In this document: positions 1 to 64,000 of the stretch, one piece after another
Layout: every line of letters starts with the position of its first letter
How positions within the stretch are numbered: the stretch's first letter is position 1
DNA from: a virus
Direction: 5' to 3' (one strand)
Virus record (IMG/VR): IMGVR_UViG_3300046049_000005
Span: 1 to 64,000 of that record
Length of the DNA stretch: 64,000 nt
Notes under the pieces: generated by a model
Told to the model about the DNA's origin: nothing
The model's database searches: none
The model's input: only the letters and a program-made list of their open reading frames with translations
Translations under genes and position numbers: made by a program

Positions 1-693
1 GGCCGAAAATCAGACTGAGATGGCTCTGTTATGTGGTCGGGGTTACTAAATATCCCACCCACCCCCCACCCTCTGATGTTCTAACCCTCCGATGTATCCC
101 CCATACCCTCCATACTGAAGGAATACTTCACCTGAAGACCCGTCCACGCTTCGCCTCCGCGGTCTATACGTGTAACCCCCACCTGAAGGGGTACCTCCAG
201 GTTCGGGCAACGCCGACACACCCGGAGTGAAGCGCAGTGAAACCCACATAGGGGGCGCGGTTGTGTATGCAGGATGCACACCCACAGTCATTGCACCCCC
301 TGGGGACAGCTTCAAGCCTACTGAATTTTGGAGATTGGGGTACCCTCTGGAATTGGAGGGTTGAAGTCGCTTAGCTCCGGAATTTCTCGCCCGACATTTA
401 CCCCAATCCTTCGGTGTTGGTGGTTCTCCATCGTATTTTCGGAGAATAGAGGATTTAGACTGACTCAACCCCGGAGAACACCGTAGAAATCCCCAATACG
501 GTCGTTTTCAGAAGATAGAACATCCTAAGACCCTCATTTTCGGTGTCTTCTTTCAATGGGGGTTTGACTGAATATTAGGGGGGTGTGTGAACCGTTCAGA
601 ATCGCAAGACTTGTGCGCACAATGATGTGCATCGACCCCCCCTTAATCTCGACCGAAGGGTTTATGTAGTACCGGGTTGAACAGTGAACTGCG
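1..693. other. ORF-poor left-end non-coding region
   Basis: The only six-frame ORFs are Pro/Arg/Gly-rich, unlike the acidic proteome elsewhere. Contains C-runs and small hairpins. The first convincing gene starts at 694. It may include a genome terminus or terminal repeat, but no second copy is visible in the window. Confidence 0.5.
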
Positions 694-1404
694 ATGTCGG
701 AAAGCAACCGGCGGTCGAAGGTCGCAGCGAAGCTGAATGAACTGGCGAAAGCCCTTGAAGTGGACATCGAAGATGTCCAAGTCACCATCGAAGATGGTGG
801 GTTTAGCAACACCGTCATAGACGGTGTTGAGGTGGCCGAGTACCTCACCGAAGGTGAGGAGGAACAGACTCCTACGGAGTCTGAAAACGCCACCGAAGGT
901 GGCGACGAGGCGGAAATCCATTTCGAAGAAATGGATTACAAGCACCTTCAGAAGCTTGCTTCTGAAGAACTGGCGGAGTACCCCGAAGACTCCAGTCGAG
1001 ATGGCCTCATAGAGGCCATGAAGGGCAATGTCGGAATCGAAGATTCCGAGTTCCACCAGACTCCTACGGAGTCTGACAACACTACCGAAGGTAGTGACAC
1101 CGAAGCCGAAGTCAGCGAAGCTGACTTGCTGGAAGCCGGAGTGAAGCCGAAGAACATCGAAGATGTTCTGGAGTACCGTTCGAAGAACGGTGTTTGCTCC
1201 GTCGAAGACTGCCCCTACGGGGCAAGCTCCGAAGAGTCGGACCACTGTGCTTCCCATCGGGGAAGCAGTTCGAACTCGGAGAGTTCGGAGTCTCCGAAGG
1301 AGAACCGGGAACTGTCGGAACTCAGCGAAGCTGAGAAGAGCCTCGTTTCGACTCTCATCGAAGATGAGGGTAAGGGCCTCGAAGAGGCCATCAGCATGGT
1401 CTAA
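694..1404 (+). CDS. hypothetical acidic early protein with a Cys/His metal-binding-like patch
   Basis: 236-aa D/E/S/T-rich ORF. Internal duplication QTPTES(E/D)N(A/T)TEG. Patch CSVEDC...HCASH. C-terminal motif LSEAEKSLVSTLIEDEG resembles the C-terminus of 4503..5549. Contains five of the ATCGAAGAT palindromes. Confidence 0.75.
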   Translation: MSESNRRSKVAAKLNELAKALEVDIEDVQVTIEDGGFSNTVIDGVEVAEYLTEGEEEQTPTESENATEGGDEAEIHFEEMDYKHLQKLASEELAEYPEDSSRDGLIEAMKGNVGIEDSEFHQTPTESDNTTEGSDTEAEVSEADLLEAGVKPKNIEDVLEYRSKNGVCSVEDCPYGASSEESDHCASHRGSSSNSESSESPKENRELSELSEAEKSLVSTLIEDEGKGLEEAISMV

Positions 1405-1558
1405 CTCCCTTTGGGAGTTAAGGACTCAAAGCCTTTGGCTTTGAATCATCGTAGATGACTACCGGTGCCGATGACCACCTTCGGTGGTGACGGTCAGGCT
1501 CCAATTTCTTAGAAATCGTGAAACCCAATGACGACAGAATCCAACATCGAAGATGTTG
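761..1558. repeat. cluster of six perfect palindromes centred on ATCGAAGAT
   Basis: 761-779 TGGACATCGAAGATGTCCA; 783-799 CACCATCGAAGATGGTG; 1031-1049 TCGGAATCGAAGATTCCGA; 1151-1169 AGAACATCGAAGATGTTCT; 1354-1368 CTCATCGAAGATGAG; 1542-1558 CAACATCGAAGATGTTG. All are in frame as x-I-E-D-x. Confidence 0.9.
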
Positions 1559-1722
1559 CATCGACTTCAAACAATTCCGAAGAAGTCTGGTTCACCACTT
1601 ATAGTGGTGACGAAGAGACTCACGAAGAGTGGAAGTCGTCGCAAACCCTCGAAGGGACCATTAGCGAGTCTAACTCGCTAAGAGCTTCGAGGACCACCCC
1701 GACAGAAGGGGGGGAACGATGA
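1528..1722 (+). CDS. hypothetical acidic protein
   Basis: 64-aa acidic ORF. Its stop overlaps the next start (ATGA at 1719). Contains one ATCGAAGAT palindrome. Confidence 0.6.
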   Translation: MTTESNIEDVASTSNNSEEVWFTTYSGDEETHEEWKSSQTLEGTISESNSLRASRTTPTEGGER

Positions 1723-1949
1723 ATCCGAAGACCGCTTCGGACTTCCTCGTAGCCTCTCCAAAAGTCTTCGAGGGATGGAGTGAGGAAGAAGAAGACCGAT
1801 GGGAACGAATTGGAGAGGCATCCCATAAAGGATGGGTCTGGATGACCCCCGCCGGAGCTATTCCCATTCAACCGATGGAAGGCGACGAAGTCCTTCAGTT
1901 CCTTGAAGAGCTGACGAAGTCTCGGCCCAAAGAGGCGAGCAATGAATAA
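1719..1949 (+). CDS. hypothetical protein
   Basis: 76-aa ORF translationally coupled to both neighbours. Acidic, Trp-rich. Confidence 0.6.
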   Translation: MNPKTASDFLVASPKVFEGWSEEEEDRWERIGEASHKGWVWMTPAGAIPIQPMEGDEVLQFLEELTKSRPKEASNE

Positions 1950-2217
1950 ACTCCAAAGGAGTTTCGACCTAAGCCGTGACCCTTCCGAGTATGAGGCTTC
2001 GACTCACCTCCTTCAAATGATTCGAGAGAGAAACATCCTTGAAAAGGATGTCGTGACGGAAGTAATTGAAGAGGGGGAAGTGGTCAAAGTCGATAGTAAC
2101 AACGGGGGTTCTGACCAATGCGTAACCCTTCGGGGCGAATGGCTCTTTAGCACTTTCGAGGTGAAAGTCTGTCCGAGGGATAAGGTGGTTCAGACCGCTT
2201 ACGAAGTCAAAGCGTAA
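1942..2217 (+). CDS. hypothetical protein
   Basis: 91-aa acidic ORF overlapping the previous stop. Followed by a T-tract. Confidence 0.65.
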   Translation: MNKLQRSFDLSRDPSEYEASTHLLQMIRERNILEKDVVTEVIEEGEVVKVDSNNGGSDQCVTLRGEWLFSTFEVKVCPRDKVVQTAYEVKA

Positions 2218-2237
2218 GGGACTTTTCGGATTCCGTC

Positions 2238-2247
2238 TTTTTTATTT
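2238..2247 (+). terminator. oligo-T tract, candidate archaeal terminator of the first gene cluster
   Basis: CTTTTTTATTT starts 20 nt after the stop at 2217. Archaeal termination commonly uses T-runs. Confidence 0.45.
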
Positions 2248-2272
2248 AGCGATATTGTGAGTAGCCAAGCCG

Positions 2273-2528
2273 TTCTAAGAGCCATGAGTAGGTCGTGAAG
2301 GAATTTTGTGCCAAAGGCGGTGGTACCCCTCGTAGCTTCTTAGAATAGTTTCTAACCCCCGTCACGACTCCAGAAATAGGTACTAAGACTCAACTTTCCA
2401 TTCTTAGAGCCATGAATAGGGTCAAGAGCTATTTCTAACCAAAGCTAAGGCGTACCCCTCGGTAGCTATTTGATACGCTCTAAGCCCTACTCATGCCTCC
2501 AGAAATCCCTCTCAAGACTCAAGCCTCG
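2273..2528. repeat. two imperfect ~128-nt tandem repeats
   Basis: The units start TTCT(A/T)AGAGCCATGA(G/A)TAGG at 2273 and 2401. They share GTACCCCTCG(G)TAGCT, CCAGAAAT and AAGACTCAA (2385, 2514). An inverted CATGAGTAGG copy lies at 2484-2497. Confidence 0.7.
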
Positions 2529-2598
2529 GAAACAAATCTCTTTGTGGAAACTCTCAATGTCCTACTTCGGAAGTAACACCCCCATTGTACCAGTTCTA

Positions 2599-2690
2599 AA
2601 GGTGATACTCGGGAAAGGGAGTGATACCCTCAATGTACTACCCTCAAAGTGGATACTCGGGAAAGGAGTTACTACCCTCAAAGTGGATTG
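2599..2690. repeat. two ~38-nt direct repeats, period 48 nt
   Basis: AAGGTGATACTCGGGAAAGGGAGTGATACCCTCAATGT versus AAGTGGATACTCGGGAAAGGAGTTACTACCCTCAAAGT. The sub-repeat TACCCTCAA(A/T)GT occurs three times. Confidence 0.75.
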
Positions 2691-2733
2691 TTAGAGAGTA
2701 GACCTAAACGGTGTGTACCTTTGCGGGTTTAGT

Positions 2734-2788
2734 CTCGATAAGGGGGGCGGACCCTTACCGTGTTAACGTTCAGTGATATACTTATCCC
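2734..2788 (+). repeat. shared intergenic module (copy 1 of 3)
   Basis: CTCGATAAGGGGGGCGGACCCTTACCGTGTTAACGTTCAGTGATATACTTATCCC. About 80% identical to 22672-22726 and to the reverse complement of 22787-22842. The last 18 nt are identical to the latter. Confidence 0.85.
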
Positions 2789-2830
2789 TCCTATACTAAC
2801 CGTTCAGGTCCAACTTTTGGTCCTAACTAT

Positions 2831-2948
2831 ACGGTACGTACAGTTAACGGTACGTACCATTAATGGTATGTACAAAGAGTCACCACCCTTAGAGGGTACC
2901 ACAAAGGGAGTACCACCGTAGAGTGTTATACTATTATAATAATATTAC
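2831..2948. promoter_or_regulatory. iteron-like 16-nt repeats plus an AT-rich stretch (candidate origin or regulatory hub)
   Basis: Three tandem 16-mers (ACGGTACGTACAGTTA, ACGGTACGTACCATTA, ATGGTATGTACAAAGA) at 2831-2878, including the 10-nt palindrome GGTACGTACC. GTACCAC(C) repeats at 2881-2915. AT-rich GTTATACTATTATAATAATATTACA at 2924-2948. Confidence 0.4.
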
Positions 2949-3289
2949 AGCAGCAGGGAGTAAGCACACACGCGCGAGGCTCGCTTCGCTCCGCGACTCG
3001 CTTCGCTCGTCGCTTACCGCGACCGCTCCGCGAAGGGACCACCACCTTATCGAGATGGAACACAGGGGGGAACCCTTTGAAGGAATAAACACAGAGGGGG
3101 TTTCCCGAGGAGAATTTTTCCACCAGACTTACCCCGGAATCTATCCCAGTTAGCGGCAAATATTGTCGGAGCCGAAACCCAATTTTCAGTCTGTGAGAGT
3201 CGAAAAATCTATGTCTCTCAGTAATCCCTATTCTCCGATTTTGCCGATACAGACTCTCTATCGGCAGAAATCAGCAGCGCAGCGGGAAG

Positions 3290-4396
3290 CGATAGATATA
3301 AGTACAACCGGGTTGAATTGTATGATAGGTCGGCGCAGGTACGCGGGACATCTCCGGGCACACACGCGGTGTGTTGTGCCTCGGAGGTTCCCCCTCACCC
3401 CCGCTCGCGTAATTAAGTGGGGTCGAGGCGGCCTTTAAGGGCCTTCGGCCCTTGCACGATACCCCTCGAAGAGTTCCTTCGGGAAATGGTAGCCCTTGAC
3501 AGGGCTTGAAATAAGTGGGGCGGTTACAATGCACTCCCCGTTACGGGGAGACGTGTCAGTAGCCGTTGAATATCTAAAAGCGACGTTGGGGGCGTTCCCC
3601 CCTGAAGCCACGTTCGCTAAGTTCATCCCAAAACCCTTCGTGTTTAGTAAGCTTGGTCGCGGTCTTCGGAACAACGCGAACCGAAGCCTTCGGGCTTTGG
3701 GGATGTGGCGTTCCCCGGACACCAATCTTGGCCCTTTGGGTGAAGGACGTTATGACGGAAGTTCTCCCGAACGAACCCTCGGAAGGTGCGAAAGCAGAAG
3801 CGAGGCCGGGAAATAAACCATGTTTGAACGTCTAAGGCCATTGCGGGAGATGCACTTCGGCAGAAGTGAGTACCCCATTAGGGACCCCCCACTTCGGTAC
3901 CTGAAACCTCACGGTGAATGGGACGAAGTGGTCAGGGAACCGCCAGCTTTGGCTTCACGCCGAAGCGGTAGGAAACTCCAGCGTTGGAGTGGACCCGAAG
4001 CGGCGTTTCAGGGAGTTCGGACCCTTTGGCTCCTTGATAGCCCACGAAGGCCGACCGACCCAAGAGGGTCACGATGATACCGTTACGGAGCCAAAATTGC
4101 CACGGAAAACCGGACGTTGAAGCTTTCGGGTAAGGCATCGAGAGATGTTCCGTCGAAGGTGGAGTTACGGGTAATGTCCGAGGGACCGTTGGAGTCCTCC
4201 TTAAACGGAGTAAGCCAACTTACATTTAATCGGACTAAGACAACTGGCGCAACGCAACCTATGAATTGACGAGAGTTCCTCGTCAGTTCAATCCGCGCTT
4301 CAAAGCGAACGGGAGCAACGAAGAGGCCTTCGGCCTCGGTTGTTACGGCGATGATGTAACGGAACTGACAAAGCCAGGAGATAGCGGCGTCGGTTA
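3290..4396 (+). ncRNA. candidate large structured non-coding RNA (class unknown)
   Basis: About 1.1 kb with no acidic ORF; the six-frame ORFs are Arg/Pro/Gly-rich. Dense stable hairpins, many capped by CTTCGG or GAAA: 3437-3453, 3474-3485, 3491-3506, 3534-3550, 3588-3601, 3684-3697, 3777-3805, 3853-3868, 3975-3990, 4268-4284, 4323-4337. Long-range pairings 3889-3895/3925-3931 and 4025-4033/4087-4095. Strand and ends are inferred. Confidence 0.5.
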
Positions 4397-4430
4397 GGAC
4401 CGCAGAGAAATTTATAAAAATCTGCGGTCC
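4397..4430 (+). promoter_or_regulatory. 10-bp inverted repeat enclosing a TATA-like box
   Basis: GGACCGCAGA-gaaatttataaaaa-TCTGCGGTCC. The TTTATA lies in the loop, about 90 nt upstream of the ATG at 4503. This looks like a promoter with an operator-like symmetry. Confidence 0.45.
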
Positions 4431-4502
4431 CCGACCCCGACCCCTTCGGGAGCGGTAAGGGGAGTGACGTTGCTCTACTTAGTGAGCAACACCCCAACTG
4501 CA

Positions 4503-5549
4503 ATGGCTATCGACTTCGCAACTCCGACCGCCGAACGTAGTAACGACAGCAACAGCAACGACGACGGTAGCGAGGCGTCTTTCGACGCGAATGAGTTGGC
4601 GGAGCTTTACATCGAAGCTTCGGAGTACGCCGCAACGCTCGCTGAAATGCGAGAGGCCAACGACATCGGGTGGCCTTCGATGGAGAGTGACCCTTCGATG
4701 GAGCAGTATTCGGACCTTCGGAGTCGTCACGAAGACAGCCACATCGCAAAGCGCCTCACCGTTTTCGCGGTTTGCGCGAAGGGCGAGCTTGGTGAGGAGC
4801 AGAACCACGTTAACGACCATTCCATCTCCGATTACGAAGAGTCGTATCCGGAGCTTCCCAGAACCACCTGGAGTGGTCTAAACGACGACGAGAAGGAGAT
4901 GCTTCGTGACGAAGGCATCGACCTCGAAGAGCTTGGCTTCGATGACGACTTCGATGGGCCGAAGCTTCTCGAAGTCGATGGCGAGCGACTGCCCCTCGGT
5001 CTTGAAGAGGGCGATGTGGAAAAGGCGGAGCGCATCTTCGGTAAGCTTCCCACCGAGCCTTCCGCCGCTACCGAAGATGGCTTCCGCGAGTCTTCCGACC
5101 CCGCCGTTTTCGGTGACGCCGATTCCAGCGAGGAAAGCACCGATAAGGTGGTGGATGATGACAGCGAAGACGACGCCGAGGCTGTCGAAGACAGCGAGGC
5201 GGAGGATGAGCCGGAGCTGGACCTTGCCGAGAATCCCGCCGCCGTTACCGAGGCCAACGCTCTGTACGTTCGAAGCGCCGTGACTGACATCACTTCGAAG
5301 CGTACCCTTCAGCGGATGAAGCGGGTCGAAGAGACGAACGACAACCGGAGCAGCGTTATCGGTCGCATCGAAGAGCGGCTTAACGCTTCGGATGTTGGCA
5401 ACGCCGCAGATACCGTTGACGGTGACAGCGACAGCGACAACAGCGACGACCGCAGCCTTAACGAGACTGAGATGAATCTCGCCACCACCCTTATCGAGAA
5501 CGACATCGTTGATAACCTCGATGAGGCCAAGGCGGAAATTCTCGGCTAA
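4503..5549 (+). CDS. hypothetical highly acidic protein
   Basis: Long D/E-rich ORF. The ORF track starts at a GTG at 4464; the first ATG (MAIDFATP) is at 4503. C-terminal LNETEMNLATTLIENDIV parallels the C-terminus of 694..1404. Confidence 0.75.
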   Translation: MAIDFATPTAERSNDSNSNDDGSEASFDANELAELYIEASEYAATLAEMREANDIGWPSMESDPSMEQYSDLRSRHEDSHIAKRLTVFAVCAKGELGEEQNHVNDHSISDYEESYPELPRTTWSGLNDDEKEMLRDEGIDLEELGFDDDFDGPKLLEVDGERLPLGLEEGDVEKAERIFGKLPTEPSAATEDGFRESSDPAVFGDADSSEESTDKVVDDDSEDDAEAVEDSEAEDEPELDLAENPAAVTEANALYVRSAVTDITSKRTLQRMKRVEETNDNRSSVIGRIEERLNASDVGNAADTVDGDSDSDNSDDRSLNETEMNLATTLIENDIVDNLDEAKAEILG

Positions 5550-5667
5550 TTCGATTCTCCCCTAAGACTTAAGCCGCTGGTTGTTTACTCTTAACCCGTT
5601 GGGTTAGTGACCCCTTCGGTTCGTGACCGACCGGGTTACTTGCGGTGCAGAGCAGAGGTGATGAGAA

Positions 5668-5814
5668 ATGTCAAATCACAAAGACTACGAAAGTGGAATG
5701 GGCCATGTCGAACCGTTCGATGACCGTGCCGAAGCCGAAGACGACCCCCATGTCGTTGACCCCGAAGTAATCGAACCTGACGAGCGATTCAGTGACGAAG
5801 CTCCGTTCTACTGA
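5668..5814 (+). CDS. small acidic protein (48 aa)
   Basis: ATG preceded by GAGGTGA. MSNHKDYESGMGHVEPFDDRAEAEDDPHVVDPEVIEPDERFSDEAPFY. Ends 2 nt before the next start. Below the ORF-track size cut-off. Confidence 0.5.
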   Translation: MSNHKDYESGMGHVEPFDDRAEAEDDPHVVDPEVIEPDERFSDEAPFY

Positions 5815-5816
5815 AA

Positions 5817-6026
5817 ATGAGTGACAACACCATCGAAGATGAGCTGGATGAGGAGAAGCTGGAAGAGATAGAAGACGCGAAGCGAGAGGCGAGGCGAAGC
5901 AAGACGAAGTGGGGCAGTCAGATAACTGACGATGACGACACCGTTGCTGGGGCAACAATCGAGGAGATAATGGCTAACTATGGAGTGACCCCTGAAGAAG
6001 CGAAGGAAATGTATCGAAATCGATGA
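5817..6026 (+). CDS. hypothetical acidic protein
   Basis: 69-aa ORF with an ATGA overlap to the next gene. Confidence 0.6.
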   Translation: MSDNTIEDELDEEKLEEIEDAKREARRSKTKWGSQITDDDDTVAGATIEEIMANYGVTPEEAKEMYRNR

Positions 6027-6220
6027 GTCACGAATACAACGACCCCGACTGGGAGTTCGAGGTCGATACGGTGCAGCGAGGCGGGATTACGAAGCGAACC
6101 AAAGTGAGGCGTCACGGTAGGGTTCACTACCCCGACGTTAGCGACGAGGTTGACGAGAGCGAAAAGCGCGAGCGAAAGGACCGAGGCTTCGACGGTCACG
6201 GAATCCCAACTGGTATCTAA
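6023..6220 (+). CDS. hypothetical protein
   Basis: 65-aa ORF, coupled to neighbours. Confidence 0.55.
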   Translation: MSHEYNDPDWEFEVDTVQRGGITKRTKVRRHGRVHYPDVSDEVDESEKRERKDRGFDGHGIPTGI

Positions 6221-6222
6221 TC

Positions 6223-6375
6223 ATGGATAACAGACAAAGGTTCTTAGACGGCTTAGGCAACGCCCTCGTGAATGCTAAGATGTTCCGAGAGATGGATTCA
6301 CCAGAATCGAGGGCCGCCTTTGGCACAACGTTCCGAGCGGCAGAGAGGGCGTACTACGGAGATGTTTCTCGATGA
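6223..6375 (+). CDS. small hypothetical protein (50 aa)
   Basis: ATG 2 nt after the previous stop. Its stop overlaps the ATG at 6372. MDNRQRFLDGLGNALVNAKMFREMDSPESRAAFGTTFRAAERAYYGDVSR. Confidence 0.45.
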   Translation: MDNRQRFLDGLGNALVNAKMFREMDSPESRAAFGTTFRAAERAYYGDVSR

Positions 6376-6635
6376 AAGAGACACCCAACATCGCGGCGGC
6401 AGAGGGACCGGACGAAGAAGTGCGACTGAAGAGCCTTCTTGCCTCAATGTTTCACGGTCGCATCGACAGCTTCGAGTTCAAAGATGTGACTGTGAGGCGG
6501 TGCGTCGATTCAATTGAGGTGGTTGTTGATTACGAAGGAACGGTCGGGGGTAGGCTCTATATCCCCTCTACAACCGTTCAGTTCGCCTATGAGTGGCTCG
6601 AAGAGAAGAACGAAATCTATGGCGACTGGCAATGA
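6372..6635 (+). CDS. hypothetical protein
   Basis: 87-aa acidic ORF. Confidence 0.6.
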   Translation: MKETPNIAAAEGPDEEVRLKSLLASMFHGRIDSFEFKDVTVRRCVDSIEVVVDYEGTVGGRLYIPSTTVQFAYEWLEEKNEIYGDWQ

Positions 6636-6742
6636 GTTATCGACGCTATCGACGGCGACTTCGCCGCAAGGGGTTGCGGTGCGGAGGGAGTCGAGAGGGA
6701 ACCACCACCTTATCGGTTCGGAACATCGGAGGTAGATAATCC

Positions 6743-7006
6743 ATGAAGCTAACAATAGGTGAGAAGTGGCATAAGGTGACAGAGAGTTACGTCGAAGAGC
6801 TGACCGTCGAAGGCATCGCCGTTCTCGATGGTCGAATTGAAAGGGGTGAAGTAGTCCATTCAAACAATGACGAGTTGAAAATCGAAGTGAGAATCATCAA
6901 TAACAACAATGCGCGATTCTTCACGACCGGAATCAGACTGAAGCATCTGGTTCAAGACTGGGAGCGAGGCGAGGCTCCAGTTGAAATGCCGGGGATGCTC
7001 GTTTGA
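6743..7006 (+). CDS. hypothetical protein
   Basis: 87-aa ORF. The 14-mer CCACCACCTTATCG (6702-6715) lies ~30 nt upstream of the ATG. Confidence 0.6.
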   Translation: MKLTIGEKWHKVTESYVEELTVEGIAVLDGRIERGEVVHSNNDELKIEVRIINNNNARFFTTGIRLKHLVQDWERGEAPVEMPGMLV

Positions 7007-7080
7007 TGTTCCTAATCGAAGAAAAGACTTAACTCGCTTCGCGTTAATTGTTAAATAGGGGCGAAACCCCGAAAGGGGTC

Positions 7081-7114
7081 GAGGGGGTGCTGGCCGCTCC
7101 CCTCCTGATGAGCC
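7081..7114 (+). promoter_or_regulatory. leader hairpin plus CCTGATGAGCC box (copy 1)
   Basis: GAGGGG-gtgctggccgct-CCCCTC followed by CCTGATGAGCC. The same box and a covarying hairpin recur at 14066-14095. It lies ~40 nt upstream of the ATG at 7153. Confidence 0.45.
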
Positions 7115-7152
7115 TACGGCTTCATCGGACACAACCTTCCGAGGAAAGACCA

Positions 7153-7647
7153 ATGACACGAAACGACGACGGATTCAACGTAGTCGAAGAGATGCCCCCT
7201 TCGGAGTGGGCGAACTATCGCTTCGATGCCTTCGGTGAGTACATCCACCTCGTTCCCGACCCCGAAGCAGGCGAGCTTCGGTGCTACCGTTCGATAAGCG
7301 AGCCGGCAAAGGAGAGCGAGCGAATCAAGACGACCATCGAGAGGGTGAAGTTCACCTTCAACTGGGAGAGAGAAGAAGATAAGCTGAATTACTTCTATCT
7401 CACCGCCCAGAAGGCCGAGTCGTTCCTGACCTTTGTTGACCTCCTTAGCAGGGGTCGAGAGAGTTCGGTCGGCTTCTCGTGGTGGGAAGAAAGTGGGATG
7501 AAAATGATGGAAAGCGAGCGAAGCGGAGTCGAAACGTTGAACCTTCGCTTCACGAAGCCGAACGGAGTCGAGCGACGGATGCAAATTACCTCGGCTTGGC
7601 AGTGTCCGGTTCACAAGATGGCTGGCATCGAAGGTGAGGGATTTTAA
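7153..7647 (+). CDS. hypothetical protein
   Basis: The first ATG (MTRNDDGF...) is chosen over the upstream alternative start at 7048, whose N-terminus covers the structured leader. The 19 nt around the ATG are identical to those at 8093. Confidence 0.65.
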   Translation: MTRNDDGFNVVEEMPPSEWANYRFDAFGEYIHLVPDPEAGELRCYRSISEPAKESERIKTTIERVKFTFNWEREEDKLNYFYLTAQKAESFLTFVDLLSRGRESSVGFSWWEESGMKMMESERSGVETLNLRFTKPNGVERRMQITSAWQCPVHKMAGIEGEGF

Positions 7648-8087
7648 TGGAAGACTCAATTCCCGAAGAGCGAATCATTGAGGCGTACAGGGCGGCCCTT
7701 CGGTACGGCCCGGAGCCGTTTGATAATGAACCGAGGGCGAAGCACGTGACGACTTCGAAGATGTTCGATTTCTTGATGATGATGAAAGATTCGGACGTAT
7801 TCACCAGTAGTGCTTACCACAAAGCAGGACAGGTCGGTGTAGATGTTTGCTGTGTGGATTGGATGCAGGAGATAGCCGAAGAAACTGGCGACCTTCAAGA
7901 GTTCATCGAATCCCTGCTCGATGGGTATGGTGAAGGCCGCGAAGTCTGGTACGTCTATGAGACAAATGCGGGCGACGAAAAGGCCGGACCCTTCTCGAAT
8001 AAGGAAAACGCAGTTCGGAGTTCTGGAATGTTTCAGGCCGATAAGGGGGAGAAGCATCATATCGTGAAGCGATACGAAGACGAGTGA
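7647..8087 (+). CDS. hypothetical acidic protein
   Basis: 146-aa ORF whose start overlaps the previous stop. Confidence 0.7.
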   Translation: MEDSIPEERIIEAYRAALRYGPEPFDNEPRAKHVTTSKMFDFLMMMKDSDVFTSSAYHKAGQVGVDVCCVDWMQEIAEETGDLQEFIESLLDGYGEGREVWYVYETNAGDEKAGPFSNKENAVRSSGMFQADKGEKHHIVKRYEDE

Positions 8088-8092
8088 TTACA

Positions 8093-8365
8093 ATGACACG
8101 AAACGACGAAGCGGAACGTCCGATAGAGGTAACGTACAACGCAACCATCAGGTTCGATTCAACGAAGGTGGGGCAGTCGGGGGTGGACGAGGAAGAGGCG
8201 CTGCGTGTTCTGAAACAGCGAATCAGGCGAAACCCAACCGGGGCCGGCGTGTTCTCGGTCCTTCGAGGCTCGACCGAAGCCGATGGCGGCGAAGTCGAAG
8301 ACCCCGGTGAGTTCGAGGCCGGACCGCTAACGAAGTCCGTTGAGGAGAGTAACAGCCATGACTGA
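8093..8365 (+). CDS. hypothetical protein
   Basis: MTRNDEAERP... ATG at 8093. Shares CAATGACACGAAACGACGA with 7151-7169. Confidence 0.6.
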   Translation: MTRNDEAERPIEVTYNATIRFDSTKVGQSGVDEEEALRVLKQRIRRNPTGAGVFSVLRGSTEADGGEVEDPGEFEAGPLTKSVEESNSHD

Positions 8366-8618
8366 AACGCAAACCATCGAACGATACGCGCCAGACCGCG
8401 ACGACCTCCCCGAAGCTCTTCAGGAGCTTGATGACGAGCAGTTCGTGAAGGCCATTCTCGATTATCAGTCCGGAGGGGTTGACTACTCCGTTCTGCTTCG
8501 AGAAGGGTTTCGGGTTCAGCAGATGCGAGTCTTCTGGCTCCGCGAGCTTCGGGATGAATGGCGCTGGGTAGATGACAGCAGCGGCGAAGAGTCGTTCGTC
8601 CTGCTGAAGCACCGCTAA
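8358..8618 (+). CDS. hypothetical protein
   Basis: ATG at 8358 (MTETQTIERY) overlaps the previous stop. Acidic. Confidence 0.6.
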   Translation: MTETQTIERYAPDRDDLPEALQELDDEQFVKAILDYQSGGVDYSVLLREGFRVQQMRVFWLRELRDEWRWVDDSSGEESFVLLKHR

Positions 8619-8627
8619 GTAGCTACA

Positions 8628-8795
8628 ATGAGCGAAGAAAGCAACAGCGACGACGGCGGCGAGGCATCTCCACCCCTTATCGAGGCAGAACCTCGCGGAG
8701 CTACCGATGAAGAAGTCCAAAAATCGGTGGAGAACGCCGAGGAGATGGAGTCCAAGAACACCTTTCGGACTTGGCTTCAGTGGTTAAGGAATTAA
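8628..8795 (+). CDS. small acidic protein (55 aa)
   Basis: MSEESNSDDGGEASPPLIEAEPRG... Fills the gap in the gene array. Below the ORF-track cut-off. Confidence 0.45.
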   Translation: MSEESNSDDGGEASPPLIEAEPRGATDEEVQKSVENAEEMESKNTFRTWLQWLRN

Positions 8796-8813
8796 GGACA
8801 GAAGAATAGAGTC

Positions 8814-8930
8814 ATGAACGAACCCGTAGACTACCTCACATTCGAAGAGCGTGTGGAAATGAAGCGAGTAACGGCCACCATCGAGGCGATGGTCGAACCG
8901 ACCGTTGAAGACGCGACTGACCTACTATGA
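8814..8930 (+). CDS. small hypothetical protein (38 aa)
   Basis: MNEPVDYLTFEERVEMKRVTATIEAMVEPTVEDATDLL. ATGA overlap with the next ORF. Confidence 0.35.
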   Translation: MNEPVDYLTFEERVEMKRVTATIEAMVEPTVEDATDLL

Positions 8931-9106
8931 GTGAACAAAAAGTTGTGGCCTATGCCTTCACGGTAACACCAGTATTGGACGACAGAAACATCGAAGCTGC
9001 TGACCCGTTTGAGAGGGTCATGTTCGAAAATCCTAACGAGAACTACGGCCATTTAGATGGCTTCGAAGTTAGTAACGTTAGGGAACTGACGGAAATTCAA
9101 CAGTAA
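8927..9106 (+). CDS. small hypothetical protein (59 aa)
   Basis: MSEQKVVAYAFTVTPVLDDRNIEAADPFERVMFENPNENYGHLDGFEVSNVRELTEIQQ. Ends 5 nt before the 9112 start. Confidence 0.45.
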   Translation: MSEQKVVAYAFTVTPVLDDRNIEAADPFERVMFENPNENYGHLDGFEVSNVRELTEIQQ

Positions 9107-9111
9107 TTACA

Positions 9112-11934
9112 ATGGCTTCGCAAGAACTTCCGACAATCGAGGATAGTACCGATAACGGCGCTGATGTGAAAAGCGCCGAAGAGAAGTGGCGTGACGTTAG
9201 CGTCATCGACAATACGGGCAACGCTACGGTTCGAGAGTTCGATGCCGCGAGTGACGACCACCCCCTCGTTCAGTACATGGGGTCGAAGCATCTGAAGACG
9301 GACATTCAGGGTGGCGGCGAGTTCGTCAGCGAAGAGATTTACGAGGGCGATTATGCCTTCGTTCGGGAGTGGCTTCAGAACCAGGAGACGGCTTGCATAC
9401 GGCGATGCAAGATGATAGTCGAACTTAGCGACGAGCATCCCGATGGTTGGCTCACAATGACGATGTGGGTCGATTCCAATACCGGAGATACCGTTCTCGG
9501 TCCCGACGAGAACCAAGCGGTTCTTGCCGAATACGACGACGTTTCCGCTGCTGACATTCGGAAAACAGAGATTCCGAGGCCCATCGATGACGTGATGGAG
9601 GCCGCAAAGTCCCTCGGATACGACCCCACTATTGAGTGGGACGTGTATCTTGACGAGCGTAAGATAGTCACCGAAGATAACGGCATCGGCATGACTCCCG
9701 AGGAGTTCGTGGAGGGCTTCAAGTCCCCTTTTAGTTCAGGTTCGGGTGTTGACGGTGAAACCGGAGGTAACTTCGGTATCGGCAGCAACTCGGTCGAGAA
9801 GGTCCACGGTGCCGAAGGCTCGGTCTGTGTGACGACTCTTTCTGCCCGTCCCGGTGACTGGGAAGGCTTCACGGGGTACTCTTACAGGGGTGGTGTCACC
9901 GCTGTCGATGGCGAGAAGCGCGAGGAACCCGGCACCTTTTTCGAGATTCCCGTTTGCGATGACTTCGACCTCGATAATCTCCAAGAGCAAATCGAGACGT
10001 ATACCGAGATGCTTCGGGTCCCCGTCAAATACGCTGAACACAACGCTGGGGTTCAGCCCGTTGACGAGGAATATGAATCTACACGATTCATCGATGAACA
10101 CGACAACCCACCGATAGTCATCGACCGACCCGGCGAGTTCACCCTTGTTGCCGGTCCCGACGTTTACGATGACAGTTTCAGGTCCGACGATGATAATACG
10201 TATCTGGTTTCGATGCCGATTGACCGCAACACGTCGGCCCGAATCAGCACCTTCTGGAATATTGTGATTCAGATTCACGACGAGCAGGGCCGAATTGTCA
10301 GCGGTCCGAATCGTGGCCGATACCACAACAACGGTTCGGTCTACCTCACCGGTGAGAACATCGAGAAGGTGGACGACTTCCAGCCCGACGACGTTGCTTT
10401 GCCTGTCCCAACGGGGGACCGTGACCGTCTCGCAAGCAACTCCGAATCCAAGGAGTTCTTCTATTACATTCAGGATGTAGTCAAGGAGCGAGAGATTTCT
10501 AAGGCCGCTAAGATAGCCAAGCGTATGAAGCACGCCGACCACGCCGCAGATGTCATAAAGGGCAATAGCGGCAAGTGGCGGCTCTTCACGAAGATGATTG
10601 ACTATCACGGTTCACGCCGTGTTACTGATTGCAAACAAAATTTCCGCGATTTCATCAAGGACCAGGACACCTTCCCTGACTTCAGCAGGGAAAAGATAGA
10701 CGAGATGTACGAGCTGTTTCGGTCGATTGAGGTATGTCACAAAGGCCCCCGCCGTTCCAATAAGAAGAGCGAACGACGACAGGCCACTCTTGGCGACCTC
10801 TTCGCTAAGGCGGACCCAGATACGGTCTACATGGCGGCCTCGACCGGCGGTAAGTTCACTGAACGCTTCCGTGTTGCCGACAAAACACACGAAGAATATG
10901 CCGTTGTAGTCGTTGATGGTGCAAGGCGCTATGACGAATACGGTGAAGCGTTCGGATTCGAGGTTCTGAAGGACGTTCCCCTCACCCGAGATGAAGACCA
11001 CGACTACGATATTCCGAATCAAATTCACAAGAGAAATAGCCAGAAGCGTCAGAGTAGCACCAGTAACGAGAAGCTGAAGCTGCGTACCGGTTACGATAGC
11101 TCCGCAATCGACCTTCGGTTGAGCATTGACAGAGTTCAGGACCTCTTAGAGAGTGGCGGAGGTTTCGACGGCCATTCAAAGTTGGTGCTGTTCCCTCGGG
11201 GCGGTGACAGAGAGAACATCAGCGACCACTACGACGTAGCAGACCACGCCGCGATTGCTTCGGTGTCGGTTAGCGAGTACGAACAGTTGGCCGACTACGA
11301 TAACGTGATGACCTTTGATGAGTTCGAAGAGTGGTCCCGCACCGCCCTTATCGCTACCGAAGATGGAGCGATGACCCCCGAAGAACTCGTCAATGATGAC
11401 CGAATGGTCGTTCTCGCCTACCGCACATGCCCCGAAGGTGGGACGGTAGTGAAGCTTTTATCTGACAGACACGAGAGGCTTCGGGAGTTCTACGCTGAAG
11501 ATGTCCGCGACCAGTTGGACTGGGCCGCCCGTCTCGATGGCTACGACGGCGGCTACGGCGGCGACGACGTGGGTAACGTTCCCGACGACGAGAAGGATGA
11601 CACCCTCTTTGCCGTTGCCTGTGAAACCGTCCTAAATCGAGCAGAGTGGGCGTTCTCGGAGCTTCGCTTCAACAGTAGGGATGTCCTCGGACTCAAACTT
11701 GAGGGCGGTACATACGGCTACAAGACGCCGTGTGAATGGATTTCGCTTGACGGGGATAAGGAAACCTATCAACTGAAGGTAGACACCCCGAAGTGGGATA
11801 ACGACAGCGAAGTCTACGACATCTTCCCTCGTAGTCGTCAAAGCACTACTGGACAGGTCTATCTCGGCCTTCATGACCGAGGAATAGACCCAACTGAGGT
11901 CGATGATGTTCGTGACGAAATAGCACAGGATTAA
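9112..11934 (+). CDS. Hsp90/HtpG-like GHKL-family ATPase domain protein (940 aa)
   Basis: N-box-like FVREWLQNQETACIRR, G1 box EDNGIGMTPEEF and G2 box GGNFGIGSNS appear in the order and spacing typical of the Bergerat ATP-binding fold. The remaining ~700 aa have no motif I recognise. Confidence 0.7.
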   Translation: MASQELPTIEDSTDNGADVKSAEEKWRDVSVIDNTGNATVREFDAASDDHPLVQYMGSKHLKTDIQGGGEFVSEEIYEGDYAFVREWLQNQETACIRRCKMIVELSDEHPDGWLTMTMWVDSNTGDTVLGPDENQAVLAEYDDVSAADIRKTEIPRPIDDVMEAAKSLGYDPTIEWDVYLDERKIVTEDNGIGMTPEEFVEGFKSPFSSGSGVDGETGGNFGIGSNSVEKVHGAEGSVCVTTLSARPGDWEGFTGYSYRGGVTAVDGEKREEPGTFFEIPVCDDFDLDNLQEQIETYTEMLRVPVKYAEHNAGVQPVDEEYESTRFIDEHDNPPIVIDRPGEFTLVAGPDVYDDSFRSDDDNTYLVSMPIDRNTSARISTFWNIVIQIHDEQGRIVSGPNRGRYHNNGSVYLTGENIEKVDDFQPDDVALPVPTGDRDRLASNSESKEFFYYIQDVVKEREISKAAKIAKRMKHADHAADVIKGNSGKWRLFTKMIDYHGSRRVTDCKQNFRDFIKDQDTFPDFSREKIDEMYELFRSIEVCHKGPRRSNKKSERRQATLGDLFAKADPDTVYMAASTGGKFTERFRVADKTHEEYAVVVVDGARRYDEYGEAFGFEVLKDVPLTRDEDHDYDIPNQIHKRNSQKRQSSTSNEKLKLRTGYDSSAIDLRLSIDRVQDLLESGGGFDGHSKLVLFPRGGDRENISDHYDVADHAAIASVSVSEYEQLADYDNVMTFDEFEEWSRTALIATEDGAMTPEELVNDDRMVVLAYRTCPEGGTVVKLLSDRHERLREFYAEDVRDQLDWAARLDGYDGGYGGDDVGNVPDDEKDDTLFAVACETVLNRAEWAFSELRFNSRDVLGLKLEGGTYGYKTPCEWISLDGDKETYQLKVDTPKWDNDSEVYDIFPRSRQSTTGQVYLGLHDRGIDPTEVDDVRDEIAQD

Positions 11935-11936
11935 CC

Positions 11937-12053
11937 ATGAGTATCGACTTTCCCGACCCCGAGACGTTTGGTGAATCGGAGCCGCGACCGAGCGAGCGTA
12001 TCGATGAAGACAATTACCATTCCTTAGAGGAGTGGGAGGATAAAAATGAGTAA
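11937..12053 (+). CDS. small acidic protein (38 aa)
   Basis: MSIDFPDPETFGESEPRPSERIDEDNYHSLEEWEDKNE. Starts 2 nt after the previous stop and overlaps the next start. Confidence 0.4.
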   Translation: MSIDFPDPETFGESEPRPSERIDEDNYHSLEEWEDKNE

Positions 12054-12270
12054 CAAAGAAAGACCAATTGTGATAGGCGACGAAGTGGTGTACTCTAAGT
12101 GTAGTTGTGGAAAAGTAAACAAGTATCGACTAACGGGGGTAGCAACAGTTGCAGTGAAAAAGGAGAAAGTTGCTCTACTGTGCATGAATAAGGAATGTGA
12201 CAGATGTATAGAATTGCCAGAAGAGTTGAGTTCGTCACTTGAGGATGCCGCTAAAGAGGTTATGGAATAG
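12046..12270 (+). CDS. small zinc-ribbon-like protein
   Basis: 74 aa with CSCG...CMNKECDRC. Noticeably lower GC than its neighbours. Confidence 0.55.
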   Translation: MSNKERPIVIGDEVVYSKCSCGKVNKYRLTGVATVAVKKEKVALLCMNKECDRCIELPEELSSSLEDAAKEVME

Positions 12271-12272
12271 CA

Positions 12273-12965
12273 ATGAGGGTACTTGAGTCAAACGCAACGA
12301 ACTTTCTGGTTCGTAACGAAGACGGAAGTATCACCACCAAAACCCGCGACTCAGACCTGAATAAGTTGTTGTTCGGTCACAATCTCTACGGCCTTATCGA
12401 GGAAGGCTCTTCGGTGTGGACCAATTCGGGTTCCGAATCTGAACCGAAGGTTACGCTCATTCCTGATGATGAAGCCAAATCCTATACGTTACGTCTCGAT
12501 AATGCCCCGGACCTGACCCTCGGCCCGCACTACAAGACCGACCTTATCGAGGCTCTGGCCGCGGTCTACGAACAGCACAACGCCGAAAGTGTCGCTCCGC
12601 TCCTTTCGCTTTACGACGATGTTCGGGAGAACATGATTCGCAAAGAGGTACTGGAACCATTCTCCAGGGTCTTCAGCGATAAGGTGGAGGTGAGGGACGA
12701 CGGGTGGTTCATCAACGGTCATCTTCTCCTTACCTTCGAAGGCGATTTTTTCCATCCCAACACTACAAGCCGAGAGCGAAGCGGTGGAAATGTCACTTCG
12801 TATCAGAGTCAGATGCAAGCGTATTCGGTGGACATCTCGGAAGGCGCCGCAGATATGAGCCGCGACGTAACGCTCAACGGTGAGAGCTTTCGCCTTACTG
12901 ACACGGAGATGGAGTTCCTGGGGAAGCTGGTGTGGTCTATCGAGAATACCCCCGACCGTAGATGA
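12273..12965 (+). CDS. hypothetical protein
   Basis: 230-aa ORF with acidic composition. Confidence 0.7.
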   Translation: MRVLESNATNFLVRNEDGSITTKTRDSDLNKLLFGHNLYGLIEEGSSVWTNSGSESEPKVTLIPDDEAKSYTLRLDNAPDLTLGPHYKTDLIEALAAVYEQHNAESVAPLLSLYDDVRENMIRKEVLEPFSRVFSDKVEVRDDGWFINGHLLLTFEGDFFHPNTTSRERSGGNVTSYQSQMQAYSVDISEGAADMSRDVTLNGESFRLTDTEMEFLGKLVWSIENTPDRR

Positions 12966-13000
12966 ATCGTAAGAGTTAACTCCTCGGAGTTCGATTCTTA

Positions 13001-13040
13001 GGATGAATGGGCCGCGGCGAGGTTCGATTCCTCCCCATCC
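13001..13040 (+). ncRNA. tRNA-like minihelix element (subfamily A, copy 1)
   Basis: GGATG-aatgggccgcggc-GAGG-TTCGATT-CCTC-cc-CATCC: a closing 5-bp stem plus a T-arm-like hairpin with a TTCGAnT loop. No D or anticodon arm. Starts 36 nt after a stop. Confidence 0.55.
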
Positions 13041-13093
13041 TACTTCAGCGCTATCCCCGGCGTGATGATAGAAATAAGGGACACAACCAAACC

Positions 13094-13987
13094 ATGACGG
13101 ATTACGTAATCCAAGACGAAGACGGCACTGTGGTAGAGCGGGGCTTCAATAGTGGCGAAGACGCCACCATCAGAGCCTACCAGATGTCGAATAGTTGCAA
13201 CTATAGTGGAGCGTACTCTGCTGTGGAGGTTGAACAGAACGACGAAACAACCGACGATTCCAACAACACCATGAGCTACGATTTCATCCAGACCGGCGAC
13301 GACAGCACCGATAACGAACAGCAGTTCAACGAGGTCGGCTCGATGTGGGCCCTCGGGGACCACACCACGGCCGACGAAAGCGACCGCTCCGCGCTCAGTC
13401 AGGCCATCAACGACACCCTTCGGGAGCTTGATGATGACGTTGACGATGAGATGGCCGCGGTCCTTCAGGACGCCTCGGAGATGGTTCAGGATACCCATGT
13501 TAGTCGCTTCGAGTGTCCCGTCGAAGCCTGTGGCCTCGGCCACTCCCATTCGGACCACAAGCATGACATTCGCTCCGGGTTCGGCGTTACCGATGCCTTC
13601 GCGGAGCAGATGGAGGGGTGTCCCTACTGCCATTGTGGGGTCAACGAACTGTCGATGCTGATGGAGTTCTATCCCTACATCAACGAGCGCGTTTTCACGG
13701 ACTACGACTACAGCGGCGTTACAGCGGTAGAGCCTTCGGCTCTCGAAGACATCTACCGACGCTACACGCAGGATTCGGAGGGCTTCAGAGTGGCCGTGGC
13801 GAAGGTTGCCGAGGAGCGCGGCCTCTCTTCGTCTCTCGTCGTTCCCGCCGAATATCGGGACAGTATTGAAGAGTTCTTCGACCTTCGTCAGCGTATCGAT
13901 AACGCCGCTGATTCGGCTCCCATCGCCACCGAGATGCGGAACCTGATTTCGGAGCGCCGCGACGAGCTTATCGAGGCTACCTCCTAA
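13094..13987 (+). CDS. hypothetical acidic protein with a Cys/His cluster
   Basis: ATG at 13094 (MTDYVIQDEDG) is preferred to the alternative start at 13007, which would cover the tRNA-like element. Motifs FECPVEACGLGHSHSDHKHD and GCPYCHCG. Confidence 0.7.
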   Translation: MTDYVIQDEDGTVVERGFNSGEDATIRAYQMSNSCNYSGAYSAVEVEQNDETTDDSNNTMSYDFIQTGDDSTDNEQQFNEVGSMWALGDHTTADESDRSALSQAINDTLRELDDDVDDEMAAVLQDASEMVQDTHVSRFECPVEACGLGHSHSDHKHDIRSGFGVTDAFAEQMEGCPYCHCGVNELSMLMEFYPYINERVFTDYDYSGVTAVEPSALEDIYRRYTQDSEGFRVAVAKVAEERGLSSSLVVPAEYRDSIEEFFDLRQRIDNAADSAPIATEMRNLISERRDELIEATS

Positions 13988-14065
13988 GCGCCACGACTCA
14001 AAGAGTCTTTTCACGGAAGGTTGAATCCTTGAAGCCGAAGGGCGAAAAGGGGGGCGCCCTCTTCG

Positions 14066-14095
14066 GGAAGGGTTGGTCGCCTTCCCCTGATGAGC
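14066..14095 (+). promoter_or_regulatory. leader hairpin plus CCTGATGAGCC box (copy 2)
   Basis: GGGAAGG-ttggtcg-CCTTCCC followed by CCTGATGAGCC, ~25 nt upstream of the ATG at 14117. The stem covaries with 7081-7104 and 24492-24511. Confidence 0.45.
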
Positions 14096-14116
14096 CAAGA
14101 CCGCTCAAAATTAACA

Positions 14117-14257
14117 ATGTCTGCTAACGATGCCAACAGTGCGGGGGGTACCGCCAAGAAATCGTATTCAGAGCGCGTTCGAGGTCGGATGGAAACTGAA
14201 GACCTTGGAGCGATAATGTCAAGATTCTATGATGCTGTCAGTTGGAGGTCTGACTAA
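14117..14257 (+). CDS. small hypothetical protein (46 aa)
   Basis: MSANDANSAGGTAKKSYSERVRGRMETEDLGAIMSRFYDAVSWRSD. Its stop overlaps the next ATG by 1 nt. Confidence 0.4.
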   Translation: MSANDANSAGGTAKKSYSERVRGRMETEDLGAIMSRFYDAVSWRSD

Positions 14258-14514
14258 TGAGCGAAATATCTCATGTCGGTATGTTCTATGAAACTCGTCG
14301 CGCCGTCCATGTAAGGGACTCTGACCCCACCAAGAGTCCCCATACGGAATTAAACTCGGTGCCAACAAAAGCCGAGATTCGGTATGCAGACCAGGAGAAT
14401 AGAGTGATAGATTGTGAAGAGTTCGAAGCTCCCAATGGTAAGGGGTATGAAACTGCCAAATTCTTAATCAGCAGAGCGATGCTGGATAGCGATGCCGTTG
14501 TCGTGGAGCTATGA
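14257..14514 (+). CDS. hypothetical protein
   Basis: 85-aa ORF with an ATGA overlap to the next gene. Confidence 0.6.
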   Translation: MSEISHVGMFYETRRAVHVRDSDPTKSPHTELNSVPTKAEIRYADQENRVIDCEEFEAPNGKGYETAKFLISRAMLDSDAVVVEL

Positions 14515-14939
14515 AGACACTCCCGATAGACAGAAGTAGGGTCTTTCGGCCGTCCGACTATCCGAAGGACCCGAACGAGTATGTCCCTTCAGTCCACTTC
14601 GGACAGCGATTCAAGGAGCAGCAGCGGTTTCTGAACGGCGACGTTATCGAGACGACCCTCGAAGAGGGTGACATCCGCAGCAACGGCGATGGCTGCGCCT
14701 GTTTCCGGAAGGAATGGGGTGAAGGAGTCGCATACTACATCATTGCGGGCTACCACGAGAAGGGGTACAGGGTGCTGGTAACGGGGTGGCCGCACCTTCA
14801 CCATCGTCGGTCTGCCCTCAAATCGGGACAATGGCTCCCGTCCGAACTGGACCAGATTCAAGAATTGAACGACCGCTATAAGGAGCGGTTCGAAGACAAA
14901 TATCCCGTGTATAGTACGTGGTTGAAGCCTCGAAGTTAG
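14511..14939 (+). CDS. hypothetical protein
   Basis: 142-aa ORF. Confidence 0.65.
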   Translation: MKTLPIDRSRVFRPSDYPKDPNEYVPSVHFGQRFKEQQRFLNGDVIETTLEEGDIRSNGDGCACFRKEWGEGVAYYIIAGYHEKGYRVLVTGWPHLHHRRSALKSGQWLPSELDQIQELNDRYKERFEDKYPVYSTWLKPRS

Positions 14940-14977
14940 AGTGAATGGACGGCAGGAGGTTCGATTCCTCCTCACTC
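14939..14977 (+). ncRNA. tRNA-like minihelix element (subfamily A, copy 2)
   Basis: GAGTG-aatggacggc-AGGAGG-TTCGATT-CCTCCT-CACTC. The closing stem differs from copy 1 but stays complementary. It starts at the last base of the stop codon at 14937-14939. Confidence 0.55.
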
Positions 14978-14994
14978 CATGAGGTAACGATGAA

Positions 14995-15003
14995 AAGACT
15001 TAA
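14995..15003 (+). promoter_or_regulatory. AAGACTTAA promoter-like box
   Basis: AAAAGACTTAACT. The TTAA lies ~27 nt upstream of the ATG at 15028, the spacing expected for a leaderless haloarchaeal mRNA. The same box recurs at 5564, 7024, 22927 and 44266, with related boxes at 23096, 23111, 2385 and 2514. Confidence 0.45.
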
Positions 15004-15027
15004 CTTGCCGGAGGTTAATTGTTTGGT

Positions 15028-15996
15028 ATGACCTATTCTCGAAAAGAGTGTACGGAAGCACTACAAGAAGCAACAGAATTGCTTGGCAAATCGCCAACCC
15101 AAGATGAATATATCAATCTTGATATTTCCCCATCTCACACTACGATTAGTCGTATCTTTGGCTCTTGGAACAAAGCCAAGGAAGCCGCTGACCTTGAAAC
15201 AATCAACCGAAGAGAATACAGTAAACAAGAATGTATTGATTCGCTCCGCCGTGCGGCAGAACTGCTTGGAAAGTCACCGAGCCATGACCGATTCAATGAG
15301 TTAGACTTGAAGCCGTCTGCTAATCATATCAATGATGTTTTTGATTCGTGGGCCAATGCCAAAGAAGAGGCGGGCCTTCAACGAGGAGATATAAAGCCAG
15401 TAAATACTGAATTTTTCCGCAAACCTCTCACCAATGAGGCCGCTTACTGGCTTGGAATGCTATGGGGAGATGGTGGTATCACTAAAAGGGGGGAAGAGAA
15501 GTATGAAATGTCTTTCGGCCTTTCTGAAAAGGACGCTGGTCACGTTCGAGCTTTTAAAAATGCTATCGAAAGTGAACACTCTCTTGTGAATAGCGGTGGA
15601 AACGAATGTGTAAGAATTTATATCTCTCGGGGCGATTTCCTTCAACCTCTCCTTGATTATGGCTTCAAGCCGGGAAAGACTACTTCAAGTTCCTTGCCCC
15701 CACTCAGCGAACCGAGCAAACGGCGTGATTTCATCCGCGGTCTAAACGATGCTGATGGGTATGTCGAGAAGACTGGAGTTCAAATTGCTGGTGTATCTAA
15801 AAAGCGGTTTGAAAAGCTCGAAAATTGGATACCATACAAAACATCAATCTACAAATACTGCCGAGAAGACCGACAAAACATCTTCACTCTCGTTACAATG
15901 AGCAGTGACTACGAAGAAGTGATAAACTGGATGTACCCCAACGGCCACGATACAAGCCCCGCCCTTGCTCGAAAACTCCAAGCGGCGCTCGACTAA
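15028..15996 (+). CDS. free-standing LAGLIDADG homing endonuclease with two N-terminal homing-endonuclease-associated repeats
   Basis: Tandem repeats ...KECTEALQEATELLGKSPTQDEY...IFGSWNKAKEAA and ...KQECIDSLRRAAELLGKSPSHDRF...VFDSWANAKEEA. LAGLIDADG motifs YWLGMLWGDGG and FIRGLNDADGYV. Clearly lower GC than the flanks. Confidence 0.8.
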   Translation: MTYSRKECTEALQEATELLGKSPTQDEYINLDISPSHTTISRIFGSWNKAKEAADLETINRREYSKQECIDSLRRAAELLGKSPSHDRFNELDLKPSANHINDVFDSWANAKEEAGLQRGDIKPVNTEFFRKPLTNEAAYWLGMLWGDGGITKRGEEKYEMSFGLSEKDAGHVRAFKNAIESEHSLVNSGGNECVRIYISRGDFLQPLLDYGFKPGKTTSSSLPPLSEPSKRRDFIRGLNDADGYVEKTGVQIAGVSKKRFEKLENWIPYKTSIYKYCREDRQNIFTLVTMSSDYEEVINWMYPNGHDTSPALARKLQAALD

Positions 15997-16015
15997 CTAA
16001 TTTTCAAAATCTCAA

Positions 16016-16054
16016 CCCGCTCCGGTAGTACAACGGTTCGACTCCGTTGGCGGG
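16016..16054 (+). ncRNA. tRNA-like minihelix element (subfamily B, copy 1)
   Basis: CCCGC-tccggtagtac-AACGG-TTCGACT-CCGTT-g-GCGGG. The 20 nt ACAACGGTTCGACTCCGTTG are identical to 37551-37570, while the closing stem is different but complementary. Confidence 0.55.
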
Positions 16055-16121
16055 CATTGAGCGCGACAGTCCCGACGCGCAATGACACAGTAAAATTCGG
16101 GACACAACTTTCCGATTAACC

Positions 16122-17426
16122 ATGACACGACGTAGTTCGACTTCCCCGACAGCAGTACAGACTTTCGCCGGACTGACCAATCACAACAACACCGAGATGG
16201 GAGACGCGGCGGCTTCCATCGCCGGACTCGATGCCGACGACCCCCCCGAAACCTCGCTGGCAACCGCTATTCGGAACCTCGAACAGGCCGAACAGGGCGG
16301 GCTGGCGTGGAAGCTTCCCGACAACATCGGTGACAGACTGAACATCGGAGAAATTAATGATGTTCTCCCCGATGGGGCTGAAGCCACCCGCGCTGGAATT
16401 GGGTCCGTCTACGTCGAGACTGACCGCTTCCAGTCCGTGTATTCCCCCGATAAGCTCCGCAGGTGGCTCAACGCCGATGATGACACCGATAAGGTGGAAG
16501 ATGCCTTGTGGAATGTCCCAACTTCCACCTATTCTATCATTAACCCTCTGACGGCATACGAGCCGTTAGAGGAGGCCATTCGTGACGAGGGCTACGGTGA
16601 CACCATCTTCGGTGAGATTCGAGAATACAAGGGCGGCGGAGAGGTCCACATGGACGTTCTCTTCGACGCTTTCCAGATAGACTACAACGATGACAGCAAC
16701 GGTAGCGAACCCATCGTTCTCGGTATCAGGACTGGATACGACTTTCTTTCGAGTCAGGCATTGTATTACGAAGGGTTTGCCCAGGACCGAGCGTGCAGTA
16801 ACAGCATCCGCTCGATTACCGAGAAGAAAACGATACGTCACGTCGGAGATGTTGACCTCGAAGATGAGGTCGAAGACGTGCTGGAGGAGATGGAGCTGAT
16901 GACGAATCGGCTGGCCGAGCTTATCGAGTTGGCCGAAGACATCGAAGTCGATATGCTCGACACCGAGTTCTCCGAGCCGTTCGACCACAACGACAACATT
17001 CAGGCCTTCTATGAGCTGTCGGGCTTCCCGAGCTATATGGCTTCGGCGGCGGCGAGCCATGCACGACAGCGGGCCGACAACCAGTTCATGCCTGATATGA
17101 CCGCCCTTTGGGATGGGGCAACCTACGCTCTCACCCACACTTATTCGGGTGGCGAGAACACCACGACTGCCGAGGGCTACATCGAAGCCGCGAACGATAT
17201 GGTCATGAACCCTTCGAGGGTCCTCGGAGAGGTGAACCGCGAACACCAGCGCCGCGTTATCGGTGCGAACCCCGATGATGAAGACGCTCTTAGCAGTTCC
17301 TCTGCCCACGCTGAGATTGAGGAGTTAGAATCTACGGTAAAGGAGAAGGCTGACGAGTTCGAGTCACGCAACGAGGAACTTCGGCAGAGCCTCCTTGCCA
17401 GCGCCGAAGGTGACGGCGATGATTGA
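16122..17426 (+). CDS. hypothetical protein, possibly DUF932-like
   Basis: 434-aa acidic ORF. The segment GIRTGYDFLSSQALYYEGFAQDRACSNSI resembles, from memory, the conserved core of the phage/plasmid DUF932 family. Weak assignment. Confidence 0.6.
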   Translation: MTRRSSTSPTAVQTFAGLTNHNNTEMGDAAASIAGLDADDPPETSLATAIRNLEQAEQGGLAWKLPDNIGDRLNIGEINDVLPDGAEATRAGIGSVYVETDRFQSVYSPDKLRRWLNADDDTDKVEDALWNVPTSTYSIINPLTAYEPLEEAIRDEGYGDTIFGEIREYKGGGEVHMDVLFDAFQIDYNDDSNGSEPIVLGIRTGYDFLSSQALYYEGFAQDRACSNSIRSITEKKTIRHVGDVDLEDEVEDVLEEMELMTNRLAELIELAEDIEVDMLDTEFSEPFDHNDNIQAFYELSGFPSYMASAAASHARQRADNQFMPDMTALWDGATYALTHTYSGGENTTTAEGYIEAANDMVMNPSRVLGEVNREHQRRVIGANPDDEDALSSSSAHAEIEELESTVKEKADEFESRNEELRQSLLASAEGDGDD

Positions 17427-17640
17427 AGAGCTTAGCGATGGTAAGCGGTTGGCGATAGCGGCTCGTCTGATTAACCAATCCAGAAACCAGTTGCAGCAAT
17501 GTTCTGGTGACATTCCAGAAGAATTAGCAGACGTTCTCGCCACGGCTGAGAATGTCACCCGAGAGTACAGTGCTATCAAGGGGATACGTAATTACTACGG
17601 AGACGACCTCGAAGGTGTCACTGAATTAGACGAAGAATGA
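17419..17640 (+). CDS. hypothetical protein
   Basis: ATG at 17419 (MIEELSDGKR) overlaps the previous stop (ATGATTGA). Confidence 0.55.
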   Translation: MIEELSDGKRLAIAARLINQSRNQLQQCSGDIPEELADVLATAENVTREYSAIKGIRNYYGDDLEGVTELDEE

Positions 17641-17897
17641 TGGATAGAGTCAAAATTACAGAACCGACAGAAAGTACAGCTATTATACGATGGAGAGACG
17701 AAGGTGGATGCTTTCGGAAGTACGAAGTACACCAAGACCCCGTTACGGGCGACTGGTCAGTGTTTTCAGAATCCGATTTGCGGATTCAAGGCCAATGGCT
17801 TCTATCCAAGTCGGGGGCGATAAACTTTGTTCTGGAGCGCATTGGCGTCTCTCCAAATGGAGAATATGAAAGGGCTCCAGACAGAACATCAGCCTAA
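17637..17897 (+). CDS. hypothetical protein
   Basis: 86-aa ORF with an ATGA overlap. Confidence 0.6.
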   Translation: MMDRVKITEPTESTAIIRWRDEGGCFRKYEVHQDPVTGDWSVFSESDLRIQGQWLLSKSGAINFVLERIGVSPNGEYERAPDRTSA

Positions 17898-18205
17898 TGT
17901 ACGAAACCGAGTTTCAGACCGACGTATCGACAGAAATCATAAACCAAAAGGCAGGCTCCATGACCGTTGGCGTGACCGAGAACGAGAACGCGGTGGTCGT
18001 GAAGGTCAAGGGCATGGATGCGGCCTACACCGCTGACGAAGCGCGAGAACTGGCAAACGCCATTCAATGCACCTCAGACCAGCGTTGGGATGAAAGTGCC
18101 GACGCCGCGGTCGAATATCTCTATGACCTTGCTGACCTCGTTGATGGAGACGGTTCAGCAGAAGAGATAGAGCAGCGGTGGGAGCGAAAAGAATTAAATC
18201 CATGA
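17897..18205 (+). CDS. hypothetical acidic protein
   Basis: 102-aa ORF. Confidence 0.6.
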   Translation: MYETEFQTDVSTEIINQKAGSMTVGVTENENAVVVKVKGMDAAYTADEARELANAIQCTSDQRWDESADAAVEYLYDLADLVDGDGSAEEIEQRWERKELNP

Positions 18206-18624
18206 TAGACCTTACCGATAAGGCGGAGCCAGACCCAGAAGCCGCACAGATTTACGAAGACCAGCGCACCGATGTAACTCTTCAGGTCCTCTACGTTGAC
18301 GAACAGATAGTGCTGTTGCGCTCCGAAGAGACGAAGAACAAAAGCGAGGACCATTCGCATCGGATGCTTCCCCGAACGGCGTTCGACTCACAGGTATCGT
18401 CAGAGCGCCTGAAACTCAAGCCCGATTCCAGTGTAGACCTGCTGGAACTCGGAAGCTCGGACTGGGAAGAGGTGGACCACATCGGTGAGAAAACGTCAAA
18501 GAATCTCAAAGACGAAGGATACGAAACCGTAGTCGATGTGCGACAGGCAAACGATGCGGAACTCCTGACGGTTGACGGCCTCGGTGTGGCTGGCCTCGAT
18601 AACCTCCGGAGTTTTGCGGAATAG
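18202..18624 (+). CDS. helix-hairpin-helix motif protein
   Basis: ATG at 18202 overlaps the previous stop. C-terminal GEKTSKNLKDEGYETVVDVRQANDAELLTVDGLGVAGLDNL looks like tandem HhH DNA-binding motifs. Confidence 0.55.
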   Translation: MIDLTDKAEPDPEAAQIYEDQRTDVTLQVLYVDEQIVLLRSEETKNKSEDHSHRMLPRTAFDSQVSSERLKLKPDSSVDLLELGSSDWEEVDHIGEKTSKNLKDEGYETVVDVRQANDAELLTVDGLGVAGLDNLRSFAE

Positions 18625-18650
18625 AGACTTCAATCACGTAAAGATAAATC

Positions 18651-18821
18651 ATGAAGACACCACAAATCACGGGTTGTACAACGCTCGAACTCGAATCGGA
18701 GGGGTTGACTAACGGCACCCTTTCTCGGTTCTGTGAGTTCGGCTACGACGTGAAGTACGACGAAGAGAACGATGTGTATCGAGTCGGCAATTACAGCGAA
18801 GAAGAAGACGAGTGGGTGTAG
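18651..18821 (+). CDS. small acidic protein (56 aa)
   Basis: MKTPQITGCTTLELESEGLTNGTLSRFCEFGYDVKYDEENDVYRVGNYSEEEDEWV. Below the ORF-track cut-off. Confidence 0.45.
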   Translation: MKTPQITGCTTLELESEGLTNGTLSRFCEFGYDVKYDEENDVYRVGNYSEEEDEWV

Positions 18822-18823
18822 TG

Positions 18824-19051
18824 ATGTCCAACTTACCAACTCGAACGGTGGTCATAGAGCGACTCCAGAACGGCGACCGCGACCCAATCGGTGATGCTGA
18901 TGGTGTCCGAGATGACGAAAACATGGACATCAAAGCAATCCACAATGCGAGAAGCGGAGCAGTTGTTATTCAATGGAACTACGACAAGGCATTAGAGTGT
19001 ACGGCAGGCGGTGGGGTCTACTCTTTTCGCCTTCTCGGGGAGGAAGAATGA
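18824..19051 (+). CDS. hypothetical protein
   Basis: ATG at 18824 (MSNLPTRTVV). Confidence 0.55.
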   Translation: MSNLPTRTVVIERLQNGDRDPIGDADGVRDDENMDIKAIHNARSGAVVIQWNYDKALECTAGGGVYSFRLLGEEE

Positions 19052-19485
19052 CACCATATCCACCGGGAACCTCGGCTGGAGACCCAAGAGCGCCGTGGAA
19101 TGAACCCCATCACCATGAGTGTACGTTTACCCCGAGAGTGTCCGACCCGGTTATCGAAGATGGCGCCGCGATATTCATCCAAGAGTGCAATTACGCCGAA
19201 GGTGAGTACGGCCAGGGATGGTCATGTGACGAAACGCGAACTTATCGGTTCGAGTACAGCACTCTCGAATCACCAGACGGCAAAACAGTAGAACTCCCCA
19301 CTATCGCAGAGTGGCCGAGCGATATGCCAGATGGGAGAGACGGCAAAGTTGTCGAGATAGAAGAGGCGTTCCACTCCTACGGTCCCGGTGACAAGGTATC
19401 CTTTGACGTGGACCCCGACCCCGACTGTGGACAAGTTACTATCTCCTACGAAGGCTGGAAATTACGCTTTGAACCACAACAATGA
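19048..19485 (+). CDS. hypothetical protein
   Basis: ATG at 19048 (MTPYPPGTSAGD) overlaps the previous stop. Confidence 0.6.
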   Translation: MTPYPPGTSAGDPRAPWNEPHHHECTFTPRVSDPVIEDGAAIFIQECNYAEGEYGQGWSCDETRTYRFEYSTLESPDGKTVELPTIAEWPSDMPDGRDGKVVEIEEAFHSYGPGDKVSFDVDPDPDCGQVTISYEGWKLRFEPQQ

Positions 19486-19832
19486 CTCGAAACCATTTCG
19501 GATGGGATACTGCCAATGGCAGACCCATACTGAGGGTCGATGATGGGCGTGCCGTCCACGGAGTTGAGATGGTGGCCTACGGTGCTGACGACCCTGAAGC
19601 AGACACAATGTTTTGCATCAAAGTGTCTAACAGAGGGGGAGAAAAAGAGAGGATAGTCACGATGCGTCCAGAGCCGATGCAGATGGGATTCCTTCGAGAT
19701 ATATTGAGGGCCGGCTCTTTTACGCTGGAGGTTGATAGCGTACAAGAAGGAATCAACGTCGATGAAAAGCGTGCTGAACGACTCAAACAGGTGAAGTACG
19801 AATTAGAAACATCACAAAGTCCAATGCTATGA
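19482..19832 (+). CDS. hypothetical protein
   Basis: 116-aa ORF with an ATGA overlap. Confidence 0.6.
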   Translation: MTRNHFGWDTANGRPILRVDDGRAVHGVEMVAYGADDPEADTMFCIKVSNRGGEKERIVTMRPEPMQMGFLRDILRAGSFTLEVDSVQEGINVDEKRAERLKQVKYELETSQSPML

Positions 19833-19999
19833 CAGAAAAAATACCTGAAGCAAGCGATATAGAGATGATACAGCTATTCGCGGCGCAAGAAGTGCTGAGA
19901 GACAACCCTCAGCTTCAAGAAGAGTATTTCCAGAAAATAAAAGAAAAATGTGAGAGGTACGGCGTCGAAGTTCCGAATCAGGTGGAGCGAGAGTTATGA
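19829..19999 (+). CDS. small hypothetical protein (56 aa)
   Basis: MTEKIPEASDIEMIQLFAAQEVLRDNPQLQEEYFQKIKEKCERYGVEVPNQVEREL. Overlaps both neighbours by 4 nt. Confidence 0.45.
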   Translation: MTEKIPEASDIEMIQLFAAQEVLRDNPQLQEEYFQKIKEKCERYGVEVPNQVEREL

Positions 20000-20238
20000 G
20001 TGACGACCCCTCCGACGACAGCCAACAGTCCCGTGACTTCGAGAAAGGGGACCGCGTTCGACACCCAGAGTTCGGACACGGGACCGTTACTGAAGCTCGA
20101 CCGGGTAAGCTGGTTGTTAGTTTCGACACTGGTGGAGAAGGGTCAGAAATGGCCTCTACACGTCGGCTTGAGAAGGTCGAGCAAGGAGAAGAGGGCTACG
20201 TTCCTTGGTACGACAAATCAGATAAAGAAGAACTCTGA
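19996..20238 (+). CDS. small SH3/Tudor-like domain protein
   Basis: KGDRVRHPEFGHGTVTEARPGKLVVSFD resembles the small beta-barrel motif seen at UvrD/PcrA C-termini (DUF3553-like). This is from memory only. Confidence 0.5.
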   Translation: MSDDPSDDSQQSRDFEKGDRVRHPEFGHGTVTEARPGKLVVSFDTGGEGSEMASTRRLEKVEQGEEGYVPWYDKSDKEEL

Positions 20239-20245
20239 CGGTAGC

Positions 20246-20256
20246 TTTTTGTTGTT
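20246..20256 (+). terminator. oligo-T terminator candidate
   Basis: GCTTTTTGTTGTT lies 8 nt after the stop at 20238, at the end of a long co-oriented gene array. Confidence 0.45.
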
Positions 20257-20393
20257 GGCGTCCTTCGGCCAGTAAGAACCGCAGGACAGCGACACCCACC
20301 CAAGGTCATCTGTTCAACTCCAATTTCGGTCCGGAGTTCCCCTTATAAGCGCACCGACGCCCTATGGGAAATCAAAATGAACAGCAAGGGGAG

Positions 20394-20440
20394 TGGGCCA
20401 ACTCGGATTTGAACCGAGGACCTCCCGCGAGAGGCCTTCA
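20394..20440 (-). other. tRNA 3'-half-like fragment, candidate attP core
   Basis: The minus strand reads ...CCTCTCGCGGGAGG-T-CCTCGG-TTCAAAT-CCGAG-TTGGCCC-A: variable-arm-like hairpin, T-arm, 3' acceptor strand and discriminator. No matching 5' acceptor, D arm or anticodon arm. It lies immediately upstream of the integrase. Confidence 0.5.
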
Positions 20441-20514
20441 GGCGTCCGAAATCAGCCGGAACGCTCACATCGAAGGGATTGGGACTGAGGTGGCGCATCC
20501 TCGGTTCGCGCACC

Positions 20515-21537
20515 ATGCAACCCAACAACAATCTCGAACCCATCGGACCCGAAGAAGCATTAGAAAAATACCTCCAGCATCGGGAGAACGAAGGCGTCTC
20601 AGAGAAAACACTACAATCCCACCGCTACCGACTTCAGCATTTCGTGAAGTGGTGCCTCGATAACGGGCTGGACTCTCTCCACCACTTATCGAGACGAGAT
20701 TTTCAGGACTTCCGGCATTGGCGAAAACAAGATGGGGGGTTGAACAACGTGACATGGCATACGCAGATGACAACGCTTCGAGTCTTCGTGAAGTGGGCCG
20801 AAAGCTACGAAGCAATCGAACACGGCCTTCACGAAAAGATACGGATTCCGAAGCTCGACCCCAACGAAGACGCTCGGGACACCAAGTTCAGTCAAGAACG
20901 AGCAAGCGCCATTCTCGAACATCTCTCAGAGTTCGAATACGCGAGTCAGCAACACACGCTGTTCGCTCTACTATGGCATACAGGGATGCGAATAGGGTCG
21001 GCGCGAGCAATCGACCTTAGAGACATCCATATGGACGAGCAGTACGTCGAGATTCATCACCGACCCCAATCGGACACACCGTTGAAGAACAAGTCTAACG
21101 GCGAACGTCCCATCTCTCTCGCCCTTCCCGAGGTGGAGCTTCTGAGGGACTACATCGATAAGCGCCGGCCTTCGGTGACAGACGAATACGGTCGGAAACC
21201 GCTGTTCGCAACAGAGAACGGACGGGCGCACCGGAATACGATGCGAAGCTGGGTCTACAAGCTGGCCCGCCCCTGTGAATACAGCGGAGACTGTCCCCAC
21301 GGAAGGAACATAGAAGAGTGCGAAGCGGCGAGGCTCAGCGACAAAGCAAGCAAATGCCCCTCGTCGTTCTCGCCGCACACCATCAGGCGTTCCTCGATTA
21401 CGCAATGGCTTTCCGAAGACGTGCCGAGCGAAGCCGTGAGTGACAGGATGAACGCCAACGAAGAGGCTATCGACAAGCACTACGACAAACGCACCGAGAA
21501 GGGCAAGATGGAGCAACGCAAAGACTACTTCTTGTAA
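20515..21537 (+). CDS. int: tyrosine recombinase/integrase
   Basis: N-terminal core-binding-like region (TLQSHRYRLQHFVKW). Catalytic-domain signatures TGMRIGSARAI (Arg), SPHTIRRSS (H-x-x-R) and IDKHYDKR (Tyr). ATG at 20515. Confidence 0.85.
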   Translation: MQPNNNLEPIGPEEALEKYLQHRENEGVSEKTLQSHRYRLQHFVKWCLDNGLDSLHHLSRRDFQDFRHWRKQDGGLNNVTWHTQMTTLRVFVKWAESYEAIEHGLHEKIRIPKLDPNEDARDTKFSQERASAILEHLSEFEYASQQHTLFALLWHTGMRIGSARAIDLRDIHMDEQYVEIHHRPQSDTPLKNKSNGERPISLALPEVELLRDYIDKRRPSVTDEYGRKPLFATENGRAHRNTMRSWVYKLARPCEYSGDCPHGRNIEECEAARLSDKASKCPSSFSPHTIRRSSITQWLSEDVPSEAVSDRMNANEEAIDKHYDKRTEKGKMEQRKDYFL

Positions 21538-21553
21538 TAGCTTCGGAGGAAAA

Positions 21554-22039
21554 TCACCCCTCCGAAGTTAACATCGCTCGCAACCAGGAAGAAAGAGCAT
21601 CGAAGGCGATTTGCTGACAACGTTCTCTGCTTCCAGCGTAGCGGAAGTTCACGTTGTAGTACCTCTCCCACTTCTCGACAGTGGAGGAAATGACATTCCA
21701 TGATACGTCTCGGTACTGCATGAACCCCTCCCGACGTTTGAACGTCCGTCGAGGCGCCTCTATGAGAACTAATAGTTCGGAGTCCCAGGATTGGGCGCGT
21801 TTGACTTCGCGCTTGAATCGCTCTCGACTCCGAGTAATGCTGTCGATGAAGTCGTCACCACCTTTCCTCTCTACGGCATATCGAGGGTGATAGGTGTCGT
21901 TCTCTCCATCGTGGTCGCAGAACTCGACAAGGGTATAGTCGCCCGTATTGATGGTTACATCCCGAATCTCAACGTCGAAGTCATCGAACGCCCAGGGCCG
22001 CTGTTCCCGAGTATCGCGAAGGATGTTGAGTCGAACCAT
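21554..22039 (-). CDS. ERCC4 (XPF/Mus81/Hef)-type nuclease domain protein
   Basis: ILRDTREQRPW ... TGDYTL ... YAVERKGGDDFIDSI...R matches the ERCC4 signature D-x-R-E ... GDY ... ERK-x(3)-D. Confidence 0.7.
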   Translation of the reverse strand: MVRLNILRDTREQRPWAFDDFDVEIRDVTINTGDYTLVEFCDHDGENDTYHPRYAVERKGGDDFIDSITRSRERFKREVKRAQSWDSELLVLIEAPRRTFKRREGFMQYRDVSWNVISSTVEKWERYYNVNFRYAGSRERCQQIAFDALSSWLRAMLTSEG

Positions 22040-22599
22040 CAGCCGAAGAACTCCCCGACGAGGTGGGGCTTCACAACGGTCATCAAATCTTCCAAGTCTA
22101 TTCTCTTCGTGTCATCAGTATCAAGAATTGCCCGAACTTTCTCGATGGCAGAAATTTGGTCAGCTCGGTCGAGTTCAAGAGACTCACCGACGCTAACAAA
22201 CATTTCGTCACCGGCAGCTTCCGGGTGAGGATAATATCGACTCCCTTCAGAAACATCATCATTAGCCACTAATACACAGATGGCAAAAATAATAGAGTCA
22301 ACGTTAATCCCAACATCTTTTACCTTGATTTCATCTAAGAGGCTTCTCCCCCGAGACTTCTGGTAATCGGTTAACTCGACCGAAGAAGCAATTGAATCGT
22401 AGCGATGAAGATTATCCTGACGCCTGACCTTTTCTTTATTCTCTTCTTCTGGCCCATACCACATCCCAGTATTGTAAGCACGAAACCTCTGAAACTGCTG
22501 ATACTTATGGCTCGGAGCGTCAGAAGGATGAATCTTAGTTGCGTTATCGGTATCGCTGGTAATTACTTCAGGCGGTTCTTTTTCTTGAATGTGTTCCAT
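22039..22599 (-). CDS. hypothetical protein
   Basis: 186-aa ORF co-oriented and overlapping with the nuclease gene. Lower GC. Confidence 0.6.
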   Translation of the reverse strand: MEHIQEKEPPEVITSDTDNATKIHPSDAPSHKYQQFQRFRAYNTGMWYGPEEENKEKVRRQDNLHRYDSIASSVELTDYQKSRGRSLLDEIKVKDVGINVDSIIFAICVLVANDDVSEGSRYYPHPEAAGDEMFVSVGESLELDRADQISAIEKVRAILDTDDTKRIDLEDLMTVVKPHLVGEFFG

Positions 22600-22671
22600 T
22601 GATACATTAGAGTTACAGACAAGTCTCCTCTCTACTGTTATACTATATACTACTAACTCTGCGGAGTTAAC

Positions 22672-22842
22672 CTCGATAAGGTGGCGGGACTTTCACTGTG
22701 TTAACGTTCAGTAATCAACTGATACCTCAGGTACTAACAGCATGGTACCGACTATGTAGAGTGGACCTTAGCGGTTAACACCGTGAGGGATAAGTATATC
22801 ACTGAGGGTTAACGCGGTGAGGGTCCACACCACCTTATCGAG
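22672..22842. repeat. inverted pair of the shared intergenic module (copies 2 and 3)
   Basis: 22672-22726 (direct) and 22787-22842 (inverted) are both homologous to 2734-2788. Each arm ends in CTCGATAAGGTGG or its reverse complement. They sit in the divergent region between 22599(-) and 23130(+). Confidence 0.85.
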
Positions 22843-22961
22843 GTAGACCCTGTAGAGTACGTACCGTTCTTAGTATAAACTATAGTAGAGAAAGGTACTT
22901 GCCTTCATTTAACATATGAACCGCCAAAGACTTAAAACTTTCGGTTTTAAGTCTATAGACT

Positions 22962-23071
22962 CGTCCATTAGGCGGCAACCTCCGCGGTTCCTTCGTAGCG
23001 ACCCACGACCTGTCGCCACAGCCGGCACGCCGATGCCCGTAGACATCGGCTCCCGTTAACGGAGCGTACTT
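22962..23071 (-). ncRNA. structured small RNA, paralog 1
   Basis: The reverse complement aligns over ~109 nt with 44299-44410. Shared parts: AAGTACGC start, GCGTGCC, loop AGGTCGTGG, AATGGACG end. Stems 23029-23050 and 22996-23018 covary with the other copy. A CTTAAG box lies ~25 nt upstream on the minus strand. Confidence 0.55.
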
Positions 23072-23129
23072 ATTGGAGTAAAGAGCGTGAAGCACTTAAG
23101 ACTTTCGGAGTTAAGACTTTAGAATAGCA

Positions 23130-23681
23130 ATGCAACCAAAAAACCTACAAACTCAAGGCGAAAAGGCACCTGATGTGGACGACACAGACATCGCCCACCT
23201 CGCAGGTGTCATTGACGCGATAGGAACGGTTACGGTTCGCGTCACAAAGAACGAGCGGTACAGTATCGGGTATCAATACTCAGCAGTAGTGCAAATCAGC
23301 AGACCAGCGAACGCTGACGACCCCCTTCTCGGGAAGTTGTTGGCGTATTGTGATGAATACGGAGCAAAGTACAAGCTTACAGAGGAATCTGACGACGACG
23401 GTAAGGGGGAAAGCTACCGATGGGCCTGTAACAGTCCAGATAGCATCGAGCGTTTCCTCGAACCAATGCTTCCGTATCTTGTCACTGAGTACGAAAGTTC
23501 GGTGATTATGATAGAGCAAATTCTTCCGAGAATAGAGGACGGCCTTCACACCGAAAAGCAGGGGTTGTACGAACTAATGGAGTTTGCAGATATGGTTCGG
23601 GAGACGAACCCCCGACGAAGGAGTCCAGAACTGAAATACGACCAGGACTACTTTGCCGAAGCGTGGTCAGTTGCCGAGTAG
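23130..23681 (+). CDS. LAGLIDADG-like protein with a degenerate motif
   Basis: DIAHLAGVIDAIGTVTV resembles a LAGLIDADG motif, but the second acidic residue is Ile. 183 aa. Confidence 0.55.
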   Translation: MQPKNLQTQGEKAPDVDDTDIAHLAGVIDAIGTVTVRVTKNERYSIGYQYSAVVQISRPANADDPLLGKLLAYCDEYGAKYKLTEESDDDGKGESYRWACNSPDSIERFLEPMLPYLVTEYESSVIMIEQILPRIEDGLHTEKQGLYELMEFADMVRETNPRRRSPELKYDQDYFAEAWSVAE

Positions 23682-24251
23682 CATCTGCTCGAATTTGTCG
23701 GCCATTTCGTCAAGTCCCTGCTCACGCAGGTCCTCGATTTGTTCTCGAACCTCGTCGTGGTCGGGCGGTTCCTCGCGCTCTTGACGCCGCTCTGTGGACG
23801 GCATCGACGTTCCTTCTTCCACGAACTCTACGACATTTTTGTCGTCGTCAACTTGGACAATCGGAAGGTCTTCGGGGTCATGTCGTTCCTTCGGATTTTC
23901 GGGATGATTCTTTCGCCCTGCCGTCTGGCCGAGGTGAATCATGGCATTGTGCTTTCCACGAAACGGTTGCCGACAGTAGGGGCAAAGGCGGAATACCTCT
24001 TCTACGTCTCTTTCTTCGGGATACTCCATTTCAACCTCTTTCTCCCCCGCTGGTTCCGCCTTATCGAGGTCAACGTCGCTCGGAATCTCCCCCTGCGGTC
24101 CGTGGTCCCCACTCGTGCTTTGCCTCACGTGGAGATGTAGCCCCCTCGAAAGCACTTCTTGGTCGCAACCCTCGACGGGACAAATAACCGTCTTCTCTCG
24201 GTTTCTGTGTTTGTTAGTGTCGTTGCTTGTCATGTGGCATCTCTCACTCAA
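23667..24251 (-). CDS. C2H2-type zinc-finger protein
   Basis: CPVEGCDQEVLSRGLHLHVRQ and CPYCRQPFRGKHNAMIHLGQ. The rest is acidic. Converges on and overlaps 23130..23681 by 15 nt. The start could be the second Met. Confidence 0.65.
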   Translation of the reverse strand: MSERCHMTSNDTNKHRNREKTVICPVEGCDQEVLSRGLHLHVRQSTSGDHGPQGEIPSDVDLDKAEPAGEKEVEMEYPEERDVEEVFRLCPYCRQPFRGKHNAMIHLGQTAGRKNHPENPKERHDPEDLPIVQVDDDKNVVEFVEEGTSMPSTERRQEREEPPDHDEVREQIEDLREQGLDEMADKFEQMLLGN

Positions 24252-24514
24252 AGAAATGAGCCGAACATACTTAATTCCCTGCTATTCTCCGTCCCAGTCC
24301 AAGGGGGGTAGGGGCCATCTAAACAATTAAAACCGACAGCTTTAAGTCCTTGGCTCCCCATTAGTTAGGTGGGGGGAGACGGGCTACCGCCGCCCCCTTG
24401 GGGGTCCGGGTCTTATGGAAGTAAACTCCATAGTGTTAGGTCCGGGGGGTTCCCCGGAAGGTTGTGTCCCGTTGTCACTTCGGGATTCATCGGGAGGTTT
24501 GGTCGCCTCCCTTT

Positions 24515-24588
24515 GCCGAGGTAGCTCAAATGGTAGCAGCGACTGTCTGTTACACAGTAGGTTCGAGGTTCGAGTCCTCGCCTCGGCG
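24515..24588 (+). tRNA. tRNA-Asn (anticodon GTT)
   Basis: Manual fold. Acceptor GCCGAGG/CCTCGGC. D arm GCT-/-AGC with one mismatch. Anticodon stem ACTGT/ACAGT with loop CTGTTAC. 5-nt variable loop. T arm CGAGG-TTCGAGT-CCTCG. Discriminator G. 74 nt. Confidence 0.85.
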
Positions 24589-24743
24589 CTTACCGAGAAC
24601 ACGACTCAGAGACGTGAATCTCCTTAACGGGAGAGATACAATGTGGCCTGCAACGGTCGCTCTCGGCTTCCACGGTTCGGCGTCACAACCGACCGTGGCC
24701 TTTCGGTCAGGAAGTTCGGTACTATGCTGTCTCAAATTTAGAA

Positions 24744-25130
24744 ATGGGAACTAATCGTAACGGCGAAATAGCAGAACAAATAGTAGCATCAACTCTCCTT
24801 AAACTTGGCTTCAATGCCTCGGAACCAGTTCTTGAGGACCGCTACGACCTAATAGCCGACATTGGGGGCGACCTCGTGAAGGTTCAGGTAAAGAAGGGGT
24901 ACAAGGACGGGTCAAGAGAAAACACGTTTAGAGCAAATCTTGAGAACCAAATTCAATCCGAAGATGGATTTACTAAGTATTCCGACGAAAATGTTGATGC
25001 TTTTGCTCTATACGACAGCTCGTGCGAATCAGTTTACTGGTTGTGGAAAGACGAAGCTCCAGAAACGGAATTGCGGAGAAAGTATAGTAAGATGAAAAAG
25101 TTCCAAGCGAAGAAACGGCTGACAAGTTAG
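24744..25130 (+). CDS. PD-(D/E)xK-fold nuclease-like protein
   Basis: GEIAEQIVASTLLKLGF ... RYDLIAD ... LVKVQVKKG fits the E ... D ... (E/Q)-x-K pattern of small phage and group I intron-associated endonucleases. Low GC. Sits between two tRNA genes. Confidence 0.55.
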   Translation: MGTNRNGEIAEQIVASTLLKLGFNASEPVLEDRYDLIADIGGDLVKVQVKKGYKDGSRENTFRANLENQIQSEDGFTKYSDENVDAFALYDSSCESVYWLWKDEAPETELRRKYSKMKKFQAKKRLTS

Positions 25131-25204
25131 TCTCGTAGCAAAGCGGCCAAAAGCGCCGGGCTTTGAACCCGGAGATACCGTGAGTTCGAATCTCACCGGG
25201 ACTA
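25129..25204 (+). tRNA. tRNA-Gln-like (anticodon TTG), atypical
   Basis: Acceptor AGTCTCG/CGGGACT. Anticodon stem CCGGG/CCCGG with loop CTTTGAA. T arm GTGAG-TTCGAAT-CTCAC. Discriminator A. The D stem has only ~2 bp and the variable loop is 7 nt. Its 5' end overlaps the TAG stop of 24744..25130. Confidence 0.6.
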
Positions 25205-25274
25205 TTGGCCGCGCAAGTTGGCGTTGAGCGCGGAGCCTCGCCCAAATGACGCCACCTCCGTTTATGTTCGACCA

Positions 25275-25442
25275 ATGAAAGGAATCAGAGCCTTCTGGCG
25301 TTGGTTGTGCTACGGGTCCGAAGACCAGTCAGGCGACTCTGACACCGATAAGGTCGATGGACCCACATCCGACGCAGAAACAGAAATCAAAATAGAAACC
25401 ATGACAATCACAGTCGGACGCTCAGACCAAGACGATGCCTGA
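25275..25442 (+). CDS. small hypothetical protein
   Basis: ATG at 25275 (MKGIRAFWRWLCYGSEDQSGDSDTDKVDG...). The longer ORF-track start would begin only 14 nt after the tRNA. Confidence 0.4.
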   Translation: MKGIRAFWRWLCYGSEDQSGDSDTDKVDGPTSDAETEIKIETMTITVGRSDQDDA

Positions 25443-25498
25443 TTGCATCTGTGAGCCGTGCGGCGACTTCTGTCAGTGTAGCTGCCACGACAGAGAGA

Positions 25499-25789
25499 AT
25501 GAACAGTTCACAATTACAGTCAAAAACAAAAGCTACAATGGAAGATAAACGAACTCTGTTCATCAGCTTCGACCGCTCGGAGTGGGATAGTGAAGACATA
25601 CAACACACGCTCGAAGTGCTTGACAGCGCCACTCCAAATGCTGTCAGCATCGTTGCGGTGCCGGACGATATTGAGTACCTGGATGAAAATGAAGTCAGAG
25701 AATTGGCAAATGAATTGCTGGAGGCGCTTACTGTCACTCCACCCCGCCTTATCGAGGAAGACCCTCAGGGGTCGAAAAGCGAAACGTGA
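25499..25789 (+). CDS. hypothetical acidic protein
   Basis: ATG at 25499 (or 25538). Acidic C-terminal two-thirds. Confidence 0.5.
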   Translation: MNSSQLQSKTKATMEDKRTLFISFDRSEWDSEDIQHTLEVLDSATPNAVSIVAVPDDIEYLDENEVRELANELLEALTVTPPRLIEEDPQGSKSET

Positions 25790-25872
25790 CCTTCGATTCT
25801 GGATTTCGGCGTCTTCCAGTAGTAATACGCCTTCCACGACTACCCGCCGAACGTGTTTCGGTGGTAGCTTCG

Positions 25873-25918
25873 CCAGAAGGGTAATCAGGCCCTTTCGGGG
25901 TTCGACTCCCCACTCTGG
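25873..25918 (+). ncRNA. D-armless tRNA-like element
   Basis: CCAGA-AGGG-taatcagg-CCCT-ttc-GGGG-TTCGACT-CCCC-ac-TCTGG: closing stem, anticodon-arm-like hairpin and T-arm-like hairpin. Followed by hairpins at 25922-25938 and 25946-25964. Confidence 0.45.
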
Positions 25919-26006
25919 TCTTGAGGCATCCTGCCTCAGTTCTTTGGGTGCAGGGTTGGCACCCGAAGTGACGCGGTGCGGTTGACCGACCCATCACAAC
26001 CTTACA

Positions 26007-27143
26007 ATGTCACGCTACAATGGCGGTAACGGCGGTAGCAACGATAGTAACAACAACGACGACTACGACCAGACCACGCTGAAGCTTCAGGAGTACGCGG
26101 CGCTCCGCGTCGAGCCTGACAACATCAACGTCTCGTCGCACGAGCAGTACGGGGCGAGCTTCATCGCTAACTTCGGGGGCGCCGAGGTGCTGGACGGCAT
26201 CGTCTTCCAGCGCGACGACAAGCCCGACACCTGGAAGGTGTTCTCGGCGGGCAAGTTCTTCAACCTCAACCCCGAGGACGGGCTGGTCTACGAGAACTTC
26301 GATGAGGATGAGGGGTACAGCGGCGAGATGTCGGCGCAGGACGTTCTGGACCACCCCCGCGTTGCCGGGTTCTCCGAGACGTTCGGCGGGCGGGATTACT
26401 TCTACACTCCTGTCGGCGCCGTTATCGAGGAGGCCGGCGATGTTGCGACCAACGATAGTGTGGAGGTGTCCACGACGAGTGAGCCTGCCATAGAGGTGGG
26501 CGGGGCCGCGATGCTCCTTGGCAACAAGACGTGGGTTCGGACGTTCGCCAAGAAGATGGCCGTCTCCGGTAACGAGGTCATCAACGACAACGGCGACGAC
26601 CCCACTCCGCGTGGCGAACCCCACACGAACCCCAAGTACGATGATAGTGAGTGGCTGGCGACCAACGACGTGCAGCTTCGTCCGGAGTTAGAGGGACGAA
26701 CCCTCGAACTGTGGATTACCGAGGAAGAGATGAACGTCGAGAACGGCACGGTGTCGTACCGGACGCCGAACCTGATGGATGCCAAGACCAGCAACTTCGT
26801 CACCATCGATAACGGCATCCAGAGCGACGACGACTCCGAGGCCAACAGCGATAAGGCGACCGCCACCGATGGCGGCACCGCTACGGAGTCTGGCGACTCG
26901 TCCGCTACGGAGTCTACGAAGGAACCGCAGACGACGCAGGAGCCGGCAGAGCCGACCGATACTGACTCCGCTGGCCTTCCCGAGGATGTCCCCGAGGTTC
27001 TGGACGACCTTATCGACTACATGGCTCGCAACGGCGAGACTGACGCCGACGAGATTCGGGAGTTCGCCGCCGACGAGGTGGACAATCCTGACGAGATTGA
27101 CTGGGAGGCCGCTGCCGAAGAGGCGAACCGTCGCTCGGACTAA
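26007..27143 (+). CDS. hypothetical protein with an acidic low-complexity C-terminus
   Basis: 378-aa ORF with high GC. First gene of the replication-gene block. No motif recognised. Confidence 0.7.
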   Translation: MSRYNGGNGGSNDSNNNDDYDQTTLKLQEYAALRVEPDNINVSSHEQYGASFIANFGGAEVLDGIVFQRDDKPDTWKVFSAGKFFNLNPEDGLVYENFDEDEGYSGEMSAQDVLDHPRVAGFSETFGGRDYFYTPVGAVIEEAGDVATNDSVEVSTTSEPAIEVGGAAMLLGNKTWVRTFAKKMAVSGNEVINDNGDDPTPRGEPHTNPKYDDSEWLATNDVQLRPELEGRTLELWITEEEMNVENGTVSYRTPNLMDAKTSNFVTIDNGIQSDDDSEANSDKATATDGGTATESGDSSATESTKEPQTTQEPAEPTDTDSAGLPEDVPEVLDDLIDYMARNGETDADEIREFAADEVDNPDEIDWEAAAEEANRRSD

Positions 27144-27146
27144 CAC

Positions 27147-27320
27147 ATGAGCAGTAGGAACTTACTGAAAGGTGGCCTGACCGCTGCCTTCGGAGGCGTG
27201 GCCCTGCTGGTAATACTGATTGAAATCGCGCTCTACGTGGCGCTGGCAATCGTCCTCTTTGGGGGCGCGTACTACATTCTCCAGCACTTCGGTGTGCTGA
27301 TGCTTGGGATGGTAGCATGA
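27147..27320 (+). CDS. small membrane protein (57 aa, two predicted TM helices)
   Basis: MSSRNLLKGGLTAAFGGVALLVILIEIALYVALAIVLFGGAYYILQHFGVLMLGMVA. Overlaps the next ATG. Confidence 0.5.
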   Translation: MSSRNLLKGGLTAAFGGVALLVILIEIALYVALAIVLFGGAYYILQHFGVLMLGMVA

Positions 27321-27553
27321 CCGACCGCTCCGAGTCTGTCGTTCAGGTCGAAGTTTCGGCTTCACGTAAAATTCAACTCAGTCAATACGAACCCATCGAG
27401 GCGTTCGTAAAAGAAGTCCATAGCGTTCCCGAAGACGTGGAGTACGAACCGTGGCTGGTCGAACGGCAGGACGATGTGATGGAAGCCGCTGAACGCGCGG
27501 CGATGCGTAAGCATGAGGAACATCTTCGTGAAGAAGACTTCAGCGACGAGTAG
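27317..27553 (+). CDS. hypothetical acidic protein
   Basis: 78-aa ORF. Confidence 0.6.
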   Translation: MTDRSESVVQVEVSASRKIQLSQYEPIEAFVKEVHSVPEDVEYEPWLVERQDDVMEAAERAAMRKHEEHLREEDFSDE

Positions 27554-27662
27554 CGCGTTACGGTAACGAAGTGACCACGGCCCTCACGGGCCGTCTTTGG
27601 GGGTATCTCCGGAAGAGATGTTCCCGACGTTAGCCCGTGAGGGTACTCCTTAGACACAACCA

Positions 27663-29099
27663 ATGAACATCGAAGAGATTGACAATCCAAGCCTGTACGA
27701 GGTATCGCTTTTGAGAGAAGATTGGGGACTGGTTGGCGAAGCTGACTCACATCTTGTTGTATTCTTGAGTTTTCTCGGTGGCGGGTTCGTCGTCATGACT
27801 GGCCTTTCATCGGGTGGCAAAGATGCCGTCGTCAATGCCGCCGAGTTCTGCGTTCCCGATAACTGGGTCTACCAGATTCCCACCTCAATGAGCGAGACGG
27901 CGCTCTATGAGGATGCTCGGGAAATTAACTCTTGCCCCGTCCACCGTCACAAGGACATCAGCAATATTCAGGGAAAAGACTGGTTGGAAGACATCTGGAA
28001 GCGGCACGGTGACGGCAACCCCATCAGCCACACCTACAACGATGTGACCGGCGGTGAGCGGCAGACAGTGACGCAAACGCTGATGCCGCCGAACTGTATG
28101 ATTTTGTTCCTTGCTTCGGACAACGAACAGGTGGACATCAATGACTATGCCGAGATTCGAAATCGCGCCCTCGTCCTCGGCATCGATGATTCCGCCGACC
28201 TTACCGAGAAGGTCAATACGCGGCAGGCAAAGCAAGAGGCCGGGATTATCGAGTATAACATCGAGGAAGAACGCGCTGAGGAGATTCGAGAGTACGTCTC
28301 GACCATCCCCATGCACGCCTACGGTGACGGCGACCCCGGTGGTTTCCTGAACCCTGTAATGCCTGCGCTGGACGAACAGAATCCGCTGCCGCAGCACTTC
28401 ACCGAAGCTCGCCGCGACTTCCCGCGCCTTTCGGACTTCATGAAGTCGGTGACGCTGTTCCACTACGATGACCGCATCGAAGTGCCGCAGAAGATGTGGA
28501 ATGGCGAGAACCGCATCGATAACGACGTGACGCTCCTCGTCACCCCCGCCGACGCTTGGCTTGGGATGCGCGTGTTCGGTGAGAAGATGGTGCTGTCGGC
28601 GCTGAACCTTCAGGATAAGGACTTCCATCTGCTCGACCTGCTCCGTAGCAACTACGGTCAGCAGTTCGACGTGGGAACGCTCCAGAGTAAGATGCGTCAG
28701 CGCGGCTGGAACATCACCAACAGCGACGTTCGCTCGGCGCTGAAGAACATGAAGACGAAGGGCTACGTCCGGCCCGACAAGAGCGTCACGCCCCACGAGT
28801 GGTCGGCCTCGGAGTTTGCAAAACAGGTGAGCCGTGGCGTCAATCTCGACTGGCCCACCGTTATCGAGGATACCCGTGAGGTAGTGCATGAACATTACCC
28901 GAAGCCGGTTGCAATGGATTATGAACAACAATTCCTCGAAGGTGATGGGCTGCTCGTCACCCATCCGTTCGAGGGTCACACCGTAAATCTGTCAGAAGAA
29001 GAAGCAAACGAACTCGAAGAAACGGTCGAACAGCAAGAAGAAAAAGAAGAAGCGGCGTTCTCCAGCGGATTAGAAGACAGTCAAGGTACATTGACTTAA
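27663..29099 (+). CDS. P-loop NTPase, putative replication protein
   Basis: Walker A-like TGLSSGGKD. Walker B-like CMILFLASDNE. C-terminal winged-helix-like segment (DVRSALKNMKTKGYVRPD). Lies upstream of the primase-polymerase. The function is positional inference. Confidence 0.55.
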   Translation: MNIEEIDNPSLYEVSLLREDWGLVGEADSHLVVFLSFLGGGFVVMTGLSSGGKDAVVNAAEFCVPDNWVYQIPTSMSETALYEDAREINSCPVHRHKDISNIQGKDWLEDIWKRHGDGNPISHTYNDVTGGERQTVTQTLMPPNCMILFLASDNEQVDINDYAEIRNRALVLGIDDSADLTEKVNTRQAKQEAGIIEYNIEEERAEEIREYVSTIPMHAYGDGDPGGFLNPVMPALDEQNPLPQHFTEARRDFPRLSDFMKSVTLFHYDDRIEVPQKMWNGENRIDNDVTLLVTPADAWLGMRVFGEKMVLSALNLQDKDFHLLDLLRSNYGQQFDVGTLQSKMRQRGWNITNSDVRSALKNMKTKGYVRPDKSVTPHEWSASEFAKQVSRGVNLDWPTVIEDTREVVHEHYPKPVAMDYEQQFLEGDGLLVTHPFEGHTVNLSEEEANELEETVEQQEEKEEAAFSSGLEDSQGTLT

Positions 29100-29105
29100 G
29101 TATTA

Positions 29106-29996
29106 ATGGCAAGCGACATAGCAAAATACGTATTTGGACTACTCGCACGGCTCTTTGGCTTTAGTCAGGAGCCTGAACCACAGAACGACAGTACCGATAA
29201 GGGCAAAAAGGAATCTGAGGAAGAGACAGAGGAACAGCCCGACTCCGAACCTGAGCCTACTCCTGAAGACGAAGGCCACGACCACAACCACGATAAGGAG
29301 TCCGAAGAGAAATCGTCTGAACCTCAGGACGAGAGCGGCGAAGAAGAGTCAGAAGATGAAGATATGGACTTCGAGGTTACTTGGCCGCCGACGAAGCGGG
29401 TCGAGGCCCCCCATCAAGGTGAGGGAGAAGAGACAATCGAAATTAGTCTCTACCATCGTGAAGGAGACGAGCTTGGTCTTCAGGCCTGCCGTCAGTCTGC
29501 TCCCTACGTGAATTACGTCTTCGAAGAGGCGTGGGGAGACAAATACACGGTTGATGTGACCGTCGTAGAGGAACCAGTTCCCGCAGAAATCCAGAATATG
29601 TCAGACTGGAATGACTACTTCTGGAATGGAGTTCCACCTTCGACTCGTTCCAAGGACGCCAACTGCCTCGTTATCGATGACGAGGGAGTCGCGGGAGCTG
29701 GTGGTGGCTTCACTGCTATCATCAACGGACCGAGCTACTTCGAAGGGTTCGACTACGACCCCGACGAGAAGCCGTTCCTCTTTGGGCAGGGCAAAAACCA
29801 CCAAGGAATTAACCGAGTCGTTCACGAAATCGGCCATTGCCTCGGCCTGGGCCACGACGGCGATAAGGTGGAGAAGTATGGCCAGTGGTACATCCCCGTG
29901 ATGCGAACCAGTTACGAAAAAGGGAGCCACTTCCTGCACGAACTTCACAAGGTCAATCGGAGCCAGGAGCCGCAAGTCGAGAGTACGGACATTTAG
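29106..29996 (+). CDS. metzincin-type zinc metalloprotease
   Basis: HEIGHCLGLGHD (HExxHxxGxxH/D) followed by a candidate Met-turn (YIPVMRT). Hydrophobic N-terminus followed by an acidic linker. Confidence 0.7.
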   Translation: MASDIAKYVFGLLARLFGFSQEPEPQNDSTDKGKKESEEETEEQPDSEPEPTPEDEGHDHNHDKESEEKSSEPQDESGEEESEDEDMDFEVTWPPTKRVEAPHQGEGEETIEISLYHREGDELGLQACRQSAPYVNYVFEEAWGDKYTVDVTVVEEPVPAEIQNMSDWNDYFWNGVPPSTRSKDANCLVIDDEGVAGAGGGFTAIINGPSYFEGFDYDPDEKPFLFGQGKNHQGINRVVHEIGHCLGLGHDGDKVEKYGQWYIPVMRTSYEKGSHFLHELHKVNRSQEPQVESTDI

Positions 29997-30002
29997 GGTC
30001 CG

Positions 30003-30203
30003 ATGACCCTCCAAGACTTCTTTCTCCTCATTTCGTTCGTACTCATGATGGCTGGGTTCTCCGTCCTGTCGTGGCGATTTCTTTCTATTTCGTATCGCTA
30101 CGGGGGATGGCTCGGCGTCGGTCTTTGCCTTATCGGTCTGTCCGTTCTGCTGGCTTCTCTGGCGACAGAACCGAACCGGAGGTATCCAGAGTACGAACCG
30201 TGA
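30003..30203 (+). CDS. small membrane protein
   Basis: 66 aa with two hydrophobic helices (FFLLISFVLMMAGFSVL; WLGVGLCLIGLSVLLASL). Confidence 0.55.
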   Translation: MTLQDFFLLISFVLMMAGFSVLSWRFLSISYRYGGWLGVGLCLIGLSVLLASLATEPNRRYPEYEP

Positions 30204-31408
30204 GACAAGATAAAGCACTATGGAAAGCAAGTAGCGTCTTCGCTCCGAGCTATCCACGTCAGGTATCTACTCCAGATTCGATTCAGGTCCGTTGCGATAG
30301 ACGGCAACAGTTCTGTGAGTTTCTGGAGGATGCCGGTCGTGCGGGGATGCCGGGCTACTATTCGGTGTATTCGTTCCCGCGAGGCCACAGCCGGGACGGA
30401 AACATTCCGAAGGTAGACTGCATCTTCATCGACCTCGACGTGGAGGGCGGCGACTACGACCCCAACGACGGCGATACGTCGTTTGAGGCGTGGAAGCGAG
30501 ACATTAGCGCACTTCTCGCGCGTGCAAGGATGATTGCGAGAGCCATTATCGAGGCGGGAGAAGAGCGCCACTTCAGAGCCGTTCTGTCCGGTCATAAGGG
30601 ACTCCACATCTACCTGGACTTCCCGACGTTGGCCGCCAACAACGGTGACTTTCAGCAGTTCAAGAACGGACTCAAAGAGTACGGTGAACAGGTAATGTCG
30701 TGGCTCAATTCCACGGCTGGCGGGGTCAACATCGATAAGTGGGTGGATGTTGACGCCTCAGACCTCGGGCGATTGGCCCGGCATCCCAATACCATCCACC
30801 ACGGCGCGGAGTACGACGACGAGACTCGGTGGTGTGTTCCGGTAACGATGAACGAGTTGGCCGACCTTCGCGTTGAAGACTATCTAAGCCTGACGAGAGC
30901 GCCGCGCTGGCCGTCCGGGTACGAACGTGTTCCATCACACTCGGCAGGCGACAAAGTGGCTCAGTACATCCGTAACGCCACTCAGGGGGCTACCAGAAGT
31001 GTCTCCGAGAGTTCTTCAACGTTCGATTCGGCAGCGGTTAAAGAGTACGACCGTAAAGCAAATGACGACATCGAGCTTGAAGACCTCGCGTTCCTCACCG
31101 CGAACCGACCGTGCATCGAGGCATTTGGTGAGCGCGACGATGCGTTCGACCACGGCAACGCCTCGCACGTGATGGAGCTATCCATCATCAGTCGCTTCGT
31201 GGAGATGGGCGTCCCGCGAGAGGTGATACATCAATTCTTTAAACAAATTCCAGGCTACCGAGAAGAATACACGGACGAACAGATTAACAACATCGTCGGA
31301 CGCAGATACAGAGAGTTCAACTGTGCGAACATAGCAGACGAGGCCCCGCAGTTTTGCCTTGGAAGCTCCTGCTCTGTGTACCGACGTAACGACGACATCC
31401 AGAAATAG
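30200..31408 (+). CDS. archaeo-eukaryotic primase-like primase-polymerase
   Basis: CIFIDLDVEG (DxD), SGHKGLHIYLDF (sGxGhH) and the downstream RHPNTIHH pattern. The start is set at the GTG overlapping the previous stop; the ORF-track start at 29885 would overlap two other genes. Confidence 0.7.
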   Translation: MRQDKALWKASSVFAPSYPRQVSTPDSIQVRCDRRQQFCEFLEDAGRAGMPGYYSVYSFPRGHSRDGNIPKVDCIFIDLDVEGGDYDPNDGDTSFEAWKRDISALLARARMIARAIIEAGEERHFRAVLSGHKGLHIYLDFPTLAANNGDFQQFKNGLKEYGEQVMSWLNSTAGGVNIDKWVDVDASDLGRLARHPNTIHHGAEYDDETRWCVPVTMNELADLRVEDYLSLTRAPRWPSGYERVPSHSAGDKVAQYIRNATQGATRSVSESSSTFDSAAVKEYDRKANDDIELEDLAFLTANRPCIEAFGERDDAFDHGNASHVMELSIISRFVEMGVPREVIHQFFKQIPGYREEYTDEQINNIVGRRYREFNCANIADEAPQFCLGSSCSVYRRNDDIQK

Positions 31409-31442
31409 CGTCTATCCCCAGCGGCGGGGACCAAACTTTACC

Positions 31443-32753
31443 TTGAAAACGCAAACCAACATCAGCTCACAGAAGCGACAGCAAGTGTTCACCCTCGTTC
31501 TGAACGGCGGTGCCACTTACGAACAGATAGCCGAAAGCCTCGACATCCATCGCTCGACGGCCCGCGACCACATCAATAACCTCCAGAAGGAAGATGGGGT
31601 CCCGCTCGGGGTTCGGAAAGACGGCGAAGAAAAGGAGTTCTACTACAAGCCCCAAGCGAAGGAGCATCCCGTCAATCCGAACTACCCGACCCACGAGCTA
31701 CGGTCGAAGGCTTCGGTCACGAAGGACGCGAAGGAGAAGGTCCACGAGCTAATCCAGTATCTCGACCGGGACCTGAATGGCCGCGCTCCAGCCGACACCA
31801 CCTTATCGGTGAGGGAGTCGCACGAAGACATGGTGTGCCACCGTTCCGACGACCACATCGGGGCGGCATACCACGACGAGTTCGGCAACGAAACCTTCAG
31901 CGCCGAAATCGGTATCGACCGTGTTCGGACCGTCTCAGATAGGGTGTTCGAACTAAAACGTAGGCAGGAAAAGGCCGGGGTCGAGTTCGATACGCTCCAT
32001 ATCCTGATGGGTGGCGACCACCTACATGGTATAGGGGTTCACCCCACCCAACCCTGGGAAACGCAACTCTCGATGCCCGAACAGCTTACCATTGGTTCGG
32101 ACATCTACATGGAGTTCATCGACCGTGCCGCCAAGGAGTTCGAGACGGTCCAAGTGGTGTGTCAGAACGGGAACCACGGTGAACTTCGTGGGGACGGAAT
32201 GGGGCCTGACGATAACATCGACACCGCGTTCTTCATGACTCTTGACCGCCGAGTTCGTGACCGCGGCTACGATAACGTCAGGTTCGTTCGGTCGGCATCG
32301 GGGAACTATACGAACTTCAGGATGCGCGTCGATAAGGAGGAAGAACAACAGGCCGCAGACAGCCTCAGTGTGAAGCTCCACGAACTTCCGCCCGACCTCC
32401 AGACGGGACATCGAGGACATCTGCGTCACGGCCAGAACAGCCTCGAACACATCGGTACTTCTGCCGGAAAGAAGCGTTGGTATGCGTGGAAGGACCAACA
32501 CGAGTTCGACATCGCTTATCGGGGTCACTATCACACGTTCCAGTTGGATAGCATCGCCTCGAACCCCGTCCTTGAGTCCGGCGCCATCGTTCCGCCCTCT
32601 GACTATGAGGAATCGCTGGCCGAGTGGGACGAACCCGCCGCTTCGGTGCATGGCTGCTCAGATGACCAGCCTTTGAGTTGGCTTTATCCAATAAATTTCA
32701 CTTCCCCAGTTACCGAAGAAGAAAAAGAAAAGGCGGTTAATCTGGCTCTATAA
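31443..32753 (+). CDS. HTH domain fused to a calcineurin-like metallophosphoesterase
   Basis: N-terminal YEQIAESLDIHRSTARDHINNL (HTH). Phosphoesterase motifs SDDHIG, GGDHLHG, NGNHGE, GHYH. There is no in-frame ATG near the 5' end; the start is a TTG at 31443 or a GTG at 31485 (uncertain). Confidence 0.65.
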   Translation: MKTQTNISSQKRQQVFTLVLNGGATYEQIAESLDIHRSTARDHINNLQKEDGVPLGVRKDGEEKEFYYKPQAKEHPVNPNYPTHELRSKASVTKDAKEKVHELIQYLDRDLNGRAPADTTLSVRESHEDMVCHRSDDHIGAAYHDEFGNETFSAEIGIDRVRTVSDRVFELKRRQEKAGVEFDTLHILMGGDHLHGIGVHPTQPWETQLSMPEQLTIGSDIYMEFIDRAAKEFETVQVVCQNGNHGELRGDGMGPDDNIDTAFFMTLDRRVRDRGYDNVRFVRSASGNYTNFRMRVDKEEEQQAADSLSVKLHELPPDLQTGHRGHLRHGQNSLEHIGTSAGKKRWYAWKDQHEFDIAYRGHYHTFQLDSIASNPVLESGAIVPPSDYEESLAEWDEPAASVHGCSDDQPLSWLYPINFTSPVTEEEKEKAVNLAL

Positions 32754-32754
32754 T

Positions 32755-33393
32755 ATGTCTTATTCTTGTCCCGATTGTGATAGAGAACTACCAACAGAGC
32801 GGGGAAGAGACTCACACCGCTCTCAGGTCCATGACTGGACTCGGATGGTAGAAGTTACTTGCGAGTGGTGTGGTGATAAATTCGAACGGAAACGCTCTAT
32901 TGAAGAAAATTCAGACCAAACCTTTTGTTCTCAGGAGTGTCACGGAAAGTTCATATCTGAACATAAGAGCGGTGAGAACTCCCCTGCATGGGAAGGAGGA
33001 CCATCAAACTTTGAGTGCGAAGTTTGTGGTTCTACGTTCGAAAAATATGAGTCAAATACAAGCAAAAGTATCTACTGTTCTCGGGACTGCCAAGTAGAGG
33101 CCAGAGACTTCCCTACTGGAGAAGACCATCCAAGCTGGAACCCTGACCGTGAGTGGTGGCCTTACTACGGACCAAACTGGTCTGAACAGCGAGAGAAAGC
33201 CCGAGAGCGCGATGGCCGTTGTCAGGTGTGTGGAATCCCATCCTGGGCTTATCGCTGTCTACATGGACAGGCTCTCGATGTTCACCACGTCACCCCGTTC
33301 GAAGAGTACGATGACCATGAAGAAGCAAACAAACTCTCGAACCTGATGCCGCTTTGCGCTTCGTGTCATAATACGGTTGAAAGGGGATTTTAG
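32755..33393 (+). CDS. HNH endonuclease with N-terminal zinc ribbons
   Basis: CQVCG...HHVTP...NLMPLCASCHN (HNH core). Upstream CPDCD...H...H, CEWCG...CSQEC and CEVCG...CSRDC repeats. AT-richer than neighbours. Confidence 0.8.
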   Translation: MSYSCPDCDRELPTERGRDSHRSQVHDWTRMVEVTCEWCGDKFERKRSIEENSDQTFCSQECHGKFISEHKSGENSPAWEGGPSNFECEVCGSTFEKYESNTSKSIYCSRDCQVEARDFPTGEDHPSWNPDREWWPYYGPNWSEQREKARERDGRCQVCGIPSWAYRCLHGQALDVHHVTPFEEYDDHEEANKLSNLMPLCASCHNTVERGF

Positions 33394-33473
33394 AATGAAC
33401 ACTCAAAGACCTAAAGTCGTTAGAGTTAAGTCCCTATGGGTATTCCATACAGACAGACGTTAATAATTGGGTA

Positions 33474-33803
33474 ATGACGGAGAACACAACGCGCGTCGGG
33501 AAATACGTTGAGTATCTTCATGTGACCGACGACCCCCACGAAAAATATTGTACGTCGCACCCAACCACGGGAGAAGAACTATCGCCCGGAATCCCAATCC
33601 TTAAGACGGTTCCTGGCGGGAGTATAGTCAAGAAGTCTGTAACGTACAAACGAGTGAAATGTCCGGAGTGCGGCATTGAAGCAAAGTACGATGCCGACTC
33701 TGAGCCTACGTGTCCGGCGTGTGGGATAATCTGTGGCGGTACAGGACATCCCACCGACGACGAAATAGTAAGAGACGCGAAAGCCGCAGGGCGGGTCGAG
33801 TAA
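33474..33803 (+). CDS. zinc-ribbon protein
   Basis: CPECG...CPACG. 109 aa. Confidence 0.6.
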   Translation: MTENTTRVGKYVEYLHVTDDPHEKYCTSHPTTGEELSPGIPILKTVPGGSIVKKSVTYKRVKCPECGIEAKYDADSEPTCPACGIICGGTGHPTDDEIVRDAKAAGRVE

Positions 33804-33812
33804 GAATAACAA

Positions 33813-34544
33813 ATGAACGCTAACGGAATCACCGCGACCGACGTAGATACAGAAAACAAACCATGTTCAGTAATTAACGAAAATGGGACGATAGTGTGGG
33901 CCAACAGAGTCGCTGAAGAGGAACTACGCACTACTACCGAGAACCTATTGGGGGCGAAAGTCGGGCAGTTTGTCCCCGAAATGAAAATCGATGACGGGAA
34001 AAAATTGGCGCGAGTTCTTTCCGGGGAGACGCTCAAATTCGAGCGTGAAATGCTTCGAGAGGACGGCTCCACGTTCTTTGCTGAGATTCGCGCGGAACCG
34101 ATAGAAACAGACGGAAACGTTCACTGTCTCAGCAGCTACGAAAAGACCGCTGAGTGGAAGCCTCCCAGGGAATCGTCGTCAAAGATGGAGCATCCTGACC
34201 CGACCGACATCGATGACATCCCAGAGGAAGAAATTCAAGAGATAGCACAGAACATCAGAATCGATGCGCCGAGCGGAGATATGCCGCTCAACATGATAAT
34301 ACTCGACCTACTCACCGGTCACAATGAACTGGAACAGTACAAGAACGGCTCGCTCGCTCTCTACAAGAGCATAGACCAACGACTGCAAGAAGAGAAGCAG
34401 AAGAACTCAGATGAGAAGGTAATCAAGGTTCTGAAGGCAGTCAAGCGGTCTGCGTTCGGCCTGCATCTTCGACTAAAGCGCGGCGACGAAGAGCTATACG
34501 GAAACCGAGACGGCGAATACTCGGGGTACTTCAACCCCACCTGA
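33813..34544 (+). CDS. PAS-domain protein
   Basis: N-terminal ~110 aa (VINENGTIVWANRVAEEELRTTTENLLGAKVGQFVP ... GETLKFEREMLREDGSTFFAEIRAEPI) fits the PAS-fold sequence pattern. The C-terminal half is acidic and of unknown function. Confidence 0.6.
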   Translation: MNANGITATDVDTENKPCSVINENGTIVWANRVAEEELRTTTENLLGAKVGQFVPEMKIDDGKKLARVLSGETLKFEREMLREDGSTFFAEIRAEPIETDGNVHCLSSYEKTAEWKPPRESSSKMEHPDPTDIDDIPEEEIQEIAQNIRIDAPSGDMPLNMIILDLLTGHNELEQYKNGSLALYKSIDQRLQEEKQKNSDEKVIKVLKAVKRSAFGLHLRLKRGDEELYGNRDGEYSGYFNPT

Positions 34545-34557
34545 CGTTAACGTTACA

Positions 34558-34848
34558 ATGCTTAAAGAAGTGACATTAGAGAGTACGGGTAGACACACCT
34601 ACAAAGAACCAGAGGGAGAGTTCCTTGAAGTAATAGAGAAGACGCAAAATAGCATCACGGTCCTGACGAGGGTCAACACCGATAAGGCAGATAGACTCCC
34701 ATTCGACCCTTCTGCACTAACCGTTACTGAACTAAGAGCACGAGTGGCGGGGGCGGAGCTGTCGTCGGAGGAGCGTCTTGCCCTTATCGAGGAGGAACAT
34801 GATGGAAAGGACAGAACGACGGCTATCGATGTTCTGAGAGAATCATGA
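34558..34848 (+). CDS. hypothetical protein
   Basis: 96-aa ORF with an ATGA overlap to the next gene. Confidence 0.6.
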   Translation: MLKEVTLESTGRHTYKEPEGEFLEVIEKTQNSITVLTRVNTDKADRLPFDPSALTVTELRARVAGAELSSEERLALIEEEHDGKDRTTAIDVLRES

Positions 34849-35174
34849 CTTCCGGACTGCTATACGCGGTTGACTTCGACAAGACACTCACAAAACCAAG
34901 CTCCGAGGAGTGGCGCCCTGCCGATAAGCAAGAGCCGAACGAAGAGATGATAGAAGCGGTCCGGGAGCAGTTCACCGAAGGAAAAAAGGTCGTGGTTTGG
35001 ACCGCTCGGGAATGGCGTGAGGCGTCGAAAATCGCGGGGTGGCTTACTATCCATGAGGTACCATACCACGGTCTTCGGTGCGAGAAGGGCGGAGCAGACA
35101 AATACATTGATGACAAAGCGATGACCCCTGACGAGTTCATTGGAGAAGAGGTGGTGATGCGGGTCGAAAGCTGA
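34845..35174 (+). CDS. HAD-superfamily phosphatase-like protein
   Basis: YAVDFDKTLT (DxDxT motif I), VVVWTAR (motif II-like) and a distal KGGADKYIDDKA. Confidence 0.55.
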   Translation: MTSGLLYAVDFDKTLTKPSSEEWRPADKQEPNEEMIEAVREQFTEGKKVVVWTAREWREASKIAGWLTIHEVPYHGLRCEKGGADKYIDDKAMTPDEFIGEEVVMRVES

Positions 35175-35179
35175 TAGCA

Positions 35180-35365
35180 ATGTTCACTCTCTGGATTGAA
35201 TACACAGACGTAGATGGAGATGTATCGATGAACGAATATCAGGGAGTAGAGTCGTTCAATGACCCTCCAATGACGAACAATCTCCACCTCACCTTTGGAG
35301 ATGACCGCGAAGACGAGAAATTAGGTGGCGGTAATATAATCAGAGGCAAACACGAAAATGAGTGA
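35180..35365 (+). CDS. hypothetical protein
   Basis: 61-aa ORF. Confidence 0.5.
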   Translation: MFTLWIEYTDVDGDVSMNEYQGVESFNDPPMTNNLHLTFGDDREDEKLGGGNIIRGKHENE

Positions 35366-35582
35366 CAGCGACGGACACCAACGTCCAGATACATACGTAG
35401 TCGAGATAGAAAAGCGCGTAGAAATAGACTTCCCCGAGAAGGCGGGCGAGGCACTGCGGCAGAAGGAAAGCGTCGGGAGCGTGCGGTCCGGCTTGGCTCG
35501 GATGATAGCTTCGGAAGAACGCAACGCTGTGGAACCTGAAGAAAAGCTACTGAGGCTCGAAGTAGAAGTCCATGAAGACTAA
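35358..35582 (+). CDS. hypothetical protein
   Basis: 74-aa acidic ORF overlapping both neighbours. Confidence 0.55.
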   Translation: MSDSDGHQRPDTYVVEIEKRVEIDFPEKAGEALRQKESVGSVRSGLARMIASEERNAVEPEEKLLRLEVEVHED

Positions 35583-35880
35583 AGCAACTGAGCTTGAGAT
35601 GGAGTATAAGAAAGAAAGACGCGAAACGTTCGTCCTCGATAAGGCGGAGGAAGCTGTCTACGAACGCCCCGAAGCCCACGGCGACCCCGAGGACTCCTTC
35701 GACAGAATCGCCTCGATGTGGTCCGGCTATCTCGACACCCAGATTGAGGCCTCGGATGTGGCGAACCTGATGGTTCTACTAAAGGTCGCTCGCAACGCTG
35801 AAGGGCAATATCTTGAGGACAACTGGGTCGATATAGCGGGCTACGCGGAATGTGGGGCGCGTTTACAGAGCGATGGCTGA
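35572..35880 (+). CDS. phage DUF6378/dGTP-diphosphohydrolase-N-like domain protein
   Basis: ERPEAHGDPEDSFDRIASMWSGYL...DVANLMVLLKVARNAEG...DNWVDIAGYAECGA matches, from memory, a widespread phage domain. Confidence 0.55.
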   Translation: MKTKATELEMEYKKERRETFVLDKAEEAVYERPEAHGDPEDSFDRIASMWSGYLDTQIEASDVANLMVLLKVARNAEGQYLEDNWVDIAGYAECGARLQSDG

Positions 35881-36055
35881 CGACAAGACCGCCTTTCAGC
35901 GCCTCGTCAACGAAGAGTTTGCTGAAGACCTTGCCGAAGACCTTCGGAACCTCCGAGGTGAGATGGAGGGTGGAAGGGAGATAACGATGCAGTTCTTCGA
36001 AGACGACTTGCCGACGATGATAGAAGAACTCGAAGAAATGACCGATGGAGAATAA
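35873..36055 (+). CDS. hypothetical acidic protein
   Basis: ATG at 35873 (MADDKTAFQRL) overlaps the previous stop. Confidence 0.5.
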   Translation: MADDKTAFQRLVNEEFAEDLAEDLRNLRGEMEGGREITMQFFEDDLPTMIEELEEMTDGE

Positions 36056-36233
36056 AGAAAACGCGCAATGGGCCTTTGTTTTCGAAACGTTCGACAAAGA
36101 AACGTTGCGGAAAATGCTCTTCAAGGCCGCGCTTCGGAAAGACGAAGAGGGGCGCGTTGTCATCGAATTTGATGGGGACCGCGCCATGCAAATTACTGAC
36201 CACGTGGAAGAACTCGAAAACGAAATAGAATGA
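36045..36233 (+). CDS. hypothetical protein
   Basis: 62-aa ORF. Confidence 0.5.
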   Translation: MENKENAQWAFVFETFDKETLRKMLFKAALRKDEEGRVVIEFDGDRAMQITDHVEELENEIE

Positions 36234-37225
36234 CACATACAGACACAGAGTTGAGCGGCATTGACCCCGACACCACCTTATCGGTGTCGGACTCGAAGCG
36301 CAACCAAGGGTTGAGATATTGCTCAAAGTCCAGAATTAAGCTATATCGGCAGTGCCCATATAAGTTTTTTAACAAATACTATTGCGAGGAACGCCCTCCG
36401 GGGACGATGGCAACGGAGCGCGGCTCTATTGTCCACCGCGTATTCGAGAAGTTCCATGAGAACCTGAAAGACTTCATCGAGGAATACGACAGAACGCCAA
36501 AGCGGTTCACACCGCTGATGCCGCGCACCGGAAACGAGGCGCAATTCCTTGACTACATTTCTAACTTCTGGAAATTCGAGCTACGACGGCTCGAAGAGGC
36601 GAAGCGTTCGATTAGCTTTGCTGAATCCAGAGTGCCGGGCGGCGTTATCGATGTAGACCGAGTAGTGCTGGAAGCATGGGAACCCCTCGAAGTGGAAGCG
36701 GAGTTCTGGATGGGAGAACCCCCTGAGGGGTATGAGAGAGAGCCTGACTACGTAGACCCCGAGGGACCTCCGGTAGGAGATATACCGTGGATGGGAAAGG
36801 CCGACGTTGTTCTCAACAGCGCCTCCGTTCCGGGTGTGACCGGCTCCGGTGTTACCATCCTCGACTACAAGACGGGGGACTGTCCGACGATAAAGTACGA
36901 AGGCGCGCCGTTCCTTGATGAAGTGATGGAGGAGTTGATGCTCGAAGTAGAGTTCTATGGATGGCTGTCATCCCATGCTTACGATGTAGACGCTGTTGCT
37001 ATTTACTATCCTCGGGATGACGAACTGGTCGTCGGGGAGTTCGGGGTAAAGGAGAGGCGCTTCCAGATTAAGGACGCCGCTCTGGGTATGCAAGAGCTTC
37101 CCGAGGAAATGAATGAAGATGGAGAACCAAAGAACTTCGAGCGCGACGAATCCCCGCTTTGCCATTGGGGCGATGGGAAATGTTGGTACTACGACATCTG
37201 TGAAAGCGAGGTTGGAAAAGAATAA
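36230..37225 (+). CDS. Cas4/RecB-like PD-(D/E)xK exonuclease with a Cys cluster
   Basis: N-terminal SRIKLYRQCPYKFF, core GKADVV ... ILDYKTG, C-terminal CHWGDGKCWYYDIC (four Cys typical of the 4Fe-4S Cas4 family). Confidence 0.7.
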   Translation: MTHTDTELSGIDPDTTLSVSDSKRNQGLRYCSKSRIKLYRQCPYKFFNKYYCEERPPGTMATERGSIVHRVFEKFHENLKDFIEEYDRTPKRFTPLMPRTGNEAQFLDYISNFWKFELRRLEEAKRSISFAESRVPGGVIDVDRVVLEAWEPLEVEAEFWMGEPPEGYEREPDYVDPEGPPVGDIPWMGKADVVLNSASVPGVTGSGVTILDYKTGDCPTIKYEGAPFLDEVMEELMLEVEFYGWLSSHAYDVDAVAIYYPRDDELVVGEFGVKERRFQIKDAALGMQELPEEMNEDGEPKNFERDESPLCHWGDGKCWYYDICESEVGKE

Positions 37226-37365
37226 TGAAGCTATCAGATACAGAAACGGTAGAACTCAGAGAGTATACCATTCGGAAGCTAATCGAAGAGATGCGTGGCG
37301 AGGGCTATATCGATAAGCCGGGGCGAGAGGCAATCGCCGCGAATCTGGAACAGCAACTCAAATGA
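37225..37365 (+). CDS. small hypothetical protein (46 aa)
   Basis: MKLSDTETVELREYTIRKLIEEMRGEGYIDKPGREAIAANLEQQLK. Overlaps both neighbours. Confidence 0.4.
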   Translation: MKLSDTETVELREYTIRKLIEEMRGEGYIDKPGREAIAANLEQQLK

Positions 37366-37523
37366 CGTGGCTCAGCTTCTCCTTCGTTTTTCTTCTTATC
37401 TTCCTTGTGCTGTTCGGGCCGGCCTTGATGTATCTCATCGCCTTATCGGTGATGAAGTTCATGAAGCTTTACGGACGGTGGATTGAGCTGGTGTTCGATA
37501 CGATGCAGAATGTGAAGTCTTAA
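37362..37523 (+). CDS. small membrane protein (53 aa)
   Basis: MTWLSFSFVFLLIFLVLFGPALMYLIALSVMKFMKLYGRWIELVFDTMQNVKS. Confidence 0.45.
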   Translation: MTWLSFSFVFLLIFLVLFGPALMYLIALSVMKFMKLYGRWIELVFDTMQNVKS

Positions 37524-37537
37524 TTCTCTCTAAGTTA

Positions 37538-37575
37538 CCTGTTTGGAGAAACAACGGTTCGACTCCGTTGACAGG
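37538..37575 (+). ncRNA. tRNA-like minihelix element (subfamily B, copy 2)
   Basis: CCTGT-ttggagaaac-AACGG-TTCGACT-CCGTT-g-ACAGG. The T-arm is identical to 16032-16048, while the closing stem is changed compensatorily. Confidence 0.55.
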
Positions 37576-37612
37576 CCTCCGCTCACGGTAGAGCGGGACA
37601 CGACCTATCATC

Positions 37613-37768
37613 ATGAGTGTAACTGAAACGCAAGACCTGACAGACGAAGAGAAAGAAAAACTGATACGGCTGCTGACGCTGTGTATCGAGTCTCACAAAG
37701 AGAACCTGCTGTGGTTCGATGAAGAGGACAGCGAGACGATGCGAACCATCCGCGATAAAATCCAATAA
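37613..37768 (+). CDS. small acidic protein (51 aa)
   Basis: MSVTETQDLTDEEKEKLIRLLTLCIESHKENLLWFDEEDSETMRTIRDKIQ. Its stop overlaps the next ATG. Confidence 0.45.
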   Translation: MSVTETQDLTDEEKEKLIRLLTLCIESHKENLLWFDEEDSETMRTIRDKIQ

Positions 37769-38154
37769 TGTACCCCAACATCACCCCCGAACTGAAGGTA
37801 AAGTCCACTATCAGCCACCCTCTTGAGAAAGAGAAGGTCATCGGCTTCAATGCCCGCAATGCGAAGCTCGGTCGCAAAGCCATTGTAATCAAAGAAGACT
37901 ATATTAAAGACGGTAAGGTACTGGTCCCGACTTCATGGTCCACTCATCTCATTAACGGTGACGGCGAGCTTGTCGTCCTCGATGGAGGTAATGTGCTGAC
38001 AATGACTGCCAAAGACTTCCAACAGGAGTGTAGTCTCCATAGCATCGGTGAAGGGACGCTGAAGCTCACCCTGAATTACGTTCCAGTGAACTCTCCACGG
38101 TTCCGGGCTTTTGACCGCTCCGATGTTGAAATCGGCACCTATGATTCTTTCTGA
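37768..38154 (+). CDS. hypothetical protein
   Basis: 128-aa ORF. Confidence 0.65.
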   Translation: MYPNITPELKVKSTISHPLEKEKVIGFNARNAKLGRKAIVIKEDYIKDGKVLVPTSWSTHLINGDGELVVLDGGNVLTMTAKDFQQECSLHSIGEGTLKLTLNYVPVNSPRFRAFDRSDVEIGTYDSF

Positions 38155-38617
38155 CATGGAAATCATCGATAAGGTGGGGCGAGGCGAAATAGGGTGTGAC
38201 CCCCATCCGAATCAGGAGCAGATACAGCCCGCCTCACTGGACGTTCGGATGGGAGAAGAGCTGTACCATTGCGAGGAGGGAAAAACGGAGACAGCGGGCC
38301 AGCATCCGCTGAAGCCCGGCAAGCGTTACTTGGGGCATACAAAGGAAACAGTTGAGTTGCCGGACAATATCGCCGCGCAACTGACGGGGCGCTCCACTAT
38401 CGGTCGCCTCGGTGTTATTGTCCACAAGACGGCAGGGTGGATAGACCCCGGATTCAAGGGGTCGGTCACGCTGGAATTGTTGAACATGGGTGAGAGTCCC
38501 GTCACCTTATCGGTGGGGGACAGAGTTGCACAACCCGTCTTCTTCAAGCTCGGTACCCCCTCCAGTGGATACGATGGAAAATATCAGGGACAGCAAGGGG
38601 CTACGCGGTCGAGATGA
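38141..38617 (+). CDS. dcd: dCTP deaminase/dUTPase-family protein
   Basis: MILSD start typical of Dcd. QPASLDVRMG, GRSTIGRLGVIVH, AGWIDPGFKGSVTLEL and DRVAQPVF are the conserved Dcd/dUTPase trimer motifs. Confidence 0.85.
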   Translation: MILSDMEIIDKVGRGEIGCDPHPNQEQIQPASLDVRMGEELYHCEEGKTETAGQHPLKPGKRYLGHTKETVELPDNIAAQLTGRSTIGRLGVIVHKTAGWIDPGFKGSVTLELLNMGESPVTLSVGDRVAQPVFFKLGTPSSGYDGKYQGQQGATRSR

Positions 38618-38880
38618 AACGAAGCGGCCTTATCGATGCGTTCGAGGAAACGTGGCCTCCTGAACGAGTCGTTGTTACCTGTGAAGAGTGCGACGAGGTG
38701 CTGTTGAACACCGAAAAGTCGAGGCCAACAAACTGGTCCCCGATTGGACTCACAGAGTTGGTTTGTAATTTCGTCAAAGAACATCGTAGCGTCAGGGGAC
38801 ATTCAAGCTGTGAAGTGGGGATTGTCCCTGAGCCGATTCCGCTACGAGAGATAGATTGCGACATTACGGTCAAGAAATAA
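38614..38880 (+). CDS. hypothetical protein
   Basis: 88-aa ORF with an ATGA overlap. Confidence 0.6.
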   Translation: MKRSGLIDAFEETWPPERVVVTCEECDEVLLNTEKSRPTNWSPIGLTELVCNFVKEHRSVRGHSSCEVGIVPEPIPLREIDCDITVKK

Positions 38881-38882
38881 CA

Positions 38883-39086
38883 ATGCTCAACGCAATGAAA
38901 AAAGATACGGTTAGAATAGAAGCAGAAGTAACCTGTCCCGAGTGTTCGGGTAGCGCCGAAGCAGACTTCTCCGCGAAGGATGGAGTGGTGAGGCTCAACT
39001 GCGAGAACTGCGGAAAGGTCCGAGAAGAGATAATCCAGTACGGCGGCGGAGCCGTTGTAGGTGAGAGCGATAATGGTCATCTATAA
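38883..39086 (+). CDS. zinc-ribbon protein
   Basis: CPECSG ... CENCG. ATG at 38883. Confidence 0.55.
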   Translation: MLNAMKKDTVRIEAEVTCPECSGSAEADFSAKDGVVRLNCENCGKVREEIIQYGGGAVVGESDNGHL

Positions 39087-39216
39087 GTGCGGTAACTGGG
39101 AGTACGGAGAAGAGCCTCGGAAATGCCCGCTCTGTGGTACTGAAGCCCGTGAAGAACAGCCCCGTTACGGTACGACCATCTCGATTACCTGTGATGGCTG
39201 GAGTGATATAGAATAA
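39073..39216 (+). CDS. small rubredoxin-like zinc-ribbon protein (47 aa)
   Basis: MVIYKCGNWEYGEEPRKCPLCGTEAREEQ... The last base of its stop is the first base of the polB ATG. Confidence 0.45.
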   Translation: MVIYKCGNWEYGEEPRKCPLCGTEAREEQPRYGTTISITCDGWSDIE

Positions 39217-42200
39217 TGTCAGAAAAACTATATGTGACGACAGTAGAGTCGCTGTATCCGGGCGAGACAAACTTTGACTCTGTTGTCGTCAGACTGTACG
39301 GACGGAACGCGGAGCGCGAACCACTCAGAGTGACTGTCCGGGGGTTCTCGCCGTACTTCCTCACTACCGAGGACCAAACCGATAAGGTGCAGCCGGCAGA
39401 CCACCAGGACCTTATCGAGTACGAATCCGTGGATACCATTCCGCTCTCCGAACGCTTTGACGACGAACCCTCTGACTTGGTGAAGGTCAACGTCAAATAT
39501 CCACATTCGGTGCCGCGACTCCGCGAAGAGTTCGACAAGACCTGGGGTGCTGACACCCTCTTCACCGAACGTTTTCGGATTGACCACGGCATCAAGAGCG
39601 GTGTAGAGGTTCCCACCGATAATCGGCGGGGGAATCACATCATCGTAGACAAAGACCATATTTCTCCTGTGGAGATTACCGATGTGGAACCAAGGGTGAT
39701 GACCCTCGACATCGAGACGGACGACCGTGGTTCAGGGTTCCCCGACCCCGGCGAGGCTCGGATTCTGAGCATTGCCGTCCACGACAGCTACGACGATGAA
39801 TACACGGTCTTTCTCGACCGCGACCGCGAGGATTTCGAGTCGTTCTTCGACCTGTCTCCCGTTCAGCGTGCGAAACTCGCCAACGACGACGAAGAGTTCG
39901 GGCTTGCCGACCTCGGCATCGACCAACCCGACGCGCTGAAGCACTCCCCAACCGAAAAGACCATGCTCGACCTTTTCGGGCTGTTCGTTCGGGAGAAAAA
40001 TCCAGATTTACTGACAGGATGGAATTGCGGTGACAGCAGCAATGATGGCTTCGACCTGCCCCACATCATCAAACGTATGAAGCGTGTCGGAGCCAAAGCC
40101 TCGCGCCTTTCACGAGAGTCTGAGGTAGAGATTGACGACTACAACGACCAATTCAAACCCAACATCGCGGGTCGCGCTCTCTACGACCTTATGGATGGCT
40201 GGGGCGATACGAAGTTCACTGAACCGCGCTCCTACGCTCTTGACGATGTTGCTGAAGATGCGCTCGATGATACCAAAATCGAGCATCAGGAGCAGGGGTA
40301 CTATGAGATGTACCGCGACAATCCTGTCAAATTTATTAATTACAACGTCAAAGACACCCGCCTCACCGTGGAAATCAACGAGGAAGAAGGCGTTCTGAAG
40401 TTCAAGCGTAGACTAAAGGACATCGTTGGCGTGGACTGGAGACGGACGCACGAGAACAACGAGTTCATCGAGATGGCCGTGCGTCGGAAGTGCCGAGAAA
40501 ATGGTCTTGCGATGATTACAGCCTACGACAACCCCCACGTCGGGGGCGATACCGATGAAGTAAACTACGAAGGGGCCTACGTTTTTCCTTCTTTCTCGGG
40601 ACGTAAGGAGAACGTCGTCGGCATCGATTTGGAGTCTCTATATCCTCGGACTCAGCAGATGCTCAATGTCAGTCCCGATGCCCGTATCGAAAAAGAGCGT
40701 GCAGAGCGAGAAGGGATACCGCACGTAGTTGCCGAAAACGGACAGACGTTCCGTACTGACCACGACGGAATTGTCCGTGAATTGGTTGACGACTATATGG
40801 TCCTGAAGCAGGAGTTCAAGGAAGAGCGCAATCAGGCAGAACCGGGTAGTGATAGGAGAGAGAAGTTGGCCGAATCCTATAATGTCACTAAAACGATAGT
40901 TAACTCGATATACGGTTATTCGGGGTGGAACCGTTCTCCGCTCTACAATCCACACGACGCCGCCGCTGTCACCCTTACCGGTCAGGCCGTTATCAAGAGA
41001 ACCGCGGAGTATGTCGATGAAGAAACCGAAGGAAGTGTGGCATATGGCGATTCTGTCCCTGACTTCGAGCCGGTGTACGTCCGAGTCGATGGTGACGTAG
41101 ATATACGACCTATCGAGTCTGTGCACGATAGTCTCGAACCGGGAGAGTTTGAGGTGTGGGCTGACGGTGGTTGGACTACCTGTAACGATGTGATTCGAAA
41201 GCCCAACAGGAAACAAATGTACCGTGTCAGAACAGATAACGGACTCGTCCATGTTACTGAAGACCACGGGTTAGTCCGAGATGATGGAACTGAAGTACCC
41301 CCTACGGATGTTGAACCCGGCGACCATCTATTACATACATCGCTTCAATCTGCTACCGGGGACACCAGCAACATCTCTCTCGATAAGGCGTGGCTCTATG
41401 GACTGCTCGTGGCAGACGGAACTGCAATAGGGTCACAGTTTAAAATCTGCAAAAATGATGTCGGGCTTTTGGAGAGAGCCGCGACAGCGTTAGACATCTG
41501 CTTCGGGTTCGATACAGAAATTTGTGACTACCGCGAATCGAGCGGCACCAAGCAACTTCGTGGCGGAGATAATGAATACGGTGCCGTCTCAGAGCTGGTG
41601 AGCGAACTCGAACCGAAGCTATACACTCCTGACGGGAAGAAAAGAGTTCCAAAGTCCGTGTTGAATGGGTCGTCGTGGGTGATGAAGGCGTTCCTCGATG
41701 GCTACCAAGCCGGCGACGGTGACGGAGATGAGAGATACGAAAAGAGGTTCCACCGCTCCTACACAAACAGCCACACTCTTGGTGCTGGCCTTACATACAT
41801 TCTCGACCGTCTTGGACAGGATGCCGGCGTCAATGTTCGAGATAATCACGGGAAGGAATATCCCCGGATTCATTCTCGGGAAGATGCTGGCTGTCGAACA
41901 GAAGTGCTTGAGGTTGAACCGATAGACTACGAAGGAGAGTACGTCTACGACCTCTCAACTGATTCGGAACACTTCAATGCAGGAATTGGACGAATCACAG
42001 TCCACAACACAGATAGCGTCTACTGTAAGTGGCCTGACGATTGGGGACAGATAAAGACTCTCGAAACCGTAGAGGAACATTGCGAACATCTAAACAATTC
42101 TATCTATCCTCAATTGTGTGAAAAGTACGGAATCGACCCCGAGGACAATAAGTGGCGCATGGAGCTTGAGAAGTTAGGAATGATGTTTATGGCCGGGGGG

Positions 42201-42269
42201 AAGAAGCGATACGCAAGCTCGGTTAGGTGGTCCGAGGGGATGCCCTTCAATGAGGTGTTGGTAGAATGA
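39216..42269 (+). CDS. polB: family-B DNA polymerase, N-terminal ORF (exonuclease and palm/fingers, includes an intein)
   Basis: Exo I MTLDIETD, Exo II GWNCGDSSNDGFDLPH, Exo III YNVKDTRL. Motif A GIDLESLYP, motif B KTIVNSIYGYSG. Motif C YGD|TDS is interrupted by the intein. KKRYA follows the intein. Confidence 0.9.
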   Translation: MSEKLYVTTVESLYPGETNFDSVVVRLYGRNAEREPLRVTVRGFSPYFLTTEDQTDKVQPADHQDLIEYESVDTIPLSERFDDEPSDLVKVNVKYPHSVPRLREEFDKTWGADTLFTERFRIDHGIKSGVEVPTDNRRGNHIIVDKDHISPVEITDVEPRVMTLDIETDDRGSGFPDPGEARILSIAVHDSYDDEYTVFLDRDREDFESFFDLSPVQRAKLANDDEEFGLADLGIDQPDALKHSPTEKTMLDLFGLFVREKNPDLLTGWNCGDSSNDGFDLPHIIKRMKRVGAKASRLSRESEVEIDDYNDQFKPNIAGRALYDLMDGWGDTKFTEPRSYALDDVAEDALDDTKIEHQEQGYYEMYRDNPVKFINYNVKDTRLTVEINEEEGVLKFKRRLKDIVGVDWRRTHENNEFIEMAVRRKCRENGLAMITAYDNPHVGGDTDEVNYEGAYVFPSFSGRKENVVGIDLESLYPRTQQMLNVSPDARIEKERAEREGIPHVVAENGQTFRTDHDGIVRELVDDYMVLKQEFKEERNQAEPGSDRREKLAESYNVTKTIVNSIYGYSGWNRSPLYNPHDAAAVTLTGQAVIKRTAEYVDEETEGSVAYGDSVPDFEPVYVRVDGDVDIRPIESVHDSLEPGEFEVWADGGWTTCNDVIRKPNRKQMYRVRTDNGLVHVTEDHGLVRDDGTEVPPTDVEPGDHLLHTSLQSATGDTSNISLDKAWLYGLLVADGTAIGSQFKICKNDVGLLERAATALDICFGFDTEICDYRESSGTKQLRGGDNEYGAVSELVSELEPKLYTPDGKKRVPKSVLNGSSWVMKAFLDGYQAGDGDGDERYEKRFHRSYTNSHTLGAGLTYILDRLGQDAGVNVRDNHGKEYPRIHSREDAGCRTEVLEVEPIDYEGEYVYDLSTDSEHFNAGIGRITVHNTDSVYCKWPDDWGQIKTLETVEEHCEHLNNSIYPQLCEKYGIDPEDNKWRMELEKLGMMFMAGGKKRYASSVRWSEGMPFNEVLVE
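41052..42008 (+). mobile_element. intein (319 aa) with a LAGLIDADG homing endonuclease, inserted in polymerase motif C
   Basis: The host sequence reads ...VAYGD / SVPDF...ITVHN / TDSVY... It starts with Ser and ends with His-Asn, with +1 Thr restoring YGDTDS. Internal LAGLIDADG blocks LYGLLVADGT and FLDGYQAGDG. Confidence 0.85.
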
Positions 42270-42898
42270 GCCAAACAATGAAGGTGACAGAAGCGGAGCG
42301 CCGCGACGACGTAGACATCGGCCACGTCGATATAGTGGGATTCGACTGTGTGAAGTCTAACTTCAGTATTTTGACAAAAGAGACGCAAGAGAAGGTCTTA
42401 GAGCAAATTGTTCGTGGAGCCGACAAAGAGGACATCGTTGAGACTGTTCACGATGCAGCGTCCTCTATTGACCCTAAGAATCCAGACTGGGACCGCCTCG
42501 GCATCCCGCAGGGTCTTGGGCAGAAAATTGACCCCGATAAGGCGCATATGGATGGCTACTACTCCTGGTCTTCGAGCGGGAACCATCCGAGGGGTGAAGC
42601 GCCGAGAGCAGCGTGGTTTGCCAACCACCTTCTCGATGTAGAATTTTCAAAAGGAGACAAACCCAAACGTGTCAAGGTCTGTGGCGGAAAGAGGGTGAAG
42701 GGAGAGGCGGTTGATGTAATCGCCTTCAATGATGCCACCGACCTTATCGATGTAGACCTCGACATTGACCCCTCCGAGACGCAGCGCAAGTGCCTCAGGA
42801 ATCCTTTGGATGACATCCTCGAAGCGTTCAACATCGAAACCGAGAGCGCCTTGAGGGGAGAATGTCAGAGTCAGAGCGATTTAGAGCAGTTCCTATGA
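42266..42898 (+). CDS. polB: family-B DNA polymerase, C-terminal (thumb) ORF
   Basis: IVGFDCVKSNFSILTKETQEKVLEQIV corresponds to the conserved RGLE-VRRDWS-IAKETQ-VLE block that follows KxY in archaeal PolB. Its ATG overlaps the stop of 39216..42269 (ATGA). Confidence 0.75.
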   Translation: MSQTMKVTEAERRDDVDIGHVDIVGFDCVKSNFSILTKETQEKVLEQIVRGADKEDIVETVHDAASSIDPKNPDWDRLGIPQGLGQKIDPDKAHMDGYYSWSSSGNHPRGEAPRAAWFANHLLDVEFSKGDKPKRVKVCGGKRVKGEAVDVIAFNDATDLIDVDLDIDPSETQRKCLRNPLDDILEAFNIETESALRGECQSQSDLEQFL

Positions 42899-43863
42899 TA
42901 ATGAATTTCAAAAAGTATCCAAAAATACGTCGTATCGGTCACGAAGACAATAGCGGTATTCTCGAAGACGGTCATGTCGTCGTGAAAGAAAAATTAGATG
43001 GGGGAAATTTCAGACTGTTGAGAGAAGGACACCTCGAACCTGAATACCATGAAAAAGGAAGAAAAATAGTCTTCGGCTCACGAAACGTGGAATACAAGAA
43101 CGAAAAAGATATAGACAAAAACTTCGCCCATGCTGTTGAGTACGTCCGAGAGAAGATAGACTTCAACGGCCTTCTCAAAGCAGAGACTAAATGGGGGCCA
43201 CTTATCGTCTTTGGTGAGGCGATGCATCCCCATACTCTTGAGTACAACTGGGAGGATACTCCTTCCTTCATCTCCTTCGACGTGTATGCTGCCGAACCGG
43301 GAATGTTTTTGGACTGGGACAAAGCGCGGAATATTATCGAACAAATGTCCTTACCGATAACGCCGGTCGTGTATGAAGGCCCCGCCGCCGGTTTCAAAGA
43401 AGAATATGGCCTCGATAAGTGGTCGGAGAATGTTTCGTCAGCGTACCGCGACGGCTTGCCGGAGGGAGTCGTCATCAGGAACGAAGACACGGGACAGACC
43501 GCGAAGCTCCGCACACAGCAGTTCAAGGAAGCTCACGGAACGCAATCCGTTACTGACCCCGACGACTACGAACCAAGCGACTCCGTGGTTCTCGCTCGGA
43601 AGTTCACGACCGAAGCTCGGGTACTGAAGATGATTCACAAATACGAAAACCGAGGGCGAAATATCGAGATGTCCGTCATGGAAGACTTGTGGGGAGATGT
43701 CTTCGAGGACATTATCGAAGAAGAGTTCTCGACAATTTTCTTTGGAAACTATGAGATAGACACCAAGGAGTTCCGTTCCGAAGTAGCGAGCATCACTGCC
43801 GACGTTCTTCAGTCGTACCTCCAACGACCCAAAGGGTCGGTTCTGAACGAAGCTCAAAGATGA
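42895..43863 (+). CDS. ATP-dependent RNA ligase-family nucleotidyltransferase
   Basis: N-terminal FKKYPKI and motif I VKEKLDGGNF (KxDG), as in the Rnl2/PF09414-type RNA ligases. ATG at 42895 overlaps the previous stop. Confidence 0.65.
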   Translation: MIMNFKKYPKIRRIGHEDNSGILEDGHVVVKEKLDGGNFRLLREGHLEPEYHEKGRKIVFGSRNVEYKNEKDIDKNFAHAVEYVREKIDFNGLLKAETKWGPLIVFGEAMHPHTLEYNWEDTPSFISFDVYAAEPGMFLDWDKARNIIEQMSLPITPVVYEGPAAGFKEEYGLDKWSENVSSAYRDGLPEGVVIRNEDTGQTAKLRTQQFKEAHGTQSVTDPDDYEPSDSVVLARKFTTEARVLKMIHKYENRGRNIEMSVMEDLWGDVFEDIIEEEFSTIFFGNYEIDTKEFRSEVASITADVLQSYLQRPKGSVLNEAQR

Positions 43864-44138
43864 CTGACCACATCCACGGTGAAGACAGCTACGTAGAGTG
43901 CGACCGTTTCCACGTCGTCACTGTCACCGCCTACGAAGACCACAACGTCGCCCTTCCCGAGAAACATCATCTCGACTACGACTGCTATTGCGGGGCTGAT
44001 GCCACTCACTACGCCTTAGTCGGATTCACGACCTATAAGAATCCTCCAGAAGAGCGCGACGTGTGGCCGAAACAAATGACGCAGAGAGTCAACGCACATC
44101 GTTGCGACAAGCACAGCTTTGAAGAAGACAATGCGTAG
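43860..44138 (+). CDS. hypothetical Cys/His-rich protein
   Basis: 92-aa ORF with an ATGA overlap. Confidence 0.6.
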   Translation: MTDHIHGEDSYVECDRFHVVTVTAYEDHNVALPEKHHLDYDCYCGADATHYALVGFTTYKNPPEERDVWPKQMTQRVNAHRCDKHSFEEDNA

Positions 44139-44262
44139 TATCATCCTCCCCCTTATCGGTGTGGTCGTTCCACTCATTGCTCTCTTCGCCCTACCTCGAC
44201 TCTACCTCTACTACATTCAAGATGACATTCAATTCAAGGACTGGAGAGGTCCGAACCAATAA
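44131..44262 (+). CDS. small membrane protein (43 aa)
   Basis: MRSIILPLIGVVVPLIALFALPRLYLYYIQDDIQFKDWRGPNQ. Overlaps the previous stop. Last gene of the + strand array. Confidence 0.4.
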   Translation: MRSIILPLIGVVVPLIALFALPRLYLYYIQDDIQFKDWRGPNQ

Positions 44263-44265
44263 CGT

Positions 44266-44274
44266 AAGACTTAA
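44266..44274 (+). promoter_or_regulatory. AAGACTTAA promoter-like box upstream of small-RNA paralog 2
   Basis: TAAGACTTAAC. The conserved AAGTACGC begins 24 nt after CTTAAC, the same spacing as in paralog 1. Confidence 0.45.
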
Positions 44275-44298
44275 CTTGTCGGGACTCTTTCTTTGTAG

Positions 44299-44410
44299 TA
44301 AGTACGCCCCGCTAACGGAAGCGACTGTCCATAGGTGGCAGTTGCGTGCCGAACCCCTCTTAGGTCGTGGAAGAGGGGATAGGAGCCGGGGGTTCTCCAC
44401 AATGGACGTT
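44299..44410 (+). ncRNA. structured small RNA, paralog 2
   Basis: AAGTACGCCCCGCTAACGGAAGC... Hairpins at 44321-44345 (GCGACTG/CAGTTGC) and 44354-44378 (CCCCTCTT-AGGTCGTGG-AAGAGGGG). Ends in AATGGACG. Homologous to 22962-23071(-). Confidence 0.55.
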
Positions 44411-44545
44411 AGTATAACTTTATAATTATAGTTATACTGTTTACTCTGTACTGTTTACTCTACAACGTTAACTCTGCTATGTTAACACCGATAAGGTGGT
44501 GGGACAATGAACTACTGTTAGGTCTGTTGACCATGTTGTAGAGTT

Positions 44546-44602
44546 AAAAAAAAGACCCCGATAGGGTAGAGGTATAGTACCTCTCCCTACCGGGGCGATT
44601 TT
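44546..44602. terminator. bidirectional terminator-like hairpin between the convergent gene arms
   Basis: A8 run (44546-44553), an imperfect ~15-bp hairpin at 44556-44595 (CCCCGATAGGGTAGAGG-tatagta-CCTCTCCCTACCGGGG), then TTTT (44599-44602). This gives a T-run after the stem on either strand. Confidence 0.5.
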
Positions 44603-44659
44603 GTCGTATATTAAAGACTCAAAGCGTAGTTTAATATGATAGAAGGCCAAGAATAGTGT

Positions 44660-44797
44660 ATGGACATCGGCCCACGACAAGCGGCCTTCATCAAGTCAGA
44701 GATGAAGAAGATAGAAGAAAAAGAGTCGCGTCAGCCAACCGCGAAGGTTGAAGCTGAACGCATCCGAGAACAAGCAGAGAGATTTCTCACCGAGTAA
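44660..44797 (+). CDS. possible small protein (45 aa)
   Basis: MDIGPRQAAFIKSEMKKIEEKESRQPTAKVEAERIREQAERFLTE. Isolated ORF with weak support. Confidence 0.3.
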   Translation: MDIGPRQAAFIKSEMKKIEEKESRQPTAKVEAERIREQAERFLTE

Positions 44798-44992
44798 CCA
44801 TTGCTAAAAGCCAAACTCCCGCCCCTAACCCACCCGGTGTTCTCTGGTAACTAACGTTCGTCGTCTCTATCCAGTCTTTTCTTCAACAGGGACCGCGCCT
44901 TCTTCGACCATAGCGCGGGCCGAGTAAATGCGGCTATCAGGAACCATATAAGCGGGACTTTTTGAGTGAAAAGCCATTCAAGAGAAAACGCA

Positions 44993-45220
44993 TCAATCAT
45001 TGTCTGTGATGTATCTGTGAACCGCAAGCAGCCCTATGTACCGAGAGGCGGTTCCAAGGAGTTCTCCACCGCGATAATAAGCCTCTTCTCCTCGCTTATC
45101 GAGGTTGCCCCTACCCCACGTCGCTCCTGCGTGGAATCCGTTGACAAAGGCGTGCCATTCTGCGTAGCTCAAGTCTCTCAGAATGGCGACTTCAACCATT
45201 GTGTCTTCTTCATCAGCCAT
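44993..45220 (-). CDS. hypothetical protein (last gene of the late operon)
   Basis: 75-aa ORF starting 2 nt after the stop of 45223..45912. Confidence 0.55.
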   Translation of the reverse strand: MADEEDTMVEVAILRDLSYAEWHAFVNGFHAGATWGRGNLDKRGEEAYYRGGELLGTASRYIGLLAVHRYITDND

Positions 45221-45222
45221 TA

Positions 45223-45912
45223 CTAACCCTGCTTGAACCGAATCTGGTCGTGGTACGACTGCGTATAGGTTTCTGAATCCCCATCGGCGTCGTGGAATAT
45301 TGCAAAATTCTCGATTCCATCAGCGCCGTTTTCAAGAGCGAATTGACTTTTCTCAGATATAACGGTCCCGTCTGCCGCTTTCAGCATGACGTGAGCATAA
45401 TTAGTGTAGTCGATATTTTTGATGACTACTTGATGCCAGCCTTTGCCCAAGGGGTCGTATCCGGTGTTGTGGGTGTCTGTATAATTACTGAAGACGAGGT
45501 TGTTGTTACTATCTCTGTAAGTAACATCCATTAAAGAGTCCTGCTTTTGGTCGTATAACAACTTGACTCCGTAGTCAAAGTACCAGTCGTCTTTGGTCTT
45601 GAACCACCACGACACCTTTACCGGGGTTTGTTTGTGGTCCTGTAAATCGTAGACGTATCTGGACGAGTATTTGTCTTTGTTCTTCGTGAAGAGCGCGTTT
45701 TGCCCTTCGTATCCTCCCCCAAGCTCAGCTTCGAGGTCAGTATTTCCGTCTTGGTACCAGTCCTGAAGTGGATTGTCTTCTTCGAAACCAATGTAGGGGT
45801 GCCATTCCCAAACAAGCTCTCCGTCGATAGTGACCTTCTGTATTTCGTTCCCATCGACAGAGATGTTTCTAGGAACTTCTCCATCAACTGTGAGGTCGTG
45901 GCTGTGGACCAT
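45223..45912 (-). CDS. hypothetical tail-fibre-associated protein
   Basis: 229 aa, Asn/Tyr/Trp-rich, low GC, immediately downstream of the fibre gene. Function is positional only. Confidence 0.6.
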   Translation of the reverse strand: MVHSHDLTVDGEVPRNISVDGNEIQKVTIDGELVWEWHPYIGFEEDNPLQDWYQDGNTDLEAELGGGYEGQNALFTKNKDKYSSRYVYDLQDHKQTPVKVSWWFKTKDDWYFDYGVKLLYDQKQDSLMDVTYRDSNNNLVFSNYTDTHNTGYDPLGKGWHQVVIKNIDYTNYAHVMLKAADGTVISEKSQFALENGADGIENFAIFHDADGDSETYTQSYHDQIRFKQG

Positions 45913-46727
45913 TACGAAGTCTTGAAGTTGATGATACCGCTGCCATCAGTTCCATCAACCTGAATTTCATAGCCACCCCACTTCGTCGCGTTTGCAGCCT
46001 TCCCGTTGATGTCTACGTTGGAACCGTCAACAGCAGAGCGAGCGCCGCCCTCATTAATCGCATTTGAGAGCCAGCCAATGCCGGCACCGACGTAGAGGTC
46101 TGCCGCTTTGAGTTTCCCCGAAGTGCCGTTCTGGTATTCGACCTCGATGTAGTCCGAGTTACCATCGAAGCTAATACGATGGTTCCCATTGACGCCATCT
46201 ACATCGGAGACACCAACGGCGGCGTTCCCATCGAAGTCGAGAGTTCCGGAAAGAGTGTCGCCGCTCTCCTCTATGTAGCGACCGTCGTGGACGTGGCCCG
46301 CTGAGGCGAACGCAGAGGCGTCTTTCCCATCAACTGTATCGGCGTCTCCAGCAATGTCAACGTCAGCTCCGTCAACAGCGGAGCGGGCGTCGGAGTCGGT
46401 ATATCCCACCGCACTTATCGAGACTGTCCCCCCACCATCGTCGTTGACATTGATGTCTCCGCTGAAGTTAACCTCAGTTGGATTCTCGACAACGGGCGTT
46501 CCGTCGCTTGAATACGTAGATGCACCATCAGCGGCATCGACCACGCCGTCGTCGTCGCTATCGAGGCGGTCGAACTCTTCTGCATGGCCTCGTATGGACT
46601 CGATGACGTTGTACCAGAACCAGTCAAAATTCCCGGCCTGGGGACGTTGGTCCTTCTGAAAGTCCAACGAGTTTCCGGGTTTTGTACCGCTGTCTCCGTG
46701 AACGTAATCAAACTTATCTCGTGACAT
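45912..46727 (-). CDS. tail fibre protein
   Basis: ARSAVDG-DVDI repeats and DTVDGKDASAFASAGHVHDGRY resemble the (L/V)DGKxAS-F...H-H motif common in phage fibres. Also DSDDDGVVDAADG, a Ca-binding-like run. Confidence 0.65.
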   Translation of the reverse strand: MSRDKFDYVHGDSGTKPGNSLDFQKDQRPQAGNFDWFWYNVIESIRGHAEEFDRLDSDDDGVVDAADGASTYSSDGTPVVENPTEVNFSGDINVNDDGGGTVSISAVGYTDSDARSAVDGADVDIAGDADTVDGKDASAFASAGHVHDGRYIEESGDTLSGTLDFDGNAAVGVSDVDGVNGNHRISFDGNSDYIEVEYQNGTSGKLKAADLYVGAGIGWLSNAINEGGARSAVDGSNVDINGKAANATKWGGYEIQVDGTDGSGIINFKTS

Positions 46728-46729
46728 TA

Positions 46730-47314
46730 TTATCTAACGTAGACAGACCACGTACCCTCGTTGAAGCCCTTTAGAGAGTCGTCATCTCCTTCAAAGGCGA
46801 AGGTACCACTCTGTCCAATCTGAACCCGAGCATCGACGCTGATGGCTCCGTTCAGAAGTATAATTATTTCTTCTTCGGTAAGGGGCGTATTATCGAAGAC
46901 GGAACTGTCTATCTCCACCTCGATAACCTTCGGATTGGTGGCCGGGGGAGTCTTGAAGGTGATAGTCTCGGCGGAGGCATCGAGAATGGAAATGGCGGCA
47001 GATGCGAATGAATCGTAGGTGCTGTCGCTCGCACTTGCGGCGAAGCCTGCCCGAATCCGAGTGCGAAGCTTGCGGTCGCCTTCCCCAGTCTTCCGAATGA
47101 CACCGACGAGTTGCCCTATCTTTTCAAGCTCCCTCCCGGTTGCCGTCTCAAGAAATCGGTTCTTGTATAGTTCGTCAATCTCTATGTCAAGTCGCTTGTT
47201 CTGAGAGGCGAGAACCTTCAGTAGCTTATAGAGATTGTCTTCATCGTGGATATTGATGGGGTACTCCCAGTTATCCACAATCTCCTCGCTATTGTCGATG
47301 TCGTATGTATTCAT
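46730..47314 (-). CDS. baseplate/tail-fibre attachment protein (P2 gpI position)
   Basis: 194 aa. Positional call only, within the baseplate/fibre gene block. Confidence 0.45.
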   Translation of the reverse strand: MNTYDIDNSEEIVDNWEYPINIHDEDNLYKLLKVLASQNKRLDIEIDELYKNRFLETATGRELEKIGQLVGVIRKTGEGDRKLRTRIRAGFAASASDSTYDSFASAAISILDASAETITFKTPPATNPKVIEVEIDSSVFDNTPLTEEEIIILLNGAISVDARVQIGQSGTFAFEGDDDSLKGFNEGTWSVYVR

Positions 47315-48360
47315 TAGTGGGTTACGGCGAGATTCAGCCCGTAAATCGAGTAGTAGCCGCTGTACTCTGTTATTTTTATTCGATAGAAGCCGTCTTCGTC
47401 AACTGGTATTCCTTGGACTTCTTTGACTTTCTGTTTGCTCCCAAGCTCGACCAGTTCGCTCACTTTGTCGGCCTTTCCGTTTCCATCTGCGTCGTACTCT
47501 ACCTGAACGGCTATTTCGGTCTGCTCGACGTAATCGCTGACCAACGAACGAACGCTTAACGTATCCTCGGAATCAACGATTCTGGGCTGCTGGAACCATT
47601 CAGTGTACCATTCGGCGTTGTCGGAATCCCATGTAAGAATCTGATTCTGAACATCCAGCGTCGTTCCGTCTCTAACCGACGACGACCGTATCGGAGAGGC
47701 ATACGACGAAACAGTCGCAACGAGCGAAAGCGTCCTGCTGTTCTTGCTTACGAACGGCGAGGTCGCGTAGGAAGTAACTCCACGGTCGGGGTACGTTTGC
47801 CCCTCCTTTTGAGCGGAGCTTGTCATAGAGGCGGAGTAAGATTCTACACTAACGTCGTAGCTTGCGGTCCGGCTCGCCGTTGCTGGAAGAACCATCGAGA
47901 TACTGCCCGCCTTATCGAGGTCAAAGTTTACTGTCGAGATTTCCGCCGAAACAGAGGTCAGTTTGGTTTCCCAAACGTAACCGTCCGAAGTAGCACCAGC
48001 GGTAACATGATAGTGACCGTCTGGAACAGAAACTTCGTAATAACCATCTTCGTCAACAATGGCGCTGGAGATGGTCTGCCCGTTATAGGCGTCAACAATC
48101 TCTACCTCAATTTGGATTCTTTGGCCCTTGGGATACCTCGGTCGCTGGTATTGTCTGTACCTATCCCAAACTCGACGGCTTTCAATTCCACCTCCTGAAA
48201 TGCCTCCAGGGACGCTAACGGTACCCTGAATGGTACTATCCCCGTTTTTGTGTTCGTTTATGGACGTGCTGGAAGTCCGTTCGTCAGCGCCCCATGAGCG
48301 GGTCTGGCGAACACCGAAGCTTATTGGTTGCTTTTTTGGGGAAGCCGAATAAGTTGTCAT
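47314..48360 (-). CDS. tail protein with a carboxypeptidase-regulatory-like beta-sandwich domain
   Basis: IQIEVEIVDAYNGQTISSAIVDEDGYYEVSVPDGHYHVTAGATSDGYV fits the CarboxypepD_reg-like pattern. Confidence 0.55.
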   Translation of the reverse strand: MTTYSASPKKQPISFGVRQTRSWGADERTSSTSINEHKNGDSTIQGTVSVPGGISGGGIESRRVWDRYRQYQRPRYPKGQRIQIEVEIVDAYNGQTISSAIVDEDGYYEVSVPDGHYHVTAGATSDGYVWETKLTSVSAEISTVNFDLDKAGSISMVLPATASRTASYDVSVESYSASMTSSAQKEGQTYPDRGVTSYATSPFVSKNSRTLSLVATVSSYASPIRSSSVRDGTTLDVQNQILTWDSDNAEWYTEWFQQPRIVDSEDTLSVRSLVSDYVEQTEIAVQVEYDADGNGKADKVSELVELGSKQKVKEVQGIPVDEDGFYRIKITEYSGYYSIYGLNLAVTH

Positions 48361-48363
48361 AAC

Positions 48364-49341
48364 TTACTCGAACCTGATGCAGGCGTTGATGGGGGTGCTT
48401 CTATTGCCGCCGCTTTGCTTCATGATTTTGTAGACGTTTCCATCATAGCTTATTTCGTCGCCGTGAGCGCCGCCATTGGCGTTGCTATTATTGAGAATGT
48501 CGGTTGTATAGACAGAGGGAGTATTTTTAGCCGTTTCGCTGAATAGAATGCCGTACTGAACAAAATAGGTGTCATCGGTAGAGTCTGAGTTAATGAATCC
48601 CCATCTCGACTCTTCTAATCCGCTGGCGTCGGTGGGATGTCCGTTATAATCATTACTAACGTTTCCAGATGTATATTGGAACCCATAGGATGTTGCCCCG
48701 TTAGAACCGTTGCTCTTATTGAACCTATTCATTACGGTAAAGTCTTTTATCCCATCAGACCAGAACTTGCCAGAAGTGTTTTCATAACTAAAATAACAAC
48801 TTCCTCCAAAACTACTGTTGCTGCTCCAACAACCGAGACTTACGCCATCATTCCTTGCAGAGATGAAATAATTAGTTTGGTAATTGGTGGCAAGGTCGGT
48901 TCGGGAACTTCCGGGTCTGTATTCAAACATCCACGCTCCCATTCCTCCACTTGACCACAAGTTTTTATTATAACTATTATCCCGATATTCACCATCAAAA
49001 CTGCTATCATTTGTGAATGGGTCGTGGTCGGTCGCGTTTTTCGCCCCTTGTGGGTGGCTATTTGTGGAATCCCATCCGTCAGAATAAACAATCCTAACTC
49101 CGGCTACATCCTCGCTGTAATCAAAGTCTTTAAATCCGTCACTATGGCTCACGTAGAAGAGCAAATAGCGACCGCTCGGAACGTGGGTAAAGACCCGACC
49201 ATTATCGCGCCAACCGTTGGTAGACTGGTCGTTGGTAATATTGGTGTCCCCATCTTCCCAGTCGGAAAGACCAGCAATGGAGCTTGCAAGGTCGTCTACG
49301 AAGGTCGCAATAGATGCTTGTTTTTCTGCAACAACTGTCAT
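48364..49341 (-). CDS. putative receptor-binding/tail protein
   Basis: 325 aa, Asn/Ser/Gly/Tyr-rich, low GC. Located in the fibre block. Confidence 0.5.
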   Translation of the reverse strand: MTVVAEKQASIATFVDDLASSIAGLSDWEDGDTNITNDQSTNGWRDNGRVFTHVPSGRYLLFYVSHSDGFKDFDYSEDVAGVRIVYSDGWDSTNSHPQGAKNATDHDPFTNDSSFDGEYRDNSYNKNLWSSGGMGAWMFEYRPGSSRTDLATNYQTNYFISARNDGVSLGCWSSNSSFGGSCYFSYENTSGKFWSDGIKDFTVMNRFNKSNGSNGATSYGFQYTSGNVSNDYNGHPTDASGLEESRWGFINSDSTDDTYFVQYGILFSETAKNTPSVYTTDILNNSNANGGAHGDEISYDGNVYKIMKQSGGNRSTPINACIRFE

Positions 49342-49348
49342 TGGTAAT

Positions 49349-49720
49349 TTATTGGGGAAGTTTGATGGTGTGCGTAATATTCACGGTGTCGCCGTCTTCG
49401 CTAAGGGTAGCTTCCGCAAAGCTCTCCTTCTGCGTCACCATAATTCCACCCGAAGATTGCGTCCAGATGGCCGATTCACTTACTGTAACCGGAGTGGTGA
49501 TGTCGCTGTCGCCGCCCGAGAGAGTCAGCTCGATTTTCAGAACGTTGTCACCGTCGATGTCCGACCACCCACAGCGGTCGTTGGAGACGATATTGATTCG
49601 CGTTATCGCGCTCGAAGTGTCGTCGTAAAGTTCGATATAGCCCCACGAGTTCGGCGTTGAGGCGCTGCTAACCACATAATCGCGGATGGCCTGATAGCCT
49701 TCTTGATTTAATTCTGCCAT
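49349..49720 (-). CDS. hypothetical tail protein
   Basis: 123-aa ORF, coupled to neighbours. Confidence 0.55.
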   Translation of the reverse strand: MAELNQEGYQAIRDYVVSSASTPNSWGYIELYDDTSSAITRINIVSNDRCGWSDIDGDNVLKIELTLSGGDSDITTPVTVSESAIWTQSSGGIMVTQKESFAEATLSEDGDTVNITHTIKLPQ

Positions 49721-49723
49721 TAT

Positions 49724-51544
49724 TTACTTATCATTTGTCGTGATGTTAATTGAACCGTCCCGAGCGTTGGTGATTGCAACTTCGTTGTTATCGACAACGA
49801 GAACGTCAGCGCCGCTCGCGGTGGTTTCGGTATCGTCCGTTCCATCTCCGTTGGCGTCTATCTTCAGTGTGTCAACTTCCCAAACTCCCGTCTCTTCGGG
49901 GTTAACGAGTTTACGCTTCAGAACGGCTTCGTAGATGTCGTCACCGGGGTCAAGGCCCTCTACAAATTGGCCTCTGATAGCCGTTCCACCGATGTAGTCA
50001 ACGACAATAGATTTGATTTCGTTCTCGCCAACGTAGTTGTCATCGACTATGAGGTCAAGCTCGATGTCGAGATTGAGACGAACCGGGCGAGTCCAGCTAA
50101 TCGTTTCCGTATCGTTGGTAACGTCGGACTGAATATCGTACTCGGCCAGATTACCATTGATGCCGCCTACGTCGTGGGAATCAATAGAGGCCGTATTGAA
50201 TATCGCCTCTGCTATTTCTTCGTCTGCCCCGCCGTAAACAATTGCTTCAAAAGAATGGGGCGGAAGTCCATTGTCGCTCGTTGACTCTTCGCGGTTGCGA
50301 TTCAGCGTAAGTGCCTTTACGCCCTTTACCTCTCGAATCTGTGACTCAAGGGCGTTGGCGGTCGCCGCGCCTCCGATGGAATTACTATTAAAGGCACGCT
50401 CCCTCAATTCCTCGTCCGTTTCCCGGTTTTCACCAACCAAGAGAGGCGAAAAGTTAGTATCCTGAATCGTAGGCTTCCCAACGGCCACGGGATTCGTCAC
50501 CGATTGGATACCGGTAATGGGGTCGCCAATCGTGTTCACCGTGTATGGGCCGAGATTGCCCTCTGTACCGGGTTTGATAGAGCGTATGTTCAGTAGGACA
50601 GACCGAGTGGTTATCTCGTCTAAGAGTGCCGTAGCGTTCCCATCATACGACGCTATGCCGAACGCCCCCTCAGGCCATTCACGGTCAGCGCCGAGAGTAA
50701 TACTCGATAACTCGGTGTCGCGGCTGTTGCTTTCGTAGAGCGTTAGCTGATGGTCGTCATAATGGCCCCACCGAACTTCAGCATAGATGTTCTGATTGTT
50801 GGGAATATCGGCGCTGTTATTGATATTGGACCGAACCACAGAGTCTTCCTCGATAAGGCGGATGGATAGGTCGCCGCCGTTGCTGTTGATGACGGCTTCT
50901 AAGTAATTGGACTGGTCCTGAATCCCGAACCGCAGAGCGGTCTTTGACCCATCCTCGACTTTGAGGTCGGTGGTGAAGACGGTGCCAATACCGTACAGCT
51001 CTTCTGTAAATATATCGACACCATCCGTCGCGGGAACTTGGAGCGCCCGCTCTTCAGTCATCTCGTCTGTCTCTACGATGTCGTATTCAGCAACGTCGCC
51101 GTCCCAGTTGTTGAAGTTTCCACTTTCCCATCCGTCGATGTAGGCGAGCTTACTGCTCTGCGTAAGCTCATATTCAATAGGGTCCGACCCCCCCGTTTGG
51201 ACTCTGCTACCCCGAGGAATGATGTAATCAGAAGTAGGAGGCGACTCACGCCACATCCGAACGACCCCGGTGGAACTGCTGGCTTCGAGGCGGTTGAGGT
51301 CGATAATATCCACCACCTTATCGAGGTCTTCCCCGGTTGCGTCTTCCAGATACGCGGCCTGATAGATGCGCTGAAGGGCTTCTTCTTGATTCTGCACAAG
51401 TGTCTCGGCCTCTGCCGCAAGCTGTGCGCTAACGAGGTCGCCGGGCTGTGCAGTCGTGTCCAGTTCCTTGTTGAGATTTCGTTCGAGACTGCGCTGAATC
51501 TCTTCCTTAGTGAGTTTTTCGTACTCTCCGTCTTTGAGTGGCAT
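49724..51544 (-). CDS. baseplate J-like (T4 gp6 / P2 gpJ family) protein
   Basis: 606 aa. The N-terminal region (LDKVVDIIDLNRLEASSSTGVVRMWRESPP...IPRGSRVQT) fits the Baseplate_J pattern. It follows a gp25-like gene. Confidence 0.65.
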   Translation of the reverse strand: MPLKDGEYEKLTKEEIQRSLERNLNKELDTTAQPGDLVSAQLAAEAETLVQNQEEALQRIYQAAYLEDATGEDLDKVVDIIDLNRLEASSSTGVVRMWRESPPTSDYIIPRGSRVQTGGSDPIEYELTQSSKLAYIDGWESGNFNNWDGDVAEYDIVETDEMTEERALQVPATDGVDIFTEELYGIGTVFTTDLKVEDGSKTALRFGIQDQSNYLEAVINSNGGDLSIRLIEEDSVVRSNINNSADIPNNQNIYAEVRWGHYDDHQLTLYESNSRDTELSSITLGADREWPEGAFGIASYDGNATALLDEITTRSVLLNIRSIKPGTEGNLGPYTVNTIGDPITGIQSVTNPVAVGKPTIQDTNFSPLLVGENRETDEELRERAFNSNSIGGAATANALESQIREVKGVKALTLNRNREESTSDNGLPPHSFEAIVYGGADEEIAEAIFNTASIDSHDVGGINGNLAEYDIQSDVTNDTETISWTRPVRLNLDIELDLIVDDNYVGENEIKSIVVDYIGGTAIRGQFVEGLDPGDDIYEAVLKRKLVNPEETGVWEVDTLKIDANGDGTDDTETTASGADVLVVDNNEVAITNARDGSINITTNDK

Positions 51545-51864
51545 TATAGAAGTTCTCGGTATTTTTCACCAGACTTGTAGTTTATCACTACTTCAAGGTC
51601 GTTCGTTGCGTCCAGCGGTTTGTTTACTTCGACATTCTTGATTCTGTCAACAATGTCGAACTGTTTCGCAATCCGCACCGCACGTAGTGTAATCTTTTCT
51701 TCAATCGTAGAAACAGACTTGTACGTGCCGAGCAGGTCTTGTAGCTCGTCGTTTAGATAGATGATAAGGTCCTGCTCGAACTCTTCTCGACCGCTGACCG
51801 TAGCGAAGTCTTGAAAGTCGTTGAAATGAAGGTCGAAATCTCCATCGACTGAATAGTCAACCAT
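51544..51864 (-). CDS. baseplate wedge protein, gp25/gpW-like
   Basis: 106 aa. Size and position (between the spike and the J-like gene) are typical. Confidence 0.5.
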   Translation of the reverse strand: MVDYSVDGDFDLHFNDFQDFATVSGREEFEQDLIIYLNDELQDLLGTYKSVSTIEEKITLRAVRIAKQFDIVDRIKNVEVNKPLDATNDLEVVINYKSGEKYRELL

Positions 51865-51867
51865 TGC

Positions 51868-52308
51868 TTAGTTTGGTTTGCTCGTTTCGCTACCGTCCGA
51901 TTCTGTGTGAGTGTGGCTATTGAAGTCTGTTCCGTTTATCGAAACGCTCTCAGCGTTGATATTCACGCTACCAGAAGCCGAGACAGTCACATCATAGCCG
52001 CCATCACTACTTTGCCTTATCGAGACTTCCGTTTCTGAATCAAACCGAAGCGAAAGTTCGCCCTCGTTGAGATTTTCCATATCGGAGGGCTGGCCGTCTT
52101 TGGTGCCGAGAATGTGAGAGATAAAGCGGCGGTCCCCTTCGAGTTTGTGCATCGCCACCTTCTCCCCCTGTTCGGGAACCTGGATAAATCCAGAATGGGG
52201 CTTCATGACGGGGACGTTTTTGTACTCTGTATTTGTACGAATAGGTTCAACGTTGCAGTACGTGACCCCATCTCTGAACTTGACAGTCGTGACAGTCCCG
52301 TGTTCCAT
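51868..52308 (-). CDS. baseplate spike, gpV/Mu gp45-like
   Basis: 146 aa. N-terminal OB-like MEHGTVTTVKF...VPVMKPHSGFIQVPEQGEKVAMHKLEGD and C-terminal FNSHTHTESDGSETSKPN resemble the phage base_V family. Confidence 0.6.
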   Translation of the reverse strand: MEHGTVTTVKFRDGVTYCNVEPIRTNTEYKNVPVMKPHSGFIQVPEQGEKVAMHKLEGDRRFISHILGTKDGQPSDMENLNEGELSLRFDSETEVSIRQSSDGGYDVTVSASGSVNINAESVSINGTDFNSHTHTESDGSETSKPN

Positions 52309-52309
52309 A

Positions 52310-53788
52310 CTAGTTTATGTTGTAGATGCCCGGCAGATGTTCTATCTCTGTATCCAACTCTTGCCGAAGCCCATCTTCACCGGGATAGGCATACCCGAAG
52401 CCAAGTTCAATCTCGTCTGGCTCAAAGAGTTCGTCCATAGCGAGATTCGCGTTAATCGTCCAATCTCCGCCTTTGGTGAGATTGTGTGACACCGAGGTCA
52501 CGAGATAGCGTTCGTTGTAGACGAATTGGTTACAGTGGTCGTCTAACTCGGGTATTTCTTGGGTGTATTCGCCCGAGGTTGCATCCGGATTATCGAAGTG
52601 AACGTCTTCGGGAACCATCCTGATGCGGTGGCCCGGATAGAGGTTCTGAACAGAGCTAAACTTTGAACCCGAAAGGTTGGGGTCTATCCCCGTGCTTCCG
52701 CTGTTCTGTTTCTTGATTTCGTCTCTCAGTATGAGATATGCGACTTCTCTGATGTTGTCCTTTTTTGCATTAGAGGACCGTACAAGAATCTGTTTCCCAT
52801 TAGGAATATCGGTACGCTCGGCTATCCCTATCGCCCGAGCTTCCGCGGCTCCTCCGGTGTCGCTCTTGTCAAACCAAGATGCAACTTCTTGTATGAAGTC
52901 TCCCTCACCGCCAGGGCCGGGTTCGTCTACCCACGCTCCTTCGACCACGACCTTCTTGATAGGTTCTCGGGAGTGGCTGATGTTGGGGTCTTTGTAGCGC
53001 CATGCTCGGTCATCGTCAGGCGCAGCGTAGTGAACGATTGGCTTTGCCTCGGGAATCCCAACGACAAGCGTGGAGTCACCGTCAATCCACGACTTCACTC
53101 CGAACTTCTCATTGAGGTCCTGAACGGCTTCGAGCGGTGTAACGTTCTGATAATCAACAGCGTGAGCGCCGCTCAAGACTCGTCCCCATATCTCTTCGGC
53201 GCTGTCAGGATTATTGAAAATCGCCTTCAGTATTTCAGAGTCGTCAAATGGATTCAGTCGGTCCGTGATATTGTCCCCCTGAAGGTCTTCGGGCTTAATC
53301 TGCGTTGGCTTCTCTCGAATAAAATCGCCAAAGCTGAAAAGGTTCCTCACTTTGCTTTCGGGGACCGTGAAACGGACCGTATCGATAAGGCGGTTGTTGG
53401 CCTGATTGATTACGTCTTCGTAGATATTCCGAAGCTGAATGTTGTCTCTCTGTATGTTGACCGTGCCATCACTCAGCGCCTTATGGAGGTCGAGGAGTTT
53501 GATGTACGTCTCGTCGTTCGTGTAGTCAACGCCGTCCGGCGTGAACATCAGACGCTTCACTCGCTCTCCATCTACGAAAACATCAGCGGGAAGTAGGTCG
53601 TGAAGAGCGCCATCAACAAACCGAGTGTGAGGCTGCATCTCTTTCCCCACCTTCTTCGGAAACTGCATACGACAGTAGTCGTATTTGTTCCGATTAAGCT
53701 CCAGATTCATCGTGGTCGGACGTATATGTAGAATCTCTGCGCCCGACTTGTCACGAATCTTTAAGGTCCAGTCTCCTTCACAAGCCAT
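52310..53788 (-). CDS. baseplate hub/late-control gpD-like protein
   Basis: 492 aa, lying between the tape-measure block and the spike, as in Mu gp44 and P2 gpD. Positional call. Confidence 0.5.
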   Translation of the reverse strand: MACEGDWTLKIRDKSGAEILHIRPTTMNLELNRNKYDYCRMQFPKKVGKEMQPHTRFVDGALHDLLPADVFVDGERVKRLMFTPDGVDYTNDETYIKLLDLHKALSDGTVNIQRDNIQLRNIYEDVINQANNRLIDTVRFTVPESKVRNLFSFGDFIREKPTQIKPEDLQGDNITDRLNPFDDSEILKAIFNNPDSAEEIWGRVLSGAHAVDYQNVTPLEAVQDLNEKFGVKSWIDGDSTLVVGIPEAKPIVHYAAPDDDRAWRYKDPNISHSREPIKKVVVEGAWVDEPGPGGEGDFIQEVASWFDKSDTGGAAEARAIGIAERTDIPNGKQILVRSSNAKKDNIREVAYLILRDEIKKQNSGSTGIDPNLSGSKFSSVQNLYPGHRIRMVPEDVHFDNPDATSGEYTQEIPELDDHCNQFVYNERYLVTSVSHNLTKGGDWTINANLAMDELFEPDEIELGFGYAYPGEDGLRQELDTEIEHLPGIYNIN

Positions 53789-54321
53789 TATTGCGGTGTA
53801 GGGTTGGTCTGCGTAATCTTAGAGATGATAACATTGCGTTCGTTGCTCTCGGACTCGTCGCGCCCCGTCGAAACCAAATCAAGGGTGTATTCGAACATCC
53901 ATTGCTGGTTCTCGGGGTCCCAACCCGCCTGTTGACCAAGCTCCCCCTTCTTGAGGTAACACTCCATACCGCCGAAGGGAGTGAGAGGAGAAAGAAGGTC
54001 TACACTTCCGGGGTAGTCCAGCAACGCCTGAAAGATGTTGATTTCGCCCTGGAGAATAACGCCAGTGGCGTGGAACTCTCTATTCTTAATAGACTTTATC
54101 GAAACTGACTCCGACTCGCATTTTCCGCCATACCGCTTCAGTTCTTTTTCCTTCATCTGAGTGAAGCGGTCGGGGTAGAACTTTGGACTAAAGGACCACG
54201 CCTTATCGGTGGGGGATATTTCGAATCCAAGCTCCTTGACGGGACTCGCGTAAGTCTGCTCTATTTCGGATTGGGGTCCATCTGACGATGAAAACCCACC
54301 AGCAAAGTCAGCAGTAACCAT
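53788..54321 (-). CDS. tail/baseplate assembly protein
   Basis: 177 aa, directly downstream of the tape-measure gene. Positional call. Confidence 0.45.
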   Translation of the reverse strand: MVTADFAGGFSSSDGPQSEIEQTYASPVKELGFEISPTDKAWSFSPKFYPDRFTQMKEKELKRYGGKCESESVSIKSIKNREFHATGVILQGEINIFQALLDYPGSVDLLSPLTPFGGMECYLKKGELGQQAGWDPENQQWMFEYTLDLVSTGRDESESNERNVIISKITQTNPTPQ

Positions 54322-56408
54322 TAGTTCTCTGTGTCAACGCCAGGGAGGTCGGTTGCCTTTCGTTTCTCCATCTGTCTTTGGTTGATGTCTTCAACTTGCT
54401 TTCTCGTCGCGTAGTCGTCACCCGAACCAGCGTCGTAGTTGAACTGCCGATTGTCGTTGTAGACCATACCCCCTGAACCGCCGGGGCGACCTGGGCCTCT
54501 GCCGTCGCTCACGTCGGGTCCTTTTTGACCAACATCCATCGCGTTGAACGCCGCCAAACCAGTTCCAACAACTGCCAAGCCAATTCCCGTAGCGGAAAGC
54601 AAACCAACAACAGTCATAAGGACTTTTTGAAGGGTTGTCAAGCTGGCTATGGATGTCCACACGTGGCTGTTGAGCAACGTGAAGGCCATCTTGATGCCGT
54701 TTATCACCGAACCGCTACCAATCAGTAGGAGCCGTCCGATGACAAAGTTTAGCATTTTCCCCATCGCCATCAGCGAGAGCGTGAGACGTGTCGCCATCGA
54801 CCCTAACAGAGCGCCGACAACGAGGACCGATAACACGGACCCAACGAGACGGTTGCTGAAGAGGTTGCTAAGATAGGCGACTACACCGATAAGGGGTTCG
54901 GCTGCTGCGACTATCCGCGACAGCAGAAGCGAGAAGTTGAACAGAATCTTCAGCAGGTCCTTTACTGCCTTTCCGAGATTAATCAGTAGCTCCTGGTTCT
55001 CGAACGTGACTCTGAAGAGGAACGAGAAGAAATCAAGGATATTCGTTGAAGCGATTTCGGTAAACCGAACCGCCAACTGACCTATCTCTTTCTCCTTCCC
55101 GACAATCCTGTCGATGGCAGTTTCAATGTCGTTCGATAGAATCGCGCCAACTGCCATCAGGGTATCTTCGAACCTCGTGAACCCCTTCATCGAGTCAGCA
55201 ATCCCGCTGAGGCCGCTCGGAATCTTATCGAAGATTCTGGACTGAACGGGTGCGAAGTCCTGAGCGGTTCCTTGGAAAACCTCAAAGAGTTCTTCCTTGA
55301 GGTCGCTTACCTCTTCTTTGGCTCGCTCCATCGAAGAGGCCATGTCTTCGCCGTGGCCGACGAGTCCAAGGCCGATAATGGCGGCTCCGGCCCCGGCGAC
55401 AGCACCCATTGCGGATGCAACACCCAGCAGTTGCGCTCCAAGAACGACTAATAGCGGAATAAAGGCCGAAACGATAGCGCGAATCTGAGTGTAGCTTGGC
55501 TTGAGCCGACCCAAGCTCTTCACGACCTTTCGCTGAGAAACGTCCAGCTCCTCGAACGCATCGGTGGCAGACTCGATATTGTTTATACGCTTGTAGAGGT
55601 CTGTATCAGCGAGCGTTTTCCGCTTTGAGTGTATCGGTTCGCTCGGTCCGGAACGGGCATTTCGCTCTATATCAAGCTGTTCTGGAGTCGAAAGTTGCCT
55701 CCTCGCTTCTTGGTTTAGGTCCCTAAAGGACCCATCTTCCATCATCGAGAAGTCGGGATTGATTTTATCCATCGAGAGAAGAAGATTCTTCTTTCGCTGG
55801 AATTGCTCAAAGCTCCCGAACTCAGGGGGTGTAGCCTTCTCTTTCAGACGTTCGCCGCGGGCGTTGGCGTGCAGACCGACGCCGAACTCTTCACTAAAAA
55901 TGCGCTCTCGAAGCGGAGTGTTCTTTTCTTCTTCCGTAAGGTGAATGTCCTGCCCTTTGGCGAAGTCGGCAAAGTCGTGCTTGAGAAGATTTAAATCCTC
56001 GTTCGATAGAACATCATCAAAAATATCGCCAAACCGACTCCTTGCAATAGCCTTCTTACTGCGGGTGTCTCTGTCACCATCCCTCCCCTTATCGGGAGGG
56101 TCGTCGCCAGTGCTGTCCCCGTCGCCAGTTTCTCCGTCAGGCGTATCGTGGACGACGTTTAGCTCTGCATCATCGATGGCCTCAGCGGCGTTTTCCATCC
56201 GACGAGCCGCATTGAGAGAATCTATATCGAGGTCGTCAAGAGCCTCACCAAGCTCGTCAATGATACCAGTAAGCTCACCAATGTCTTCGTCAATGTCTAT
56301 CTCTATATCGTCGGCAACTCGCTCCAGACCTTTGAGCGAAGCGGCAATGGCTCCGATTTTGCCTTGCGCTTCAGCCGCGTCAAGGTCAATCTCAATATCA
56401 ACAGACAT
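54321..56408 (-). CDS. tail tape-measure protein
   Basis: 695 aa. Acidic coiled N-terminus, central hydrophobic Gly/Ala-rich helices (AMGAVAGAGAAIIGLGLVG; LLSATGIGLAVVGTGLAAF). Position after the chaperone genes. Confidence 0.75.
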   Translation of the reverse strand: MSVDIEIDLDAAEAQGKIGAIAASLKGLERVADDIEIDIDEDIGELTGIIDELGEALDDLDIDSLNAARRMENAAEAIDDAELNVVHDTPDGETGDGDSTGDDPPDKGRDGDRDTRSKKAIARSRFGDIFDDVLSNEDLNLLKHDFADFAKGQDIHLTEEEKNTPLRERIFSEEFGVGLHANARGERLKEKATPPEFGSFEQFQRKKNLLLSMDKINPDFSMMEDGSFRDLNQEARRQLSTPEQLDIERNARSGPSEPIHSKRKTLADTDLYKRINNIESATDAFEELDVSQRKVVKSLGRLKPSYTQIRAIVSAFIPLLVVLGAQLLGVASAMGAVAGAGAAIIGLGLVGHGEDMASSMERAKEEVSDLKEELFEVFQGTAQDFAPVQSRIFDKIPSGLSGIADSMKGFTRFEDTLMAVGAILSNDIETAIDRIVGKEKEIGQLAVRFTEIASTNILDFFSFLFRVTFENQELLINLGKAVKDLLKILFNFSLLLSRIVAAAEPLIGVVAYLSNLFSNRLVGSVLSVLVVGALLGSMATRLTLSLMAMGKMLNFVIGRLLLIGSGSVINGIKMAFTLLNSHVWTSIASLTTLQKVLMTVVGLLSATGIGLAVVGTGLAAFNAMDVGQKGPDVSDGRGPGRPGGSGGMVYNDNRQFNYDAGSGDDYATRKQVEDINQRQMEKRKATDLPGVDTEN

Positions 56409-56416
56409 CGATTAGA

Positions 56417-56696
56417 TTAGTGAACTTTGTGGTCGGGGTTTTCGCTCTTGTTAATGTAGCGAACCGTCTCTTCCTGTCTCATATCAGAGCTACCAACAGA
56501 GCCGCTATTGCGGGCATTATGCTGACGGCCCCCGCCCTGATTCTGCATTTCTTCTCGCTTTTCTTCTTCTTTCTCGGCTTCCCACTTCTCGGCATAGTCG
56601 AGGACTTGATTTTGGAACGGGGTAAGTTGTGCCAGATGGTCTACACCGGGAAGGTCCGTTACCCCTGCCGAGTGGTTCTCAATGCGGTTTTTGAAC
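56417..56696 (-). CDS. start-codon-less ORF in the +1 frame of the tail chaperone (candidate frameshift extension)
   Basis: This frame is open from ~56789 to the TAA at 56417-56419. Its first ATG is ~65 codons in. The sequence reads ...NRIENHSAGVTDLPGVDHLAQLTPFQNQVLDYAEKWEAEKEEEKREEMQNQGGGRQHN... It overlaps the end of 56697..57179 by ~30 codons. Confidence 0.4.
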
Positions 56697-57179
56697 CTAC
56701 TCCCCGCCCCCGTCTCTGCGAAAGGTTTCTGCCTTATCAGCGTCCGAAGAAATCTCCAGAACGCGCTCTGCGATAACGAGGGACTTTCCGCCCTGAAGCA
56801 TCGAAACTATTTCTTTTACCCCCTCTTCGTCTTCGCCTTCAGCGATGCCCTGCGCAGCGTCGATACCCAACGCCGCTGCTTCGTGCATTATCTCTACGAA
56901 GTCTTCGTCAAACTGTTCGGGGTCGATGTTCCCCTCGTCGTCCTTGCCCTCTTCCAGCGCCTCCTGCGCTTCTTCGGCGTCCATGTCGAGACGACTTTCG
57001 AGGAAGGCCGCAATCGGAAGGAACTCTTCGTCAACGAGTGGTCGAACATAGAGTTCGCCTTCCATGTCGTAGTACGTAAAGTCGATAACGTCGCGGAACT
57101 CGTCGCCTCGAAGGGCCATCTCACGCAGACGGCTAATGTTAGTGTCGCTACTCTCGTCGGTGTTCTTGTTCTCGGTCAT
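56697..57179 (-). CDS. tail assembly chaperone
   Basis: 160 aa, very acidic, lying between the tube and tape-measure genes. Confidence 0.6.
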   Translation of the reverse strand: MTENKNTDESSDTNISRLREMALRGDEFRDVIDFTYYDMEGELYVRPLVDEEFLPIAAFLESRLDMDAEEAQEALEEGKDDEGNIDPEQFDEDFVEIMHEAAALGIDAAQGIAEGEDEEGVKEIVSMLQGGKSLVIAERVLEISSDADKAETFRRDGGGE

Positions 57180-57238
57180 GATTAGTTTGTTTCGGTGATA
57201 TTAAGATAGAAGGGAAATCCTCGATAAGGCGGGGAGAC

Positions 57239-57748
57239 TTACTGGGGCTGGTCGCTACCGCGGTCCATCGCAACCCAGTCGAAGGCCGTCTCGGTTTCGG
57301 AACCGGAACGGACTTCGTAGCTCTCGGAGTTCGCCAGAACGTGCTTGTATCGCTCAGGCTCGTCGTTAAGCTCGTGGTTGATGTTGATGGTCATCGGGAT
57401 GGGGACCCCGTGGTCATCGTACATGAAGTCGGTCAGCGGGGCGCTCTCTTCGCTTCCACTTCCCGAAACCTGCTTCGTGAAGCGCGACCCCTTGAACATC
57501 ATCGTCCCCGAATAGGAGATGCTGGTGATGGAGTATCCGCTTGCCTTCAGGGAAGACTCACGAATCTCAGAAATCTCGACCTCCTTCGTCGTATCGAGTC
57601 GGGAAATTGGGATTTCGTAGTAGTCAGCTTCAGTCTCTCCATTGAAGCTTCCGTCTTCGTAGTTGACTCCGCTGTCAGTCCCACGAGAGACAATGAGCGT
57701 AATGTTTCCAGCCGATTCAACGCGGTCAACAGTACCGTTTCGTGCCAT
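57239..57748 (-). CDS. tail tube protein
   Basis: 169 aa, immediately downstream of the sheath-sized gene (P2 FI/FII order). Confidence 0.55.
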   Translation of the reverse strand: MARNGTVDRVESAGNITLIVSRGTDSGVNYEDGSFNGETEADYYEIPISRLDTTKEVEISEIRESSLKASGYSITSISYSGTMMFKGSRFTKQVSGSGSEESAPLTDFMYDDHGVPIPMTININHELNDEPERYKHVLANSESYEVRSGSETETAFDWVAMDRGSDQPQ

Positions 57749-57784
57749 ATTGAATTAAAGTTAGGTGAATAGAGTCTTTCGCGT

Positions 57785-59071
57785 CTATTCGATAGTGACG
57801 GTGTTCCTGATGAACCGAAGCGGCTCAACAAGGTCCACAGACATTTCCAGCCCGGCAGTCACGGCGTTTTCCTTCAGAACGTTGACCTCATAGTTGAGAA
57901 CGACATCGGACTCCTGAAGCTGAACCAGACTGTCATCGACCATACCTTCCAGCGTGTTCCGAACGGTCTGGCTATTCAGCTTGCCGATGAACGGCTTCTG
58001 GTTGTCGCGGGTCGTCTCGATAATGTAGTCGGCAACGAGGCGATTGAAGCCGTAGCCGAGGTTGGCCTCGTCGGTGTTCGACTCCGAAACCGTCGTGGGG
58101 TCGTCGGTAACGCGAACGCCGCGAGACTCGTCAGCCAGAGCCACAACATCTTCGTCACCGAGCGAACTGCGCTCGGCGCGAGTCAGCGTTTCAGCAAGAC
58201 GCTTGTTCGTGCTGAGGCGCTTGTTGATGGGCGTGGTCGCCAGACCCAGTTGGGCCTTGAACCCGACGTAGGCGGCGAGCGCCGAACTGCCATCCTCGAA
58301 GCGCGTCGGATACACAACCTGCGTCCGGCTGTCGTCGTAGTTCTGCGTAAACGCAGTCGGGTCGAGCGCAATGTCGGCCCCACCCACGGCAAGCGCGAGG
58401 TTGTAGCTATCCTCCATATTGCCGACATGAGTGTTGGCGGCATCAACGACAGACGCCCGCTCCGAAAGCGGAAGGAGGAAATCGATAACGTCAGCGACCT
58501 CGTTGACCATCACGTCAAGGCCCGTCGCGTAGTCGAAGTGTTCGTAGTCAACCGTAAGCGAACTGGACGGGACGCTCGAAATCTCCACGTTCGCCCTGAC
58601 GGGGTTGACGTAGGCCTCGCCCTCTGCGGGAGAGTAGGAATCCACGTCGTCGCGGACGAGGGTAACATCCTGGTTACTACCGTCGAGCGTAACCTCGATG
58701 CTGTCAGCGTCCTCCCGAATCGGCCCGTTATCGAGACTGACCGTGGTGGAACCAACGCCGCTCTGGTCTTCATTGCTAACTGCGGTGCTTTGGGTCGCAA
58801 CAGCGTAGACCGGGTAGGCTCCCTCGTTGAGAGCATCGATAACGGCCTCGGTGAGCATCGAAGAGTCGCGGGGGCCGAACCACTCGACCGCCTTCGAAGC
58901 GCGGGTTACTTGATAGACGTTGCCTGTGTCAGCCGGACTGTTCGCGTTAGCGAGGTCTGCCTGACCAACGATACCAACATCACTCGGAGCCTCACCCGAA
59001 GTCGGCACAGCCGCCGAAGAGGTAAGGTCCGTAATGATGCCGGGTTCTGAATTGTCTCCGTATTGAGTCAT
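57785..59071 (-). CDS. contractile tail sheath protein
   Basis: 428 aa. The size and the sheath-tube-chaperone-tape measure order are typical of myoviruses. No motif was checked. Confidence 0.55.
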   Translation of the reverse strand: MTQYGDNSEPGIITDLTSSAAVPTSGEAPSDVGIVGQADLANANSPADTGNVYQVTRASKAVEWFGPRDSSMLTEAVIDALNEGAYPVYAVATQSTAVSNEDQSGVGSTTVSLDNGPIREDADSIEVTLDGSNQDVTLVRDDVDSYSPAEGEAYVNPVRANVEISSVPSSSLTVDYEHFDYATGLDVMVNEVADVIDFLLPLSERASVVDAANTHVGNMEDSYNLALAVGGADIALDPTAFTQNYDDSRTQVVYPTRFEDGSSALAAYVGFKAQLGLATTPINKRLSTNKRLAETLTRAERSSLGDEDVVALADESRGVRVTDDPTTVSESNTDEANLGYGFNRLVADYIIETTRDNQKPFIGKLNSQTVRNTLEGMVDDSLVQLQESDVVLNYEVNVLKENAVTAGLEMSVDLVEPLRFIRNTVTIE

Positions 59072-59087
59072 ATTGTATTGGTGATAA

Positions 59088-59618
59088 CTATGGGTTGAAC
59101 GCGAAGCTGTTCTTCACGTCTTCGAGTAAATCTTCGTTCATGTCGTCCAAAGTACGGACAATTGTGTGGTCGCCGTGGAACCTCGCTGAAACCATCAGTT
59201 CGCTCTCTTTGGGTTCCGTGAACCGATTCGTGGGGTTTCCGTCAGCCGACAGTTCGCACTCTTTCAGTTCGTCGTGAAAGAGAATCGGGTTCTCACGAAT
59301 GAGCCGAAGCTCCTGCTTGACGGATTCCTTGAGTCTGCTTACCTCAACCTCATCACTATGTCGAACCAAAAATTCGACTCTGGTGCTAAAGTCGAAGTTG
59401 AGGTATCGTTCGTACTCCAGTTCCCCGTCGCCATCGAAGTCTCCGATTGCATCCCCCGCGAACGCGGAGTTATGGAAATTAAAGTCTCGGGTGTCCCAAT
59501 CATCGATAACAATAACCGGGACGGGACGTTCATCGTCCATTGCAGAGGTGCGCACCGGAGCAGAAAGGCGCGACGACAGATGTGACTGTATTGACTTTAT
59601 TAGTTCAGTTTCATCCAT
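59088..59618 (-). CDS. neck/tail-completion protein
   Basis: 176 aa, positional call. Confidence 0.45.
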   Translation of the reverse strand: MDETELIKSIQSHLSSRLSAPVRTSAMDDERPVPVIVIDDWDTRDFNFHNSAFAGDAIGDFDGDGELEYERYLNFDFSTRVEFLVRHSDEVEVSRLKESVKQELRLIRENPILFHDELKECELSADGNPTNRFTEPKESELMVSARFHGDHTIVRTLDDMNEDLLEDVKNSFAFNP

Positions 59619-59620
59619 AT

Positions 59621-60220
59621 CTATGCCAGCCCAGCTTTCCGAAGCTCCCTCTGCATATGTTTCTCAACTTTACGTTTCACAACCGCCGGCCCGACCTTCT
59701 CTAAGTAGGCTTCGGACGTTTCCATAAACCCTATTCCGGGGTATCCTTTTTCTTCCAGCCCGTCCTTCACGGCGAAGCTTGTGATTACCTTGCCCGGACT
59801 GTACTGAGCCGCGAGTTCTTGCAGAGCGGGGTCCCAGTTCTCGACGTTGTAGCTGGTGGTCGTAACACGGGGCAGCCCCCTACCGAGCTTGTCGTCAACC
59901 CACGGAATTATTTTCTGAACAGATGGAGACGAACCGGGCTTCAGGCCATCCTCGTTAATTTCTGCGTGGGGGGCGTTGTTCCGAATGTGGCCCTGCCAAT
60001 GATAGCTGCGGCTAAGCTGATTTTTCTCCGAACTGAAGCCACGCTTCAGAGTCTTTCGCCAAACTCTGTCAGCAGACAGAACAGCGTCTCTCGCTTTGTC
60101 TTCGCCTTCGTCCAACATCCACTCCCCGCTGTCATCAAGACCTTCTTTCAGGCCTTTCTTCAGAGCGGGTGGAATCTCGAAGGCTTCGCTAACGTCTATT
60201 TTAAGGTCGATGTCTCCCAT
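59621..60220 (-). CDS. head-tail joining protein
   Basis: 199 aa, positional call. Confidence 0.45.
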   Translation of the reverse strand: MGDIDLKIDVSEAFEIPPALKKGLKEGLDDSGEWMLDEGEDKARDAVLSADRVWRKTLKRGFSSEKNQLSRSYHWQGHIRNNAPHAEINEDGLKPGSSPSVQKIIPWVDDKLGRGLPRVTTTSYNVENWDPALQELAAQYSPGKVITSFAVKDGLEEKGYPGIGFMETSEAYLEKVGPAVVKRKVEKHMQRELRKAGLA

Positions 60221-60597
60221 CAGTCAGATTGGTGGAGGACAGGCTCTCCGAAGAACTCGACGTGGGTGTCGTAGTTGGTGTGAGCCTTTACCTCATACAC
60301 TTCGCCATCGTATTCGAGGTGGTCGTGAATCTGCGGCGGCTCGGGAAGGTCAGGAGAAACAGGAACGAGAAAAACCGGACGGTCCTGTTCCATATCGCCG
60401 GCTCTTGACTGGAGTTCCGTGTTTCGGTTCGGATAGGTCCGTAACGCAAAGACCGTTCTGTCCGGGTCGCCCTTATCGGGGTGGGACTCGGTTTGATTCC
60501 CGAACTCGTTCTGCTCCGATTCTTCTCGTTCGAGAACGCCCGCTTCCCTACCAAGCCGATAGATTTGCGCCCGAACTTGGCTTTGTGAATAGGTCAT
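60220..60597 (-). CDS. head-tail adaptor/closure protein
   Basis: 125 aa, overlapping its neighbours. Positional call. Confidence 0.45.
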   Translation of the reverse strand: MTYSQSQVRAQIYRLGREAGVLEREESEQNEFGNQTESHPDKGDPDRTVFALRTYPNRNTELQSRAGDMEQDRPVFLVPVSPDLPEPPQIHDHLEYDGEVYEVKAHTNYDTHVEFFGEPVLHQSD

Positions 60598-61052
60598 AGC
60601 TCGGCGTCTCCGCTGGAGCTACCGCCGATGGTGAAGTCGTCTTCTTCGTATTCCCGTGCGGGACGACGCGGCGCGGCCGAAGAGAACAATCCACTTTCCC
60701 CAATAGACCGAACAGCACGCTCCGCGTTCCGATACCAGATAGTAACAGAATCATTGTCTTTCGACAATAGCGTGTTCTGGTCTATCGCTCCCATCTGGAT
60801 AGCCTGGGAATCAAATTCCCCGGTCTGAACCTTGGTAAAAAGACACGTCCACCAGAACAGCGCCTCTTCTCTATCCGGCTTATCGGTGTCAAACCAATCG
60901 TAATCGACTTCAGGAGGAAGCGACTTTCGAACTCGAATGTGACGCTTCGCGTTTCGATAAGCTGCATCGAGGCCGTCAGGAGAAAGAGCTTGCTCGTGCG
61001 TATAGCCAGTCATCTGGCGCACGTCTTTCTTCAGTTGAGTTTCAGTTGACAT
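60594..61052 (-). CDS. head-tail connector protein
   Basis: 152 aa, directly downstream of the capsid gene. Positional call. Confidence 0.45.
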   Translation of the reverse strand: MSTETQLKKDVRQMTGYTHEQALSPDGLDAAYRNAKRHIRVRKSLPPEVDYDWFDTDKPDREEALFWWTCLFTKVQTGEFDSQAIQMGAIDQNTLLSKDNDSVTIWYRNAERAVRSIGESGLFSSAAPRRPAREYEEDDFTIGGSSSGDAEL

Positions 61053-61080
61053 AGTTAATTAGACGGCCTCTGAAAGCCGA

Positions 61081-62034
61081 TTACTTGAGGTTGTCAGCCG
61101 TGACCTTGGTGGCCGCGAGGGGGTCAACCATGCGGCAGCCGTAGTCGGCGGTCGCGTTCGCACCGAGAAGGTCGCCCGGCGAGCGCACGACAGCCCCGTT
61201 GGGCCGCGTGACCTGAACCGGACGGTCTTCGAGGAACTTGATGGGCGAGTCGTTCTGGACCTGCGAGAGGTAGAACTTGTCGCCGGCCATGTACGGAGAC
61301 TCGATAAGAGCCACACCGTCGATAACGATGTCGAGGTCCTGAACGTCGCTCGACCGCATACCGTTCGCCATCGGGATGTCGTACTGCGCGTCCCACGAAA
61401 TCTCGTCGCGCATCGCCCGCTTGAACGAGTTCGAGACGAGTGCCGCGAACGGCCCTTCCATCCCGTGATGAGTCAGTTGGCGCTTCGCCTCCTCGATGTG
61501 TTCGTGCGGATAGTGCGCCTCGCTGTCATCGAAGAGGTCCGAAGTCGAACCAAAGACGTGGGAGTGGTTGTTCGTAAACTCATACTCCCCGAAGTCGCGG
61601 ATGTCGTACCACGCGCCAGAGCCGTCGATGATGCCGTTCTCCAGCGTCCGGTAGACCAGTTGCTCTTCGGTGTTCTTCGCGCCCGTCAGGAGACGCTGAA
61701 GCTTGTCTACGATGCGGCTGGAGTCGGTCCGGCGAACGTACTTCTGCGTCATCCCGAGGGACTTCGAGAAGGTGTCCGACCGAATCGTGACCCAGCGGTC
61801 ATCGTAGTCTTCCTCGCGCATCGTCCGGGGCTGCTCACCCTCAGCGAGCTTGTCCCAGTAGATGTCGTCAGTCCGAGGCTCCTGGTAGAACGTCTGCTCG
61901 TTAACCGTCTCAGCAAACATCTCCGTGAAGGGACGCTCCGCCTCGTTGTAGCGGTCGAAGAGGGTACGCGCCATCTCCAGCAGGTCCTCGATGCTCTTGC
62001 CGTCAGCCGTGTGAAGCTCGTGTCGTCGTGCCAT
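61081..62034 (-). CDS. major capsid protein (presumed HK97 fold)
   Basis: 317 aa with high codon bias and GC. Preceded by scaffold-like and decoration-like genes (lambda Nu3-D-E order). No direct motif evidence. Confidence 0.6.
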   Translation of the reverse strand: MARRHELHTADGKSIEDLLEMARTLFDRYNEAERPFTEMFAETVNEQTFYQEPRTDDIYWDKLAEGEQPRTMREEDYDDRWVTIRSDTFSKSLGMTQKYVRRTDSSRIVDKLQRLLTGAKNTEEQLVYRTLENGIIDGSGAWYDIRDFGEYEFTNNHSHVFGSTSDLFDDSEAHYPHEHIEEAKRQLTHHGMEGPFAALVSNSFKRAMRDEISWDAQYDIPMANGMRSSDVQDLDIVIDGVALIESPYMAGDKFYLSQVQNDSPIKFLEDRPVQVTRPNGAVVRSPGDLLGANATADYGCRMVDPLAATKVTADNLK

Positions 62035-62072
62035 TGTAAATTAAAGAGTTAAAGTAAGTAGCTACGAGTCTT

Positions 62073-62633
62073 TTAGGCCAGAACCTCGTAGTCAGCGTCC
62101 ACCTCAAGGAAGAGGCGGTCCTTCTCGGAGTTGTTCGGGTCCAGCGCGTTCGCAATCTCGCTGGTAGCCAGACCGAGAACCTGAACCGCCTCGCCGGACC
62201 CCGAAGGTGGGGTCTGAGTGAAGCCGCCACCAACGTCAAGATAGACAGGCTCGCCAGCCTCGAAGTCCGTGTCGCCGTCGTCGTTCACAAGCTCGATGCC
62301 GGAACGGATGACGGTACAGCGGTCGCCAGCCTTGGTGCGGTTCTCCTCGTAAATCTGTGCCTCCACGTCGTCCCACGGATGGGGCGTGTTGACGCCGCCA
62401 TACTGACCGTCAGGCAGAACCTCACGGTTGAACATGACGCCGACCGCGTGAACCGGACCATCGCCAGCCTCGTTCGCGTCAGCGGCGGCGTCGGCCTTCA
62501 CCAGCTTCGGCTCGCTACCGGAGGTGTCAACGCCGACAGGAACGCCCTGATGCTCGCCGGTGAGCTGAACGTTCTCGAAGCCGGTACGGTTGAGCGGCAT
62601 CTCCTCGCCAGTCGCAATGTTGAAATCAGTCAT
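62073..62633 (-). CDS. head decoration-like protein (DUF2190-like)
   Basis: 186 aa, Gly/Val/Asp-rich. Occupies the position of lambda gpD. Confidence 0.4.
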   Translation of the reverse strand: MTDFNIATGEEMPLNRTGFENVQLTGEHQGVPVGVDTSGSEPKLVKADAAADANEAGDGPVHAVGVMFNREVLPDGQYGGVNTPHPWDDVEAQIYEENRTKAGDRCTVIRSGIELVNDDGDTDFEAGEPVYLDVGGGFTQTPPSGSGEAVQVLGLATSEIANALDPNNSEKDRLFLEVDADYEVLA

Positions 62634-62647
62634 TTTTGTTTAAAAGT

Positions 62648-63106
62648 TTAGAGGTTGAGGCCCTGCACGTCACCGAGCGCATCCTCAACGAAGTCCTCGG
62701 TCTCGTCGCCGTTATCCTTGGGCGAACGCTTACCGAAGTCGTCAAAGGTACCCTCACCCTCCTCGTCGGCCTCGGAGCCGTCCTCGGCCTCCTCGGAGTC
62801 CTCGGAAACGAAGTCGCGCCACTCCTGAAGCTCCGAGAACTTCGCGTCCTCCAGAGCATCCTCGCTCAGGGGAACCTCATCGAAGGTTTCAGCCTCAGTA
62901 ATCTCACCGATAAGGGCGGTGCGGGCATCCTCGAAGTCTTCGATGACAGTCTCGTCAACGTCATCGTATTCCTCAGCCAGCCGTTCGAACTCGGCAACGT
63001 TGGACTCTTGTGCTTCTTGGAACTCGTCAACGAGCTTCCGAAGCTGTTCCTCGGAAAGGTCGCTGACGCTTCCATCGATAGTAACCTTGGTAATGTCAAA
63101 ATCCAT
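62648..63106 (-). CDS. scaffolding protein
   Basis: 152 aa, extremely acidic, predicted helical (EEQLRKLVDEFQEAQESNVAEFERLAEEYDD). Lies upstream of the capsid gene. Confidence 0.55.
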   Translation of the reverse strand: MDFDITKVTIDGSVSDLSEEQLRKLVDEFQEAQESNVAEFERLAEEYDDVDETVIEDFEDARTALIGEITEAETFDEVPLSEDALEDAKFSELQEWRDFVSEDSEEAEDGSEADEEGEGTFDDFGKRSPKDNGDETEDFVEDALGDVQGLNL

Positions 63107-63108
63107 TG

Positions 63109-63993
63109 TTAAAAGTTGAAAGTTGTCTTCTCTACCGAAAATTCCGCCGCCGAGTTCTCGCCGGACTTATCGGTGTCGTCCGCCGGGTCATCGAACTCGG
63201 GACTAAACTCGATAACCGAAACGTGTGCTGCGCTCTCCTCGGGGTTCGGGTCGCCATCCGGTAAACTGCTAAAGGGATTCCTCGCCCAGTTTAGTAGGCT
63301 AATAGCCCACTTCGAAGGACACGTCCCCTTTCCGCCTTCCTTCGGAGACTCGGGCTTGTTTTTGTCACTGTTCATCCGCTCGATGAAGCTGATAGTGCGC
63401 TTTGCGTCTTCGATTTCATCCGAACCCCACTCAGACTTGCTCGTCTGAAGCAGGTCCAGATTGCGCTTCCGAACATCGCTCGGATTTTGTGACGCTTCGT
63501 TCGCACACGGATGGTCGCCCCATCGCTTCAGCTCCGAAGCAGTCATATTGACTGAGTTCTCCCAGTCAGAATACACCTCGTCAAGCTCGTCATCGTCACT
63601 CTCAAAGGTCATTTCGAGGTGGGCGTCGGACTCGCTCATGTTGTCCTGCGGTCCGTTCCACGAACTCAGACTGGACTGCGAGGCGGCAATCATTTGGCCC
63701 GTGAAGCCGTCATCAAATTCCTCAAGCTTATAGACCGGCTCACCGTCAGAACCGCTGATAGTGTTCCCGTCAACGGTGATGGAGTCCTTGGTGCGGCTCC
63801 GCACCTTTCCGTAGACGTTTCCGCCGGACCAGCTACGCTGAACCCAATCTCCAGTAGAGAACTTGTAACTCTGGCTCTCGAAGTCGGAGCCGACTTCTTC
63901 GAGGGCTTGAGCGAAGGCGGTGTTGACGCCGCCGTCATCGTATCCACCGGGGAAGTTCACCGTAGAGAACTCGCGGAACTTGCCGTCGCGCAT
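63109..63993 (-). CDS. head morphogenesis protein (function unknown), possibly 5'-incomplete
   Basis: ORF of at least 294 aa reaching within 7 nt of the window edge. Contains a small GDWVQRSWSGGNVYGKV beta-barrel-like motif. Confidence 0.5.
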   Translation of the reverse strand: MRDGKFREFSTVNFPGGYDDGGVNTAFAQALEEVGSDFESQSYKFSTGDWVQRSWSGGNVYGKVRSRTKDSITVDGNTISGSDGEPVYKLEEFDDGFTGQMIAASQSSLSSWNGPQDNMSESDAHLEMTFESDDDELDEVYSDWENSVNMTASELKRWGDHPCANEASQNPSDVRKRNLDLLQTSKSEWGSDEIEDAKRTISFIERMNSDKNKPESPKEGGKGTCPSKWAISLLNWARNPFSSLPDGDPNPEESAAHVSVIEFSPEFDDPADDTDKSGENSAAEFSVEKTTFNF

Positions 63994-64000
63994 CTCAGGC

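Follow-up and report, generated by a model that had tools for sequence, protein, structure and literature searches.

A chain of perfect mini-hairpins written into the early-end genes of a tailed-virus genome, a possible DNA-level element of archaeal and bacterial viruses

Positions 761 to 2051 (+) of the window, the whole 64,000-nt stretch of DNA analyzed here, which belongs to a virus of salt-loving archaea, contain 31 perfect stem-loops with stems of 5-10 bp and 3-nt loops, about one every 30 nt. Sequence comparison gives good support to the view that this array is a cis-acting nucleic-acid structure overwriting the coding sequence, and not a series of words read by a binding protein. Here it is proposed, with a confidence that stops just short of an even chance, that the array represents selected DNA-type mini-hairpins acting on the first-transcribed DNA, where hairpin formation is predicted. 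The features of the region are given below, and the column numbers refer to the alignment of the homologous loci.

661..667 (+): TATA-like box TTTATGT, predicted as promoter for a leaderless first gene, ~30 nt upstream of the conserved TGC(A/G)ATGTCG start; TTTAT(A/G)TG is conserved in all hairpin-bearing loci
694..1404 (+): ORF1, acidic protein of 236 aa with a C-terminal Cys/His motif; 20 hairpins
643..1257 (-): antisense ORF of 204 aa, by its symmetry a probable by-product of the palindromes
761..779 (+): hairpin, 8-bp stem, GAA loop (originally predicted, no. 1); column 26, 10/10 loci, 4 arm sequences
783..799 (+): hairpin, 7 bp, GAA loop (no. 2); column 33
807..829 (+): hairpin, 10 bp, ATA loop; column 42
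843..859 (+): hairpin, 7 bp, GAA loop; column 67, 10/10 loci, 6 arm variants
865..883 (+): hairpin, 8 bp, TAC loop; column 75
888..904 (+): hairpin, 7 bp, GAA loop; column 86
915..937 (+): hairpin, 10 bp, GAA loop; column 107
946..967 (+): 10-bp palindrome CTTCAGAAGC-TT-GCTTCTGAAG with a 2-nt centre, effectively 9 bp and a 4-nt loop; the sole loop-2 match within window 1-2300
1001..1019 (+): hairpin, 8 bp, ATA loop
1031..1049 (+): hairpin, 8 bp, GAA loop (no. 3)
1057..1075 (+): hairpin, 8 bp, TAC loop; column 154
1080..1096 (+): hairpin, 7 bp, GAA loop; column 178, 10/10 loci, arms ACC/AGC/ATC
1109..1127 (+): hairpin, 8 bp, GAA loop, including GCGAAGC (1114-1120)
1151..1169 (+): hairpin, 8 bp, GAA loop (no. 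4); column 208
1175..1191 (+): hairpin, 7 bp, GAA loop out of frame (R-S-K-N-G); column 216
1210..1224 (+): hairpin, 6 bp, TAC loop, encoding CPYGA; column 227
1271..1303 (+): three overlapping hairpins, 1271-1287 (7 bp, GGA), 1284-1298 (6 bp, GTC) and 1291-1303 (5 bp, GAA)
1321..1335 (+): hairpin, 6 bp, GAA loop; column 267, 10/10 loci, 4 arm variants
1354..1368 (+): hairpin, 6 bp, GAA loop (no. 5); column 282
1375..1389 (+): hairpin, 6 bp, GAA loop; column 289
1402..1516 (+): spacer between genes 1 and 2, a chain of five mixed-loop hairpins, 1402-1420 (TTT), 1426-1444 (TTT), 1446-1458 (GTA), 1474-1488 (TTC) and 1504-1516 (TTA); present in all ten loci with compensatory changes
1528..1722 (+): ORF2, 64 aa, with three hairpins, 1542-1558 (GAA, no. 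6), 1592-1610 (TAT) and 1661-1681 (CTA)
1948..1964 (+): outlying hairpin, 7 bp, AAA loop, within ORF 1942-2217
2033..2051 (+): last hairpin of the zone, 8 bp, GAA loop

Stems of at least 6 bp are found in 28 of the 31 hairpins, and 25 of the 31 lie inside ORFs. The only near-constant feature is the C...G closing pair; the loop is GAA in about 60%, and C-GAA-G is the commonest centre on the sense strand. Nearly all of the hairpins differ in their arms, with a single arm sequence used twice (865-883 and 1057-1075), and the median spacing is 30 nt, with linkers of 3-13 nt in the densest part. The original prediction comprised six palindromes built on a constant ATCGAAGAT core. All six (761-779, 783-799, 1031-1049, 1151-1169, 1354-1368 and 1542-1558) have perfect arms at exactly these coordinates; however, the constant core was an artefact of the six members viewed, as the full set of 31 has varied centres, with ATCGAAGAT just one variant beside ACC-GAA-GGT, AGC-GAA-GCT, CC-TAC-GG, TC-ATA-GA and others. 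Only two further copies of ATCGAAGAT had been reported in the window, whereas three were found, at 5832, 19153 and 55227, all non-palindromic with stems of 3-4 bp. The palindromes had also been described as written in frame, which is correct for most of the hairpins of ORF1 and its end, where the loop is a codon in 16 of 21, and incorrect for the five that stand in another phase. The antisense ORF at 643-1257 (-) was rejected as a gene, and it is interpreted as the shadow of palindromes that read nearly alike on both strands.

Chance and base composition were ruled out as the origin of the array by dinucleotide, codon and synonymous shuffles. The ATCGAAGAT motif occurs nine times in the window against 1.1 expected (0/100 dinucleotide shuffles reach nine), six of the nine copies falling within 766-1554, and the first 2.3 kb has 28 of the 50 perfect hairpins with at least 6 bp and a 3-nt loop present in the 64-kb window. 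Perfect hairpins include 60% of the nucleotides of 761-1681, in comparison with 5% elsewhere. The 20 hairpins of ORF 694-1404 compare with a mean of 0.19 (maximum 3, n=2000) in codon shuffles and of 1.03 (maximum 7, n=2000) in synonymous shuffles; the density of the array is matched neither by shuffled sequences nor genome-wide, a comparison that had been suggested together with the original prediction. The folding z-score of the zone is about -11. The GAA loop as a mere Glu codon was also discarded, on the basis of phase-2 loops and a compositional null: GAA accounts for 66% of phase-0 loops and for 52% of phase-2 loops, whereas it forms 6-7% of the C-NNN-G centres of other genes, and phase-2 loops show a sense-strand bias, with GAA:TTC = 17:0 against a null of 21:19. 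Loops in the non-coding spacer are mixed (TTC, TTT, ATA, GTA, GAA), so GAA is not obligatory.

Homologues of ORF1 numbered 24, with ten metagenomic relatives at 34-74% protein identity. In these ten relatives and in the cultured viruses HSTV-2, HRTV-7 and HRTV-11 the positions of the array are unchanged, and a change in one arm is compensated in the other. Hairpins number 18-27 per gene in 11 of the 12 homologous loci, in comparison with ~2 in synonymous shuffles, and they are placed at shared alignment columns with differing arm sequences. Hairpin density is approximately constant across lineages (7-9 per 250 nt), and turnover across loci includes many gains and many losses. Two or more Watson-Crick pair types are present in 145 of 434 aligned stem pairs, pairing is kept in 60% of double changes against ~27% for a hairpin-free control, and stems and loops evolve more slowly than linkers. 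The encoded peptides covary with the arms at column 178 (TTEGG with ACC, TSEAG with AGC and TIEDG with ATC), and stretches where the protein is structured, such as CPYGA and YRSKNG, also keep their hairpins. The comparison gives good support to the preservation of self-complementarity itself, in which the arms drift, each pair of arms changes jointly and the protein follows.

A natural control is provided by the near-isogenic genome L009, which differs from the window only in the hairpin zone and encodes the same peptides from non-palindromic codons at equal GC. Protein-driven peptide repeats were ruled out by this genome and by synonymous shuffling, which destroys the palindromes. The earlier proposal that the coding sequence was shaped around the palindromes is supported by the compensatory arm changes, by the paired amino-acid changes and by L009. 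As for symmetry among relatives, it is kept in the ten loci and the three cultured viruses and lost only in L009, a single replaced cassette. The array is thus dispensable in at least one near-isogenic genome, so its benefit would be conditional or accessory and not part of core replication or packaging.

Three options had been raised for the palindromes, of which hairpin or cruciform signals fit best; binding sites for a dimeric protein are not supported, and ordinary mRNA structure is less likely. Sites recognized by one sequence-specific dimer (small terminase/pac or an early repressor) would agree with the dyad symmetry, with the terminal repeat close by and with the ATCGAAGAT common to six copies; however, the arms vary among the 31 copies and among relatives, leaving C-NNN-G alone in common and no shared half-site, and a strand-specific loop bias would be meaningless for a symmetric duplex site. 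Moreover, the non-coding stretch 1-760, the expected place for pac or operator sites, has no hairpins, and unrelated viruses have an equal architecture with unrelated sequences. Such sites are considered very improbable.

In the 24 homologues, ORF1 is always the first gene, after a gap of 0.7-1 kb. The hairpin zone begins 45-65 nt past the start codon, with none upstream. ORF1 opens the rightward (immediate-early) arm at ~0.7 kb from the genome end, and its start is probably leaderless. The cluster had been suspected to lie near a genome end, and the complete genomes of HSTV-2, HRTV-7 and HRTV-11 show that it adjoins a real terminus; in HSTV-2, >620 nt separate the array from the terminus. The 0-5 kb at the corresponding end of the relative HF2 is immediate-early (PMC7230728), and the Haloferacalesviruses HRTV-5 and HF2 are without arrays. 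In the window, the zone tracks the predicted transcription unit, including the intergenic spacer, and not the distance from the DNA end; since it is also absent from the upstream non-coding DNA, a role at the RNA level would fit equally.

That role would correspond to an element in the nascent immediate-early mRNA, where a hairpin every ~30 nt leaves no long single-stranded RNA, which would keep the termination factors Rho (bacteria) and FttA/aCPSF1 (archaea), as well as RNases, off the transcript and would suppress R-loops and polymerase backtracking, giving a processive first transcript. A T7-like scheme, in which RNA polymerase reels the genome into the cell, is invoked for it. The agreement of the zone with the predicted transcription unit (from 45-65 nt after the leaderless start through the spacer), the loop bias on the sense strand, the RNA fold z-score of -11.8 and the arrays that open the early region of T7-like and cobavirus-like contigs all favour an RNA element, together with the immediate-early character of the region in HF2 (PMC7230728) and the entry of the phage N4 genome, which is driven by early transcription (PMC4496689).

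The pairing itself points, however, to DNA. Across 23 zones, 383 perfect helices and 46 with one mismatch (nine of them G·T) were found, where shuffles gave 3.3 and 7.4, respectively, and G·T and A·C are equally frequent in the aligned stems (103 each), so wobble is not favoured as a pair. The structured RNA at window ~3150-4464, ~2 kb downstream, which served as a positive control, has 10.2% G·U and 1.2% A·C. Among the signatures of a structured cis-RNA, the array has the covariation that maintains pairing and lacks the tolerance of G·U; because of this difference from the downstream RNA, ordinary mRNA structure is disfavoured for the array. Tetraloops would be expected in RNA hairpins, three-nucleotide C(GNA)G loops being optimal for DNA instead. 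Of 128 distinct hairpins, 123 have the C-G closure and 86 a GAA or GGA loop, and a short stem with a C-G-closed G-N-A triloop is the design of DNA mini-hairpins of exceptional stability (PMC13037366) and of the N4 early-promoter hairpins. The C-G-closed triloops, the near-zero mismatches and the lack of favoured G·T wobbles thus suggest hairpins competing with duplex and not a free RNA fold. These observations only weaken the RNA element, as a correction at the DNA level could impose perfection even with the function in RNA; it is considered unlikely, although it keeps an appreciable share of the probability.

In cultured Mincapviruses, whose protein is barely homologous, the same array stands at the corresponding terminal position. 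Similar arrays were found in unrelated non-halophilic phage contigs, including T7-like and cobavirus-like ones, at the start of the early region, beside the terminase module or the terminus, alike in design and unrelated in sequence. An adaptation exclusive to halophiles was ruled out, as arrays are also present in contigs with ordinary proteome acidity. No arrays were present in Lentibacter phage ICBM2, Celeribacter phage P12053L or Arthrobacter phage Rizwana, which are cultured relatives of the bacterial-phage contigs. No match was obtained for the DNA of 1-8000 and 1-2300 against phage records, for ORF1 against phages (tblastn), for back-translated peptides in IMG/VR, or in PDB profile and Rfam searches. 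Pfam gave only a C2HC/C2H2 zinc-finger insert in 9 of the 24 ORF1 homologues, a PHROGs match to endonuclease VII (E = 7e-4) was weak and judged spurious, and a single-hairpin scan of genome contigs gave only chance single matches in unrelated bacteria. No earlier description of such arrays was found in the open-access literature, and coding-embedded hairpin arrays appear to be previously undescribed.

Perfect pairing could also stem from arm-to-arm templated correction that generates palindromes, a counterpoint to an action as DNA. As a full explanation, intrastrand template switching (quasi-palindrome correction or snap-back synthesis) would create and perfect the palindromes in a heavily transcribed, often single-stranded terminal segment, favouring hairpins seeded by C(GNA)G on the exposed non-template strand, with no function and tolerated in disordered acidic proteins. 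This mutational origin accounts for the perfect stems, for G·T and A·C being equally frequent, and for the DNA-type loops with their sense-strand bias. It also accounts for an array confined to the transcribed zone, independent of gene identity and patchy in distribution, for the many gains and losses of hairpins and for the dispensability of the array in L009. It does not explain the retention in the same columns down to 34% protein identity, which includes the structured CPYGA and YRSKNG, nor the slower evolution of stems and loops than of linkers, the near-constant density of 7-9 per 250 nt in every lineage or the convergent appearance at an equivalent genomic position in unrelated viruses. 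Furthermore, palindromes are generally deleterious and otherwise avoided in the window genome, and a mutational drive leaves their absence from other highly expressed genes unexplained. A by-product of this type is regarded as improbable.

The accessory, patchy and cassette-like distribution is also compatible with the evasion of host defence, in which self-complementary stretches of 30-40 nt would spoil the source or target of guides (CRISPR spacers, crRNAs, Argonaute guides) or the first-exposed DNA or RNA would be hidden from defences that read structure or sequence. Early genes are described as preferred sources of CRISPR type III spacers (PMC13575424). Other arguments for evasion are the 60% of nucleotides covered by hairpins with a median spacing of 30 nt, and the additional signatures of avoidance genome-wide (GATC 0, CTAG 2 and 22 six-mer palindromes absent). 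Nevertheless, evasion needs neither perfect Watson-Crick stems nor a particular loop, only 1-2 kb of a 70-kb genome would be protected, and restriction-type motifs are not concentrated in the zone. Its probability is placed slightly lower than that of the mutational by-product. A decoy for restriction sites was ruled out, since even-length restriction-type palindromes are not enriched in the zone.

The ~30 near-contiguous Watson-Crick hairpins span the first ~1.3 kb transcribed from the predicted promoter proximal to the terminus. Under the preferred reading of DNA-type mini-hairpins, unwinding or negative supercoiling of this leading segment, whether caused by gyrase or by a passing RNA polymerase, would let the sense (non-template) strand snap into mini-hairpins or cruciforms resistant to SSB and nucleases, and the extrusion would change the state of the leading DNA segment in the first minutes of infection. 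Candidate benefits are an immediate-early unit kept open and processive, an aid to genome internalisation, or a shield from host factors. Extruded palindromes are normally hazardous, as substrates of Mre11-Rad50/SbcCD-type and resolvase nucleases. In its wider form, the proposal is that arrays of 20-60 extrudable mini-hairpins may constitute an unrecognised class of cis-element on the first-entering, immediate-early DNA of diverse archaeal and bacterial tailed viruses, selected strongly enough to dictate amino acids and acting as DNA structure early in infection; this is likewise put forward tentatively, as a possibility rated a little under evenly balanced.

If functional, the array would be a second code over immediate-early genes, in which DNA self-complementarity overrides the choice of amino acids, and would show non-B DNA put to purposeful use in viruses whose genomes are otherwise cleared of palindromes. 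It would point to an early infection step (genome entry, immediate-early transcription or evasion of host factors) common to haloarchaeal myoviruses and unrelated bacterial phages. Even if the array were of mutational origin, no more extreme case of proteins shaped by templated palindrome formation would be known to the authors. Arrays of this kind give rise to spurious antisense ORFs and to odd low-complexity 'protein families', and the early physical end of an uncultured viral genome may be recognisable by them. HSTV-2, HRTV-7 and HRTV-11 are in culture and L009 is a natural hairpin-free allele, which makes the question open to direct testing.

Among known systems, REP/BIME, MITE and CRISPR repeats consist of intergenic copies of the same sequence, whereas nearly all hairpins of the array are unique and 25/31 are inside ORFs. 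Intrinsic terminators have a GC-rich hairpin and a T run; the array hairpins lie within ORFs, and no T run follows any of them. The first-step-transfer DNA of phage T5 has a cluster of inverted repeats in the first-entering DNA, with a proposed role in DNA transfer, but it is non-coding and made of repeated sequences, unlike an array of unique perfect triloops in genes. Conserved RNA structures that overlap coding sequence, including the RNA at ~3150-4464, share with the array the compensatory substitutions and the overlap with reading frames; real RNA structures, however, have G·U, long-range pairs, tetraloops and bulges, and the array has only local perfect triloop hairpins.

Streptomyces telomeres contain packed palindromes with 3-nt loops closed by sheared G:A, which fold when single-stranded (PMC4513846), and the array resembles them in its tightly packed triloop palindromes near the end of a linear replicon. 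These telomeres occupy the extreme ~300 nt of a 3' overhang and are non-coding, conserved in sequence and bound by Tap and the terminal protein, whereas the array starts ~760 nt from the end, past the terminal repeat, and is coding and variable, with its loops on the 5'-ended strand. Mini-hairpins of the GCGAAGC type are resistant to SSB and nucleases (PMC13037366), and the mini-hairpin DNA of the G4 origin and ssiA, where single-strand initiation and priming take place, has the same loop and closing motif (CCGAAGG in ssiA, GCGAAGC at 1114-1120 in the array), although with one or few hairpins at a defined origin of ssDNA replicons and not a long array in the genes of a dsDNA virus.

The early promoters of phage N4 contain hairpins that extrude in vivo, from duplex DNA at physiological supercoiling, and require the C-G closing pair and the G and A bases of the loop, while non-conserved stem bases need only pair (PMC4496689). 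N4 has three intergenic copies with conserved -17..+1 flanks, whose template strand is recognized by an injected polymerase of 3500 aa; the array has ~30 copies inside coding sequence, no conserved flanks and the stable loop on the non-template strand. No giant virion RNA polymerase was found among the large ORFs scanned (Pfam, PHROGs) in the window, which comprises all but the last ~9 kb of the 72.7-kb contig. The likeness to the N4 promoters lies in the short stem (5-7 bp in N4, 6-10 bp in the array), the 3-nt loop, the C-G closure and the G...A loop, and it would extend to a location in the first DNA to enter, where the N4 hairpins are and where the array would be, given its presumed entry end.

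Enumeration of perfect palindromes recovered all six copies of the original prediction (761-1558) at exactly the predicted coordinates, and the observation is confirmed and considerably bigger than first described. The hairpins, perfect stem-loops with a 3-nt loop, are packed into the left end of the window:

694-1404 (+), ORF1, the first gene, 236 aa
761-2051, hairpin array
1528-1722 (+), ORF2, 64 aa

The array holds 31 hairpins. Stems of 6-10 bp occur in 28 of them, over half of the 50 such hairpins in the window. Loops of 0, 1, 2, 4 and 6 nt were not enriched in the same enumeration, and a separate 5-nt-loop class was rejected, its seeming excess being mostly 3-nt-loop hairpins recounted minus the closing pair. 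Perfect hairpins account for 60% of the nucleotides in 761-1681 versus 5% elsewhere; the median distance between centres is 30 nt, and where the hairpins are densest the linkers measure 3-13 nt. ORF1 contains 20 hairpins, far above the control named in the original prediction, codon shuffles (0.19 with shuffled codon order), and above protein-preserving synonymous-codon permutations (1.03, maximum 7). Folded with DNA or with RNA parameters, the array region gives a z of about -11 for both strands. The supposedly constant core ATCGAAGAT proved to be one of several variants, including ACC-GAA-GGT, AGC-GAA-GCT, TTC-GAA-GAA, CC-TAC-GG, TC-ATA-GA and more. The 64 kb contain nine copies of this core (1.1 expected), six of them within 766-1554; the extra copies are non-palindromic, as predicted, and number three (5832, 19153 and 55227) instead of two.

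The window belongs to a haloarchaeal myovirus encoding a tail sheath, baseplate J, two tRNAs and an intein-bearing family-B DNA polymerase, with proteins 53-60% identical to those of the Hafunaviridae (HSTV-2, HRTV-7, HRTV-11, HRTV-5 and HF2-like viruses); no DNA-level match was found in the phage collection searched. The polymerase intein (gene at 39216-42269, + strand) has a LAGLIDADG homing-endonuclease domain. The ORF1 protein is acidic, with a Cys/His motif at the C-terminus, and has 24 metagenome homologues. The family is modular: in nine homologues (P0009, P0013, P0014, P0017-P0019, P0021-P0023) the central segment is replaced by a C2H2/C2HC zinc finger (EVACQCGAVFDSKQSLYGHSSHC), and in some (P0014, P0015, P0020, P0022) the metal-binding motif at the C-terminus is a variant one. 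In every contig, the ORF1 homologue opens the rightward arm as its first gene, after a gap of 0.7-1 kb and divergent from the leftward arm, which has terminase and capsid genes in all contigs reaching far enough (L007, L010, L011); in several cases, the contig ends ~600 nt upstream of the homologue. The ORF1 mRNA is predicted to be leaderless, given a TATA-like TTTAT(A/G)TG located ~30 nt 5' of the conserved start TGC(A/G)ATGTCG. In HSTV-2, HRTV-7 and HRTV-11, all with complete genomes, the gene corresponding in position to ORF1 comes last, ~620 nt short of the terminus; the genomes carry terminal direct repeats and are replicated via concatemers (PMC4284463; PMC7230728). The 0-5 kb at the array-equivalent end of HF2 form its immediate-early region (PMC7230728), and because of this the array zone of the window is probably immediate-early as well.

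Among the loci homologous to the ORF1 region, 11 of 12 have 18-27 hairpins in the gene versus ~2 in synonymous shuffles. In all array loci, the zone starts with the gene, at 7-9 hairpins per 250 nt, and tails off after 1-2 kb, running across the intergenic spacer into whichever genes come next; no hairpins were found in the 3 kb upstream of the gene in the homologous loci scanned. In the codon alignment, hairpin columns are shared down to 34% protein identity with differing arms, as in column 67 (CCTCACC, CATCTCC, CCTCTCC, CGTCACC, CGCCACC, CACCAGC), where the partner arm is always a perfect match. The compensatory changes that the original prediction proposed looking for in relatives are borne out: two or three Watson-Crick pair types are present at 145 of 434 aligned stem pairs, and where both sides changed between two genomes pairing is retained in 60%, versus ~27% against the hairpin-free homologue. 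Linkers evolve faster than stems and loops, and single hairpins come and go between genomes while the total number stays steady. Covariation reaches the protein, with one position reading T-T-E-G-G, T-S-E-A-G or T-I-E-D-G as the translation of ACC-NNN-GAA-N'N'N'-GGT. The array gene is 68% identical between HSTV-2 and HRTV-11, with 48 of 68 stem differences paired, and since the ORF1 family is only a marginal match for the HSTV-2 protein (hhalign probability 52%), the array tracks genome position more than gene. The spacer between genes 1 and 2 (1402-1516 in the window, and its homologues in L001-L012) contains 4-5 hairpins in a conserved chain, together with a CCGATGCCGATGACCACCTTCGGTGGTGACGG block that looks invariant. 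The spacer may be a distinct signal inside the array, e.g., a terminator, processing or binding site.

Symmetry is lost with the peptides kept, the outcome named as adverse to the original prediction, in the remaining locus, L009, and not in ten other loci plus the cultured HSTV-2, HRTV-7 and HRTV-11. On both flanks, L009 and the window share ~80% identity, which drops to 9-60% only over window ~600-2000, exactly the zone. Between these flanks lies a replacement cassette (L009:6400-7700) with a gene 1 allele that is hairpin-free except for one copy (41% protein identity) and a homologue, extended at its N-terminus, of ORF 1942-2217 in the window; ORF2 is missing. This arrangement is evidence for modular exchange at the exact zone borders. 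The same peptides are encoded by non-palindromic codons at equal GC content (CTA-AGC-GAT-GCC-GAA versus CTC-AGC-GAA-GCT-GAG in the array form). The ORF1 protein can do without the palindromes, and there is a near-isogenic virus that lacks them. The array is also missing from the checked genomes of the Haloferacalesviruses HRTV-5 and HF2.

A scan of IMG/VR with three generic hairpin 17-mers returned 69 loci; ~20 of them belong to arrays with a density of 8-34 perfect triloop hairpins per kb, and most of these array loci lack an ORF1 homologue. They include contigs with a terminase 55% identical to that of marine Rhodobacteraceae podoviruses, contigs with an SPβ-like terminase, a one-strand T7-like layout with the array after the terminase gene, where the terminal repeat and early region would start, and a contig with the array at the head of the arm divergent from the portal/terminase arm. 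The densest arrays observed are L202:5000-10000 (66 hairpins in 5 kb, 65% GC, matching Arthrobacter phage Rizwana over a short stretch) and L026:1-4000 (53 hairpins in 4 kb, 46% GC, T7-like one-strand layout). The same rules are followed, with C-G closure in 70-90% and sense-strand GAA the commonest loop where the coding strand is clear. Several array loci have ordinary proteome acidity, with (D+E)/(K+R) of 0.9-1.3 versus 1.9 in the window and HSTV-2. Terminase similarity and amino-acid composition allow tentative host assignments for the uncultured contigs. The trait is patchy, and no array was found in the checked genomes of the cultured ICBM2, P12053L and Rizwana.

Downstream of the array, the window contains the following elements:

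2217-3010, iteron-like non-coding stretch immediately after the hairpin zone
2270-2522, 128-nt tandem duplication
2569-2700, 34-48-nt repeats
2831-2878, ACGGTACGTAC repeats
2930-2945, AT-rich patch
2975-3008, 17-nt tandem
~3150-4464 (+), ORF-free block
4464-5549 (+), next conserved gene, 361 aa, very acidic, with fold z of about -5 to -6 and just one perfect hairpin

The iteron-like stretch is a candidate replication origin, or a candidate for promoter-bearing 'intergenic repeats' as described for the HF1 group. The ORF-free block is conserved in most related loci (68-80% identity at the DNA level), the most divergent ones retaining shorter stretches; it falls in the region corresponding to the immediate-early region of HF2. 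Its alignment (A2, window 3517-4451) gives 177 consensus pairs, 80 with compensatory double changes, and no Rfam family corresponds to it; the block behaves as a large structured RNA and may represent a new viral ncRNA, about 0.9-1.3 kb long. The whole 64-kb window lacks GATC and 22 six-mer palindromes and has two copies of CTAG; this strong restriction-site avoidance, reported previously for the HF1 group (PMC7230728), contrasts sharply with the interrupted-palindrome array.

Of 128 distinct hairpins, 123 are closed by a 5'-C...G-3' pair. Among in-frame hairpins 66% have a GAA loop, as do 52% of those in phase 2, where the translation is Ser-Lys, not Glu; in the other genes of the virus, GAA makes up 6-7% of C-NNN-G centres. 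The loop preference is strand-specific, given a phase-2 GAA:TTC of 17:0 versus a null of 21:19. Exceptionally stable DNA mini-hairpins are characterised by C(GNA)G (PMC13037366), which is also the sequence requirement for N4 promoter hairpin extrusion (PMC4496689); as a caveat on a DNA reading, the loops of the non-coding spacer hairpins are mixed. Action at the RNA level, a rival reading, would fit the coincidence of the zone with a transcription unit, and the perfection of the stems could come from DNA-level correction acting on an RNA-level element. However, 23 array zones contain 383 distinct perfect helices of at least 7 bp versus 46 with one internal mismatch (nine G·T, five A·C), compared with 3.3 and 7.4 in shuffled zones, and aligned stem pairs show 103 G·T and 103 A·C states. 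The ORF-free block, used as an internal control 2 kb downstream in a similar analysis, has 10.2% G·U and 1.2% A·C, as a genuine RNA would. The array evolves unlike an RNA, which is taken as evidence for duplex-competing structures (DNA extrusion) or arm-to-arm DNA copying; a rival explanation is that the array is a by-product of templated mutation.

Over its first 1-2 kb, the terminal transcription unit carries a strand-biased structural array with perfect Watson-Crick pairing, which is under selection or at the least actively maintained. By analogy with N4, the array is proposed to act as DNA: when the first-entered segment is supercoiled or transcribed, sense-strand mini-hairpins or cruciforms would extrude. 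The extruded array might keep the immediate-early unit open and processive, aid genome internalisation, confer resistance to SSB, nucleases or other host factors, or serve in priming. That L009 can dispense with the array speaks for a benefit that is conditional and accessory. Defence evasion through guide spoiling is a further rival to action through extrusion, and the binding sites for a dimeric protein suggested in the original prediction are essentially excluded.

No earlier account of such arrays was found in the open-access literature, nor in the HF1-group comparative paper, which emphasises palindrome avoidance. Array-bearing virus genomes have been published since 2013; relative to these open-access texts, the array is therefore rated categorically new in arrangement and context, with a putative function. 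The hairpin design is the same as in phage N4 promoter hairpins, the G4 and ssiA priming-site mini-hairpins and Streptomyces telomere palindromes, but the array differs from each of these in copy number, location, sequence conservation or partner proteins.

Follow-up and report, generated by a model that had tools for sequence, protein, structure and literature searches.

The window analysed here is a 64-kb stretch of the genome of a Hafunaviridae-like haloarchaeal myovirus, about 8.7 kb of which lies outside it. From position 2736 to the last copy at 63166, the 7-mer CGATAAG/CTTATCG recurs along the window (Table 1). The genes include three whose products we weigh below as candidate readers of this word: an AEP primase that was previously unannotated, an Mre11/SbcD-like phosphoesterase and a PD-(D/E)XK nuclease. 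Among the non-coding copies there are three inverted pairs around AT-rich spacers.

Table 1. Copies of the word (7-nt coordinates), inverted pairs and candidate readers. L numbers and HRTV-7 are genomes used for comparison; "14" marks an exact 14-mer.
Feature	Position	Strand	Context
8-mer	2736..2742	+	non-coding, inverted pair 1 left arm
8-mer, 14	3046..3052	-	non-coding, inverted pair 1 right arm
8-mer, 14	5141..5147	+	gene 4464-5549, sense Asp-Lys
8-mer	5490..5496	-	gene 4464-5549, antisense Leu-Ile
8-mer, 14	6709..6715	-	non-coding, 27 nt upstream of ATG 6743
7-mer	7292..7298	+	gene 7048-7647, sense CG-ATA-AG
8-mer	8039..8045	+	gene 7647-8087, sense Asp-Lys
8-mer	8676..8682	-	gene 8628-8795, antisense Leu-Ile
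8-mer	11347..11353	-	gene 9112-11934, antisense Leu-Ile
8-mer	12393..12399	-	gene 12273-12965, antisense Leu-Ile
8-mer	12543..12549	-	gene 12273-12965, antisense Leu-Ile
8-mer	12677..12683	+	gene 12273-12965, sense Asp-Lys
7-mer	13967..13973	-	gene 13007-13987, antisense Leu-Ile
7-mer	16448..16454	+	gene 16122-17426, sense Asp-Lys
8-mer	16487..16493	+	gene 16122-17426, sense Asp-Lys
7-mer	16920..16926	-	gene 16122-17426, antisense Leu-Ile
8-mer	18216..18222	+	gene 18178-18624, sense Asp-Lys
7-mer	19241..19247	-	within ORF 18973-19485, antisense
7-mer	20685..20691	-	integrase gene 20479-21537, antisense Leu-Ser
7-mer	21156..21162	+	integrase gene 20479-21537, sense Asp-Lys
8-mer	22674..22680	+	non-coding, inverted pair 2 left arm
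8-mer	22834..22840	-	non-coding, inverted pair 2 right arm
8-mer	24060..24066	-	gene 23667-24251(-), sense Asp-Lys
8-mer	25346..25352	+	gene 25218-25442, sense Asp-Lys
8-mer	25748..25754	-	gene 25451-25789, antisense Leu-Ile
8-mer	26849..26855	+	gene 26007-27143, sense Asp-Lys; common to L140
8-mer	27009..27015	-	gene 26007-27143, antisense Leu-Ile; common to L140, L166; CTGATCG in GATC-tolerant relatives
8-mer	29195..29201	+	gene 29106-29996, sense Asp-Lys
8-mer	29291..29297	+	gene 29106-29996, sense Asp-Lys
8-mer	29861..29867	+	gene 29106-29996, sense Asp-Lys; common to L140
8-mer	30129..30135	-	long ORF 29885-31408, upstream of primase core; absent from L140
7-mer	30733..30739	+	primase gene, sense; gain in window lineage
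8-mer	31802..31808	-	gene 31359-32753, antisense Leu(TTA)-Ser; common to L140, L141, L142
8-mer	32330..32336	+	gene 31359-32753, sense Asp-Lys; gain in window lineage
7-mer	32515..32521	-	gene 31359-32753, antisense CT-TAT-CG; gain in window lineage
7-mer	33248..33254	-	HNH gene 32755-33393, antisense
8-mer	34680..34686	+	gene 34558-34848, sense Asp-Lys
8-mer	34783..34789	-	gene 34558-34848, antisense Leu-Ile; common to L140
7-mer	34922..34928	+	gene 34845-35174, sense Asp-Lys
8-mer	35637..35643	+	gene 35572-35880, sense Asp-Lys
8-mer	36277..36283	-	PD-(D/E)XK gene 36230-37225, antisense Leu(TTA)-Ser
7-mer	37311..37317	+	edge of small ORFs 37113-37486
8-mer	37442..37448	-	gene 37362-37523, antisense Leu-Ser
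8-mer	38167..38173	+	dCTP deaminase gene, sense Asp-Lys
8-mer	38506..38512	-	dCTP deaminase gene, antisense Leu-Ser
8-mer	38629..38635	-	ORF 38614-38880, antisense
8-mer	39380..39386	+	PolB gene, sense Asp-Lys
8-mer	39411..39417	-	PolB gene, antisense Leu-Ile
8-mer	41381..41387	+	PolB gene, sense Asp-Lys
8-mer	42535..42541	+	gene 42266-42898, sense Asp-Lys
8-mer	42743..42749	-	gene 42266-42898, antisense Leu-Ile
7-mer	43201..43207	-	RNA ligase gene, antisense Leu-Ile
7-mer	43413..43419	+	RNA ligase gene, sense Asp-Lys
8-mer	44152..44158	-	non-coding, inverted pair 3 left arm
8-mer, 14	44489..44495	+	non-coding, inverted pair 3 right arm
7-mer	45095..45101	-	gene 44993-45220(-), sense Asp-Lys
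7-mer	46414..46420	-	gene 45912-46727(-), sense CG-ATA-AG
8-mer	47911..47917	-	gene 47314-48360(-), sense Asp-Lys
8-mer	50851..50857	+	baseplate J gene (-), antisense Leu-Ile
8-mer, 14	51317..51323	-	baseplate J gene (-), sense Asp-Lys
8-mer	52016..52022	-	gene 51868-52308(-), sense CG-ATA-AG
8-mer	53383..53389	+	gene 52310-53788(-), antisense Leu-Ile
8-mer	54202..54208	-	gene 53788-54321(-), sense Asp-Lys; CGATGAG in L131
8-mer	54887..54893	+	gene 54321-56408(-), antisense Leu-Ile
7-mer	55224..55230	-	gene 54321-56408(-), sense Asp-Lys
8-mer	56088..56094	-	gene 54321-56408(-), sense Asp-Lys
8-mer	57222..57228	+	non-coding, 44 nt upstream of ATG of gene 56697-57179(-); 17 nt upstream of TTAATAT box
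8-mer	60472..60478	-	gene 60220-60597(-), sense Asp-Lys
7-mer	60879..60885	-	gene 60594-61052(-), sense Asp-Lys; common to L127, L129
7-mer	60955..60961	+	gene 60594-61052(-), antisense CT-TAT-CG
7-mer	61302..61308	+	capsid gene 61081-62034(-), antisense Leu-Ile; Leu-Val in relatives, CTCATCG in L131
8-mer	62908..62914	+	gene 62648-63106(-), antisense Leu-Ile; CTTATCG in L126/L127/L135/L130, CTCATCG in L131, HRTV-7
7-mer	63166..63172	-	gene 63109-63999(-), sense Asp-Lys
Inverted pair 1	2733..3055	.	arms TCTCGATAAGGGGG / CCACCTTATCGAGA, 295 nt apart
Pair 1 spacer	2834-2873, 2924-2949		palindromes; AT-rich palindrome
Inverted pair 2	22651..22863	.	divergent genes on either side; 34-nt arms with 79% complementarity, 145-nt spacing
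Inverted pair 3	44145..44502	.	opposite arrangement; two 18-nt arms with 322 nt between them
AEP primase, Cys-rich C-terminal helical domain	30188..31408	+	candidate reader
HTH + Mre11/SbcD-like phosphoesterase	31359..32753	+	alternative candidate reader (recombination)
PD-(D/E)XK (RecB/Cas4-type) nuclease	36230..37225	+	alternative candidate reader (Chi-like)

Read on the + strand, CGATAAG occurs 34 times and CTTATCG 39 times, and these 73 copies, which exactly match the tally of the first-pass annotation, compare with 7.3 expected from base composition (it had estimated about 7) and 9.5 under a second-order Markov model. The 8-mer CGATAAGG/CCTTATCG is present 52 times where 2.2 copies are expected; CGATAAGG is the most over-represented word of the window at k=6, 7 and 8, with a density of about one per kb counting both strands. 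Its extended form is C-(CT or AC)-CGATAAGG-N-G-G, and CGATAACG is a weaker second form. The exact 14-mer CGATAAGGTGGTGG lies at 5141 and 44489 (+) and at 3039, 6702 and 51310 (-), with one-mismatch copies at 22827, 31795 and 36270, all as originally listed; with two further one-mismatch copies, at 12677 and 22674, the total is 10 against 0.01 expected.

Inside genes the excess persists in codon-preserving controls, the check that the earlier annotation had called for. The 7-mer is seen 59 times, whereas synonymous shuffles give 11.6+-3.1 and codon-order shuffles 9.4+-2.9; for the 8-mer the count is 42, and the two shuffles give 4.9 and 3.3, respectively. When synonymous shuffles were barred from creating any 6-mer absent from the genome, the 8-mer expectation was 7.2+-2.0. 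The copies are distributed over 42 genes (more than 40 had been claimed). The argument that they are read in diverse frames does not stand in detail: a single physical codon register accounts for 83% of in-gene copies, as C-GAT-AAG (Asp-Lys) in 31 of 34 sense copies and CTT-ATC-G (Leu-Ile) in 18 of 25 antisense copies. The core reading, that the word is recognised at the DNA level and is no amino-acid or codon effect, is nevertheless supported, as the excess survives all three kinds of shuffle, is reverse-complement symmetric and is equally dense in non-coding DNA.

All eight positions of the word cohere as a unit. GAT-AAG pairs are flanked by C..G in 23 of 37 cases (about 6 expected) and CTT-ATC pairs in 14 of 20 (about 4 expected). 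The Asp-Lys dipeptide is not enriched (76 vs 73), and the GAT-AAG codon pair is used 38 times vs about 16 expected. The word is written through synonymous choices, GAT-AAG for GAC-AAG and CTT-ATC for CTC-ATC, and also through conservative amino-acid changes (Val to Ile). Protein-compatible positions are occupied in 42 of 101 cases, including 24/51 sense and 18/50 antisense, and in the x-Asp-Lys-G frame in 23 of 34; the virus writes the word wherever its proteins tolerate it. These occupancies, together with the 34 sense and 25 antisense copies, bear out the earlier statement that there is no polarity relative to transcription.

Fourteen copies first mapped as intergenic, of which six fall inside ORFs missed by the gene map and eight are truly non-coding; the latter lie in 8.35 kb, where 0.95 are expected, a density equal to that in coding DNA. 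Inverted pair 2 has AT-rich TATA-like boxes outside each arm, and pair 3 sits at the convergence point of the two gene arms. In the non-coding modules the word is followed downstream, at a distance of about 25-35 nt, by such boxes. This placement, and the lack of polarity with gene direction, leave unsupported the suggestion that the word is itself a TTAT-type internal promoter box.

Each strand carries one copy per approximately 1.7 kb, and same-strand gaps are more even than chance (CV 0.72 and 0.61; P=0.024 and 0.0095); with strands pooled, the CV of 0.85 is not significant. Orientation alternates, with 50 runs vs 38.2+-4.0 expected under a protein-aware null (P=0.003), and the orientation of the word matters. 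The spacing and alternation result was replicated in L127 and L135, and that for spacing in HRTV-7; alternation was not replicated in L166, L141 or L142, and with the window left out the combined P for alternation is no better than 0.03. A search of the window for a strand skew or a switch point indicative of an origin found neither.

Relatives of the virus use lineage-specific one-base variants of the word, namely CGATAAGG, CGATRAGG (a relaxed form used by one genome), CGAGAAGG, CGATGAGG, CATTGAGG and CATCGAGG. These track phylogeny across 30 loci, GATC-keeping relatives included, and a single permissive position is converted, in each lineage, to that lineage's own word. In the comparison with L140 all 5 sites are retained, vs a background of 0.36 (P=0.006), and all three window-only sites that could be polarised are gains. 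Sites turn over; over short distances they are kept, and gains are still ongoing. No comparable dominant word was found in host replicons or in three other halovirus families. Since the over-representation exceeds what codon usage and motif avoidance produce, and relatives carry one-letter variants, we consider it likely that CGATAAGG is under positive selection as an oriented word and has a reader specific to the lineage.

The best reading of the word is as a cis-acting signal for replication or recombination, perhaps as preferred priming sites, such that a lineage-specific factor would read CGATAAGG during one of these processes. For the non-coding modules, a transcription-factor site fits equally well, given the position of the word upstream of the TATA-like boxes. 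As to the reader, no protein was found that co-varies with the word, and for this reason we infer its identity. Our tentative choice, which we hold to be somewhat less probable than not, is the virus's own primase. The protein has the conserved AEP motifs IFIDLD, SGHKGLH and DVDxSD and C-terminal Cys residues, and its AF2 model (pLDDT 87.5) matches LigD-Pol, Prim-PolC, RepB', CAPP and PriS in Foldseek with probability 1.00. Four primase columns, all conservative, separate users of CGATAAGG from users of CGAGAAGG, and a control partition gave no fewer. Alternative candidates are the Mre11/SbcD-like protein, in a recombination role, and the PD-(D/E)XK nuclease, which would make the word Chi-like. 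A modifying, nicking or packaging factor, as proposed in the first-pass annotation, would be a further candidate.

It speaks against the primase that most known primase sites span 3-5 nt, and we know of no report of their genome-wide enrichment. In its favour, sequence-specific priming is established for monomeric AEP primases of viruses and plasmids, which achieve it via a helix-bundle or PriL-like domain; NrS-1 uses an 8-nt site, and the inverted repeat of that site has been proposed as an origin (PMC8718748, PMC10250227). If the primase is the reader, primers would preferentially start at the dispersed copies, with either strand as template, and each of the three inverted pairs would be a candidate origin or start zone. 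If, further, the template strand is 5'-CCTY-NNYG-3', copying of CCTY, the half that is constant across the family, would give a primer with a purine start, 5'-RAGG, and the cryptic recognition element would be the variable half. The closest analogues of the halovirus word are HIP1, the DUS/USS dialects and Chi.

The 8-mer CGATAAGG (reverse complement CCTTATCG) occurs 52 times in the window against 2.2 expected, a 24-fold excess, and heads the word ranking at k = 6, 7 and 8. The first-pass annotation had logged 73 copies of its 7-mer core, and an exact count returns the same figure, 39 as CTTATCG and 34 as CGATAAG, against 7.3 expected from base composition and 9.5 from a second-order Markov model. 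The recurrence of an extended 14-mer form, reported there as well, is equally firm, with five exact and five one-mismatch copies where 0.01 are expected; a scan of IMG/VR returned only single chance matches to the 14-mer. The 73 copies are spread over 60 kb at 11.7 per 10 kb of coding and 9.6 per 10 kb of non-coding DNA, and 65 of them lie within ORFs. Truly non-coding DNA (8.35 kb) holds eight copies against 0.95 expected, the same density as in coding DNA. Within genes the 7-mer is found 59 times, compared with 11.6 ± 3.1 after synonymous shuffling and 9.4 ± 2.9 after shuffling of codon order, and the 8-mer 42 times, compared with 4.9 and 3.3, respectively. These shuffles, proposed beforehand as the critical control, rule out amino-acid or codon usage as the cause, and the Asp-Lys dipeptide itself is not enriched (76 against 73). 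We conclude that the word is a genuine signal at the DNA level, that it is under selection and that its variants are lineage-specific.

A DNA-level origin had earlier been argued from the many frames in which the copies seemed to be read, and this argument was wrong: 83% of the in-gene copies share a single codon register. Sense copies read C-GAT-AAG (Asp-Lys) in 31 of 34 cases, and antisense copies read CTT-ATC-G (Leu-Ile) in 18 of 25, which is the same physical codon register. Asp-Lys is spelled GAT-AAG 38 times, where about 16 would be expected, and GAC-AAG 14 times, where the expectation is about 33; Leu-Ile is spelled CTT-ATC in 20 of 40 instances and CTC-ATC in 2. The C..G context surrounds 23 of 37 GAT-AAG pairs (about 6 expected) and 14 of 20 CTT-ATC pairs (about 4 expected), and five copies, read ACC-TTA-TCG, use the rare TTA codon. 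Overall, the exact 8-mer fills 42 of the 101 positions where the encoded protein is compatible with it, and 23 of 34 in the main frame. The asserted lack of polarity relative to transcription stands, since the in-gene copies comprise 34 sense and 25 antisense sites and occupancy is equal in both.

The word is not palindromic. Local context rules, such as a C before GAT, are ruled out because the flanks are tied to the core, and a hairpin or interrupted palindrome (ACCT-CGATA-AGGT, CACC-GATAA-GGTG) was not significant after flanks were permuted within frame classes. Depletion in the window affects the near-cognates CGACAAGG and CGATGAGG and spares most one-mismatch neighbours, some of which are enriched. 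Genes also contain 24 copies of a weaker, second word, CGATAACG/CGTTATCG, where shuffles give 6.3; it encodes Asp-Asn and Val-Ile in the same register, and CGAGAAGG, the word of a sister lineage, is 2.5-fold enriched.

The window has a G+C content of 52.9%; its genes point rightward as far as about 44.1 kb, and those from about 45 kb onward point leftward. Its tail sheath protein shares 53% identity with those of HRTV-7 and HSTV-2 and 49% with that of HF2, and its gene order is the same as in these three viruses; it therefore belongs to a distant Hafunaviridae-like haloarchaeal myovirus. A 72.7-kb contig within the cluster of the primase-like protein discussed below indicates that the window is most of a genome of roughly 73 kb. 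Annotated products include an integrase, ERCC4, PD-(D/E)XK, HNH and LAGLIDADG nucleases, an HTH-Mre11-like exonuclease, a PAS protein, a dCTP deaminase, an RNA ligase, an intein-containing PolB, a 940-aa GHKL/HSP90-like ATPase, baseplate J and the tail sheath. Scanning of approximately 46 window proteins (64 kb of the ~73-kb genome) revealed no DNA methyltransferase, and an Rfam scan of the window returned two tRNAs and nothing else.

Thirty related loci (numbered L below) were fetched via the tail sheath and primase, and among them the dominant word tracks phylogeny. The window shares CGATAAGG with L127, L135, L140, L141 and L166. The dominant word is CGAGAAGG in L130/L143 and L160; CGATGAGG in L144, HSTV-2, L162, L149 and HRTV-7; CATTGAGG in L137 and L150; CATCGAGG in the HF1/HF2 group, GATC-keeping members included; and CGGGAAGC in L163. 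Read on the other strand, the variants consist of a constant half and a variable half, CCTY-NNYG. In the 72-kb genome L131+L142, both CGATAAGG and CGATGAGG, the latter rare in the window (3 copies), are enriched in each of the two modules, so that the word is in effect a relaxed CGATRAGG. L141 (IMG/VR 3300019927_000017) has the same core with other flanks, AGCGATAAGGTC (AGCGATAA, GATAAGGT and ATAAGGTC in 8, 9 and 8 copies); the window prefers C[CT/AC]CGATAAGG[T/C/G]G, so the variants differ outside the 8-mer too. In L146 and L147 (3300005927_000004 and 3300025333_000002), whose primase is 55% identical, CAGCACAG/ACAGCACA dominate with 14 copies against 0.4-0.5 expected; these words overlap themselves and, instead of being tied to a codon register, may represent a tandem or dispersed repeat.

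Individual sites turn over. At 70-77% protein identity, the window and its same-word relatives have 2 of about 14 sites in common, and with positional conservation mostly absent at this distance, function must be independent of particular sites. In the gene at a shared position near the right end of the window, CTTATCG stands opposite CTCATCG, each virus carrying its own variant, and in the capsid gene Leu-Val has been converted to Leu-Ile independently, each time creating the lineage's own word. Against the close relative L140 (82.8% identity), all five L140 sites are kept, compared with a background of 0.36 for retention of 7-mers (P=0.006). Seven extra sites in the window lie opposite near-cognates in L140, and the three that could be polarised with outgroups are all gains. 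In the short term, then, sites persist; over longer times they are replaced, and their number is still growing. Conversion of an ancestral CGATGAGG by G-to-A change was rejected as their source, as orthologous positions rarely carry CGATGAGG.

The arrangement of the copies bears on how the word is read. No orientation skew or switch point was found along the window in 8-kb bins. When random occupancy of protein-compatible positions is taken as the null, there is more alternation of orientation than expected by chance (50 runs against 38.2 ± 4.0, P=0.003). Gaps between same-strand copies also vary less than chance predicts (CV 0.72 and 0.61; P=0.024 and 0.0095), and gaps pooled over both strands do not. 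Alternation is seen again in L127 (P=0.02) and L135 (P=0.04), was not replicated in L166, L141 and L142, and has a Fisher combined P of 0.002 over all loci and 0.03 without the window; even same-strand spacing is found in HRTV-7 (P=0.002 and 0.008) as well. That regularity is greater within strands than in the pooled set argues that the word acts in one orientation, for which we consider the evidence moderate. Such regularity fits strand-specific use, yet it is not specific to priming, and its replication in relatives is partial. The identical separation of two head-to-head pairs (see table), one non-coding and one within a gene, may be chance.

Six of the eight non-coding copies form three inverted pairs, whose arms face each other across AT-rich, palindrome-bearing spacers of 145-322 nt. 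The eight copies sit in repeated modules with separate AT-rich TATA-like boxes 17-35 nt downstream of the word. An archaeal BRE/TATA box would sit at a fixed distance, about 26 nt, ahead of a transcription start and face the same way as its gene. Given these separate boxes and the lack of transcriptional polarity, the suggestion that the word is itself a TTAT-type internal promoter box does not hold. The second pair occupies the position of IR1c, a promoter-bearing repeat of HF2; promoters are present in the HF2 repeats, to which viral regulators may also bind (PMC8707807). The table collects the pairs with other features of the window.

Coordinates of word-bearing modules and other features in the window
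Feature	Position	Remarks
Inverted pair 1	2733-2746/3042-3055	Within repeat-rich region 2217-4464
Inverted pair 2	22651-22684/22830-22863	Between divergent genes; AT-rich TATA-like boxes 25-35 nt outside each arm
Inverted pair 3	44145-44162/44485-44502	
Three TACTGTTTACTCTG copies (two tandem)	44435-44526	Adjoin right arm of inverted pair 3, at convergence point of the gene arms
Repeat-rich region, ~2.2 kb	2217-4464	Weak coding potential, many repeats
128-129-nt spaced repeats	2270-2522	In 2217-4464
48-nt tandem pair	2569-2664	In 2217-4464
Exact 19-nt repeat	2636 and 2670	In 2217-4464
Palindromes	2834-2873	In 2217-4464
AT-rich palindrome	2924-2949	In 2217-4464
Head-to-head pair, non-coding	22674/22834	Exactly 160 bp apart
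Head-to-head pair, in gene 26007-27143	26849/27009	Exactly 160 bp apart
Gene with CTTATCG/CTCATCG at shared position	62648-63106	
MORC-type HATPase_c_3 protein	9112-11934	940 aa; family-wide; 39% identical to HRTV7_94
tRNA-Asn (GTT)	24515-24589	Near integrase/nuclease region
tRNA-Gln (TTG)	25128-25205	Near integrase/nuclease region
Predicted AEP primase (+)	29885-31408	Core from ~30188
Family B DNA polymerase	39216-42269	Intein with LAGLIDADG domain, residues ~658-931

A candidate reader of the word is encoded by the virus itself. The predicted primase ORF gives weak matches to a phage primase family and to the PriL C-terminal region. The motifs IFIDLD, SGHKGLH and DVDxSD are conserved across homologues, and the C-terminal cysteines are invariant in a five-virus alignment and invariant or nearly so across 29 homologues. 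A sequence search against the PDB gave no match; an AF2 model (pLDDT 87.5) matches AEP primase-polymerases with a Foldseek probability of 1.00. None of the 176 homologues, which include HRTV-7 gene 61 and HF2 HrrHF2_285, has a Pfam domain or a name. The product of 30188-31408 thus represents a family of AEP primases, so far unannotated, in which the C-terminal domain is helical and Cys-rich. Within the replication module, no protein was found to co-vary with the word: the primase has four conservative columns that split by word, the same number as a control split, and a winged-helix protein runs counter to the grouping by word.

Viral and plasmid AEP primases that act as monomers are known to prime sequence-specifically by means of accessory (helix-bundle or PriL-like) domains, and the NrS-1 primase uses an 8-nt site whose inverted repeat is the proposed origin (PMC8718748, PMC10250227). 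This precedent, together with the self-encoded AEP primase, makes preferred priming sites the most concrete mechanism that we can offer: the dispersed words would be sites at which the viral primase preferentially starts. We tentatively suggest that the word is an oriented replication signal of this kind, a reading that we favour at clearly less than even confidence. A fuller proposal is that the virus family writes a lineage-specific 8-base word on both strands at regular intervals as an obligatory signal for its own replication or recombination, most concretely initiation by an AEP-PriL-type primase, and that one-base variants isolate co-infecting lineages; this is possible, and we hold it somewhat more loosely still.

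Motif avoidance is heavy in these genomes. GATC is absent from the window (572 expected), CTAG occurs 4 times (228 expected), and 100 six-mers are missing in all, among them CTCGAG (79 expected), GAATTC (63), GACGTC (58), GAGCTC (57) and CGATCG (71), as well as the palindromes ACGCGT, CCATGG, CCCGGG, CGTACG, CAGCTG, CTGCAG, AGTACT and ACATGT. For the HF1 group, avoidance alone has been described, with non-palindromic motifs explicitly set aside (PMC7230728, PMC8651126), and the purging in the window agrees with that description. When shuffles may not create any absent 6-mer, the HRTV-7 word CGATGAGG stands at 34 copies against 15.9 expected and the HF2 word CATCGAGG at 70 against 27.3 (about 2-2.6-fold), so that avoidance accounts for most of these weaker signals; the clade of the window keeps a 4-8-fold excess. 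Samples matched in size at 30 kb contain 18-23 copies of the window word (z 10-16), and the top words of three host replicons and of three other halovirus families (HVTV-1, phiCh1 and HSTV-1) have 6-11 copies and differ from chunk to chunk. A restriction or BREX target was rejected, as this predicts depletion in the virus and the word is 24-fold enriched.

These data bear directly on whether the word has a function at all. A by-product of codon or codon-pair habits combined with heavy avoidance would fit the single codon register of most in-gene copies, the fall of the HRTV-7 and HF2 words to 2.1-2.6-fold once avoidance is modelled, and the 5-6-fold 'CGAT' words of the Haloferax plasmid pHV4, which look like by-products of GATC depletion. 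It would also fit site 27009, which is CTGATCG in GATC-tolerant relatives and CTTATCG or CTCATCG in GATC-purging ones. In the window, however, 42 in-gene 8-mers stand against 7.2 ± 2.0 under the avoidance-constrained shuffle and the word is enriched in GATC-keeping relatives, which together rule out a by-product of palindrome or GATC purging for the window and its clade. Moreover, the excess is symmetric under reverse complementation, as dense in non-coding DNA, coherent across flanks and extended to the rare TTA codon, and the sites are regularly spaced and retained, which leaves an absence of function very improbable. Hosts clearly shape viral motif content, with GATC, CTAG and many palindromes purged (PMC7230728) and every GATAA purged from HRTV-7, and a host factor might read the word, either as mimicry of host 'self' or through use of a host replication or repair protein, with variants following host range. 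Yet in three haloarchaeal replicons, which may not be the clade's true hosts, none of the viral words exceeds 3-fold enrichment and no word dominates every chunk, and GATC-purging and GATC-tolerant viruses carry the same word; we regard a host reader as quite improbable. Rather improbable, too, is an epigenetic target maintained by biased repair, as in the Elhai model for HIP1, in which a non-palindromic methyltransferase or other modifier marks the word, mismatch-repair bias regenerates it and variants follow enzyme specificity. One-base variants and relaxed intermediates, both present among the relatives, are typical of Type IIG, Type III and BREX-type methyltransferase specificities. Two near-cognates are depleted, and most HF1-group viruses have an N6-methylase, its target unassigned (PMC7230728). 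Against this, the 64-kb window yielded no methyltransferase, depletion does not extend to most one-mismatch neighbours, some of which are enriched, and a mutational drive predicts neither even same-strand spacing nor alternation.

The word could also be read on single strands by an end-resection nuclease, viral or host, that switches from degradation to recombination as at Chi; the linear genome would thereby be protected, and replication that depends on recombination would be supplied with substrates. As an over-represented, lineage-specific, orientation-dependent 8-mer with evenly spaced same-strand copies the word resembles Chi, and the virus encodes PD-(D/E)XK RecB/Cas4-type, HTH-Mre11/SbcD-like and ERCC4 nucleases. 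These nucleases are, however, stand-alone, with no RecBCD/AddAB-type helicase-nuclease found in the window; none co-varies with the word, there is no orientation bias toward the genome ends and no switch point, and we know of no Chi in archaea. We consider a Chi-like role unlikely. The same grade applies to a site for a double-stranded DNA-binding protein, either a transcription regulator of the virus or one with an architectural or compaction role; its primary sites would be the non-coding modules, and the copies in genes would help to coat or organise the whole genome. The best-conserved copies are indeed found in repeated non-coding modules, 25-45 nt upstream of AT-rich TATA-like boxes and at the genomic position of promoter-bearing HF2 repeats, and the many small zinc-finger and HTH proteins of the family vary between lineages (PMC8707807). 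But regular spacing within strands and not in the pooled set is the opposite of what an orientation-blind binder predicts, 59 in-gene copies lacking polarity are hard to justify for a promoter factor, and the HF2 intergenic repeats do not contain HF2's word. Finally, a signal in RNA, acting on sense transcripts and long counter-transcripts, could draw on the very long HF2 transcripts that span most of the genome on both strands (PMC8707807). Equal sense and antisense occupancy, the unsupported hairpin, an Rfam result limited to tRNAs, and the lack of obvious benefit from cutting or binding within 42 coding regions all weigh against it, and we find it highly doubtful.

Among known systems, the closest parallels are hyper-abundant words. 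HIP1 (GCGATCGC) of cyanobacteria is an octamer found in genes, in favoured frames, and between them, far beyond codon usage, with evidence of selection, non-random spacing and a function that is still unknown, and in some lineages a different octamer, an 'alternate HIP', replaces it (PMC5861425, PMC4390886). Like HIP1, the window word is an octamer at least ten-fold over-represented beyond codon usage, with sites kept above background in a close relative and turned over at greater distance. HIP1 is, however, a palindrome of cellular genomes with cognate methyltransferases and shows spacing regularity at 10-90 kb, whereas the window word belongs to a 73-kb archaeal virus, is regular per strand at about 1.7 kb and, being non-palindromic, is oriented. 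The uptake sequences DUS of Neisseriaceae and USS of Pasteurellaceae occur about once per kb, equally on both strands, mostly in genes and in permissive frames, with some inverted pairs between genes and dialects one or two bases apart across lineages (PMC3630211). The density of the window word (about one copy per kb), its strand balance (34 and 39), its presence in and between genes and its clade-specific forms (CGATAAGG, CGATRAGG, CGAGAAGG, CGATGAGG, CATTGAGG and CATCGAGG) all resemble these dialects. DUS and USS, however, are read by a competence pilus receptor and accumulate by biased uptake and recombination, a step that a virus lacks, and the inverted pairs of the window, 145-322 nt apart, are not terminator hairpins.

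Chi, the site of RecBCD and AddAB, is an over-represented, lineage-specific 5-8-mer that is read in one orientation on one strand, consists of common codons and has been accumulated by some phages. Chi is skewed with the direction of replication, whereas the window word is balanced and alternates in orientation, and no RecBCD/AddAB homologue was found in the window. Primase sites, such as the GTC-based pentamers of T7 gp4, TTTGGTTA of NrS-1, GTG of pRN1 and ATA of Nanoarchaeum PriS-PriL, are strand-specific signals read on a single-stranded template, and the window resembles NrS-1-type systems in encoding its own AEP primase and carrying three inverted pairs. To our knowledge, no primase site is enriched genome-wide or combines a length of 8 nt with family-wide variants. 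As with the HF2 intergenic repeats, the non-coding copies lie beside TATA-like boxes and occupy corresponding places in the genome, one being the gap that separates the ERCC4-side from the LAGLIDADG-side genes, but there is no sequence similarity, and those repeats are exclusively intergenic, unlike a word with 65 of 73 copies in ORFs. In kind, the word belongs with HIP1, the DUS/USS dialects and Chi, yet it is non-palindromic and found in an archaeal virus. The hyper-abundant short words that we know of (Chi, DUS/USS, HIP1 and KOPS) are all bacterial, and no earlier description of the window word was found in the searchable literature.

Hyper-abundant words are among the few genome-wide signals that show how DNA is handled in vivo, and published motif analyses of these viruses, confined to avoidance, overlooked their strongest compositional signal. 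An oriented 8-mer in small viruses of a culturable family, with natural variants and a relaxed intermediate, should make function testable. If the word marks priming or recombination sites, it would open to study replication in archaeal tailed viruses, which is almost unstudied, and would explain part of viral codon usage. Were it an obligatory signal, it would give archaeal viruses their first genome-wide, selected word for replication or recombination; were it read by the primase, this would be the first genome tuned to its own primase's template preference. The words could also serve as markers of lineage, module history and perhaps host in metagenomic halovirus contigs.

Two non-palindromic motifs differ in abundance between lineages. 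GATAA occurs 186 times in the window, 107 times in HF2 and not at all in HRTV-7, and the GAA-GAG codon pair (GAAGAG) occurs 80 times in the window and never in HRTV-7 or HF2; GATAA in HRTV-7 and GAAGAG look like avoided targets that vary by lineage. In phiCh1 (positions 1-30000, comparison locus L172), 8-mers of the GGTAAGTAC type occur 6 times against 0.2 in shuffles and are probably a local repeat family.
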